Shown here in pieces: positions 1-64,000 of a stretch of 64,000 nucleotides of DNA. The translations under genes were made by a program, and so were the position numbers. The notes below the pieces were generated by a model, which saw only the letters and a program-made list of their open reading frames with translations, was not told the origin of the DNA and did not search any database. The stretch lies in NCBI GenBank assembly GCA_964247055.1, contig OZ176058.1, positions 372,001 to 436,000 of the forward strand, in the 5' to 3' direction. Positions within the stretch are counted from its first letter, which is position 1, and each line of letters starts with the position of its first letter. The stretch comes from Paragordius varius. Taxonomy: Eukaryota; Animalia; Nematomorpha.

Positions 1-85
1 TCTCGACACCAATGATTGACAGCCACGTAGGAAACGAGTTTCAAGAAAATGCACGTATAAATCGTTAGGGTATAAACAGCTGCAA
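1..85 (-). CDS. DGAT1: DGAT1-A exon 6 (partial, [27 protein letters not shown])
   Basis: Reverse complement of 24860-24944 with 3 synonymous differences. Confidence 0.92.
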
Positions 86-3000
86 CTAAATTAAAATAAA
101 AATTTTAAAATTAAAAAATTTTTAAAAAAAAATATTTTTTTAATAAACTAATAAATATATTTTTAATAAAAATTACTATTTTTTAGAAATAAAATTAAGA
201 AAAAAATTTATTTTTTTTAAAAAAATAAAATATTTAAAAAAATATAATTTTTTATTTAGAGTTGAATAAAAAATTCTTTTTTAATAAATGAATAAAATAT
301 ACTTTTTTATATATATTAAATTTAAAATAATAATTTTTTAAAATTTAAAAATTTTATTTAATTAAAATAATAAATAATTTTTAAAAATAAAATAAAAATA
401 ATAATTTTTATATATATTTTTTTGTTTAGAATTTAATATAATTCAATTATTTAAAAAAAATATTTATTTAAAAAAAAATTTAAAAATTTATTTTTATTTA
501 AAATTAATATAAAATGTTTTAAAAAAAATGAAAATAAAATTTAATTAAAATAAAATTATTTTTTTTTAAAAAAATATTTAAAAAAACCAAAAAAAACTAA
601 TTTTATTTTAGAATTATAATTAAAAAAATGACTAATACTATTATTATTTAAAATAAAATAAGTTAATAATTTATTATTTAAAATTTTACCATAAAATATT
701 TTAATTTACCAAATTATAAAATAATTCAAAGATTGTATAAATATATATATATATATATATATTAAAGGAAAAATTTAAAATAATATAAAAGTGTAAATAT
801 TTTCTGAAATTTTATTTTTTAAAGCTTTTAAAAAAATTATTATTAATTGAATTTATGACAACAAAAGGCTTTTAAATTTTATATAAATTTCGAGAAAAAT
901 CTTTTTTATTAATTTTTTTAAAATATACGTTTCTCTAAATAATAGAAAATAAAAAAAATAAAAAAAATTTATAAATATCAGCTGTTTACTTGGATTTGGC
1001 CGAACCATCCAAACAATAACAGCTGGAAAAATTAAGACAGTTATTATATTCAAGGATTGTAGAATTAATCCAAATTTTTCGGGCATTTTATTCTAAAAAT
1101 AAAAATAATTATCTAAAAACAGCTGATATTTTGAAAAAAAATAAAATTTTAAATTTATAATAAATATTATAAATAAAAATTGTTATTCTATAAATATTAA
1201 AAATTTGATAAAAACACAGTTGATAATATTTGATAAAACAGCTGATTTATCACAATTTCACTAAAACTGCTTTGATTGCAAATTATGAAAAATTATATTA
1301 TAAAAATTAATAAATAATATTTAATATTCCCAGATATTAATAAATATATATAATATATATATCGTAGATGTAATTTTGGGTAATTAAAAAGCGAAAACAC
1401 ATATACTATGTTAATTTATAAAATAATAAAAAAATGTTTTAAACAGCTGATATTTTTAAAAAAAAAATTATATTATACTTTGGACATTAGTTTTTCCAGT
1501 GCAAAACAGATGAGAGGAAATGTATTTGAAACTAATATATATATAATTTGAAATAAAAAATTTAATATAATATATATATATATATAAATATATATATAAT
1601 TTGAAATAAAAAATTAAATTTATATTTATACATATATGTATATATAAATATATATATAATTTGAAATAAAAAATTAATTATATTTATAAATTTACCCTTA
1701 AACAATTCACTTTCACCTTAAAAAAAATTATTATATCAAAAACTAGTATATAATATAAAATATATCTTTATGGCGGATCTTTTCATCCTTTCAGTTTTTT
1801 TTCTTTAAAACAAGAATTTTTTTTATTTTTTAAATAGCATATCTAAAAATCTATAGGTAAGTTTAAATTAAAAAAAAACTCATAATTTATTTTAATGAAT
1901 TTAAATTGTAATTGGTTTAAACTATGTTTTATCACAAACATTTATTGTCAATTTTTTTAACAAACAAATATTTCTACATAAATTTCATAATCATGAGTTT
2001 TTAAAACTTTGTAAAACTTTTATAACTCTATTTGAAAAGTTTTTCAAACGTCATAAAATCATATGTTTTTAAGCAAAAATCACATCGCAATTTTTAAAAA
2101 AGAAAAGATTTTTTAAAAAAAAATTTTCACCAAATTTATAAAAATATTATTTTTTCATACATTTAAGCATAATAACCCATCAATATAAACCCACAAAAAT
2201 ATAGTTCTTTACCAAAAAATGTATTCAGTTCAATTTTACAAAAAACAATAAATACTTTTTCAATAAGATTTCAAAAAAAATATATTTTTTAAAAAAAATT
2301 TTTTTAAAAAAAATTTCCTCAAATATGTCAATCAAAAATCACATATGTTTTTCAATAACTTTTAAATCTTAATCACACATGTTTTTGCTAAACATATGTT
2401 TTTTCTATAACGCATATTCAAAACATATGTTTTAAATCATATGATTAGCGCATTCATACATAGGAACAGGCAAGTGCAGGGCCAATGATATGGATCCCGG
2501 AGGAAAAAGTATTAAATTTAATAAGATTTTCAATTTTTTTCGTAAAATATTTAATTTCAAAATTATAAAACATATATTATTTCACATACTTGAAAACATA
2601 ATAACGCATTAATATTAACCCATAAAAAGCATATAATTCCAAAAGATGCGTATTTTTTCTAAAATATATCTTTGTTTTAAAAAAACGTCCTCAAATCATA
2701 TATGTTTTCAAATCATATGTGGTTCTAAAATATATGTTTGTTTTTCAATAACTTTTAAAACTTTAAAATCACATATGTTTTCAAGCAACAATCATATGTT
2801 TTTTCAAACATCATATGTCTTTCAATAACTTCACATGTTTTTCGAAAATATTTGTTTCTTAAATATATCTTTGTGTCCCCAAATCATATGTGTTTTTCAA
2901 ATTCAATAACTTTATAAAACTTTTTTAACTCTCTTTTATTTATAAAATAACTTTAAAAATACATGTTTTTCGAAACATATGTTTTCAAGTAAAATCATAT

Positions 3001-6000
3001 GATTATCGCATTCATACATAGAAACAGGCAAGTGCATGGTCAATGATATGGGTCCCGGAGGAAAAAAAATATAAAATTTAACTTTTAAAACAGAAAATAT
3101 TTTTTATTGTTTTAAAAAAACGTTCCCAAATCATATGTTTTCCAATAATTTTTTCATTTTTTTCCATATTATATGTTTTCAAGCAAAAATCATATGTTTT
3201 CAAGCAAAAATCATATGTTTTCAAGCAAAAAATCATATATTTTCAAGCAAAAAATCATATGTTTTGCAAATAGAGTTTTAAAAAAACTTCCTCAAATCAC
3301 ATGTTTTTATGCAAGAACACATGCTTTCGAAACATATGTTTTCAAGCAAAAATCATATAATTAGCATTCATACATAGAAACAGGCAAGTGCAGGGCCAAT
3401 GATAAGGATCCCGGAGGAAAAAAGTATAAAATTTAATAAGATTTTCAAATTTTTTTCGTAAAATAGTTAATTTCAAAATTATAAAAACATATATGTTTTC
3501 ATACATGAAAACAAAAAACGCTTTATTTTAACCCCAAAAAATATATAATCCCGAAAAAATGCGCATATTTTTTGCTAAAATTTGTTTATTTTAAAAAAAC
3601 GTCATATATTTTTAAAATCTGTGTTTTTCAAACATCATGAGTTTTTCAATAACTTTTAAAACTTTCAAATCATATGTTTTAAAAAAAGCATCCTCAAAAC
3701 ATATATTATTTCAAAACATATGTTTATTAAACACATGTTTTCTAAACATATGTTTTTAAATCATATGATTAGCATTCATACATATAAACAGGCAAGTGCA
3801 AGGCCAATGATAAGGATCCCGGAGGAAAAAAGTAAGCCAAGCTATTGGATCCACCAGAATGCCATACTTTATCACATTCTCAAGAGCCAGTCTTGAATGG
3901 GAAACCACCTGATTTACATATGATAATTTTAAAAAAATTTATAAATATATATATATATATATATATAATATATATTATATAAATTTATTAGAATATCTAA
4001 AAAAATTAAAAAAAATTAATAAAAAAAATATAAATTTAATATTATTCAAAATAATATATTTTTTAAATTAAAAAATATCTATTTTTTTAGATTTTATCAC
4101 AAGTCTTGAATGGGAAACCACCTGATTAAATAAAAAATAAAAACTATTTTTTATATTATTATATTAAAATTAAATTATTAAAATTTGTTAAAAAAAATAT
4201 TTTTTTTATTATTTAAATTTATAAAATATCTAAAAACATAATTTTTTGAATTTTGAATTTTTAAAAAATAATAATTTTTTTTTTTAATTTTGAAATATTT
4301 TATATAATTTTGAAATAATTTAATATATATCTATATATATATATATATATAAATATTTTTCAAAATAATATATTTTTTAAATTTTTTAAAATATCCATTT
4401 TTTTTTTATTTTTTATCACATTCTCAAGGGCCAGTCTTGAATGGCTAACCACCTGATTATCATATGATAATTAATAAAAAAAATAATAAAAAAATATTTT
4501 TTTATTTTATTAAAAAATAAAAAAATAATATTTATAGTTTAAATTTGTTTATATTAAATAAAGTTTTTTATTTAACATATTTGTTGAATTTTCTAATTTG
4601 AATATTTTGAGGTAATTTAAAAAATTAATTTTGAAAAAGAATTATTTTTTTATATAATAAATTTGAGAAAATTTTGATTTGAATAATTTTGAAATAATTA
4701 TATATAAATATTTTTCAAAATAATATTTTTAAATTTTTAAAAATTATTAAAATTATATTTATCACATTCTCAAGAGCCAATCTTGAATGGCTAACCACCT
4801 GATTAATATTAAAAAAATTGAAAAAAATATAAAATAATAATTTTTTTTATTTTATTTAAAGTTAAAAATCAAAAAAAAATTTATATATTAAATTTACTAA
4901 TTTTATAATTTTTAAATTATTAAAATAACTAAAAAAATAATTTTGATTCTAAATTTGAATTATTTTTAAAATAAAAAATTTATATAAATTAAAAATAATA
5001 AAAATAATATATGAATTGTGTAAAAAATTTACAAAAAATACAAAATAAAATAATCATAAAAAATATTTCCATATTTTAATCACATTCTCAAGAGCCAGTC
5101 TTGAATGGCTAACCACCTGATTAAAATAAAAAAAATTAAAATTAAAAAAATTAATAATATTAATAAATATAAAAAAATAGTTTTTTTTATAATTTATATT
5201 TTTTATAAATTATAAATAAAAAAATAGTTTTTTTATCATACTTTTTTGGATTTTTTAATTTAAATAATTTTGAGGTAATTTAAAAAATTAATTAAAAAAA
5301 TTTTTTAAAATAAATTTCAAAAATTAATTTAAAACTTAAAATATTTTCGAAAAGTATAATTATATTTATAATATTTTTTAAAATAAAATTTTTTAAATTT
5401 TTTTTAAAAAGAAGTTAAAAATTTTTTTTATCTTTATTTCACATTCTCAAGGGCCAGTCTTGAATGGCTAACCACCTGATTAACATATGATAATTTAAAA
5501 AAAAAATTTTTTAAATAAAAAAATTTATATAATAAAATTTAAAAAAAAATTTTTATAAAATAAAAAATTATTTTTTAATTTATATTTTTTAAATTATTCA
5601 TTAAATTTAAAATTTGAAAATTTTGAAATAATTATTGAATTTATTATACTAAAAGAAATATATAATTGGAAAAAAAATTTATTCAATTATTATCCGAAAA
5701 TATAATTTTATTATTTTGGATAATTTTTAAAAAAATTAAATAATTTATATATAGATATTAATATAAAATCCTAAAAAAAATATATTTTAAATTAAAATAT
5801 AATAAATAAAATTCTATATCTTTCTTGAATGGGAAACCACCTGATTAAATAAAAAATAAAAAAAATTAATTTTGAAAGTTTATATAATAAAAATTAAAAT
5901 TTTAAAAAAATTAAATTATTTTAAAATAAAAATTAATTTTTAAAAATAATAATTTTTTAATTTAATTTTTTTAAATTTTGATATATTTTAAATATGTAAT

Positions 6001-8880
6001 AATTTTAATAATTTTTAAAAATTTATATATAAAAATAAATTTTTAAAAAATTGATTTTTTTTAAAATTTTATAAAATAAGAATTTAATATATATAAAAAA
6101 AAATTAAATTTTTTTAAATCAAAAATATCTGAAAATATAATTTTTTGGAATTTGAACAATTTTGAAATATATAAAAAATATTTTTATAGTTTTATCACAT
6201 TCTCAAGAGCCAGTCGAGAATGGGAAACCACCTGTTATTAAGAAATAAATAAATTAAAATTAAAAAAAGTAATAAAAAATAATTTATTTTTTAATATAAT
6301 TTTTTAAAAATATTTCTTTGATAATTTAAAATTTTATAAAATAATTTAAATTTATAAAATTTTTAAAACAAAAATGATTTTTATAAAAAAAATTTAATAT
6401 ATTATTCATAAAAAAAATTTTTTTTTAATTTAAATTTTTTAATTTGCATTTTGAAATAATTTACATAATTTTTAAATAATATAAAATTTTTTAATTTGAG
6501 TAATATTTTTTAATTTAAAAATTTTTAAAAATTATAATAAAAATTATTTTAATAATTATTAAAAAAATATTTTATCACATTCTCAAGGTCAAGTCTTGAA
6601 TGGGAAACCACCTGATTAAATAAAAAATAAAAAATTAAAATAATTTTTAAATAATTTATTTTTTATTTAGTTTTTTTAAAAATATTTCTTTGATATTTAA
6701 ATAATAATATTATATATAAATTAAAAAAAATAAATATTTTTTAATTAAAAAAATAAATATTTTAATTTGATAAATATTTTAAATAATTATTAAAAATTTA
6801 AATTTATATATAAATAAAAATAATATATACATTGGGAAGAGAAATAGTTAAAAAACATTTAAAATAAATGAATAATTTATTTTTTATTTTTATAAAATAA
6901 AAATTTAAAATTAATAATTTTGAAATAATTTAAATTTAGAAACATATATATATAAAATATGATATTTGACAAATTTTTAAAAAAAAAATTTTTTTAAATT
7001 TATTTTTTATTTTTTAAATTTATTTTTTCATTTTTTAAATTTATTAAAGAAATTTTTTTTTTATAATTTTAATTTTTTTAATTTGCATAGATTTGAAATA
7101 AATTAAAGTCAAAAAATTTATTTTAAAAATTATTTCTATATTTTATGACATTTTTAAGGGCCAGTCTTGAATGGGAAACCACCTGATTAACATATGATAA
7201 TTTAAAAAAAAATTTAAATAATTTAAAATATTTTTTTTAATTTGAATAATTTTTTAATAAATAAAAAAATATTTTTTGCATTTATTTTTATTATAATTTT
7301 TAAAAAAATAAAAAAAATATATTTTTTTTTAATATTTGAAAAATTATAATTAAAATAAATTAAATAATTTTGAAATAATTTAAAATTATAAAATATCTAA
7401 AAAAATTTAAAAAATAAAATTTCTTTATATATCAATATATATTAGGAAACGACCTAAAAAGATATTTTTCATAAAAAATTATTAAATTAAGAAATAATTT
7501 TTTAAGAAAAAATTTTTATAAAATAAGAATTTAAAATATTTTTTTAAAATTAAAATAATTTTTTATTAAATAAATTATTTAAAATATATAAATAATTTAA
7601 AATTACAAGTTTTTTACCTAAATTAAAATATGTATTAAATATTTTAAATAAATTAAATTACAAAAAAAATAATTATATTTTGTGAATAATTTATAAATAT
7701 TAAAATTTTTTATATTTTTAAAAAGGAATATTAATTTTAAAAATGTATATTATTTTTTTAAATTATTTATTTAATTAATTATTATATTTTTTATTTAAAA
7801 TAAATTAATAAATAATATTTATTTTTAATTAAATATATATATTTTTTAATTTAAAATTATTTATTTTATTTATTTTTAAATATTACATAAAATAAATATT
7901 TTTACCAATAAAATCATGGCGAGATTAAACAGCCCTCTATAATTTGCAAAACCGCTTGAACTTGTAAACAAGGAGTCTTTTGCTGAATGAACTCTAAAAT
8001 GAAAATATAAAAATTATTTTTAAAAAAATATCAAAAAAAATAATTATTTTAAAATATATTTTTTAAAAAAATTAAAATAATTTATTATTTTATAAAAATT
8101 AATTTTAAATTCATAATTTGTATAAATTTAGATATTTAATAGTTTACTAAATAATTTAATACTTTTTAATTTAAATAATTTAAAAAATTATATTATAATT
8201 AAAATTAAAATAAAATAATTATAATTAACCAATAAATGCATAAATATAAATAAAAATTTAGAAATAATTATTAAAAATAACAATTAAACAAAATGAAGCT
8301 TTTTTAAAAAAATTAAAAGTAAAAAAAATTATATTAATAATTTATTTAAAACTTTAATATAAATAATATATTTTTTAACATTTAAAAATTTATTAAATTT
8401 TAATTTAAATAAATAAAAGAAAATAAAAAAATTATATATTTAAATTTTTTTTAAAAATAAAATTTAATAAAAAATAAAATCATAAAAAAAAACTTAAAAA
8501 ACCAAAAAAACTAAAAAAACTAAAAAATATAATTTAATAAAATCCAAAAAAAATAAATTTATTTAAAAAAAAATTTTTTTATAAATTAAAATCTCCAAGA
8601 AAAACTTTCGTTCTTTCCGAATTTTAAATTTTTTTATAAAACTGCCAAAAATTATAATATGAAAAAATAAATTTATTTAAAATAAATTTTTTCAAAAAAT
8701 TATTTAAATATAAAAAAAAAATATTTTTTTTTAAAAATTTAAAATTTCCAAGAAAAACTTTCGTTCTTTCCGATTTATTCGAGGTTTTTTCCGAACTTTT
8801 TTGAGTTCATCGCCATCTTTCACAGCTGATCTTGAATCAAGATTTTGAGTTTTTAAATCTTTTTCTTGATTTAAAGACAT
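1..8880 (-). CDS. DGAT1: DGAT1 copy A, 5' part (exons 1-6), running off the left edge
   Basis: Exons 8759-8880, 7906-7993, 3782-3908, 1479-1531, 990-1092 and <1-85 are reverse complements of copy-B exons with the same lengths, intact splice sites, no stops and mostly synonymous differences. Confidence 0.9.
990..1092 (-). CDS. DGAT1: DGAT1-A exon 5
   Basis: Coding part of ORF 853..1086; 6 differences from B, 5 of them synonymous. Confidence 0.92.
1479..1531 (-). CDS. DGAT1: DGAT1-A exon 4
   Basis: Identical to B exon 4. Confidence 0.92.
2050..3780 (-). repeat. Array of 3'-half-exon-3 + donor copies in DGAT1-A intron 3, with CATATG-rich subrepeats
   Basis: cattcatacata..caggcaagtgca..ccaatgat..gg.tcccggaggaaaaa at about 2450, 3010 and 3365; 21-bp atatgttttcaagcaaaaatc tandem at about 3170-3260. 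Confidence 0.92.
3782..3908 (-). CDS. DGAT1: DGAT1-A exon 3
   Basis: [42 protein letters not shown]; AG/GT intact. Confidence 0.93.
4090..7200 (-). repeat. Array of ~9 acceptor + 5'-half-exon-3 copies in DGAT1-A intron 2
   Basis: Motif (a)tcacattctcaagagccagtcttgaatgggaaaccacctg recurs at about 4100, 4420, 4765, 5085, 5445, 5825, 6195, 6575 and 7150, separated by AT-rich spacers of about 300-600 bp. Confidence 0.92.
7906..7993 (-). CDS. DGAT1: DGAT1-A exon 2
   Basis: One synonymous difference from 18924-19011 (GCA/GCC). Confidence 0.93.
8759..8880 (-). CDS. DGAT1: DGAT1-A exon 1 (MSLNQEKDLK...RINRKERK)
   Basis: 122 nt like copy B, with compensating codon indels; same donor. Confidence 0.8.
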
Positions 8881-8975
8881 TTTTTGATTTTCTAAAATGA
8901 TTGAAAAATTTTGAATATTGTTTGATATTTTGTTTCAAAAAATATCTAAAAAAATATAAAAAAAATGTTTAAATA

Positions 8976-9210
8976 GAGTAAAAATTGAAATTATACGGAC
9001 AAAACGTTCAAATATAAAGACAAATCATTTTTTAAGAAAACTCTAACTTTTTTAAACCTTAATTTTTGATATATAAAATATTGTAAAGTTTAAAATAATG
9101 ATTTATACTTAAAAAAATCAAGATTTAAAAAGTATGGGGGGTTGTCTTTTAAAAAATAATATTTGTCTTTATAGTTTTACGTTTTGTCCGTATAATTTCA
9201 ATTTTTACTG
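8976..9210. mobile_element. MITE family 1 (Tc1/mariner-like, CAGT termini)
   Basis: TIR (c/g)agtaaaaattgaaattatacggacaaaacg ... cgttttgtccgtataatttcaatttttactg, TA-flanked, no ORF. Confidence 0.85.
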
Positions 9211-9216
9211 TATATA

Positions 9217-9883
9217 TACCATTTACACTTCAAGAGTGTCCTTGAACAATTCAAGTTGGTCCTTGAACAATTCAAGTTGGTCCTTGAACAATTCAAGTTG
9301 GTCCTTGAACAATTCAAGTTGGTCCTTTAACTTTTTTGTTTTGTTTTTAACTTTTATCAATCAAATCGAAAATAATTCGTCTATTTTATTGTTTTTAACC
9401 TATTTTCTATTATTTAACATAAATTTTAAATCGATATCAACTTTTAATCTTTGAGAAACCGTATATCTTAATTAATTTCTTAAAATAATTTCAGATTTTT
9501 ATAAGATTTTAACACGAAATGAAAAATAAATAAGTTTTCTGAGTTTTTAATTAAAATTTTTCATTAAAAACATTTAAAAGTCAAAAATTTTGTTCAATTG
9601 AAAAAAAAATAGTTTGAAACAAAAAGTGGTTTTTCAAAAAAAATTATTTTAGATGAATAAATATATAATAAATAAAGAAAATTAGGTTAATAAATAATAA
9701 AACAAAAAAATAAATGCAAAAATTATGGTTAAATCAAAATTTATAAATTTTAAGGACCAACTTGAATTGTTCAAGGACCAACTTGAATTGTTGAAGGACC
9801 AACTTGAATTGTTCAAGGACCAACTTGAACTGTCCAAGGACCAACTTGAATTGTTCAAGGACACTCTTGAAGTGTAAATGGTA
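9217..9883. mobile_element. Foldback MITE family 2, divergent subfamily (21-bp subterminal unit ccttgaacaattcaagttggt)
   Basis: Termini TACCATTTACA...TGTAAATGGTA; 4-5 tandem 21-mers at each end in inverted orientation. Confidence 0.88.
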
Positions 9884-11594
9884 TAATTTTTAATAATATA
9901 ATATATGCTTTTCTTCAAAAATTAGTTCTTTGATTAACTGTAATATTGTTTGATTAAAAAAACTTAATTTTTTATATTTCATGCTCCTATTTATAACAAA
10001 TATATCCAAATATGTCAAAACAAGCTTTTTATTAAATAATGTCAATTTTTAACATTGGACTAAAACAATGTGCTCATACAAAATTATTAATAATTATTTT
10101 TATTATTACAGTAAAAATTGCATGATTTTACGGATGAAACGTTAAAAATATAAAAACAAATATTATATCTAAAAGACAAAACAACCAACCATACTTATAA
10201 ATACCTTAATTTTTCTCATATAAGCTATTTAGTTACAATATTTATATAGAATCGATTATGTTACCAATATACATCTCTATTTCTTTGCCATTTAAAACAA
10301 TGAGTTTTAAAGAGTATGGTTGTCTTTTAGAAAAAAATATCTTTATATTTTTACGTGGAAAATGATGAATTAAATATTTCTTGGTCAGCACAACCCTAGT
10401 TATGGCCTTTTCTATAATATTATAAATTATGTTTTGTACGCAGTGTGTATTCACAATATGAGATAGACTGTATATATTAATTTTTAACCTTTTTGTTGCC
10501 TCTTAATAAAAAAGATGGCATATTTTAACTAAGAATAGAATATCTATCATATTTTACAAATTAAGTAATATATAAAAGTTGATAACATGAAATATTAAAT
10601 ATACCCTCCCATAAAATATAAGTATTATTGAAAAAAATTATATACTATTTTTTGTAATTCAATATAAAATAATATTAATATTATTTTCCATTCTTTCACG
10701 GCACCAATGAAAAAGTGTTTTAATTAATAATTTTTGCCTTTTTGCAAAATATTTCATATCCATAATTTTACAAAAAATATTTTTATTTTTTATTAAATAC
10801 CTTTAGCACAGTTCTTAGATAACTGAAACGTTACAGTTCAGGTCAAAAAATATTTTTTTACTATACATTTATAGAGTAATAATTGAAATTATACGGACAA
10901 AAGGAAAAAATGGAATATTTTTTTCTAAAAAACAACCATACTTTTTAAAACCTATATTGTTTTTCATATAAGGTACTTAATTACAATGTAAAATATAAAA
11001 TTGATTGTGTTAGTATTATACATCTCTATTTCACACTTTGCCATTTAAAACAAAATGAGTTATATTGAAATAAATCACGATTTAAAAAGTTGTCTTTTAT
11101 ATAAACATATATGTCTTTATATTTTTACATTTTATCCGTGTATAATTTTGATTTTATTGTATTTAAGAAATTCAATTTAAAAACCTAGTTTTCATAATAT
11201 AATCTATTGTTTGAGTTGCTTATTAAAAAAAAGATATATTGGTAATACTCTTAAACATATATTTTATAATTTGTTATTTTGGGTTTTAAAGGAAAAACTA
11301 AGGATCAAAATATATTTTTAAAAAAATTATTTTCCTTTAGTCTTAAAAATTATATAAATTCATTATAAAGATGGCATAATTATATTTAAAATAAATTAAA
11401 TATTTAAATTAAAATTAGTTAAATTTATATCTTTTAAAAAAATAGTAGGCAAGCTGGATTATAAAAGATATTATTTTAATAAAATTATAGCATTTTTTTC
11501 GATGGAGAATTTAATTAGATATCAAATTATATTTTTTATAAATTTGTTTCTATCTTCTGCGCCGATTTCGATATTGGTGAAATCTTGGCTATTA

Positions 11595-11941
11595 CGGTCA
11601 TGTATCCTTTATTTTATTAAAAATTTATTTTTTTTCGTTAAATCAGTATAAATATTTGTTAAAAATAAGAGCTCTATGGTATTAACAATATCATATTCTG
11701 CCAAAAAAGTATAAGAATTATACAGTCATGTATCCTTTATTTTATCAAAATTTTTTTTTTACTTATATGGGTATAAATATTTGGTAAGGAATTGAAAAAA
11801 TAAGAGCTCTATGGTATTCACAATATCATATTCTGCCAAAAAAAGTATATTTACTATAGAGCTCTTGTTTTTTCCATTCTTTACCATCTCCCTATTTAAC
11901 GAAAAAAAATAAATTTTTCGAAAATAAAGGATATATGACTG
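11595..11941. mobile_element. MITE family 3, short form (TIR CAGTCATGTATCCTTTATTTTAT)
   Basis: TA-cggtcatgtatcc ... ggatatatgactg-TA; empty site at about 15705-15725. Confidence 0.85.
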
Positions 11942-14329
11942 TATTTACACTTTTTTAATTATATCTTAAATCATAAAAATTGCCCTTAAAATTGAAATTT
12001 ACAATTAAAATATAAAAAAACACATTTTTTAAGACCTTAATCCAAAATATATTATTTAGAAAAAATCTTTTATACGGAGTTTAAAGCATTCTTTTAATAT
12101 ATTTTTGCATTATAAAAAATTACAATAATTGAAATTATACGGAAGGACAAAACGTAAAAATATAAACACAATTTTTTGCTTAAAACACCCATATAAAAGA
12201 TGTATATTGGTAACATAATTTTTATATATTTTGAGCTTGTTGTTAAGTAGATTTATTAAGGGAATATTATAAAATACAATGTTTGTCTTTAAAAAAAACA
12301 TTTTTCTTTATATTTTAACGTTTTTGTCCGTATAAATTAAATTTTTACTGTACTAGCTATCAATTAATTTATTTAAAATACCATTTCTTCCTTTGTTGGG
12401 ATTAATCTATATAGTTTTTTAATTTTTGAATGAAATTCAAATATATTTAATATAATTTGTGCAAAATGATAAATTTCAAATTTCAGTAAAATTTATTTTA
12501 TTATTTCTATCCTTAATTTTAAACCAGATATAATGTTGTTTTAAATAAATACTTATTGGTTTTAATGTTATTGATGATTAAAGATTATAAATATAATTTA
12601 TACCATTTTGATTGTTTCAAATTTTAACTAGCTTTAAATATAATTAAAATATGATCTACTGATTAAATCAATCTAAAAATATATAACAAACTCAAATTTG
12701 AAATTTTAATTACAATTTAAAAAAATAATTTAATATACTGTGTAAACTAGATTTTCCATATCAAAATTTACTAAACTTTCAAAAATAAATACTTTAACGA
12801 ACAATAATAAATGAATTCCACGAAAACAGCTAATTTTTAAAATATCGGCATATTATTTTAAGAACACTGAGTGGTATGGATAAAAAATCAATTTTCCTGT
12901 AATGTTTTTGCCTTTAACTCAAAAATTATTTAATTATATATATAATGTTTTATGCTTAGTATATGTTTATAATATAAGGATTGACTGTATATAATATATT
13001 TTTCCTTTTTTATTGACTTTTTATTTGTAAAATAGATGGCATATTTATATAAAATTATCTGGAACTTAATACAATAGATAAAAATAAACATTAAAATATA
13101 TAGTAACTAATAGTTAAATGGCACAACCAAAAAAAAGAATAATCAAAAAATCTGAACCCAAAAAAAACAATAGATAAATAAATATATATATATATATATA
13201 TCAATAAATATAAAAATGAAATAAATACGCATCTTTAAAAGAATTTAGATTCGGAATATGTAATAAATTTCAAATAATTTTTGAATGTAAAATAAAAATT
13301 TTTTATTTAAAATTAAAATATTATAAAGGTAATTTCGCAAATTTTTTTGAATAATTGAATGTAAAAATTATAAAAATAATGAAGTTTAAAACCTTATATA
13401 ATAATATGATATTTACAGCCCCATCTTTTTTAGCTGATATAACTTTATGGCTAAAAATTTATTATATAAACCATTTACAATTCAAATTCACCCTTATACA
13501 ATTCAAATTCACCCTCAAATAAATAACATGTTTTTTAAGATTAAAAATTACCTATATATCTTATATATTTTTTAAAAATAAAATTTTGTTTAAAATTAAA
13601 ATATTACTTTAAAAAAGAATAAACTATACCATAAGCATATATTTCATATTAATAATGAGTTATATTAGTTCGAAAACACATAATTTATTTTTAGGGTGAA
13701 TTTGAACTGTAAATGAAATATTATAAATTACCCCATATAATTCGGTTTTAATAATGTTTAATCTATAAATTCGAATAAATATATAAATTAAAATAAAAAT
13801 TCCATGGATGTGGTTTTGTTACATATGTATATCAATACACATTTTTTATAATAAGGGACAATAAGCTATTTTTAAGAAAATTACAAACTTTTAATTATTA
13901 TTCGAAATTGTAAAATTTACTGTAGAAAAAACTAGGTAAAAATATTGTTATCTTTAAGAAAATAGTAAATTTTATTTTTTAATTTTAAATTTTAATTACA
14001 ATTGCTGTAAATAAGCTAGGAAAAATAAAAATTGTTTCAAAACAATTTGATTATATTTCAAGCAAATTTATAGTTATAGCAAATTGTCACGTCTAAAAAT
14101 AATTGAATATATATTGTAAGCTAAGTACCTATTTTAAATTGTAGTTTAAAATACTTAAACAATGACAGCTAAGTATTGAATTATCATCATATTATTGTAA
14201 AAGGACTGTGTTTTAGAAATAAATCAACTTTATTGTAATGTTTGCCTTTAACTCAAAAATTATTTTATGTTTTATAATGTTTTATGCGTAATGTGTACTT
14301 ACAAAATGAGGATTGACTGTATATATATA

Positions 14330-14625
14330 CAGTAAAAATTGATATTATACGGACAAAATGTAAAAATATAAAGACAAATATTTTTTTTCTAAAAGACAAC
14401 CATACTTTTTTAAATCTTAATTATTCTCATATAAATTATATAATAACAATTTAAAATTATATTATTAATTGTGACACCAATATAGATATTAATTCTATAA
14501 TATGCAATTTAAAACGATGAGTTCTATTTAAAAAAATGAAGCTTAAAGTATGGGGTTGTTTTTTAGAAAAAATATTTGTCTTTATATTTTTACATTTTAT
14601 TCGTGCGTAGTTTCAATTTTTACTC
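14330..14625. mobile_element. MITE family 1
   Basis: TA-cagtaaaaattgatattatacggac ... tttcaatttttactc-TA. Confidence 0.85.
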
Positions 14626-14700
14626 TATGTCTTTTAAAATGTAAAACTATATCAAATAATTGATCATTCAAGACAATAAATTATAAACCTTTTTTTAATA

Positions 14701-15034
14701 TACCATTTATTCAAATTCACCTTTAAACAATTCAAATTCACAATTGAACAATTCAAATTCACCCTCGAACAATTCAAATTCACCCTAAAAATAAATTATG
14801 TGTTTTCGAACTAATATAACTCATTATTAATATAAAATATACCTTTATGGCATAATTAATTATTTTTTTCAGTATTATTTTAATTTAAAACAAAATTTTA
14901 TTTTTTAAAAATATATTATATATTAAAAAACATGTTATTTATTTGAGGGTGAATTTGAATTGTTCAAGGGTGAATTTGAATTGTTCGAGGGTGAATTTGA
15001 ATTGTTTAAGGGTGAACTTGAACTGTAAATGGTA
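14701..15034. mobile_element. Foldback MITE family 2 (21-bp unit aacaattcaaattcaccctcg)
   Basis: TACCATTT...AAATGGTA termini, inverted 21-mer arrays, shared core taatgagtta..gttcgaaaacacataatt. Confidence 0.88.
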
Positions 15035-15888
15035 TAACATAATCTATTGTTTTGAGTTGCGAAAAAAGAAAAGATACAATAAATATTGAAATTATACGGA
15101 CAAAATGTAAAAATATAAAGACAAATATTTTTTTCAAAAGACAACCGTACTATTTTAATCCTTAATTTTATTAAATATTACTCATTTATTTAAACTGCAA
15201 AGTATATAGAATATATATTGGTAATACAAACAATGAAATATTTTAAGATTACGATTAAATGCTTATAATATGATAAATTAAGTTTGAAAAAGTATGGTTG
15301 TCTTTTGAAAAAATAATTATTTCTTTATATTTTTACGATTTGTCCGTATAATTTTAATTTTTACTGTATAATGGTAATACTCTTAATCATATATTTTTGA
15401 TATTAAATAATATATCAGTTTTATGGGAAAAATAAAAATCAATTTTCTTACCTTTTGTCTTTATAATTAAATGCAAAAAAATTAATTATAAAGATGGCAT
15501 AATTATATAAGTAAAAATAGGGTTATATAATTCAATTTAAACAAATATTTCATATCTCATAACATAATATTATCAAGTTGAGTTATAAAAGATATTATTT
15601 TAAAAAATTTATCGCATTTATTAGGGAATTTAATAAGGTATCAAATTATTTTCTTTCATACATCTTTCTGTCTTTTACGCCAGGTTTTAAATGGCGAAAT
15701 TTTTGGCTATAATCTACACTTTAATTATATCTAAAATAAAAAAATGACCTTAAAATTGAAATTAACAATTAAAACGTGTAAAAACATAAAGACCAACCTA
15801 TTTTTTGACACCTTATTTTTTCCAACATAAATTATTTAGAAAAAATCTTTTATATAGAGTTAAAAGCAATTAATGAGTTAAAAAAATG

Positions 15889-16184
15889 CAGTAAAAACTG
15901 AAATTACTATGGACAAAACGTAAAAATATAAAGACAAATATTTTTTTTAAAATACAACAACCATACTTTTTAAAACCTTTATTTTTGCTATATAAAATAT
16001 TTAATTATAATCGTAATTTACATATTTGATTGTGCTACCAATTTAAATTTCTATATATTATATACTTTGTAGTTTAAAATAATGAGTGATATGTAAAAAA
16101 ATCAAGATTAAAAAAAATATGGTCGTCTTTTAGATAAAAATATTTGTCTTTATATTTACCCGTAAAATCGTACAATTTTTACTG
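15889..16184. mobile_element. MITE family 1
   Basis: cagtaaaaactgaaattac...ggacaaaacg ... tttttactg-TA. Confidence 0.8.
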
Positions 16185-18044
16185 TAATTATTGCCATATA
16201 TATCAAAGGGGGCAGTATTATTGGTTTAGAGTTATTTTTTCACCTTTTACTATTCTTATTAGCCAATAATAATTCTCTTTGCTATTGAATATGCTATTTG
16301 GCAATAATTGATAACTTTCTAGCATATATACTTACTCATATTGTATCTTGAAATACAAAAATTATCTCTTTGGGTCAAAAAATCTGTGTAAATATATGCT
16401 TTATGTGTAATCTATCTATACGTTAATAGCACAATCAAACAGTTAAAATCAATCAGATATATTAAAATAATTATAGATTTAAAAAGTATGGAGTTGCCTT
16501 TTACAAAAAATATAAACTTTATATTTTTACGTTTGTCGTGACGATAAATTCATACATATTTAATTTTACCATTGCAAAATATGGAATTGATTGTGTAGGT
16601 ATTATACATTTCTATTTCACAATTTAATATTTAAAAAAAGGATTTATATTGAAAGAAATCAAGATTAAAATAATGGGGTTGTATTTTAGAAAAAAACATT
16701 TGTCTTTATATTTTTACCTTTTGTCTTTCCGTATAATATCATTTGTTACTGTAATTTACAGTCTATTTCATACTTTGCAGTTTAAAACAATGATTCACAT
16801 CATAAAATTCAGCTGTCCTTTTTTACAGAAACCAAATTTATATTTATGTTTTTTCTATTTGCTTCTATAATTTGGATTTCACAATACTTTTTTTACCAGA
16901 TATTTATTTTACCAATGTATTTTATAATTTCCCCTAGCAAGCTTAAATTTTACTTATGTTCTAGGCATGAAAATTTCTCCGTGCCCCGTATTAAAACAAT
17001 GTTAATTTAAAACGTTAATTCATTATAAATTATTAGGTAAAACAGATTAAACAATATTTTATAAGGGCAAACCTATTTTTATCTTAATATTTTGAAATTT
17101 TCAATCAATTATACAAAAAAAGCAAATAAAATTTTTCAAATATATATATATAATACTCTACGTGAAAAATGGTGAAAATGCTTTTTATAAAGTAAAATTT
17201 ATTAGAAACAACCAGGAGATTTCTCTTTTTATTGTCTATTATATAAATTTACTTTTGAGTTTAAACAAAATTTTTGGCAAACAAATTTAAATTAAATTTT
17301 TATTTTTGCAATTTATAAATATAATTGCCATATGTAATACATGCATTCAAGATCTCCACCTGTTTTAATCAATTGATTTTTTTTATAACAAAATTTTTAA
17401 TTTTTAACCCTATTTACCCCTATTTTGAAGCTGAAATCCTTATTTTGATAGCAAAAAAATCTAATTCTTATATTTAATCTTTCCTTTTTTATCAATCGAA
17501 GTTCTAAAGGTAATTAGTAATATAATTTTATATTTTAAATTTATATCTAAATATTTCAAATCTAAATCAATTTTTTCATAATTTAAATATTTTCTACCCA
17601 TAGTTAATTATATATTTTTAATTTATTAACCTACCTTAATTTAATTATATAAATGTATAAATATATATATATATATACAGTGAAAATTGAAATTAACGTA
17701 CAAAACCGAAAAAATATAAAGACAAAAATTTTTTTCTAAAAAACAACCCCATACTTTTTAAATATTGATTTATTTCAAATTTACTCTTTTAAACTAAAAA
17801 TTATAAAATAAAAATGTAAATCATTTATGTATTTTACCATTTTAATCTAATATTCTATAAATCAATAATTAAGGTTTAAAAAAGTTAGGGTTGACCTTTA
17901 GTAAAAAAAAATTGTCTTTATATTTTAACGTTTTGTCCGTATAATTTCATATCTATATATATATATTTTAAATTTTTTTACAAAATATTTTAATTTTTAG
18001 ATATTTTTTGAAACCAAATGTCAAATAATATAGAAAATCAAAAA

Positions 18045-18166
18045 ATGTCTTTAAATATGGAAAAAGAAAATCTAAAAACTCAAAATCTCGATTCAAGATC
18101 AGCTGATAAAGATGGCGACCTTAAAAAAGTTCGGAAAAAACCTCGAATAAATCGGAAAGAACGAAA
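18045..18166 (+). CDS. DGAT1: DGAT1-B exon 1 ([10 protein letters not shown]...RINRKERK)
   Basis: The ATG and frame are conserved in the inverted copy (8759-8880). The phase-2 donor GTTTTT joins exon 2 in frame. An in-frame upstream ATG at 18018 is not conserved in copy A. Confidence 0.8.
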
Positions 18167-20132
18167 GTTTTTCTTGGAAATTTAAATTTTTTACAAAAAA
18201 TATTTTTTTTTAAATTTTATAAATTTTTTAAAATTATCATTTTTGATAAAAATTATTTTTTTATATTTTGAAAAAATTTTATTTTTGATAAAATTTTATT
18301 TTTTATAATTTTGTTTAATTTTTTCAAAAATAAATTTAATTTTTTGAAAATTAAATTTAATTTTTGAATTTGGTTTTTTATTTTTTTTAAAAATTTTATT
18401 TTTTATTAAATTAATATCCATATTTAATTTTTGAAATTAATTGAATTTTATATTTATTTAACACATAAATATTGTTTAATTTTAATTATTTTAGTTTTTT
18501 GGTTGTATAATTTTTTAATTTTTTTTATAGCTGTTTTATTTAGATTTTTATATTTAATTTTTTATTTTTTTAAAATAATTTAAAACCGCCTTTTCTGATT
18601 CTGTCAATTTTGGATGTAATATAAATAAAAAATTAATATTCTTATATTAAAATATTTTTATTTCAATACAAATTATCAATATTTAAAAAATAAATAAAAT
18701 TTAATAAATTATTTTTTGTTATTTGAAAATTTAATAAATTATTTTTATTTCAATACAAATTATCAATATTTAAAAAATAAATAAAATTTAATAAAATATA
18801 AATATTATTTTTGAATTTAAAATTAATTAATTTTTCTAAAATAATAAATTTAAATTTTTAATTTTTTATATTTTATTTTTTTAATTTTTTATAAAATTAA
18901 ATTATAAATTATTTATTTTTTAGAGTTCATTCAGCCAAAGACTCCTTGTTTACAAGTTCAAGCGGTTTTGCAAATTATAGAGGGCTGTTTAATCTCGCCA
19001 TGATTTTATTGGTAAAATTATTTATTTAATTAATATTTTTTTAATAAATTTATATTTTCATTAATTATTTAATTAATAGAAATATATTTTTAAATTAAAA
19101 ATAAATATTTACTGTATAAATGATTTTTAATCAATTTAATTATTTAAATTATAATAAATATTTTTCATTAAATTTATATTATATTTTTTAAAAAATAATA
19201 ATGTTTTTTTATAAAATATTACTTTTTATAAATTATTTAAAATATATAATAATTTTACAATATTTTAAGTAAAAAAATTTTTATTGTAAAACTAACATAT
19301 TTTTGAAAATAAATATTTTTTTTTTGAAATATATATTTTTTTATAGAATTTTAATATTTATAAATTATTTAAAAGAATAATTATTTTTTTTTTCAATTTA
19401 ATTTATTTAAAATATTTATTACATATTTTTAATATAATGAAAAAACGTGTATAATATTTTATACAATATTAAATTATTTATTTTTAATAAAAAAATTTTT
19501 TTAATAAATTTAAAATTTATTCAATTAAAAAAATATTTTTATTTATAGATATACATTTATATATATTTTTTATAAAAAATTTTTTTTTATCTGTTTAAAA
19601 AATTATTGAAATTAAAAAAAAAATTTAAATTATTTAAGTTTTAACTTTTTAATTAAAATGTATTTATTTCTTTAATTTATAATAAATATTTTTTTATTTA
19701 TTTAAAAATTATTTAAATTCTTGAGAATGTCATTAAATATAGAAATATTTTTAAAAATATTTTTTTTTAAAATAAATCCAAAAAATTAAATTTTTAGATC
19801 TTTTACAAACCTAAATCATTTTATTAAATAAATATTTAATTATTTCAAAAAATTTTCAATTAAAAAAAATATGTATTTGGATATTTTTAATTAAAAATAT
19901 TTCTATTTTATAAAATATTTATAGAAAAAATTTTTATATTTTTTTTTAAAATGTTTATTTTTTTTATTAATTTTTATATTTTTTAAAATTATTTATATTA
20001 TTTCATAAAAAATTAATTTTTTTAAAAAATTTAATTTATAAATATTATTAATTATCATATGTTAATCAGGTGGTATCCTCGCCTTGCTCTTGATGTGATA
20101 AAAATATAGAATTTTTTTTTAATATTTTTTAA

Positions 20133-20176
<44 letters not shown>

Positions 20177-23100
20177 TTAAATTATTTCAAAATTATATTT
20201 TGTAATTGGTAAATTTAAAAACATATTTTAAATTTTTTTTTAATTTTTAATTTTTTTTGTTTTTAAATAAAGAATATTTTTTTTATTAAATTTATATATA
20301 TTATAATTTTTTAAAAATTTTTCAAATTATATAAATTTTAATTAAAAAAATATTATAAATAAAATTTTTATTTTATTAAAAATTTCAAATTAATAAAAAT
20401 ATATTATTTATTTTTTTTTAAATTTGTTTTATATTATATAATAAAAATTAAAAAAATTTAAATTATTATTTCAAAAATAATAAAATATTTTTAAAAATTT
20501 ATAATTTTTTAAATTATCATATGTTAATCAGGTGGTTTCCCATTTAAGACTGGCTTTTGACAATGTGATTTAAAATTGAAATATTTTTCAAATTTTTCTT
20601 ATTAATTTGAAAATTTTATTTTTAAAAAATAAATTAAAATTATTTTAATTAATATATATATATAATTTAATTTTTAAAAATTATGTAAAATATTTCAAAA
20701 TTATTTAAATTAAAAAATCCAAAATATTATTATAAAAAAAACTATTTTTTTATTTTTAATTAACTATATTTTTTTATTTTCATAATTATATAAATTTAAA
20801 TTATTCAAATTAAAAAAATATAAACTATAAATAACTATTTTTTTAAATATTTTAAAAAATTTTAAATTTTTTTTATCTAAAAATTATTTTTTTAAATTAT
20901 CATATGTTATTCAGGTGGTTTCCCATTCAAGACTGGCTCTTGAGAATGTCATTAATATATATATATTTTAAAAATTAAAGTTAAAATATAAAAGATTTTA
21001 TATTATATATCTATATATAAATTATTTTATTTTTTTTAAAAATTATCCAAATTAAAAATTATATTTTCGGATAATAATTAAATAAATTTTTTTTCCAATT
21101 ATATATTCCTTTTTGTATAATAAAATTAATAATTATTTCAAAATTTTCAAATTTTGAAATTAATAAAATAATTCAAATTTAAATTAAAAAATAAATTAGT
21201 AAATTTAATATATAAATTTTTTTTTTGATTTTTATTTTTTAATAAAATAAAAAATATCTATTTTTTTTATTTAATCAGGTGGTTAGCCATTCAAGACTGG
21301 CTCTTGAGAATGTGATATTATTTATATAATTTTTAAAAAATTTTATTATAATTTGTAAAAATTATTTAAATTTAAAAATCCAAAAAAATATGTTAAATAA
21401 ATTTTTTTATTTAATTTATAAAAAAATTTAGTTTATAGTTAAATAAAATATTTTTTTATTTTTAATTAAAAATATTTTTATTTAAATTAAAAAAAATATT
21501 TTTTTAAAATTATCATATGTTTAACAGGTGGTTTCCCATTCGAAGTTAGCCCTTGAGAATGTGATTAAAAAATAAAAAAAATTGATATTTTTCAAAAATT
21601 AAAAAATATTATTTTGAAAAATTTTAATATATAATTATTTCAAAATTATTCAAATCAAAATTTTTTAAATTTTATTTTATAAAAAATATTTTTTAAAAAT
21701 TACCTCAAAATTATTTTAATTAAAAAATTCAAAAAATATGTTAAATAAAAATTTTTATTTAATTTTTTATATAAAATTATATAGATATAAAAAATTATTT
21801 ATATCAAAATAAATTAAAAAAAATATTTTTTTAAAATTATCATATGTTTAACAGGTGGTTTCCCATTCTCGGTTAGCTCTTGAGAATGTGATAAAGTATG
21901 GCATTCTGGTGGATCCAATAGCTTGGGTTACTTTTTTCCTCCGGGACCCTTATCATTGGCCCTGTACTTGTCTGTTCCTATGTATGAATGCTAATCATAT
22001 GTTTTCAAGCATATGATTTGAGAAAAAAACATATTACATTTATGTTTTGAATGTGATTTAAAAGTTTTAAAAGTTATTGAAAATATATGATTAGGGACGT
22101 TTTTCTAAAAATATATATGTTTTGTATAACATGTGATTTGAGAACGTTTTTTTAGAACATAGATATATTTTAGAAATACATATGATTTTACTTGAAAACA
22201 TATGTTTTTTTTATATAATACATATTATTTTTGCTTGAAAACATATGATATGAAAAAAATAATAAAATTATTGAAAAACATATGATTTGGGAATTTTTAA
22301 AACAATGATAAATATATTTTCTGTTTTAAAAGTTAAATTATATATTTTTTTCCTCCGGAATCCATATCATTGGCCCTGCACTTGTCTGTTCCTATGTATG
22401 AATGCGTTAATCATATGATTTTTGCTTGAAAACATGTGTTTTAAAGATTTTGTAAGATTGTGTTTTTTTAAAAAAGTTAAAAAATATGTGTTTTGAGGAC
22501 GTTTTCTAATTTATTTTGTGAAAGAGTGTTTTTAAAATATAGATCTTTTCTGTTTGAAAATTTGCGCTAATCATATGATTTTTGTTGAAAACAAATGTTT
22601 CGAAAAACATACGTTTTAAAAAACTATAAAAAGAATATTTGTGTGTTTTACCTTAAAATGTGTGGGAAAATAATTCTTTTTTAATAATTATATTTAATAA
22701 ATTAAGAACTTTTCTTAAAAAGAGTCTCAGTATAAAAATGTGTGTTTATTAAGAAAATATATTTATATGTGTTCGTTTAACTCCGGGATCCTTATCATTG
22801 GCCATGCACTTGTCTGTTTCTATGTATGAATGCTAATCATATGATTTTTTGAAATTATGTGTTTTGAAAACATATGATTTATAAAAAAACATATGTTTAG
22901 CAAAAACATGTGTGATTTAAAAGTTATAAAATATTGAAAAACATATGTAATTTTTGTTTGAAAACACATATGTTTAGAAAAATATATTTGAGGGAGTTTT
23001 TTAAAACAAATATTTTTTTTTAGAAAATATATTTTTTTAAATATTTTTATTTATTTTTTTTAATAAATTTTTTGGTAAAGAATTATATTTTTATGGGTTT

Positions 23101-23605
23101 ATATTGATGGGTAATTATGTTTACATGTATAAAAAAATAAATGTTTTTATAAATTTGGTGAAATTTTTTTATAAAAATACTGAAAAAAAAGTTTTTCAAA
23201 GAGAGTTATAAAAGTTTTACAAAGTTTTAAAAACTCATGATTATGAAATTTATGTAGAAATATTTGTTTGTTAAAAAATTGTAAACAATAAATGATTTTT
23301 GTGATAAAAACATAGTTTAAACCATTTACAATTTAAATTCACATCCTATTAACATAAATTATGTGGTTTTTAAAAAGTTACACCTATAGATTTTTAGATA
23401 TGCTATTAAAAAATAAAAAATTTTTGTTTTAAATTAAAAAAAAACTGAAAAGATAAAAAACTATCCGTCATAAAGATATATTTCATATTAATAATGAGTT
23501 ATATTAGTTTTTGATATAATAATTTATTTTTAAGGTAAAAGTGAAATGTCCAAAGGTAAATTTGAATTGTAAATGATATAAATATATATTTAATTTTTTA
23601 TTTCA

Positions 23606-23641
<36 letters not shown>

Positions 23642-23660
23642 TTTTTTATTTCAAAATATA

Positions 23661-23691
<31 letters not shown>

Positions 23692-26600
23692 TTAGTTTCA
23701 AATACATTTCCTCTCATCTGTTTTGCACTGGAAAAACTAATGTCCAAAGTATAATATAATTTTTTATTAAAAAAATATCAGCTGTTTACAACATTTTTTT
23801 TATTATTTTATAAATTAACATATTATATGTTTTCGCTTTTTAATTAACCAAAATTACATCTACAATATTATATATATATATATTATATATTTATTAATAT
23901 CTGTAATTATTAAATATTTTTAATTTTTACAATATATAATTTTTCATAATTTGCAATCATATCAGTTTTAGTAAAATTGTAATAAATCAGCTGTTTTATC
24001 AAATATTATCAGCTGTGTTTTTATTATTTTTTTTATATTTATAGAATTTTAATTTTTATTTACTATAATTATTATTAAATATTTATAAAATTATTTTTTG
24101 CATATTGATAAAGTATCAGCTGATTATTAATTATTTTTATTTTATTTTAGAATAAAATGCCCGAAAAATTTGGATTAATCCTACAATCCTTGAATATAAT
24201 AACTGTCCTAATTTTTCCAGCTGTTATCGTTTGGATAGTTAGGCCGAATCCAAGTAAACAGCTGATATTTATGAATATTTTATTATTTTTTATTAGTATT
24301 TATAGAGAAATACATTTAAAAAAATTAATAAAAGGAATTTTTAAAAAGGATTTTTCTAGAAATTTCATAAAAATATAAACAAAAGCCGTTTTTTGACATA
24401 AAATTTAAAAAATAATAAAAAAATTTTAACTTTTTTTTTAATTTTATTGTTTGAGTAATTATTATTTTAAAAAAATAAATTTTCAAATTTTATTCTAAAT
24501 AAAAAATTATTTTTTTGTTTTATTAAAATTTTTAATATATTTTTTTTTGAAATAATTTTATTTTTAAATTTAAAAAAAATTATTTTTTTTATTTTTGTTT
24601 ATTTTTTAACTAATTATTTTTTTTAAAAAAATAAATTTTTAAAAAGAAGTAAAAAATCTTTTTTTTTAATTTTATTTTTTTGAAATAAATTCGTAAATTT
24701 AAATCTAATTAAAATTTTTTTTGAAATTTCCATTTTTTTAAAAAAATATTACTTTTTTAAAGAATTATTTTATTATTTAAAAAATTATTTTATATTAAAT
24801 TGTAAATAAAATTTTTAAAATATTTTAATTTTTTAAGAAAAATCATTTTGTTAATTTAGTTGCAGCTGTTTATACGCTAACTATTTATACGTGCATTTTC
24901 CTGAAACTCGTTTCCTACGTGGCTGTCAATCATTGGTGTCGAGATGCCATCCGGAGACACCTGCCAATCAATCAACAGCTGATGGCACATGAACACCTGA
25001 TTGAGGCTGACACATCAGCTGATGTCTCGTTGTCTAGGCAACGACGTGGAAAAGATTATTTAAAAGCCAAATCGAAATCTTTATATATTAATACAGATGA
25101 GAATATGAAAAATGAAAATAAAATGGAAAATAGCTTAGAAGACTTAAATACACCATCAGCTGATGTCTCGTTACCTAGGCAACGACGTGGAAAAGATTAT
25201 TTAAAAGCCAAATCGAAATTACATATTAATGCAAAAGAATTTAATACACCATCACCTGATGCCTCGTTACCTAGGCAACCACGTGGAAAAGAATTAAAAG
25301 CCAAACCTAAATCCTTACATTTTGTTGAACATGATTACAGTATTACTAATACAGATAATGAAAATATAAAGGAAAATAGTTTAAAAGACTTTAGTACACC
25401 ATCAGCTGATGCCTCGTTGCCACGGCAACGCAGAAAACAGCTGTCCACAAGTGAGAATAAAATAGCAAGAAAGGATGACGAGAATATAATTTTCTCAACT
25501 ACAGATGATTTCAAGAAAAATGAATTTGAAAACAATGGCAAAGGTGAAAATGATATGGAAAATCTTGATGAGACGCCATCTTTATCGCCATCAGGTGATG
25601 AATCATCAGCTGTTTCAGAGGGTAGTTCAGTAACAGCTGATTCTGATCATGCGAGTGAGGATCATATGGCGGAAAAAGCACCCAAGAAAAAAAAGTATGA
25701 TATTTTTTATTTTAAAACGCTTCTTTTATTCGAAAGAAAAATCTGTTTTTTAAGTCAACTGTGTAAATGAATGCATCACTAGCAGCTGTTTGCACAATCA
25801 TATCAGCTGTAATTTTTGAATGCATAGAACGTTTTTTTTCAAATTTAAAACAGCTGATATTTTGTTTATAATAAAGATTTTTAAAACTTTTTTATAATTT
25901 ATTTTTAGTATAATACATAATTAATGTGAATTTTTGTTTATATATATATATGTATACATTGTTTATATTTTTTAAAAAAACGATAATATATTTAAATAAT
26001 TTATATTTTCTATATTTAAAATATATATATATATCTTTTGAAAAAATATACTTAAAATTATAATATTTAAATAATTCATATTATATATTTATAAAGTATT
26101 AAATAATACATATATTATATATTAAAATTTTATAAAAAATATGTTTTAATTTTTATTAAATATTTAAATAAATTTAATTTAAATTATTAATATATTTGAC
26201 TAATTTATATAATATAATAATGTATAATAAAAATTTATATATTTTTATTTTAATAAATATATTTTTTTTAAAATAATTATAATATTAATTTTTAAATATT
26301 TAAATATTTAAATAAATTTAAATTTATTATTTTTAATAAATTATTTTTTAGTTATAGCATATTTATTTATAAAATAAATTAAAAATAAAATTTAAAAATA
26401 AAAAAAAAATTTTTTTTTTAGAAATTTTAAAAGTGCTTCAGTATTTGTTAAACGAGAATCTTGCACACCTCAGAGCTTATATGCCTATAGAGATGAAAAA
26501 GGTTAGATTTTTAATTAAATTAATTTTAATTTAAAAATTAATATATTTAGAAATTATTTAAATTAATTTTTTATTAAAAATTAATTTTTTTAATTTTTAT

Positions 26601-29600
26601 TTAAAAAATTAATTTTTAATTAAAAAAAAATTTTTAATTGAAATAATTATTTTTATTTATTTTTATTTAAAAAAAATAAATTTTTTTAAAAAAAATTAAA
26701 TTTTTAAATTAATTTTAAATTTTTTTTTGAAAATTCAAATTTATAAATTATTTTAAAAATTTGAATTTATATTAAAAATAATATATTAAAAATAAAAAAA
26801 TTATTATTTTAAAAATTATTTATTAAATTAAAAAAATTTTTTTTATAATTTTTTAAAACATATACTTTATAAAAAATATTTAATGATTAAAATTTAAAAA
26901 AAAATTTAAAAATATTTTTTTTATTTTTTATATTTATATTTTAAAAATATTTTTTTTAATTATTTAATTTAAATTTTTTTTAAAAAAAAATTAATTTTTA
27001 AATTAAATAATTTTTTAAATAAAATTAATTATTTTATTTTTTGAAAATATATTTTTATTAAAAATTATTATCAAATTTTATTAAATTAATATTTAATAAA
27101 AATATTAACTATATGAATATTTTAAAAACAGTTTAGTTATAAAAATATTTATATAAAAATATTTGGTTAATATTTAATTATATTTGAATCTAAAATTTTT
27201 TTTATATTTCTTAAATAAGTTTTTGTATAAATTTTTTTTAAAACATATATTTTAAAAACAAATATTTTTTTTAAAAAAATTAATATTTAAATAAAAATAT
27301 ATTATTTAAATATTTTATTTTTTTAAATAATTAAAAAATAAATATTTATTTTTTAGATTTAAAAATTTTGTTTGGAAGAAAACCTGTTGAATATCCTGAT
27401 AACTTAACTCTTAAAGGTAATTAATTTTATAATAAAAAAATAATTAAAAAATTAAATTTAAAAAAATTCAAATTATATTATATAAATATATTTATAAAAA
27501 TAATTTAAAATTTTTTATATTTATTCATAATTACTAGATTATTTTAATATAAATTATTTATATATATTTTTTTTTATAAAAATTATTTATATTAAATTTA
27601 AAAAAATAATATATTTAAAAGTAAATATTTTTTTATTAAAAATTTTAAAATAAAATATTTTATTTAAATATTTTAAAATATTAAATATTTTTAGTTTACT
27701 TATAATATTAATAAAATTTAATATTTTTATTTTCCATATTTTTTAGATTAAATATTTTTTTATATTTATATTTTAAAATATTTTTTAGATTAAATATTTT
27801 TTTATATTTATATTTTAAAATATTTTTTTAATTTTTAAAAAATATTATAAAATTAAATATATTTATTTATATTTTTTGAAATTATGTATAATATTAAATA
27901 GAAAATAATTTTTTTAAAAATATATTTTTTTATAAATAATTTTAAAATATAATATTTTCTATTTTTAATTTTAATTAAGTTATTTAAAATTAAATATTTT
28001 TATTATATTTATTAATAATAGAAATATTAATAAAATTATTTAAAATTAAATATTTTATATTTTATTTATTAATTAATTTATTTTTATTTTTTTAAATAAA
28101 ATTTTAAAATAAATTTTTTATTTTTAGATTTTAAAAATGTTATAGTTTTAATAAAAAAATATTTTTCTATTTAAATGTTTTAATTTTAATAAAATATATT
28201 TAATTTTTAAATATTTTTATTTTTTTATATTTTTTAGATTTATATTATTTCTTATTTATAATAAAAAATATTAATAAAATTTTTAATTAAACAAAATTAA
28301 TAAAATTATTTAAAATATAAAATAATTATAATATTTTTAAATATTTTATTTTTTAATATTAATAAAATTATAAAATATTTAAATATAATTATTTTTTAAT
28401 ATTTTTTATTTTTAGATTTATATTATTTCCTATTGGTGCCAACGTTCTGTTATGAATTAAATTTTCCAAAAACTCAAAGAATTAGAAAATTATTTTTATT
28501 CAAACGAATTATGGAAATGGTAAAATATTTTAATTTAAAAATATTTTTATTAAATTATTTAATTTTTATAAATTATTTTTTTTTTATTAAATATTTTTAT
28601 AAATATATAATTTTTTATTAATTTTGCTATAAATATATTTTAATTTTCAAATTTTTTTAAAACCTAAATTATTTATTTTTATATGAATATATTTAATTTT
28701 TTAAAAATAGATATATTTTATTTAAAATATATATTTTAAAATAAAATATATAATTTTTAATTTAAATATTTTATATTTTTTAATATATATTAATTTTAAT
28801 TATTTCAATAAATTAATTTTATAAAATATATCAATTAATTTGGTAACTACTGTGAAAATTGGAAAATTATTTTTATTCAAACAAATCATGGAAATGGTAT
28901 TTAAATTTATATTTTATTAATTTTAAAAATATTTAATTTTAATAATATTTAATTTTAAAAATATTTAATTTTAAAATAAAATATTTATTTAAGAATATTT
29001 GTGTTTTAATTAATTATTATATAAATATAAAAATATTTAATTTTTAATTAAATATATAAATATTTTAATAGTTCTTTAAGATATTTTTAAAATTTTTTGA
29101 ATTATTAATTTAAAATAATTTTTGTTAATATATTTTATGAATATATATTTTAAAAAAATATTTTATATAATTAAAATTTTTTTTTTAAATTATTTTAAAT
29201 TTTAAAAATTTATTTTTTTATAAGAAAATTAATTTTTTTTATTAAAATAGATATTTTTATTACAATAAATGCTTGGCCTAATAATTTTTTAAATTTTTTT
29301 AAAAAAATAAAATAATTACCAATTTTTATTAAAATAATAATCAACTTATTTAATTTAATATTTATTTCATAAAATATATTAAAAAATTATTTAAAAAATT
29401 AATTTATATAAAAAATATTTTTAATATTTTTAAAATAAAATAAATTATTTAAATTTAAAATATTTTTTTAAAATATAAAAAATATTAATTTTTTAAAAAA
29501 AGATATTTAATAAAAAATTAATTTTATAAAAAAATATAAATTTTAAAATAAAAAAAATTATTTTTAGATATTTTTATTACAATTAATGCTTGGCCTAATA

Positions 29601-30462
29601 CAACAATGGTTAATTTATATATATATTAAAATATACTAAAAAAAATTAATTATTTATATATTTTATATATATTGAAAAAATAATCAATATATTTTATTTT
29701 ATTATTTAAATTATTTTAATAAAAAAATAAATAAATAATTTAAAATTAATTTTTTTATTAATATAGATATTTTTAAATATATATTTCATAAATAAATATT
29801 AAAAATTTAAAAAAAATTATTTTTTTATAAATTATTTTATAAAAAATTTCAATATATTAAATTTTTTTTAAAAAAATAAAAATTAATTTTTTATTAAAAT
29901 AGATATTTTTATTACAATTAATGTTGGCCTAATACAACAATAGATAATATATATATATATATATATATATTATAAATGGAAAAATTATTTTATATAAAAA
30001 ATTTAATTAATTCATTTAAAATTTTAAAATATTTAATAAAAAATTAAATTAATTTAATTTTTTTAAAAAAATTTCTTTTCTTAATAAAAATTAATTAGAA
30101 TATTTAATTTTTTCAAAAATAAAAATTTTTTTTTATTAAATTTAGATATTTTTATTACAATTAATGCTTGGTCTAATACATATATATATATATATATATA
30201 TGAATTGAAAAATTAATTATTTAATATATTTTTAAAAAAATAAAATAAATTTTAATTAAAAATTTTTAATGAAAAAATTAATATTTTTGAAATTTTTTTA
30301 TTTTTTAAAAAATAAATTTTTTAATAAAAATTATTAATTTTTTTATTAATAAAAATAGATATTTTTATTACAATTATGTATATATTTAATATACGAAAAA
30401 ATTAATTAATTTATAAATATTTAAAATTTTTTTATAAAAAATATTTAAAATTTTTTAAAAAA

Positions 30463-30510
<48 letters not shown>

Positions 30511-31038
30511 AAAAAATAATTTAATTTTTTTAAAAAATTATTTATTGAATAAAAAAATTATTATATTTATTGAATAAAAAAATTATTATATTTAATTAAA
30601 AATTAAATTTTTAAAATTAAAAAAAAATTTATTTTTTTAATTAAAAATTAAATAAATTTACTTAATTTAATAAAATTTTAATAATTAAAATAATAAAAAA
30701 TTATTTTTTATAAAAATTAATTAATTTTAATTTTTTTATTAAAATAGATTTTTTTATTACAATTAATGCTTGGCCTTATACAACAATGGATAATTCCCAC
30801 CATTAATAATGCTTTGGCGCCATTCAGCTCCATGGATTATGCTAGAATGTTTGAAAGACTTTTGAAATTAGCAGTATTTTATTTTTTAGTAAAATTAAAA
30901 AATATTAAAAAAATATAGCAAAAATTATATATTTTTGATTAAAATTATTAGAAAAATCCTTTTTTTGAAAAAATTAGCTAAAAAAATGTTTTTTTCGAAA
31001 AAAAAAAAACTAAAAAATGAATTATTAAAACAATATGA

Positions 31039-31074
<36 letters not shown>

Positions 31075-32673
31075 AAAATAAATTTTTCAAAAAATTATTT
31101 AAAAAAATGGTTTTTTCAGGTGTTTTTTCCAAAAAAATATTAAAAAATGAAATAAATTGAAAAAAACCAGTAAAATATTGGATTTTTACATATTCACGAA
31201 CTCAAATTAGCAGTATTTAAAAAAAATTTTTTAGAAAAATTATTATATTATTAAAAATTATTTAAAAAATGTTTTTTTTAATTTTAATTAAAAATTGTTT
31301 TTATTTGAAAAAAGGGTAATGGACTTTAGGAATTACGGATTTTATATTTTTAAAAATTTTTTTAGAAAAAATATAGAAAAAATTAGCCTAAATAATGAAT
31401 TAAAATTTTTAAAAAACCGTAAAATATGGAATTTTACATTCAGTTCCATGGATTATGCTAGAATGTTTGAAAGACTTTTAAAATTAGCAGTATTTTATAT
31501 TTTAAGATTTTTTTTAGTAAATATTTTTAGAAAAATTAAATAAAATTATTAAAAAAATATTTAAAATTCTTAAAAAATATAGAAAAATTCCTTTTTTTTA
31601 AAAAAATTAGCTTAAAAATGTTTTTTTTTTGATAAAAAATAATAAAAAAATTAGCCTAAAAATGGTAAAGTAGCTTAAAAAATGTTTTTTTATCGAAAAA
31701 AATACTAAAAAATGAATTAAAATTGAAAAAATATAAATATTGTTCAAGTTATGCTAGAATGTTCAAAAGACTATTAAAATTAGCGGTATTTAAATTTTTT
31801 TTAATTTTTGGAAAAAATAAAAAAATTAAATATATGTTAAAAAATATATATTTGTTTTTAAAAAAAGTTTTTTTGATGTTTTTTTATTAAAAAAACTACA
31901 AAATATTGGATTTATGCTAGAATGTTTGAACGGCTCTTGAAGTTAGCGGTATATTTAGTTTTTGAAAATTTTAAAAATATTTTAAATTTTTTTTTGAATT
32001 TTTAAAATTATTAAATTATTTTAAAATAGTATAAAAAAATATATAAAAAATGGTTTTTTTTGAAAAAAAAATCATTTAAAAAAAGTTGGAGTTTTTTCTG
32101 TTGGATTGAATGTTTAATTGTAATTAACGGTTTTTAGTTTGAAATGAAAAATATGAAATTTTGATTTATATTATTATTTATAAAAAATATCATTATTATT
32201 AAATTTAAAACAATATTTCATAATTATTAAAATAATTTTTTTAAATAAATAAAAATATAAAATTATTTTATTCTATTATAAAAAATAATAAAATATTTTT
32301 TTAAAAGAATTAAAATATATAAAAAAATAAACTATTTATAAAACTTGTTAAAATATATAATTTTTTTATTTTAAATTTTTTTAATTTTTTAAAATATTTT
32401 TTTTTAATTTTTAATGATTTTTTTAGATTCCAAATCACCTGATCTGGTTGATATTTTTCTATTGGCTATTCCATTCCTGTTTTAAAAGCCTATTAAAAAA
32501 ATATTCTTAATTATTATAAAAAATTAATCCTGTATTTTTAAAAATAAAATAATAAATATTTAAGGTGGTAATGTTTTAAAAAAAACAATTTTTTTTTTAA
32601 AATCTATTTTTATAAAAAATTATTGAAAAATTTATAAATATTCAAAAATATATTGATAAAAAATAAATTAAAG

Positions 32674-32709
<36 letters not shown>

Positions 32710-35700
32710 TTTTATTCTTTAAAATTTATTTTTTTTGTAATTTTTTTTTATTAATTTTTTAAAATTTATTTTTTAGATTCCAAATCACCTGATCTGGTTA
32801 ATATTTTTCTATTGGCTATTCCATTCCTGTTTCAATGTTATCGCTGAGATTTTATATTTTGCTGATCGAAATTTTTATAATGATTGGTGGTAATATATTT
32901 ATTTTATTTTTTTGAAAAATTAAAAATTTATTTTTTAATATTTTATTTTAAAAATATTTTTATTAAAATATTTAATTAATTTAATTGAAAAAAAAATAAT
33001 TTTTTATTTAAATTTAAAAATAAAAAAGATTTTTTGTTTATATTAAAAAATATAAATTTAAGATTATTAGAATATCTTATAGTTTTTTTTAATTTAAAAA
33101 TTGAAATTTTCGATCATTTTTTAAAGTTTAAGATTTTTAAAGTGTTAATTTTTAAAATTAAAAATTTAAAATTTTTAGAATATTTTATAATTTTTAAATT
33201 TAATATTTTTAGAATGTTGTATATTTTTAAAATTCAAAATTCAAAATTTATAAAATTAATTAAGTATCATTTTAATATTAAGGGATCATTTTAAATTTTG
33301 TAAATTTTTATATATTTTATGATTTATTTAAATTTTAATTTTTTTAACTATTAGTTTGAGATTTTTATTTTATGATTTTTTTTAAATATAATATATATAC
33401 ATATATATATTTTATGATATTTTTATTAGTTTCAAAAATTAATACTAAAATATATTTTTATAGAGTTTTTAACTTTTTTTGTTAAAAAAATATTTTTTTG
33501 ATTCAAAAAATTATAAAGAAATATTTTTTTTTTAAAAAAATATAAAAGAATATTTTTAATTTAATTTAAAAGTTAAATAAAAATATTTAATATGGTTATT
33601 TTTACATTTAATTCAATAAAAAAGAAAATTATTTAATATGGTTAAATATAATCAAAAATTATTTTTTATTAATGAATATTTTAGTATTTTTCCATAGAAT
33701 TCAATAAAAATAAAGATGTTTTTTTTTAATATTTTAAAGAAATATATATATTTCAAACAATATAAATGATATTTTACTCAAAATATTATTGATTTATTTT
33801 AATTTTTTATACTTTTAAAATATTTTATTATTAACATGTCTTATTTCGTTAATCAATTAAAGCATATTAATTATCATTTTTTTATCGAAAAATAAAATAA
33901 TATTTTTTAGTATAATCAAAAAAATATTTTATTTAAAAAATTATATTGTTGATTTTATAATATTTGTAAAAAATTATAAAATATTTTTAAATATTTTTTA
34001 GTAATTAAATATTTTTTTTAATTATAGGAATGCAGAAACTATAAATGAATTTTGGCAAAGTTGGAATATACCTGTACACAGATGGTGTTCAAGGTGAGCG
34101 AAATATATATATATTTTTTTTTAACTTTTATAAAATTTATATCTATATTTAAAAGTTAGAGATTAAAGAAAGATTTATATAAAATATTTATTTTTATAGT
34201 AGATAAAAAATTTAATCAGAAATTATTTTAGATATAATTTCAAGCATTTTTGTTTCAACAAAAAAAACTAATGGCCTTTGTTGGCCCCTATCCTATTTAG
34301 ATATTTGTTAAAAAAATTTACGTTGTGAAATAATAGATTTGGGAATCTTAAAAAATATTGTTCGATAGGGAATTTGCAATTTTTCAAACTTGAACAATCA
34401 ATAAATTTTAATTTTTTTAAAAATCCTAAAAAAACCACGAATTACCTCAAAAGTTTTTAAAAGGTTTCATTATTTGAAATTGTGCACAAAAATATATGTT
34501 TGATACAGTAAAAATTGAAATAATACTATGGACAAAACGTAAAAATATAAAGACAAAATTTTTTTATAAAAGAACCACCATACTTTTTTTCCGATATAAT
34601 TGATTTATATTTATAATTACAAAATGTATTGTCCATACTTTGCAATATTTAACAATTATTTAAATTTAAATTAATCAAGATTTTTGTCATTTAGAAAAAG
34701 TATTTGTCTTTATATTTTTACGTTTTGTCCGGAGTATAATTACCGTTTTAACTGTAAATTTTGCAATCTTTAATATATATATACTATAAAAAATCGAGAG
34801 GCTTATAATTTTACAAATAAAATATATAACAATATAGTGAGTTATAATAAAAAATTTTGCGCTTTTCGAAATCGAAATATACCATTTACAATTCAAATTC
34901 ACCCTCGAATAATTCAAATTCACCTACAATTAAAATATGTGTTTTTTATATTAAAAATTACCTATATTTTTATATATTTTTGGAAAATAAAAATCATATT
35001 AATAATGAGTTAGATTAGTTGTTCGAAAACACATAATTTATTATTTTTAGGGTGAATTTGTTTTGTTCAAGGGTGAATTTAAACTGTTTGAGGTTTTGTT
35101 CGAGGGTGAATTTGAATTGTTCAAGGGTAAATTTGAATCGTTTCGGGGTGAATATGAACTGTAAATGGTATATTATCCATAATTTGAAATAACTTTTTTG
35201 AATGAATCCTAAGTCTTAAAACTAAAAGCAATACTTTTTATTATCTTGAAACATTTTTCTAACAGAGAATATGTATAGTGATTGATTCCATCTAAAATTA
35301 ATTTAATTTTAATTTATAGGTAAGGCTAAAATATGTTTATTAATATAAGTTTTATATATAATAATAAAAAGTGAAATTAAAAATTATATATATTAATTAT
35401 TGCATATATAAAAGCGCCATCTATATTATACGTAGAGCCAAATTAAGATTTGTTATTTTACTATTTGCAATTAAAAATACAGCAATTATATATGGAAGGA
35501 CAAAATGTAAAATAAATTATAAAGACATTTTTTTTATTCAAAAAAACAATCTCATAATAATAATTACTTAATTCAAATATTACGCATCGTGTTGTGGATT
35601 TGCAAAATTGAAATAATTTTCAATTATCATTTAAAAATGTAATTAAATTGTTTATATTAAAAAATTAAAGTTTAAAAAGTAAGGTTATCTTTTTAGAACA

Positions 35701-38700
35701 ATAAAATTGTTCTTTTTACGTTTTGTCCTAATGTATAGAATTTTAATTTTTACTATATATATATATATATATATATATACATACTTTTTATAATGTTATA
35801 TCATTAAAAAATGTAATTAAATTGTTTATATTAAAAAATTAAGGTTTAAAAACGTAATCCTTTTAGAACAATAAAATTGTTCTTTTTACGTTTTGTCCTC
35901 AGGTATAGAATTTTAATTTTTACTATATATATATATATATAAATAAATATACTTTTTAAATGCAATCTATTCCAAATTATAAAGTTATGGAGATGATTAA
36001 TTAATTAATTTATAAACTATTTTCTATAACAACAATATGAACAAAAAATTTATTATTCTTAATTAGTTAATGATTATTGATGCCAAAATATATCAATATA
36101 CATCAAATAATAATTTTAGAGTCAATATCAAAATAAAACATGATAAAAAAATTACTGTAAGCCAATATATGTATATTTTCTTTCTGGTATGAATTTATTT
36201 ATAGGAAAATAAAAAACTTGATATTCTTAAACAGATAATTAAAAAATTTAATTTAGATAGTCAAAATTAAACTATTTTTCCCAATAATAAACTAGATAGA
36301 TTAGTATTCAATGTTAATTTTACAGTAAAAATTAAAATTATACGGACAAAATGTAAGAATATAGAGATAACATTTTTTTTTCTAAAAGATATCATCATAC
36401 TTTTTGAAACTTGATTTACTCAAATATAAATAATCGTTTAGATTTGTTAATTATGGAAATGCAAGCATAAATATATTAAATAAATAAAGATTTTGCCTTT
36501 ATATTTTAACGTATTGTCCTCACGTATAATTTCAATCTTTATTGTATATAAAAACGATTAGGGTTGTGAAATAGGATAGTTTTCTATTGATTAAAAATTT
36601 TGTCTTAATATTTTAAGTTTCTCCGTATAATTTAAAATTTTAGTGTAAAAACAAATTGAAATGATAATCAAAATGTTTTTATGGGAAACATTTTATAATT
36701 CTTAAAAAATTATTTGGTTCTTTTAAATATTTACGTCATGTCCTCACGTATAATTTCAATTTTTACTGTAACTTACATGTCGATTCCTTTTTTTGCAAAA
36801 TATAACGATGAGTTTTTTTCTTCAAAAAAATCAATAGGGTTTAAGAAAGTAGATGGCTGATTTTTAATAAATATAATTCATACAAATATTTATATATATA
36901 AATATTAATTTCATCTGTGTTTGGTAGTTTTTAATAATGTAAAATTTAATGGGTTTCTCAATTTAATTTATTTATATATATATGCATTTTTTGCAACACA
37001 AAAAAAACGATGATAGTATTTAATTTTTTTTAATATATAGTCATTTGTCTCTTATAATTGCTACGTTTTATCTATTGATTATCAAATTTACTTATATATA
37101 TATTTCTATTTTTCTATTTATAACAATAATTTTAACTGTTTCTTAAGTTTTTTTACTATATAATTTATATTTTTACGTTTTGTCCTTTCGCGTATAATTT
37201 CAGTTTTTACTGTAATTTTATATTTGTTTCAAGTATTTTTTTACTATATAATTTATATTTTTATTGTAATTAATAAAAATAAATTTTGATAAAATTATTT
37301 TATTATATAATATATATTTTTACTGTAATAAAAATAAAAATTTTTCTATAATATTTTACTATATAATTTATATTTTTACTGTAATTAATAAAAATAAAAA
37401 CTTTTTTTTTTAATTTTATATAAATTTTCAGACATTTATATTTTTAAAAAATTTCGAAAAAATTATTTTACTATATAATTTTAATTTTTGCTGTAATTGA
37501 GAAAAAAAAATTTCGAAAAAAATATAATTTTATTATAATCATTTTTTGCAGACATTTATAACATATTTAATTTTATTGTAAAAAATAAATTTATTTAAAT
37601 TTATTTTAAATTTATTTAAATTTATTAAATTTTACTGTAAAAATTATTAAAAATTAATTTATTAAAATTTATTTAATTTTTTAAAACATATATAAATTTA
37701 TTTAATTTTACTGTAAATTTAATTATATTTTTTTAAAAAAAATAATTTTATTTAAAAAATATTAAAACATATATAAATTTATTTAATTCTTTTACTGTAA
37801 AAAATTATTATAAATTATTTATCAATTTTACTATGCTTTTTAAAATTATTATGAATTTAATTTTATTTAAAAAAAATAATTTTTTTAAAATAAATTTTCA
37901 GACATTTATATTTCCCACTTTTGGATTTGGGAGTTTCAAAGCTGGTCGCTTCAATCATAGTTTTTCTGGTCAGTGCTTTTTTCCATGAGGTTAATATTTT
38001 TTATTTTTAAAAAATATTTTTCGTAAAAATTATTTAATTTTTATTTTATCTTTAAATAAAAAAAACTTTTTTTAAAATATTATTTTATCTAAAAATTATT
38101 ATTTTATGATAAATATTTTTTGAAATATTAACTATTCTTTTTTTTATGATTTAAGATTAATTTTTTTATATTTAAATATATAAAAATACAATTCGAATTC
38201 ACTCTTCGATTCAAAATGACCCTTTAAAAATTAAATATGTGTTTTCAAACTCATCGTATAATTTGAAATCATGGATCATTTTTCAGTATTTTTTTAATTT
38301 TTGTCACAATTTTATTTTTTTTTAATTTTATAAATAAAGGTAATTTTTAATCTTAAAAAAAACATAATTTATTTAAGGTGTGAATTTGAATTGTTCAAGG
38401 GTAAATTTGAATTGATGATCTAATGTTCAGTACAATTTTTCGAAAAAAAACAAAAACAAAAAAAACTGTTATATAATAATTGATTCATGCGTTGTTTAAA
38501 AAAAGTTTTAGTCAAAAAATTAAATGTAAATTATATCTCTAAAAATTATTTTTTTTATTTAAATTAATATTTTGAAAGAAAATAAATTTTCCATTGAAAG
38601 TTGCGGTTAAAATACTTTTTATAAAATTCTATAATTAAAATTACTTTTTTTATATATATTTATATATATAAAAAAAATATACCATTTACAATTCAAATTT

Positions 38701-41700
38701 ACCCTCGAACAATTCGAATTCAACTTAATTTCAAATTTACCCTTCAATTCAAATTAACCCCCTAAAATAAATTATGTGTTTTTTAAGATATTTAGTATAA
38801 TTATTTTTTTGATATATATTTGAAAAATGAAATTTTGTCTAAAATAAATATAATACTGGAAAAATAATAATTTACATAAAAATATTTTTTTATTAATAAT
38901 GAGTTATTAGCTGCTCGAAAAAACACATAATTTATTTTTAGGGTGAATTTAATTGTTTTAAGGTGAATTTGAATTGTAAATGATATATATATAATATTTT
39001 AAATTCACCCCCTAAAATAAATTAGGTGTTTTTTTTAAATTAAAAATTACCTATATATTTTAATAGGTATTATTAAAAATATTTTGTTTTAAATTTAAAA
39101 AATACTGAAAAAATAATACACTTTGCCATAAAAATATATTTAATTATAATGATGAGTTATATTAAACCGAAATTTTATAATTTAGAGTGAATTTGAATTG
39201 TTCAAGGGTAAATTTGAATTGTTTAAAGGTGAATTTGAATTGTAAATTGGTATATATATAATATTTCAAATTCACCTCTTAAAATTAATTATATGTTTTA
39301 TAATATTAAAAAATACCTATTTATTTATATTTATAAATTTTCTAAAAAAAATTTGTCTAAAATTAATATAATACTGGAAAAATTATAAACTATGCGCCAT
39401 AAAGATATATTACATTTTAATGATGAGTTATATTAAAATAATTTATTTAGAGGGTGAATTTGAATTGTTAAGGGTGAATTTTTATTGTTCAAAGAGAGTG
39501 AATTTAAATTTATGAAAAATCTTTTGAGTTTCGATAAATTTTTTGCCCTAAGAAATACAATATCTCAAATATAAAATATTTATTGGTAATTATTAAATTT
39601 ATTTAAAAATAAAAATTAAAAAAATAAAATATGTAGAAAATTATTTATTTTATTTAATAGTATTTATTGAGTGTTCCACTTCATATGTTTCGACTCTGGG
39701 CTTTTTTTGGAATGCTTATGCAAGTTAGTTTTGTATTTTGTATTTTTTTAGAAATTTTTATATTTTTTAATGAAAAATGTAATTTTTAGTATTCAGTATA
39801 TATTTAATATATAGATATAAAATCTAAATATTGTAAATTATACTATGGAAGGCAAAACGTATAAATATAAAGACAAATTTTTTAAAAAACAATTCCTTAG
39901 TTTTTTAAACTTAAATTAATTCTTGTAAAATAATAATTAACAAGCCTAAAATATATAATTAATTATGTTACCAATATACATTTCAAATCTATAATTTGCA
40001 GTTAAATAATGAGTTATAATTTAAAAGGAATTTAAAAAGTATTGGGTTGTCTTTTGAAAAAAAGCATTTTTGTCTTTATATTTTTAATATGTCCATAGTA
40101 AAATTTCAATTTTTATTGTATATTTTTTGTAACTTATCAATGCTAACCTAAATCAATAATATTAAATAATTTATATTTTAAAATCATCAATTTAACATTA
40201 AACATTGTTTTTTGTTAATTTTGGCCCTTTTTATATATTGTTATCAATTATAGATCTGACTGGTTCTAAAGATATACAGTCAGTAATAATGCAAAATTAT
40301 CAAAAATTTAAACTCATATTTTTTTTATAAAGAAAACCAAATATTTTAACCCTTATATTTTTTGTGTGATTTATATTGCATTTATAATTGATTGTGTTTC
40401 CAATTTACATCAACTCTTAACCTTATATTTCAATTCAATTAAAAACGATACGTTTAATATTCTCAAGGGTTTAAAAAACTATGGTTTTTTTGCAAAAAAA
40501 ATTGTGTTTTAGTTTTGTTTTACATTCTTCTCTTTATTTTATTCTAATAAATTTTTTGAAACTTATAAAAAAATTACTCAATAAATTTTTTAAAAAAAAT
40601 AACTTAATTATTCAAATTTCCAAAAAAATTTAGTCTATTATTGAAATTAACTCTTTTTTGAAAAATTGAAAATTCCATTAATATTTATATAATTTAATAA
40701 TTTTAACTGTAATTTTTATTTTTACATTCGTTTCTTTTTTATTTTAATTTTTGGAAGTTTCAAAAAAAATTACTCTATTTTTGAATTTTTTAAAAAACAA
40801 ATTACTTAATTTTTGAAATTTACTCTTTTTCAAAATTAACCCGATTAATATATATATTATTAAATAATTTCAAATGTAATTATCAAAATAATTATATATT
40901 TTTATAATATTAATATTTATATAATATTAAATTTTAACTGTAATTTTTAAAAAAAAAATTTTTTTTTAAAAAAAGTTGTTTTATATTTTTACATTCAATA
41001 ATTTTTTAAAACTTCCAAAAAAATTCACTCTATTTTTGAAAAATTGACCCTTTTTATAAATTAATAATTATGTAATTAAATAATTTTAAATGTAATTTTT
41101 ATTTTTACATTTGTCTCTTTATATTATTTTAATCCATTTTTAAAACTTTCAAAAATTATTCACTCTGTATTTGAAATTTAAAAAAAATACTTAATTTTTA
41201 ATATAAACTCTTTTTCAAAATTATAAACGATTAATATTTATATAATTAAATAATTTTAACTGTAATTATCAAAAAAATTTTTTTTTAAAAAAAATAGGTC
41301 CTTTTGGCCTACGTTAAAAAAATTTTAAGTTCCAAAAAAAATTACTCTATTTTTGAAATTAACTCTTCGAAAAATTGAAAATTATATTAATATTTATTAT
41401 TAATAAAATATTTAAACTGTTATTTTTATGTTTACATTTGTCTCTTTATTTCATTTTAATAAATGCTTCAAAGTTCCAAAAAAAATCACTTTATTTTTTA
41501 AAAATTAATATTATTTATGTAATTAAATAATTTAACTGTAATTATCGAAAAAAAATTTTTTTTTAAAAAAATAGGTCACTTTAGCATACATCGTTATATT
41601 TCAATTCAATTAAAAACGATAGTTTAATAAATATTTTCAAGGATTCAAAAACTATTTTTTTATTTGCAAGTTTTAGTGTGTTTTTTTTGTCTCTTTATAT

Positions 41701-42680
41701 TATTTTAATAAATTTTTGAAACTTTCAAAAAAAATTACTCCATTTTTGAAAAATTTAAAATTCCATTAATATTTATATAATTAAATAATTTAACTGTAAT
41801 TATCAAAAAAATTATTTACATAAAATAGGTCCCTTTGGCATACGTTAAAAAAAATTTTAAGTTCCAAAAAAATACTCTATTTTTGAAATTAACTCTTTTT
41901 CGAAAAATTGAAAGTTTCATTAATATTAATATAATTAAATAATTTTAAAGGTATTTTTATTTTTACATTCTTCTCTTTATTTTAATAAATTTTTGAAACT
42001 TTCAAAAAAAATTACTCAATTTTTGAAATTAACTCTTTTTCCGAAAATTGAAAATTCCATTAATATTTATAGAATTAAATAATTTTAAGTGTAATTATCA
42101 AAAAATAATTTTTTTTTAAATTTCCATCATAGGTCCCTTTGGCATACGTTTAAAAAAAATTTTTTAAATAAAAAATTCTTTCTATTTTTGAAATTAACTC
42201 TTTTTCAAAATTATAAACTCCATTAATATTTATTATTAATAACATATTTTAACTGTAATTATTAAAAAAAATTTTTTTTTATAAAAAATAGGTCCCTTTG
42301 GCATACGTTAAAAATTTTAAGTTCCAAAAAAAACTTTTTCAATTTTTGAAATTAACTTTTTATCGGAAAACTGAATATCATTATTATATAATAAAATAAT
42401 TTCAACTTTAATTATCAAAAAAAAATTTTTTTCGCAAAAAAATTGTATCTATTTTTTCAATAATTTTTTGAAACTTTTAAAAAATTACTTAATTTTCAAA
42501 ATTAAATAATTTTAAATGTAATTATTAAAAAAATAGGTTCCTTTAGCATACGTTGTTTCAACTTATCTCAAAGGTGGTCAATGGGGTAATATCCTGGTAT
42601 GGTTAAGTCTTATCCTAGGTCAACCAATTTGTATTCTCATGTATTTCCATGATTATTACATTCTCAACATGGTTAAATAA
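18045..42680 (+). CDS. DGAT1: DGAT1 copy B, complete spliced gene (15 coding exons, 723 aa)
   Basis: Manual splicing of exons 18045-18166, 18924-19011, 21855-21981, 23696-23748, 24151-24253, 24860-25694, 26422-26501, 27357-27416, 28416-28519, 30748-30873, 32777-32889, 34028-34093, 37902-37989, 39661-39723 and 42537-42680. All junctions are GT-AG with compatible phases; total 2172 nt. DGAT1 motifs present: [87 protein letters not shown] (catalytic His) and [14 protein letters not shown]. Confidence 0.96.
18924..19011 (+). CDS. DGAT1: DGAT1-B exon 2 ([29 protein letters not shown])
   Basis: TTTTAG acceptor, GTAAAA donor, DGAT1 motif DSLF-S-SGF-NYRG. Confidence 0.95.
20050..21570 (+). repeat. 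Array of acceptor + 5'-half-exon-3 copies in DGAT1-B intron 2
   Basis: CAG|GTGGT... copies with AG ending at 20069, 20531, 20914, 21278 and about 21527. Confidence 0.92.
21855..21981 (+). CDS. DGAT1: DGAT1-B exon 3 ([42 protein letters not shown])
   Basis: The only full-length unit among the repeats; AACAG acceptor, GTATGA donor. Confidence 0.95.
21982..22990 (+). repeat. 3'-half-exon-3 + donor copies in DGAT1-B intron 3
   Basis: ctccgg.atcc.tatcattggcc.tgcacttgtctgtt.ctat|gtatgaatgc at about 22350 and 22782. Confidence 0.92.
23696..23748 (+). CDS. DGAT1: DGAT1-B exon 4 ([17 protein letters not shown])
   Basis: TTTAG acceptor, GTATAA donor; identical to copy A 1479-1531. Confidence 0.93.
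24151..24253 (+). CDS. DGAT1: DGAT1-B exon 5 ([34 protein letters not shown])
   Basis: TTTTAG acceptor, GTAAAC donor; this is the coding part of ORF 24157..24378. Confidence 0.94.
24860..25694 (+). CDS. DGAT1: DGAT1-B exon 6 ([15 protein letters not shown] plus long repeat-containing loop)
   Basis: TTTAG acceptor; 835 nt open in frame with ORF 24919..25770; GTATGA donor at 25695, phase-compatible with exon 7. Confidence 0.9.
26422..26501 (+). CDS. DGAT1: DGAT1-B exon 7 ([26 protein letters not shown])
   Basis: GC-richer island with a polyT-AG acceptor and GTTAGA donor; phases fit exons 6 and 8. It has no recognisable DGAT1 motif of its own. Confidence 0.8.
27357..27416 (+). CDS. DGAT1: DGAT1-B exon 8 ([20 protein letters not shown])
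   Basis: YPDNLT motif; TTTTAG acceptor, GTAATT donor. Confidence 0.93.
28416..28519 (+). CDS. DGAT1: DGAT1-B exon 9 ([35 protein letters not shown])
   Basis: Hallmark DGAT1 motif; AG/GT boundaries. Confidence 0.96.
29200..30400 (+). repeat. Five acceptor + 5'-half-exon-10 copies in intron 9
   Basis: AG|atatttttattacaattaatgcttggcctaata copies starting at 29251, 29568, 29903, 30146 and 30359. Confidence 0.92.
30468..30506. repeat. (TA)n microsatellite (one of many: also about 738, 3945, 20140, 23610, 23656, 29948, 30180, 31042, 32678, 35745)
   Basis: Direct reading. Confidence 0.9.
30748..30873 (+). CDS. DGAT1: DGAT1-B exon 10 ([42 protein letters not shown])
   Basis: The only full-length unit among the flanking partial copies; AATAG acceptor, GTATTT donor. 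Confidence 0.95.
30874..32000 (+). repeat. Four 3'-half-exon-10 + donor copies in intron 10
   Basis: ...aa.ttagc.|gtat copies with GT at 31213, 31490, 31786 and 31949. Confidence 0.92.
32777..32889 (+). CDS. DGAT1: DGAT1-B exon 11 ([37 protein letters not shown])
   Basis: FYxDWW motif; TTTTAG acceptor, GTAATA donor. Confidence 0.96.
34028..34093 (+). CDS. DGAT1: DGAT1-B exon 12 ([23 protein letters not shown])
   Basis: WNxPVHxW motif; TATAG acceptor, GTGAGC donor. Confidence 0.96.
34506..34754. mobile_element. MITE family 1 in intron 12
   Basis: TA-cagtaaaaattgaaa...ggacaaaacg ... cgttttgtccgg...actg-TA. Confidence 0.85.
34880..35170. mobile_element. Foldback MITE family 2 in intron 12
   Basis: TACCATTTACA...GTAAATGGTA. 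Confidence 0.88.
36323..37215. mobile_element. MITE family 1 with a repeatedly duplicated right TIR (intron 12)
   Basis: Left end at 36323; several right-end copies at about 36545, 36645, 36770 and 37210. Confidence 0.7.
37902..37989 (+). CDS. DGAT1: DGAT1-B exon 13 ([29 protein letters not shown])
   Basis: Contains the MBOAT catalytic His (SAFFHE); TTTCAG acceptor, GTTAAT donor. Confidence 0.96.
38200..39510. mobile_element. Tandem cluster of partial family 2 elements in intron 13
   Basis: Repeated aaattcacc / gggtgaatttgaattg ends with the family core; 3-4 units. Confidence 0.75.
39661..39723 (+). CDS. DGAT1: DGAT1-B exon 14 ([21 protein letters not shown])
   Basis: AATAG acceptor, GTTAGT donor; DGAT1 motif SVPLxMFRLWAF. 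Confidence 0.96.
40380..42530 (+). repeat. Tandem array carrying acceptor + first codons of exon 15
   Basis: atag|gtccctttggcatacgtt-type copies starting at 41298, 41575, 41829, 42133 and 42292; shared spacer ...aattactctatttttgaaattaactc...ttaactgtaattatcaaaa. Confidence 0.9.
42537..42680 (+). CDS. DGAT1: DGAT1-B terminal exon 15 ([47 protein letters not shown])
   Basis: AATAG acceptor; TAA stop at 42678-42680; GN..VWLSLI.GQP..LMY.HDYY motif. Confidence 0.95.
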
Positions 42681-45600
42681 TTGAAAAATCAGCTGATCTG
42701 CACACACAAAAATATTAAAACAATGTTGATAACAGCTAAGAAATTAATCTAATATGGATATATATATATATATATGTGTGTGTAAATTTTCGACCAATCA
42801 ATTTTATAAGACCTTTAAGGATTCATTTTCGAGTTATTGCTCTTAAAAACAATGTAAAAAAATAAAATTAGCTTATCTGGAAAGAATTCCACAATAATTT
42901 CGCATATTATGTATTTCCATGATTATTACATTCTCAACATGTATAAGAGCAACTAAAAATTGTTTAAAACAGTAAAAATCAGCTGATCTGCATATACAAA
43001 AATATTAAATTCCCTTAAACAATGAATATTGTTAAAAACAGCTAAGAAATTAATCTAATATGGATATATATATATATAAAGATGTGTGTAAATTTTCGAC
43101 CATCTAATTTATAACACTTTTCAATTGAAAAAAGGAACAAAAGAAAATAAGCTGATCTGGATTGAATTTTAAAATATCGCATATTCTCATGTATTTCCAT
43201 GATTACTACATTCTCAACTTGTACAAAAACAACAAATAACCGTATTTAAAAATCAGCTGATCTTAATACCAAGATATTAAATTCCCTTAAACAATGAATA
43301 TTGTTAAAAACAGCTAAGAAATTAATCTAATATGGATATATATATGTGTAAATTTACGACCAATCAATTTTATAAGACCCTTGAAATTTTATATTGATAA
43401 CAATTAAAAACAGTGTTGAAAGAAAATCAGCTGATCTGCCAACAAAAATATTAGATTTACCCACTAACAATGGTAAAAACAGCTATATAGATATATTTTA
43501 TAGCACCCTTAAAAAAATTTTCTCGAGTTATTGCTTTAATAACAATCGAAAAAAACAAAATCAGCCGATCATGATGGTATTCCACAATAAATTAGCATAT
43601 TTTCAAGTTTTTCCATGATTATTACATTCTCAACATGTACAACAATGTTAAAAATGATTGAAAAATCAGCTGATATGCAAAAAACTTATTGAATTTACAC
43701 ACTAACTAATGTTAAAAATAGCTAAGAAATTAATCAAATATGGATAAATATATATATGTGTAAATTTTCGACCATATAATTTTATAATACCTTTCAATTG
43801 GAAAAAAGGAAAAACGAAAATAGCTGATCTGGTTAGAATTCTTAAACCAATTTGTATTCTCATGTATTTCCATGATTATTACATTCTCAACATGTATAAA
43901 AATTGATTGAAAAATCAGCTGATCTGCATACACAAAATTTAAATTTTCTCAAACAATGAATGTTAAAAACAGCAAAGAAATTTTGTAAATTTACGACCAC
44001 TTAATTTTATAACACATTTAAAATTTTATTTTGGACTTATTACACGTAAAAACAATTGAAAAAAAGGAAAATCAGCTGATCCAGATAAAATTTTAAAATG
44101 TAATACAATTTCATGTATTTCCATGATTATTACATTCTTAACATGTATAAAAATTGAAAAATCAGCTGATCTGCATACAAAAATATTGAATTCACCCAAA
44201 CAATGAATGTTAAAAAGGTTCAAGAAATTTATCTAATGTGCGCATATAAGTGGAAATTTTATCTAATGTGAATTTCATTTAGACCCTTTAAAAATTTACA
44301 TTACAATTAACAAAATGAAAATCAGCTGATCTGGAAAAATATTCGACAATAAATTCGCATATTCTTATGTATTCCCATAATTATTACATTCTCAACATGT
44401 AAAAAAAACGCTAAATATGATTGAAAAAATCAGCTGATCTGCATATACAAAAATATTGAATTTACCCAAACAATGTTTAAAACAGCCTATTTAATGAGGA
44501 CATAGTTAATATATCCCTTAAAATTTATTTTGAAACCATTGCACTAAAAGGAAAATAGCTGATCTGGAAAGAATTGCAAAATATCGCATATTCTCATGTA
44601 TTTCCATGATTATTACATACTCAACATGTATAAAAACAACTAAAAACAATGGAAAATAGAAAATCAGCTGATCTGCATACAAAAAATTTAAATTCCCTCA
44701 AACAATGAGTGTTAACAGCTAAGAAATATATCTAATGTGGATTTATATCTAAATTTACGACCATATAATTTTATAACACCTTTCAATCAAAAAAAGGAAT
44801 AAAAGAAAATCAGCTGATCTGGATGAAATTCCAAAACCAATTTGTATCCTTATGTATTTCCATGATTATTAAATTCTCAACGTGTACAACAATGTTAATT
44901 AATTGAAAAATCAGCTGATCCGCATACACAAATATTGAATTAACCCAAACGATGAATGCTAAAACAGCTAAAAATTTATCTAACGTGAATTTCATTCAGA
45001 CCCTTTAAAAATTTACATTATCAACATTTATAAAAATTGAAAAATCAGCTGATCTGCATACATAAAATATTAAATTCGATCACACAATGAATGTTAAAAC
45101 AGCTAACAAATATATCTAATGTGGGCATATGTAAATTAACGACCATATAATTTTATATAAAACATTTTAGCGTTATTACATTTAACATAATAAAAATCAG
45201 CTAATCTGGATAGAATTCTAAAATACACTTAAACGTTTTCATGTATTTCATGATTATTACATTCTTAACATGTATAAAAACGACTAAAACAATGGTAAAA
45301 AGAAAATCAGCTGATCTGCATACAAAATTATTGAATTTCACACAAAGATTTTAAACAACTAACAAATTTATCTAATGTGGGCATATTTTATAGCACCCTT
45401 AAAAATTTTTTCTCGAGTTATTGCTCTTATAAACAATGTAAAAAAGAAAATCAGCTGATCTGGACAAAATACCAAAATATATTTGCACATTTTCATGTAT
45501 TTCCATGATTATTACATTCTCAACATGTACAACAAAGTTAATAATGATTGAAAAATCAGCTGATCTGCATTCAAAATTTTAGAATTCACCCAAACTAGGA

Positions 45601-46300
45601 TTTCAAACTAACAAATTTATCTAGACTTACATATTTTCATGAATATTACATTCTTAACTTGATAATCGCCACATAGACAGCATTCACAACAACGAAAACA
45701 GTTGAAACAAATCAGGTGTTATGGAAAATTTCTAAAAGAAAATTTATAGCGCATAAAAGAAAAACAGCTGATTTGGATAGAAAAATTAACTATTTTTCAA
45801 TATCAAACTAATTTTACGCGAGCGATTTTTATTAAATAGAAGAAATAATCAGTTATCTGAATCAAAATTTAGAAGGATACGTCCCTACACCATCAGATTA
45901 CATAATTTTTCATACGACCTTTTAGAATTCAAATCATTAAACAATGAAACATAGTTCAAAAAATAATCAGCTGATATAGATAAAATTGTAAAAATGTTAA
46001 AATACGTTAAATTCAAGATTGAAATACACAGACTATATTTAAAGTCATTACTAAAGAATGCAAAAAGAAATTATCTTGAAAAATTTTTCAAAAATACGTA
46101 ACTTTTGCCCTAATTATTACATATTCTTTACATATGTACAAAAAAACTAATCATTGATAATTACCTCAAAGAAAAACAGCTGATCTGGATGATTTTATTT
46201 AAAATATTGGTTAATTGAACCAAAAAGGATTGCAATATATTTATAATGGTTAAAAATTTTTATATTTTCGAATTATTATTATCACGCAAAAAAAGAGAAT
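42681..46300 (+). repeat. Tandem array of exon-15 3' end plus downstream sequence (units of about 250-400 bp)
   Basis: tattctcatgtatttccatgattattacattctcaacatg...aaatcagctgatctgc recurs about 11 times and decays distally. Confidence 0.93.
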
Positions 46301-46744
46301 ATAATCAGCTGATCTTGAGGAATATTGATAAATAAATCATTTTACCCATATTATTTTAATAATATATTTTTAATCTTGATATATTTTAAATTAAATTTCA
46401 AATATATATATATTTAATGGCACTACGAATTGACAATAATAATTTATATGTGCATCGCAAACGTAATAATAAATAAATTAATATATATTTTAAAAAATTT
46501 TATCCCTTATTTGTCATTTAAAGTTCAAATTGTGTTTTTGAAGCATTGTTTGGTTAACATGTAAAAGATTATTAAGTAACAATTAAAAATTATATTATGG
46601 ACAAAACTTAAAAATTGAAAAGAAATATTTCTAAAGGCAATCAAACTTTAAATTCTCGTAAAGATATTATTAATTTAAAACGGTAAAATATATAATTGAT
46701 TGTATTAGAATATAATATATTTTTTTGTAGAAATGATATTGTTA

Positions 46745-47642
46745 ATACATAGAGCTCTTATTTTTCAATTTTTTACCAAATATTTATACCCCTTTAAGAA
46801 AATAAATAAATTTTTGATAAAATAAAGGATACATGACTGTATAATTCTTATCCTTTTTTGGCAGAATATGGTATTATTAATACCATAGAGCTCTTGTTTT
46901 TTTTGTTCTTTACGAAGTATTTATACCCATATTTAACGAAAAAAAATTAATTTTTGATAAAATAAAGGATACATGACTGTATAATTCTTATACTTTTTTT
47001 GGCAGAAATAATATTTTTAATACCATAGAGTTTTTAATTTTTAAATTCTTTACCAATTATTTATACCCCCTATTTAACGAAAAAAAATAAATTTTTGATA
47101 AAATAAAGGATACATGACCGTATAATTCTTATAATTTTTTGGCAGAATATGATATTGTTAATACCATAGAGCTCTTGTTTTTTTTAATTCTTTACCAAAT
47201 ATTTATACCCAATTAAGTAAAAAAAATAAATTTTTGATAAAATAAAGGATACATGACGACTGTATAATTCTTATAATTTCTTTGGCAGAATATGATATTG
47301 TTAATACCATATAGATTTTATTTTTTCGATCCTTTACCAAATATTTATATTCCCTATTTAACGAAAAAAATAAATTTTTGATAAAATAACAGTAACCCAA
47401 ACAAAAGCTTTAACAAAAAAATAAAAGTTGAATGTTGATATCCTTATATTTATCATAATTTATTTTCTTTCTTTTGTTAATTGGATTTGGTAAAGAATGG
47501 TAAAAACAAGAGCTTTCTAGTAATTCTTAGAGTTTTTGGCAGAATATAATATTATTAATGCCATAGGGTTCTTATTTTTTCAATTCTTTACCAGATATTT
47601 ATACCATAAATAATTTTTTATAAAATAAAGGATACTTGACTG
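46745..47642. mobile_element. MITE family 3, intermediate form with ~136-bp tandem units
   Basis: Right end ggatacttgactg-TA followed by the same atagccaaaaattgtcgcc flank. Confidence 0.8.
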
Positions 47643-48211
47643 TAATAGCCAAAAATTGTCGCCAGTATCGAAATCGGGGCAGAAGACAGAAACAAATATT
47701 GTAAAAATAAAATTTGATATCTAATTAAATTCTCAAATAAATGCGATAAATTTTTCAAAATAATATCTTTTAAAACTCAGCTTGATAACTATTTTGTTAT
47801 AAGATAAATAAATAATTAAATTTAATTATAATACGGATATAGTAACAGATATAATTATGCCATCTTTATAATGAATTTTAATTTATTTAATTATTAAGAT
47901 GAAAAAAGGTATAAAAATATATTCTGATCTTTAGTTTTTCCTATAAAACTGATATAATCAAATTATAAAATATATGTATTAAAGTTACCAATATATCTTT
48001 TCTTTATTGAGCAACTCTAAACAATATCTTTTAAAGACAAGGTTAGTTTGTTTTAAATTGATTGAATAATTAATTATTTAGTCGATTTTTTTCTTCATAA
48101 AAAACATAGTTACCCATCTCTATTATGCCGATACACTATTATACTGGCTTATTAGAAGCATAACTTAATAATTAGTGAATTATAAAATCTGCACTAATAT
48201 TATGACTAGTA

Positions 48212-48496
48212 CAGTAAAAATTGAAATTATACACGGATAAAATGTAAAAATATAAAGACATATATTTTTTTCTAAAAGACAACCCCATACTTTTTAAATC
48301 TTGATTTATATCAAAATAACTTATTGTTTTAAATGGCAAAGTGTGAAATAGAGATATATAAATAATAATAACACAATCATTTACATTGCAACTAAATAGC
48401 TTATATCAGAAACATTAAGGTTTTTATAGTATGGTTGTATTTTAAAATATTTGTTTTTATATTTACCTTTTGTCCGTAAAAATTTAATTATTACTC
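48212..48496. mobile_element. MITE family 1
   Basis: TA-cagt...actc-TA with the family TIR. Confidence 0.8.
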
Positions 48497-49558
48497 TAAA
48501 AACGTATAGTAAAAAAATATTTTTTGACCTGAAATTTAACGTTTCAGTTATCTAAGAACTGTGCTAAAGGTATTTAATAAAAATGAAAAATAATTTTTTG
48601 TAAATTTATGAATATGAAATATTTTGCAATAGGCAAAAATTATTATTTAAATTACTCTTTCATTGGTGCCGTGACAATGAAAAAAATATTAATATTAATT
48701 TTATATTTAATAACAAAAAATAGTATATAATTTTTTTCAATAATATAATTATAATTTATGGGAGGGTATATTTAATATTTCATGTTATCACCTTTTATAT
48801 ATTACTAAATTTGTACTATTAGAAGGATATTTTTATTTAGTTATATGCCATCTTTTTAATTAAGAGGCAACAAAAGGATAAAAATTAATATATACAGTCA
48901 AATCTCATTTTGTGAATACATACTACGTACAAAATTTATAATATTATGGAAAAGGCCATAACTAGGGTTGTGCTGACCAAAAAAATTTAATTCATCATTT
49001 CAACGTAAAAATATAAAGATATTTTTTTCGAAAAGACAACCATACTTTTTAAAACTCATTGTAATGGCAAAGTAATAAATAGATATGTATATTGTAACAA
49101 AATCAATTTTATATTTTACAATTGTAACTAAATAACTTATATGAGAAAAATTTACAAGTATGGTTGGTTCTCTGTTAGAAAAAATATTTGTCTTTATATT
49201 TTTACGTTTCGTCCGTAAAATCATGCAATTCTTACTGTAATAATAAAAATAATTATTAATAATTTTGTTTGAGCACATTGTTTTAGTCCAATGTAAAAAA
49301 TTGACATTATTTAACAAAAATTTTTGACATATTTGGATATTTGTAAGAAATTCTAAGCATATAAAAAAATATTAAGTATAGTTATTAATCAACAATATTA
49401 CAGTTAATCAAAGAGCTAGTTTTTGAAGAAGAGCAGATATTATAAATTAATTAATGTTACATCTTAAGGATTAGTTACAATAATATTGTCAGAAAAAAAT
49501 TTACAAAAACTAACCATTTACCGATTATCCAGAGATTCTTAAGAAAAGTGTTAAATTA

Positions 49559-49831
49559 CAGTTATAATTAGATTATACGGACAAAATGTAAACATATAAA
49601 GACAAAATTTTTTATTCAAAATACACCATGCCTTTTTTTAACCTTAATAATATTAAAATCCATTGTTTTGAACTGCAAAGTGTAAAATAAAATTTATATT
49701 GGAAACATAATTAATTACATATTTTACGATTGTTTTTAATTTATTAGGATTAATTGCAAAAGTATGGTTGTTTTTTGGGAAAATTGTCGTTATATTTTTA
49801 TATTTTGTCCGTATAATTTCAATTATTACTG
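49559..49831. mobile_element. MITE family 1
   Basis: TA-cagt...actg-TA. Confidence 0.82.
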
Positions 49832-50231
49832 TATAAGCGTATAGTAGAAAAATATTTTTTGACCTGAAATTTTACGTTTTAGTTATTTAACAACTGGGCA
49901 AAAATTGTTTAATAAAAAATAAAATATTTCCTTAAACAATTTTGGATATAAAATTTTTGCAAAAAAGCAAAAATTATTAATCAAAATACTCTTTCATTGG
50001 TGCCGTGAAAGAATACAAAGAAATAAAATATCATTGGTGTTTATATTAATTACAAAAAATAGTATATAATTTTTTTCAATAATAATTATATTTCATGGGA
50101 GAGTATATTTAATATCATGTTATATTCCTTAATATATTAATTAATTATAATATATTTTATATTAAGCATTTATTTATATATGAATATGCCATCTTTTTTA
50201 CAGAGAAAGATAACAAAAAGGATTATATATA

Positions 50232-50518
50232 CAGTAAAAATTGAGATTATACGGACAAAACGTAAAAATATAAAGACAAATTTTTTCCAAAAAACAACCC
50301 CAAACTTTTTTAAGCTTCATTTTTTTTAATAGAACTCATCGTTTTAAATTGCATATTATAGAAGCAATATCTATATTGGTGTCACAATAAACAATATATT
50401 TTTAAATTGTAATTATATAATTTATATAAAATAATTAAGGCTTAAAAAAGTATGGTGGTTTTTAGAAAAAAATTTGTCTTTATATTTTCACATTTTGTCC
50501 GGATTTCAATTTTTACTG
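50232..50518. mobile_element. MITE family 1 (paralog of 14330-14625)
   Basis: Family TIRs; internal sequence matches 14330-14625 inverted. Confidence 0.85.
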
Positions 50519-50738
50519 TCTTATACAATCAATTCTTATTTTGTAAACACATACACTCATAAAAAATTATAAATAATAAAATATAATTTTTGAATTAAAA
50601 GCCAAAACATTACAAGAAAGTTAATTTATTTCTATACCATAGTCTTTTTACAATAATATGACCATGATTTAATACTTAGCTGTCATTGTTTATATATTTT
50701 AAACTACAGTTTAAAATAGGTGCTTAGCTTACAATATA

Positions 50739-51000
50739 TACCATTTGCAGTTCAAATTCACCCTTAAACAATTTAAATTCACCCTAAAATAATTATGTGT
50801 TATTAAGATTAAAAATTAGCTATATTATTTTAAATTTTTAAAAAAAGAAATTTTGTTTAAAATTAAAATAATACTGAAAAATTATTAAACTATGCCATAA
50901 AAATATATTTAATTTTAATGATGAGTTATACTGAAAATTTATAATTTATTTTTAGGGTGAATTTGAATTGTTCAAGGGTGATTTTTAATTGTAAATGGTA
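50739..51000. mobile_element. Foldback MITE family 2 with an empty-site paralog
   Basis: The paralogous site at 14101-14122 lacks the element; the comparison gives a TA target duplication. Confidence 0.92.
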
Positions 51001-51402
51001 TATATTCAATTATTTTTACTTAGATGAGACAATTTGCTATAACTATAAATTTGCTTGAAATTTAATCAAATTATTTTAGAATTATTTTTATTTTTCCCAC
51101 CTTATTTACAGTAATTATAATTAAAATTTAAAAATAAAAAATAAAATTTACTATTTCTAAAGATAACAATATTTTAACCTAGTTTTTTTCTACAGAGAAC
51201 TTTTCACTTTCGAATAATAATTAAGAGTTACCAATTTTCTTTCCCCCCAACTAAATAGCTTATTGTCCCTTATAGAAAATGTGTGTATTGAAATATATAT
51301 AACAAAATTAGTTCCATGGAATTTTCATTATTTTAAATATTTATTTCCAATTAATAGATTAAACATTATTAAAACCAAATTATAAGGGGTAGTATATAAA
51401 TA

Positions 51403-52608
51403 TACCATTTACAGTTCTTCACCCTTTAACAATTCAAATTCATTTTTGAACAATTCAATTTCACCCTTAAATTATGTGTTTTCGAACTAATATAACTCAT
51501 TATTAATGTAGAATATATGCTTATGGCATAGTTTATTCTTTTTTTTAGTAATATTTTAATTTAAAACAAAATTTTTATTTTTTAAAAATATATAAAATAT
51601 ATAGGTAATTTTTAATCTTAAAAAACATGTTATTTAGGGGTTAATTTGAATTGTTAGAGGGTGAATTTGAATTGTTCAAGGGTGAATTTGTATTGTTCAA
51701 GGGTGAATTTGAATTGTTTAAGGGTGAATTTGAATTGTTTAAAGGTGGATTTGAATTGTTCAAGGGTGAATTTGAATAGTTTAAGGGTGAATTTGAACTG
51801 TAAATGGTATATTTCCAATTAATAATAAAAAACAATTTTAAAAGCAATTTATAAGGGGTAGTATATAAATATTTAGTTAAATTTTTCGCCATAAAGTTAT
51901 TAGCTAAAAATATGGGGCTGTATATTCAATATCATCATATTATATAAAGTTTTGAACTTATAATTTTTTTTACAATCAATTATTCAAAAAAATGTGTGAA
52001 ATTACCTTTATAATATTTTTCTTATAATTTTTTTTACATGCATTTAAAAATTATTTGAATTATATTATATATTCCAAATCATAATTCTTTTAAAGATGCG
52101 TATTTTATTTTATTTGTATTTATTGATATATACCATTTACAGTTCAAATTCACCCTTGAACAATTCGAATTCACCCTCGAACAAATCATATCACCTTTGA
52201 ACAATTCAAATTCACCCTAAAAATATATTATGTGTTTTCGATCTAATATAACTCATTATTAATATGAAATATATTTTTATGGCACAATATATTATTTTTT
52301 TATGTATTATTTTAATTTAAAACAAAATTTTTGTTTTTTAAATAATATATGAAAATATAGGTATTTTTTAATCTTAAAAAACATGTTATTTATTTGAGGG
52401 TGAATTTGAATTGTTCAGGGGTAAATTTGAATCATTTAAGGGTGAATTTGAATTGTTTAAGGGTGAATTTGAATTGTTTAAGGGTGAATTTGAATTGTTT
52501 AAGGGTGAATTTGAATTGTTCGAGGGTAAATTTCAATTGTTTAAGGGTGAATTTAAATTGTTCGAAGGTAAATTTGAATTATTTAAAGGTGAACTTGAAC
52601 TAATGGTA
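51403..52608. mobile_element. Two tandem family 2 elements (51403-51809, 52131-52608) with expanded 21-mer arrays
   Basis: TACC/GGTA termini; about 7 and 10 right-hand 21-mers; flanks match the single element at about 13469-13718. Confidence 0.88.
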
Positions 52609-53653
52609 TATATAATAATATTTCGCTATAAAGTTATCACCTAAAAAAGATGGGGGTGTATATTCAATATTATTATATAAAGTTTTAAACTTCATTATTT
52701 TTTTTATTTTTTTACATTCAATTATTTAAAATAATGTGTGAAATTACCTTTAATTTAAAAATTATTTGAATTGTATTACATATTCCGAATCAAAATTCTT
52801 TTAAAGATGCGTATTTTATTTTATTTCATTTTTATTAATTGATATATATTTATATCTATTGTTTTTTTTGGGGGGTTCAAATTTTTTGATTATTCTTTTT
52901 TGTTGTGCCATTTAAATATTAGTTACTATATATTTTAGTGTTTATATTTATTTTTATAATATTTTTCTTATAAAATTTATTAATATGCCATCTCTTTTAC
53001 AAATAAAAAGACAATAAAAATGATAAATATATTATATAAAGTCAATCCTCATATTGTAAACATATACTAAGCAAAACATTTGAAATAATTAAATAATTTT
53101 TGAAGGCAAAAACATTACAAGAAAGTTGATTTTTTCATCTTAAAATAATATATTTTAATAATTAGTTGTTATCGTGTAAGTAATTTATTATTGTTTTTTA
53201 AAGTAATTTTTTGAAAGTTTAGAAAAAAAATTTAATGATGTTTTAAAATGGAAAATCTAGTTTACACAGTATATTAAATTATTTTTTGAAATTGTAATTA
53301 GGATTTTAAAATATATTAATTTATATATATTTGGATTGATATCAGCATATTATTATTTGAATAAATATATAATTATATAGTTAAAGGAAATAATCAAAAT
53401 GGTATAATTTATATTTAAATAATCTTTAGTTAACCAATAACATATAACAATCAAATATTTATTTAAAACGACACTATATCTGGTGGTTAAAAGTAAGGAT
53501 AGAAATAAAATTAATTCAACTAAAATTGGAATTTATTATCATTGCACATATTATATTAAATAATATTTAAATAATTCAAAAATTTAGAAACTATATGAAT
53601 TAATCCCTACAAAAGAAAAAATGTCATTTTAAATAAATTGTTGATAGCTAGAA

Positions 53654-54339
53654 CAGTAAAACATCAAATTATACGGAAAAAACGTAAAAATATAAAGAAA
53701 AATGTTTTTTTCTTAAAGACAAACATTCTATTTTATAATATTTCCCTTGTTAATAAAACTACTTAATAACAAGCCATTAAATATAATTTAATTTTAATAA
53801 ATATAGAACTTTATTAAAAGTATGGTTTTCCTTTATAAAAAAAATTTTATCTTTATATTTTTACGTTTTGTCCATCCGTATAATTTCAATTTTTACTGTA
53901 ATTTTTTTAACTCATTGCTTTAAACTCCGTATAAAAATTAGGTAGAATTAAATTATATTCTACAATTTTTATAATTTATGTTGTAATGAAAGGTCTAAAA
54001 ATAGTTTTGTCTTTATGATTTACGTATTAATTGTAAATTTCATTTTAAACGGCAATTTTTACAGTAAAAATTGAAATTATAAGGATAAAACGTAAAAATA
54101 TAAAGACAAATATTTTTTTCTATAAGAAAAATACTTTTAAATCTATCTTATATATGGTACTTACTTACAATTGTAAAAAATTGATTGTGTTAATATTTAA
54201 TAGCTCTATTTCACACTTTGCCATTTAAAACAATGAGTTATGTTGAAATAAATCAATATTAAAAAAGAATGGTTGTCTAAAAAAATATTTGTTTTATATT
54301 TTTACGTTTTGTCCTTCCGTATAATTTCAATTTTTACTG
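53654..54339. mobile_element. Two adjacent MITE family 1 copies (53654-53898, 54062-54339)
   Basis: Each has cagtaaaa...tttactg TIRs. Confidence 0.85.
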
Positions 54340-54501
54340 TAATTTTTTTAACTCATTGCTTTAAACTCCATATAAAAGATTTTTTATAAATAATTTATGT
54401 TGGAAAAATTAAGGTCTTTAAAATGTGTTTTTTTACATTTTAACTTTAAATTTCAGTTTTAAGGGCAATTTTTTGTTATATAATTAAATAAAGTGTAAAT
54501 A

Positions 54502-56554
54502 CAGTCATGTATCCTTTATTTTATGAAAAATTAATTTTTTTCGTGAAATGGGCGTATAAACATTTGGTAAAGAATGGAAAAAACAAGAGCTCTATGGTAT
54601 TAACAATATCATATTCTGCCAAAAAGTATAAGAATTATACAGTCATGTATCCTTTATTTTATATAAAATTAATTTTTTTCAGTTAAATGTGGGTATAAAT
54701 ATTTGGTAAAAGAAAAAACAAGAGCTCTATGGCGTTTCTTATACTTTTAAGATAAATATGATATTGTTAATACCATAGAGCTCTTATTTTTTCAATTCTT
54801 TATAAAATATTTTTACCCATTTAACGGAAAAAATAAATTTTTGATAAAATAAAGGATACATGACTGTATAATTCGTATACTTTTTTTGCAGAATATGATA
54901 TTGTTAATACCAGATAGATCTTGTTTTTTTCAGTTCTTTACTAAATATTTATATCCATATAAGTAAAAAAAATAAATTTTAATAAAATAAATGATACATG
55001 ACTGTATAATTCTTAATTTTTAGATAAATAAATATTGTTAATACCATAGAGCTCTTGTTCAAATCTTTACCAAATATTTATACGGCCTGTTTAAGTAAAA
55101 AAAATAAATTTTTTATAAAATAAAGGATACATGACTGTATAATTCTTAATTTTTGATGAATATGAGATTGTTAATACCATAGAGCTCTTATTTTTACCAT
55201 TCTTTACCAAATATTTATACCCATATGAGGAAAAAAATTAATTTTTGATAAAATAAAGGATACATGACTGTATTATTCTTATACTTTTTTGATGAATATG
55301 ATATTGTTAATACCATAGAGATCTTGTTTTTTCAATTCTTTACCAAATATTTATACGCATATAAGTAAAAAAAATTAATTTTTGATAAAATAAAGGATAT
55401 ATGACTGTATAATTCTTATATTTTTTTGGCAGAATATGATTTGTTAATACCATAGAGCTCTTATTTTTTCCATTCTTTACCAAATATTTATATCCCCTAT
55501 TTAAGTAAAAAAAAATAAATTTTTGATAAAATAAAGGATACATGACTGTATAATTCTTAATTTTTAGATAAATAAATATTGTTAATACCATAGAGCTCTT
55601 GTTCAAATCTTTACCAAATATTTATACGGCCTGTTTAAGTAAAAAAAATAAATTTTTTATAAAATAAAGGATACATGACTGTATAATTCTTAATTTTTGA
55701 TGAATATGAGATTGTTAATACCATAGAGCTCTTATTTTTACCATTCTTTACCAAATATTTATACCCATATGAGGAAAAAAATTAATTTTTGATAAAATAA
55801 AGGATACATGACTGTATTATTCTTATACTTTTTTGATGAATATGATATTGTTAATACCATAGAGATCTTGTTTTTTCAATTCTTTACCAAATATTTATAC
55901 GCATATAAGTAAAAAAAATTAATTTTTGATAAAATAAAGGATATATGACTGTATAATTCTTATATTTTTTTGGCAGAATATGATTTGTTAATACCATAGA
56001 GCTCTTATTTTTTCCGTTCTTTATCAAATATTTATACCCATTTAAGTAAAAAAATTAATTTTTGATAAAATAAAGGATACATGACTGTAAAATTCTTATA
56101 CTTTTTTGGTAGAATATGATATTGTTAATACCATAGAGCTCTTGTTGTTTTCAATTCTTTACCAGATATTTTTACCCCCATTTAACGAAACTAAATAAAT
56201 TTTTGATAAAATAAAGGATACATGACTGTATAATTCTTATACCATTGACAAATATGATATTGTTAATACCATAGAGCTCTTTTTTTTCCATTCTTTACCA
56301 AAAATTTATACGCCCATTTAAGTAAAAAAAATTAATTTTTGATACATGACTGTATAATTCTTATACTATTTTTGCAAATAAATATTTGGTAAAGAATAGA
56401 AAATAAGAGCTCTATGGAATTTGTATATTTTTTGACAGAATATAATATTGTTAATACCATAGAGCTCTTATTTTAACCATTCTTTACCAAATATTTATAC
56501 CCTCATTTAACGAAAAAAAAATTAATTTTTGATAAAATAAAGGGTACATGACTG
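54502..56554. mobile_element. MITE family 3, expanded form containing a ~136-bp satellite array
   Basis: TA-cagtcatgtatcc ... gggtacatgactg-TA; about 13 forward monomers (ataccatagagctctt...ggatacatgactgtataattctt) plus about 2 inverted monomers at the left end. Confidence 0.9.
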
Positions 56555-56925
56555 TAAAAGCCAAAAATTGTCGCCAATATCAAAATAGGCGCAGAAAATA
56601 GAAACAAATATTTAAAAAATAAAATTTGATATCTAATCGAATTCCCCATCGAAAAAAAATGCTATATTTTTTTTAAAATAATATATTTTATAACTCAGCT
56701 TGATAGCTATTTTGTTATAAAATATAAAATAAATAATTTAAATGACCTTTAATAATTTTAGAAGTTCGTATAATTATGCCATCTTTATAATGAATTTTAT
56801 GTATTTTTTAAGACTAAAAATAAAGCAATTTTTTTAAATATATTTTGATCCTTAGTTTTCCAATAATACTGATATTATCGAAATATAAAATATATATTTT
56901 AGTGTATTACCAATATATTTTTGTA

Positions 56926-59207
56926 CAGTAAAAGTTTAAATTATACGGACAAATCGTTAAAATATAAATACATAATTTCTTTTTACAAAGGACTACCGTA
57001 TTTAAACCTTAATTCATATTAAAAGCATTTAATGACAATCGTAATATATTTTATTGTTTGTATTACCAATAAATATTCAATACACTTTGCAGTTTAAAAA
57101 AATGAGTTATATAATTAAAATTATTAAGGTTTAAATAGTACGGTTGTCTTTTGAAAAAAAATTGTCTTTATATTTTTATGATTTGTCCGTATAATTTCAG
57201 TTTTTATTGTATCATTTCTTTATTTGCAACTCAAAAAATAGAATATATTTTAAAAACAAGGTTTTAAATTGATTGCCTTGAATACTTTAATTATTTAATC
57301 TATTAAAGGACATACAGTAAAAATTGAAATTATACGGGGATAAAATGTTAAAAAAGATATATAATTTTTCTAAAAGACAGCCCCATATTTTTTAGATGTA
57401 GAATTATATCAAATAACTCATTGTTTTAAATAGTAAAGAGTGAAATAGAGATATATATTGGTAAACTAATCAATTTTATATTTTACAATCGTAATTAAAT
57501 AGCAATTATTAGTAAAATTAAGGTTTTAAAAAGTATGGTTGGTTGTCTTGTCTTTAAGATAAGATATTTATCCTTATATTTTTACGTTTCCTCCGTAAAA
57601 TCATGCAATTTTACTGTAATAATAAAAATAATTTTTAATAATTTTGTATGAGCACATTGTTTAAGTCCAATGTAAAAAATTGACATTATTTAACAAAAAG
57701 CTTTTTTGACATATTTGGATATATTTGTTAGAAATTCTAAGCAATGAAATATAAAAAAATATTAAGTATAGTTTTTAATCAACAACATTACAGTTAATCA
57801 AAGAGATAATTTTTGAAGAAAAGCAGATATTATATTAAATGTTACATCTTAAGGATTAGTTGCAATAATATTGTCAGAAAAAATTTACGAAAACCAACCA
57901 TTTACGGATTATCCAGAGATTCTTAATAGAAGTGTTTGAATTACAGTAAAAATTGAAATTATACACGAATAAAATGTAAAAATATAAAGACAAATTTTAT
58001 TTTCAAAAGACACCATACTTTTTAACCTTAAAAGGAGTAAATATAACCAATTGTTTTAAATGGCTAAGTATAAACTAAAATATATATTGGTAACACAATC
58101 AAATAGATATTTTACGATTGTTATTAAATTATTTTAGTAGCATATTTAAGAAGTTTTCATTGTCTTTTAAAAAAAAATTTTCTCTATATATTTACGTTGT
58201 GTCCGTATAATTTTAATTTTTATTGTAAATCAATTTTACAATGTAAAATTTAAATTTTATACTTTAGAAAGAAAGAAAATAGGTAAAAAAAGTATGGTTG
58301 TCTTGTACAAAAACATATTTATTTTTCGATTGATATTTGTCTTTCGATTTTACTGTATCTACTTTTAGATCTTGTTTAAATTTATTGAGCGAAGGAGAAT
58401 AGAATTTAAATAAAAATAATAATATCCACTAAAAAAGGTTCATTAAAATCTAGTCTAAAAGCTTATATGGTATTGTTTGTATGGGTTGTACATTTTCAAA
58501 TTACATTGTATAATGTTAGATATTCAAGTTTATTTTCAGATTATTACCATATTTTATCAACCAGATTAAGTCAAAAAAACACTATAGATAAAGGGTTCAT
58601 ATAAGATTTATGACAAATACTGAGTACTAAATTGAATTACTAAAATCAAAATGTAACATAAAGACAGATATTTTTGTTAAAAGTATGTACTTGTTTAATT
58701 TAATATTTTAATTCTCATTCATTGCTTTAAACTCCGCGTATAAAAGATGAAAAAATTAGAAGAAATAAATTATAATTAACAATTCTTATATCAAATAGTT
58801 TATGTTGGTTGTAAAAATTAAGGTCCTATAAAAAATAGGTTTGTCTTTATGTTTTTACACGTTTTAATTATAAATTTCAATTATAAGGGCAATTTTCATG
58901 TTTGAAGATAAAATTAAAAAAGTGGAGATACAGTAAAAATTGATGTAATACGGACAAAACATATAAATATAATTACAAATATTTTTTTTAAAAGACCATA
59001 TTTTTTAAACTTTAATTTTTTTAAATATATCTCATTGTTATAAACAGCAAAGTATAATATAGAAATGAAAATTGGTAGCACAATTATATAGGTAAATTAC
59101 GATTATAATTAAATATATTATATAGCAAAAATTAAGGTTATAAAGATGTTGTATTATAAAAAAAATATTTTATTTACATTTTGCCCGTATAATTTCAATT
59201 TTTACTG
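56926..59207. mobile_element. Cluster of MITE family 1 copies (56926-57209, 57315-57616, 57944-58225, 58931-59207)
   Basis: Each bounded by TA-cagtaaaa / tttt(a)ctg-TA or tttt(a)ttg-TA. Confidence 0.82.
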
Positions 59208-61499
59208 TAATTTTGTCAACTCATTAATTGCTTTAAACTCAGTATAAAAGATTTTAATAATTTATGTTGAAAGAAATAAGGTTTAAAAATGTGTTTTTTT
59301 GGATTTGTAAATTTAAATTTCAATTTTAAGGGCATTTTTTATATTTAAGATATAATTAATTAAAGTGTAGATTATAGCCAAAAATTGTCGCCATTTAAAT
59401 CTTGGCGTAAAAGACAGAAACAAATATTAAAGAAATAAAATTTGATAACTAATTAAATTCTCAAATAAAGGCGATAATTATTTTTAAAATAAATCTTTTA
59501 TAACTCAGCTTGATAAAACTATTATATTAAAGATATGAAATAAATAATTTAATTTACATTAATATATTTATGTAAATATATATAATTATGCCATCTTTAT
59601 AATGATTTTAAAACATAATTTTAAGACAAAAGGTAAAGATTAAAAAAAATATATTTTGATCCTTAGTTTTTCCTATAAAACTGATATATATTATCAAATT
59701 ATGAAATGTATGATAATTCCAGTTTTTACTGTAAAATGTGTAGACATCATCTGAGAATTTTTATTACCATAAATGGTAATAAGCTCATTGAAGGCGTGAA
59801 ACGCAAAATATAAAGACAACCAAATTCTTTAAAAAACAAGCAGCTACTATATCAAACCTTAGTTATTCTTACATAAACTACTGATTAAACTTTAAAATGA
59901 TATAATTGAGTATTAAGAATTTACACATACGTAATAATCCCTATTTTGAAACTCAAAACAATAAGTAATATTAAAATAAACTGATTTCGAAAAAATATGG
60001 TTTTTTTTAAAAAAAATTGCCTTTATATTTTTACGTTTTGTCCGTAGTTTTCAATTTTTACTGTAATAGATTCATCTATAAATTAATATTGTCGTCAAAA
60101 TTACTATACTAAAATTGTAGCAAGAGTAATTAACGTAAACTACTTTAGGCATATTAAAATTCTTAATATATATTTTAAAAATTCTTAATATATCATCAAA
60201 ATTTCTAAAAAAGATTTTTTATAAAATCTAAAAGTTTATTTATACCATTCTAGCCTAAAAATAGGACAAAGTATGCTTTAACAAAAGTTTGCTACTAACA
60301 ATTAAATTTTTGTAAAAATTATGCATTTTTTTAAAAAAAAAATTTTGTAATTTGTTAACAATTAATTATTGTTAAAAAGTATGCCTTTTTAAAAAAAATT
60401 TTTGTACCTTTTGTCCATATTATAATTTCAACTTTTACTGTAAATTAAGTACCAATTATTTTTTATTTTATATACCTTAGGTAAATTAATAGAGGGGGGT
60501 GGGGAATTTTATTTTGAAACCATAGTTTTTGTAAAAATTGTGGATATTTTTAACAATGTTTTTCCTTTTTTGATATCGAAAAGTATTTAATATATATATT
60601 TTTTTATAATTTATTTATTAATATTTTAAATTTTTCAATTTGATTATTTAATTTTTTAAATTATTTTTATGTTTTTATAATATATATTTTTTTAAATTAT
60701 TTTGAGAATACATGGGAACTTCTAAAAAAAGCTTAAAAATTAACTTTGGTATAAACTAATTTATTTAACTAATCAAAATATTTTAAGGAGCGTAAAACTT
60801 ATATGTGGATATTACTAGTTTTTGAAAAATATTGTGCATATTTTTAACAAGGTTTTTCGATTTTTAATTTTAAAAAAAAAATGATGGTTTTTTAGAAAAC
60901 ACAATTTTGTCTTTAAATTTTTACGCTTTGTGTTTAGAATTTCAATTTTACTGCACAATTTTTATGTTTTGGGTTTTTTTCGATTAATTGAAATCAAATT
61001 CACCCTAAAATAAATTAAGCTTGTTTTTAAATATTAAAAATTACCTTTATTGTATTATATTTTTAAAATATAAAATTTACATTTAAAATTAATATATTGC
61101 TGAAAAATATCGTAAAAATATATTTCACATTAATGATGAGTTATATTAGATGCCAGAAAACACATAATTTATTTTTCGAGGGTAAACAAGAGTCAATTTG
61201 AATTGTAAATGGTATATCAAATAAATAAATCATAATACTATTTTTCAATAAATAGATGGCGTCAGAGATAACCATATATATAAACTGCAAAATATAAATT
61301 ATATATAATATATTTATTTAAAATTATTATACCTTAATATAGTATGTATAAATAAGTTTAGATTAGTAATTTTTAACAAAAAAACTTTATGTTGTTTTTC
61401 ATACATAATACTGTTGCTGGAACCTAACCGGTTTATAAATTCACAAATTTTTACATTTTAATATAAATACAGTAAAAACTGAAATTATACGGACAATTA

Positions 61500-62620
61500 T
61501 TAATAACATATTTTAACTGTAATTATTGATAAAAATTTTTTTAAAAAAATAGGTCCCTTTAGCATACTTCTTTATATTTCAATTCTATTAAAAACGATAG
61601 GTTTAAAATTCTTAAGAATTTAAAAATGGTTTTCGTTGAAATAAAAATTGTGTTTTAGTTTTGTTTTACATTTGTCTCTTTATTTCATTTAAATAAATTT
61701 TTAAAACTTTCAAAAAAAAATTCACTTTTGAAAATAACTCTTTTTCAAGAGATCAATTATGTAAATAATTAAATAATATTAATTGTAATTAAATAATTTT
61801 AAATGTAATTGTTAAAATAAATTTTTTTTAATTAAATTCCTTTGACATAAGTTAAAAAAAATTTAAGTTCCAAAAAAATTCACTCTATTGAAAAATTAAC
61901 CCTTTTTAAAAATTAATATTTATATAATTTAATAATGTTCAACTGTAATTATTGATAAAAAAAATTTTTTAGAAAAAATTGTTTTGTCTATTTTTACATT
62001 CGATAATTTTTTTGAAACTTCCAAAAAAATTCACTTTAATAATTTTTTTAGAATATCAATTATTTAATAATTTTAAATGTAATTATTAAAATTTTTTTTT
62101 AAATTTCCATTATAGATCCCATTGACATACTTCGTTTTATTTCAATTAAAAATGATAGTTTTAATATTCTCAAGGGTTTAAAAACTATTTTTTTATATGC
62201 AAAAAAGTCTGTGTTTTAGTTTATTTTTATATTTGTCTCTTTATATTTCATTTTAATAAATTTTTAAAACTTTCAAAAAAATTTACTCAAAAAAATATAT
62301 ATTTTTAGATTATTAATATTCATTAAATTAAATAATTTTAACTGTAATTATTAATATAAAATTTTTTTTAAATTTCCATCATAGGTCTTTGGCATACATC
62401 GTTATATATTCAATTAGCTTTAATATTTCAAGGGTTCAAAGTTGCAAAAAAATTGTGTTTTAGTTTCGCTTTACATTCGTCTTTTTATATTATTTTAATA
62501 AATTTTTTAAAAATTTACTGTATTTTTAAAATTACTTTTTTCAATATTAATATTCATATAATTAAGTTATTTTAAAGTAATTATCAAAAAATTTTTACTA
62601 TAATTATGAATTTTTTTTAA
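61500..62620 (+). repeat. Second copy of the exon-15 acceptor array
   Basis: atag|gtccc / atag|atccc copies with AG ending at 61552, 62115 and 62384; same spacer as 40380-42530. Confidence 0.88.
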
Positions 62621-62628
62621 AAAAATAG

Positions 62629-62778
62629 GTTCCTTTGGCATACCTCGTTTCAACTTATCTCAAAGGTGGTCAATGGGGTAATATCCTGGTATGGTTAAGT
62701 CTTATCCTAGGTCAACCAATTTGTATTTTCATGTATTTCCATGATTATTACATTCTCAACATGGTTAAAAATCATTGA
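62629..62778 (+). CDS. DGAT1: Duplicate DGAT1 terminal exon, intact (VPLAYLVS...[22 protein letters not shown]); alternative last exon or orphan fragment
   Basis: Near-identical to 42537-42680, with an AATAG acceptor, open frame and TGA at 62776-62778. I saw no exon 14 copy between 45.7 and 62.6 kb. Confidence 0.6.
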   Translation, partial: VPLAYLVSTYLKGGQWGNILVWLSLILGQPICIFMYFHDYYILNMVKNH

Positions 62779-64000
62779 AAAATCAGCTGATCTGCATATA
62801 CAAAATTTTGAATTCACCCGAACAAGGATTTCAAACCAAGAAATTTATCTGATGTGGATTTTATCAAATTCTTATAAATACATTTGATTGCAATAACAAA
62901 ATGAAAAAATCAGCTGATCTGGATAAAATTCCAAAATCTTTTTACACATTCTCATGTATTTCCATGATTATTACATTCTCAACATGTACAACAATGTTAA
63001 ATAATTGAAAATCAGTTGATCTGGATACAAATATAATGTTAAAAACAACTAACAAATGCTAAAAACAGCTAAGAAATTCATCTAATGTGGGCATATGTAT
63101 TAATTTTCTATCATATAATTTAATACATCTTTAAAAATTTTTCTCGAGTTATTGCTCTTAAAAACAATGGAAAAACGAAAACAGCTGATCTGGAAAGAAT
63201 TCCAAAACCAATTTGTATTCTCATGTATTTCCATGATTATTACATTCTCAACATGGTTAAAAATTGATTGAAAAAACAGCTGATCTGCATATACAAAAAT
63301 AATGTTAAATTCACCCAAACAATAAGACCTTTAAGGATTCATTTTCGAGTTATTGCTCTTAAAAACAATGTAAAAAAATAAAATTAGCTTATCTAGATAT
63401 AAATCTCCAATAAATTCGCATATTCTTATGTATTTCGATGATTATTAATTCTTAACATGTACAACAATGTTAAAAATGAAGTTGAAAAAATCAGCTGATC
63501 TGGACATACAAAAATATTAAATTTACCCACTAACAATGATTGTTAAAAACAGCTAAGAAATATATTAAATGTAGATATATATCTAAATTAATGACCATAT
63601 AATTTTATATAAAACATTTTGGAGTTATTTCGATTGATAAAATAATCAGCTGATCTGGATGAAATTCCAAAATAACTGACATATTTCCATGATTATTACA
63701 TTCTCAACATGGTTAAAAAATTGAAAAATCAGCTGATCTGCACGTACAAAATTTTTAATTTTTTCAAACAAGGATTTCAAACAGCTAAATGGATATATTT
63801 TATAGCATCCTTAAAAAAACTTTCTCGAGTTATTGCTCTTAAAAACAATCAAAAATTAGCTGATCTGGATTAAATTACAAAATATACTTACAATTTTCAT
63901 GAATATTACATTCAACAATCGAAAAAAGAAAAACAGCTGATCTAGATATAAATCTACAATAAATTCGCATATTTTCATGTATTTCCATGATTATTACATT
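62779..64000 (+). repeat. Second copy of the exon-15 3'-end array (runs off the right edge)
   Basis: catgtatttccatgattattacattctc copies at about 62955, 63220, 63430, 63685, 63895 and 63978. Confidence 0.92.

Follow-up and report, generated by a model that had tools for sequence, protein, structure and literature searches.

Mirage-type arrays of partial exon copies probably formed by tandem duplication across the splice junctions of a nematomorph DGAT1 gene

The introns of a DGAT1 gene in the nematomorph Paragordius varius carry serial copies of the edges of its exons, each copy including the corresponding splice site. The window, the 64,000-nt stretch of contig OZ176058.1 that was analysed, contains this gene (B) and an inverted paralog arranged head to head with it (A; Table 1). 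Polarity is complete in both: acceptor-side copies lie upstream of the source exon, and donor-side copies lie downstream. We consider it likely that these are mirage-type arrays, generated by local tandem duplication and amplification, in which the polarity is geometric, selection acts against whole-exon units, the copies are silent, and, less surely, sequence is exchanged.

The rebuilt model of gene B has 15 exons separated exclusively by GT-AG introns, which when spliced form a single open frame of 732 aa. This uninterrupted frame and a structure-sequence match, that of exon 11 to human DGAT1 (PDB 6vp0, residues 328-364; E=5.8e-16), identify it as an intact member of the MBOAT family. DGAT1 is a fat-synthesis gene. 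When protein representatives were searched with exon 6, no close relative emerged; the top matches were 25% and 38% identical. Exon 6 itself occurs in four sequencing runs from two samples, none of them clearly RNA. Exon-by-exon alignment of A and B across 456 nt of E2-E6 identified 22 nucleotide differences, with ~19 silent and three changing an amino acid, and the introns were ~20% divergent. Purifying selection evidently acts on both paralogs, and therefore, arguing from sequence, their splicing must work. Hence the genes are presumably spliced correctly, and the half copies would be silent, as exon definition would predict, because each lacks a partner splice site, and the true donor is always first, and the true acceptor always last, in its series.

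Searches with each exon and its 20-nt flanks, using sensitive settings and followed by alignments, recovered all the half-exon copies listed in the original prediction. The real exons yielded 61 qualifying matches, whereas 20 sets with shuffled bodies averaged 1.5 (maximum 5) and reversed bodies gave one. In B, all 19 acceptor-side copies are upstream of E3, E9, E10, E11, E13 or E15, all seven donor-side copies are downstream of E3, E9 or E10, and about 12 E15 tail copies lie beyond the stop codon. This last array had been predicted as intronic; its 12 copies are indeed present, but past the stop in the 3' flank. A further nine upstream and four downstream copies belong to paralog A. No robust exception to the polarity was found among all copies of A and B, and every copy shares its gene's strand, in serial head-to-tail arrangement. 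AG is retained by 28/28 copied acceptors, followed by 10-56 nt of exon, and GT by 11/11 intronic copied donors, preceded by 10-53 nt. The arrays adjoin their source exon, which forms the last unit of 5' arrays and the first of 3' arrays. Units are about 130-570 nt long, mostly 250-460, and the arrays occupy 7925 of the 22464 intron nucleotides of B (35%); tandem repeats called by TRF, with periods of 243 and 277, extend over the upstream arrays of E10 and E15.

Table 1. Window positions of the DGAT1 exons and of the partial exon copies; copy positions are the first exon base (acceptor side) or last exon base (donor side).
Feature	Position	Strand	Copies	Details
DGAT1 gene B	18018-42680	+		15 exons
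B exons E1-E5	E1 18018-18166, E2 18924-19011, E3 21855-21981, E4 23696-23748, E5 24151-24253	+		GT-AG model
B exons E6-E10	E6 24860-25694, E7 26422-26501, E8 27357-27416, E9 28416-28519, E10 30748-30873	+		GT-AG model
B exons E11-E15	E11 32777-32889, E12 34028-34093, E13 37902-37989, E14 39661-39723, E15 42537-42680	+		TAA stop in E15
DGAT1 paralog A	1..8948	-		self-BLAST
A exons E1-E5	E1 about 8759-8948, E2 7906-7993, E3 3782-3908, E4 1479-1531, E5 990-1092	-
A exon E6	1-85	-		continues beyond window edge
E1 donor-side copy, A only	8589..8758	-	8606	last 15 exon nt + donor GTTTTTCTTGG
E3 acceptor-side array, B	20050..21854	+	20070, 20532, 20915, 21279, 21528	five units, 249-462 nt
E3 donor-side array, B	21982..22843	+	about 22397, 22823	two copies, exon 3 positions about 78-127
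E3 acceptor-side array, A	3909..7202	-	between 4121 and 7182	nine units, 213-571 nt
E3 donor-side array, A	2438..3781	-	2458, 3016, 3374	three copies
E9 acceptor-side copy	28231..28415	+	28238	TTTTTAG, then 19 exon nt
E9 donor-side copy	28520..28899	+	28896	exon positions 65-104 + GT
E10 acceptor-side array	29234..30747	+	29251, 29568, 29903, about 30146, about 30357	five copies with 18-48 exon nt
E10 donor-side array	30874..31963	+	31212 (10 exon nt), 31489 (53), 31785 (37), about 31949 (37)	four copies, all with donor GTAT; flank homology z=10.4
E11 acceptor-side copy	32419..32776	+	32427	55/56 exon nt identical
E13 acceptor-side copies	37420..37901	+	37432, about 37552	10-12 exon nt each
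E15 acceptor-side array	41288..42536	+	41298, 41575, 41829, 42133, 42292	five units, about 160-305 nt
E15 tail array	42681..46300	+	between 42909 and 45670	about 12 units, roughly 250 nt
Distal duplicate of terminal block	61541..64000	+		exon search; E15 acceptor-side copy 61541-61567; complete E15 copy 62617-62794 (96%); further tail units running past window end

The founding events would have been local tandem duplications spanning about 180-460 nt, each breaking once within an exon and once in the intron next to it, and so stranding a truncated exon edge, together with its splice site, in the intron. Some units would later have been amplified by unequal exchange, giving arrays with as many as nine members. 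Duplicating an intron end with an exon start generates i2-e1-i2-e1-e2, in which a truncated 5' copy precedes the complete exon, and duplicating an exon end with an intron start leaves a truncated 3' copy downstream. The strict polarity therefore follows from the geometry of duplication between one exon and one intron breakpoint, and as one complete exon always survives, it is a sign of mechanism, not of selection. Hence the proposal that such duplications are tolerated only in this polarity is not supported in that form, since geometry alone yields it. The proposed origin itself, through tandem duplication over splice junctions and subsequent amplification, is borne out by unit alignments of the E3 and E15 arrays, each of which has one common truncation point and homologous intron flanks. 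The E3 acceptor units of B comprise CAG/GTGGTT (slashes mark splice boundaries) and about 40 nt of exon 3, with a common cut after GAGAATGTGAT, and its donor-side copies continue from the exon part into the donor GTATGAATGC and downstream intron (flank homology z=5.7). Every E15 acceptor unit is cut after exon nucleotide 18 (ATAG/GTCCCTTTGGCATACGTT), and each tail unit joins the last 25-59 coding nucleotides to the stop region and 3' flank, with one or two CAGCTG sites. Cut points differ between the E10 acceptor units, and are frequently followed by (TA)n.

The same process probably builds these AT-rich introns throughout, with the exon-edge cases merely the most visible, because exon sequence has a higher G+C content. 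Local direct repeats make up 50% of the sequence of the gene and its surroundings and 49% of its intron bases, against 6-9% in block shuffles, and only 9-10 of the 28 exon boundaries sit in arrays; hence exon edges are not targeted. That tandem duplication is a major route of intron growth in this gene, as had been suggested, is upheld by the share of intron sequence within arrays. Selection becomes visible elsewhere. No whole-exon repeat unit is found in the gene's arrays (P=0.0035 under uniform placement of 180-460 nt units relative to 53-144 nt exons, with present unit lengths taken as founding lengths), despite units of this length being expected often to include an exon. Duplications containing a whole exon, or falling within one, would have been removed.

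The exon-derived part was more conserved than its 60-nt flank in 12/12 decoys tested, and at a site differing between the paralogs, CTTG[T/C]CTG, every decoy matches the real exon of its own paralog. With less certainty than for the tandem origin, the working exon may keep the exon-derived parts fresher than their flanks, either by gene conversion over short tracts or by unequal exchange, which would explain the silent-site bias of decoy variants. A more active role, in which the copies continue to exchange sequence with exon ends through such conversion or unequal crossing-over, store and feed back mostly silent variants, and units with AG/GT aid the stepwise removal of introns that are 95% A+T, seems unlikely; if true, the arrays would have a function in how genes of this genome are built, and would not be debris.

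Selective maintenance of the half-exon copies is also unlikely, whether as recursive or decoy sites that assist the removal of long AT-rich introns, as optional in-frame micro-exons, or as a reserve for the repair of exon ends. Several features are compatible with such constraint. Derived states found only in decoys, polarised on the majority state, fall 13/9/25 across codon positions 1/2/3 (p=0.012; 21 silent and 26 replacement), although using the real exon of B as the reference inflates this to 22/13/47. The copied AG and GT dinucleotides are intact in 39/39 cases, decoy G+C is not shifted (0.32 vs 0.33), and exon-derived portions are more conserved than flanks. The E3 and E15 decoys have the AG/GT form of a recursive splice site, and the E3 units would permit a 33-nt in-frame pseudo-exon (CAG/GTGGTT...GAGAAT/GTGATA). 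However, frame-breaking deletions or a stop are present in the decoys A 4121, A 5840 and B 20070, and TGG has become TGA in A 3016. The intactness of every AG and GT is only marginally unexpected (P=0.036), and decoy changes are A/T-biased, with 23 from G/C to A/T and 11 in the opposite direction, about four-fold per site. The regenerated donors, GTGGTT and GTCCCT, match the gene's 14 donors poorly. A weight matrix built from those donors is weak, identifying eight donor-like sites per kb of intron, and has too little power to predict which decoy acceptors have usable partners. Furthermore, codon-structured variation is equally expected if working exons overwrite the decoys, or are their source. 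As a general reading, recursive splicing was rejected, since four of the six upstream arrays begin AG/A, rather than AG/GT, and regenerate no donor.

The smaller copies raise the alternative that exon-edge fragments of 24-64 nt were inserted a few hundred nucleotides away by template switching during repair, which we regard as very unlikely overall. At E11, E13 and E9, similarity stops 7-11 nt before the acceptor, with random flanks around exon parts that are 95-100% identical: the E11 copy has an identity of 0.98 in its exon part and 0.77 in its flank (shuffled baseline 0.73), and the E13 copy at 37420-37443 is a 24-nt exact match spanning -11 to +12, with a 10-nt remnant at about 37552. For the E11 copy, a simple and recent origin by tandem duplication is excluded. 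Flank homology of the single E9, E11 and E13 copies, and of parts of the E10 array, was not above that of shuffles (z 0.1-2.9), in introns whose 3-5% G+C leaves alignment powerless, and therefore the tandem origin of all these copies rests on analogy. Yet such insertion gives no reason for the polarity, for the restriction to one strand or for copies that start at a splice site, and none of these three features has an exception; the large arrays are clearly built of whole tandem units. Weak homology is present on the expected diagonal (E11 offset 337-347 vs 351, z=2.2; E13 z=2.9), and gene conversion of an old decoy accounts for the same data.

The tandem duplications can be dated relative to the paralogs at E3. 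Unit comparison used stricter scoring in place of +1/-1 BLAST, which is noisy in AT-rich sequence. The flanks in the acceptor-side array of A are of two alternating types, and several of its units are reciprocal best matches of B units, among them A 5840 and B 20915 (88% over 244 nt), and A 4798 and B 21528 (81% over 254 nt). On the donor side, the start point of the copies is identical in A and B, and A 3016 and B 22397 have a common upstream flank. Hence the E3 arrays are older than the split between A and B, and are therefore not assembly artefacts. Copy numbers differ between the two paralogs compared, at nine versus five for the E3 5' array, three versus two for the E3 3' array, and one versus none at the 3' end of E1, for which the exon search found no counterpart in B. 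Mis-assembly or false expansion of repeats is barely credible, although faulty assembly of one amphioxus mirage has been reported for a draft genome (PMC3087553), as false expansions consist of near-identical units, whereas these differ by roughly 10-25% where alignable, range from 213-571 nt, and recur with matching units and identical truncation points at two separate paralogous loci with introns ~20% different.

Duplication across splice junctions makes this gene informative in several respects. Some 26 intronic splice-site copies, of known position and age, constitute a natural experiment on the choice of true sites by the spliceosome, through which exon definition, "first donor wins" and "last acceptor wins" can be addressed. 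The arrays also show directly how tandem duplication enlarges introns when a genome is extremely AT-rich, and the missing whole-exon units provide a sequence-based measure of the duplications that splicing cannot tolerate. If decoys do exchange with working exons, this would be a new source of intragenic concerted evolution.

The original prediction knew of no description of this pattern at whole-gene scale, but its kind is known at single junctions, both as the mirages of amphioxus (PMC3087553, PMC3902484) and as the intron 7 VNTR of human F7 (PMC1557585); it is the array density over one whole gene that is unusual. The mirage minisatellites of amphioxus (lancelet), found in Adh3, the globins BflGb6 and BflGb9, troponin C and PGBD5, are tandem duplications over 5' and 3' intron-exon boundaries, with AG or GT in the copies; they affect one or two junctions per gene, their 10-160 bp units are 81-100% alike, and their copy number varies between haplotypes with splicing reportedly undisturbed (PMC3087553, PMC3902484). 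The DGAT1 units are similarly head-to-tail, span the exon-intron boundary with a splice site and partial exon, and adjoin the source exon. However, at 180-460 nt they are not of minisatellite size, a difference in scale rather than kind. Furthermore, 11 exon ends and 35% of intron length are affected in DGAT1, the arrays predate the paralog split, and the host genome is very AT-rich.

In intron 7 of human F7, the first repeat of a 37-bp VNTR spans the exon-intron boundary, such that identical silent donors lie behind the true donor, and the most upstream donor wins in experiments (PMC1557585). The true donor likewise comes first in the E3, E9 and E10 arrays of DGAT1, whereas F7 has a single donor-side junction, 37-bp units and no acceptor-side counterpart. 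In the Rogers model, introns are gained or remodelled through tandem duplication of AG/GT segments (PMC3265369, PMC4974935, PMC2812944), and as in DGAT1, splice signals are copied within a gene. However, the duplicated signals in those cases are used, creating a new intron or exon, whereas no new intron position is evident in the DGAT1 gene model: it is the existing introns that lengthen.

The half-exon copies in this window, each a cut-off exon edge with its splice site inside a repeat unit beside the source exon, belong to two paralogous DGAT1 genes. The model of gene B, assembled using reading frames and splice signals, comprises 15 exons (E1-E15) on the + strand with GT-AG at 14 of 14 introns, and, once spliced, gives an open frame of 732 aa that starts at 18018 and ends in a TAA at 42680. 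These exons coincide with islands of higher G+C in a window where G+C is 5-25% per 2 kb, and as low as 3% in introns. E11 matches human DGAT1 (6vp0, residues 328-364) at E=5.8e-16, while E6 carries a lineage-specific insertion of ~280 aa that is not in human DGAT1, and contains 3-4 repeats of one type; E6 had no close relative among 1.8 billion representative proteins. Over exons 2-6, paralog A differs from B at 22 of 456 nt, and by just 3 amino acids. Hence both are under purifying selection, and must splice correctly. Their introns are ~75-87% identical where alignable. The two form a head-to-head inverted duplication, separated by a spacer full of dispersed and tandem repeats.

The window was searched with every exon plus 20 nt on either side; matches had to include 14 or more exon nt at E<=1e-3 to be retained, and were then aligned. 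Real exons yielded 61 qualifying matches, compared with a mean of 1.5 (maximum 5) for shuffled exon bodies, and 1 for reversed bodies. This recovered every half-exon copy listed in the original prediction, although the downstream array of exon 15, which does exist, is located in the 3' flank rather than an intron. The claimed polarity also held: no copy was on the wrong side, and all were on their gene's own strand. The AG was retained in 28 of 28 copied acceptors, and the GT in 11 of 11 intronic copied donors. The E13 copies are very short, at 10-12 exon nt.

Half-exon copies, paralogs and other repeats, by position in the window
Feature	Position	Strand	Details
Acceptor-side copies (AG + exon start), gene B	upstream	+	19: E3 x5, E9 x1, E10 x5, E11 x1, E13 x2, E15 x5
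Donor-side copies (exon end + GT), gene B	downstream	+	7: E3 x2, E9 x1, E10 x4
Tail copies (past E15 stop)	after stop codon of B	+	~12
Acceptor-side copies, paralog A	upstream	-	9, E3
Donor-side copies, paralog A	downstream	-	4: E3 x3, E1 x1
E6 insertion, gene B	24943-25694
Paralog A	1-8948	-	exons 1-6, continues beyond window edge; inverted relative to B
Inverted duplication	1-8948 and 17849-24333	- and +
Spacer between paralogs	9100-17800		~9 kb
CAGCTG clusters	23779-25856, 42690-46311, 62784-63939; paralog A 77-1449
Second complete E15 copy	62617-62794		region 61541-64000
Dispersed repeat family	9238-9331, 9752-9875, 13476-13515, 14709-15026, 35045-35184, 38940-39494, 51632-52611	both
Satellite	11593-11849, 46716-47389, 54498-56344	both	~135-140 nt unit; flanks gene

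It had been proposed that such duplications are tolerated only in this polarity, but this causal step is unnecessary. Tandem duplication of an intron end (i2) with an exon start (e1) generates i2-e1-i2-e1-e2, leaving the first e1 truncated and upstream, and the second running on into the rest of the exon; duplication of an exon end (e2) with an intron start (j1) generates e1-e2-j1-e2-j1, with the cut-off copy downstream. Hence duplication geometry alone makes it automatic both that the copies are polarised and that one complete exon survives. That 11 of 11 arrays have the correct polarity (probability 0.0005 under a coin toss) informs on mechanism, not on what selection permits. Instead, selection would be visible in the deficit of whole-exon units. 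Given the sizes of the units (180-460 nt) and exons (53-149 nt), 27-60% of exon-touching duplications would be expected to enclose a complete exon, whereas none of 10 founding events did so (P=0.0035), assuming present unit lengths equal founding lengths. No exon-internal duplications were seen. Splicing would include a unit that has both sites, and leave out a single-site unit, and the silence of one-site units would agree with exon definition. The order within each series would also help correct site choice: in every case the real donor is the first of its series, and the real acceptor the last. The human F7 intron 7 VNTR is similar in that the real donor heads its series, and there, in experiments, the donor furthest upstream is the one chosen (PMC1557585).

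In 12 of 12 copies (decoys) tested, the exon-derived part resembles the real exon more closely than the 60-nt intron flank beside it does. The E11 decoy is the extreme, with 55 of 56 nt identical, and a flank at 0.77 versus a shuffled baseline of 0.73; its homology on the expected diagonal is only weak (z=2.2). Once variants were polarised on the majority state, decoy-only derived states numbered 13/9/25 at codon positions 1/2/3 (p=0.012), and states common to decoy and real exon 5/0/14. Simple decay would not account for this conservation and codon-position pattern. Short-tract gene conversion between decoys and working exon, or unequal exchange between them, is the most economical reading, to which we give about an even chance. 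Decoy 6231 of paralog A has TCT CGA, as in B's real exon, and at one paralog-distinguishing site every decoy agrees with the exon of its own paralog. Direct selection acting on the decoys is less likely, given that several contain frame-breaking deletions or a stop, their changes are still A/T-biased (~four-fold per site), and the intact AG/GT are just marginally unexpected (P=0.036).

The units within arrays have common limits. All 14 E3 acceptor units, across A and B, share one end point in the exon, after GAGAATGTGAT, and most have the flank AAATTATCATATGTTAATCAG; the five E3 donor-side copies all begin at one T-run within the exon and continue into shared downstream intron (flank z=5.7); and all five E15 upstream copies are cut after exon nt 18, with ~60 nt of flank in common. 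TRF periods of 243 and 277 extend across the E10 and E15 upstream arrays. Such features mark each array as the product of a single founding duplication, then amplification. A and B units, named by window position, are often reciprocal best matches; A 5840 and B 20915 are 88% identical across 244 nt, A 4798 and B 21528 81% across 254 nt, and the flank of donor-side unit A 3016 is shared with B 22397. Hence the arrays, already multi-unit, are older than the A/B split. Copy number has drifted since, being 9 in A vs 5 in B for the E3 acceptor, 3 vs 2 for the E3 donor and 1 vs 0 for the E1 donor. Divergence of 10-25% among the units, and their presence at two loci, exclude an assembly artefact as the source of the arrays. 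The nine E3 units of A (4121-7182, - strand) tend to alternate two upstream-flank types, AAATTATCATATGTTAATCAG and TTTTTTATTTAATCAG, which suggests a higher-order two-unit repeat, and four A units in a row, plus one B unit of E3, have a Ser codon changed from TCC to AGC.

The proposal that introns grow in this way is borne out by the arrays occupying 7925 of 22464 intron nt (35%), reaching, from coordinates, 63% of intron 2, ~85% of intron 9 and ~76% of intron 10. Local direct repeats (offset 60-2500 nt) include 49% of intron bases, while block shuffling of the region left 6-9% of it in such repeats, and 9-10 of 28 exon-intron boundaries are within arrays. As repeats cover introns broadly, and few boundaries are in arrays, exon edges are not targeted. 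Rather, introns as a whole are being built through local duplication, with the exon-edge cases standing out by G+C content.

Other repeats are also present. The CAGCTG palindrome occurs 55 times in the window vs 0.55 expected, often as ATCAGCTGAT. Its sites are concentrated near exons 4-6, in exon and intron alike, and paralog A retains them; every E15 tail-array unit also has one or two, and none was found in the intronic half-exon arrays. The second complete E15 copy (96%), 20 kb beyond gene B, is accompanied by a separate upstream half-copy and by a tail array of its own that continues off the window, with no other DGAT1 exons nearby. The dispersed family, which probably represents a foldback or MITE-like element, is composed of 21-nt subrepeats such as GGTGAATTTGAATTGTTCAAG, and has members in introns 12 and 13 as well as in the flanks. 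The satellite arrays reach ~13 units at 84-92% identity.

The original prediction knew of no description of the pattern at whole-gene scale, yet its kind is already known as the amphioxus 'mirages', found in Adh3, the globins BflGb6 and BflGb9, troponin C and PGBD5, in which both 5' and 3' boundaries are hit, copies contain AG/GT, copy number differs among haplotypes, and splicing stays normal (PMC3087553, PMC3902484). In human segmental duplications, too, exon-intron boundaries with tandem repeats have been described (PMC2812944). The DGAT1 arrays are likewise tandem, with units spanning the boundary and arrays adjoining the source exon, and on those defining features open to testing here they belong with mirages. 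However, they differ in scale, as the DGAT1 units are larger, and, unlike mirages, they affect 11 exon ends in one gene, constitute a third of its intron length, and are older than a paralog split.
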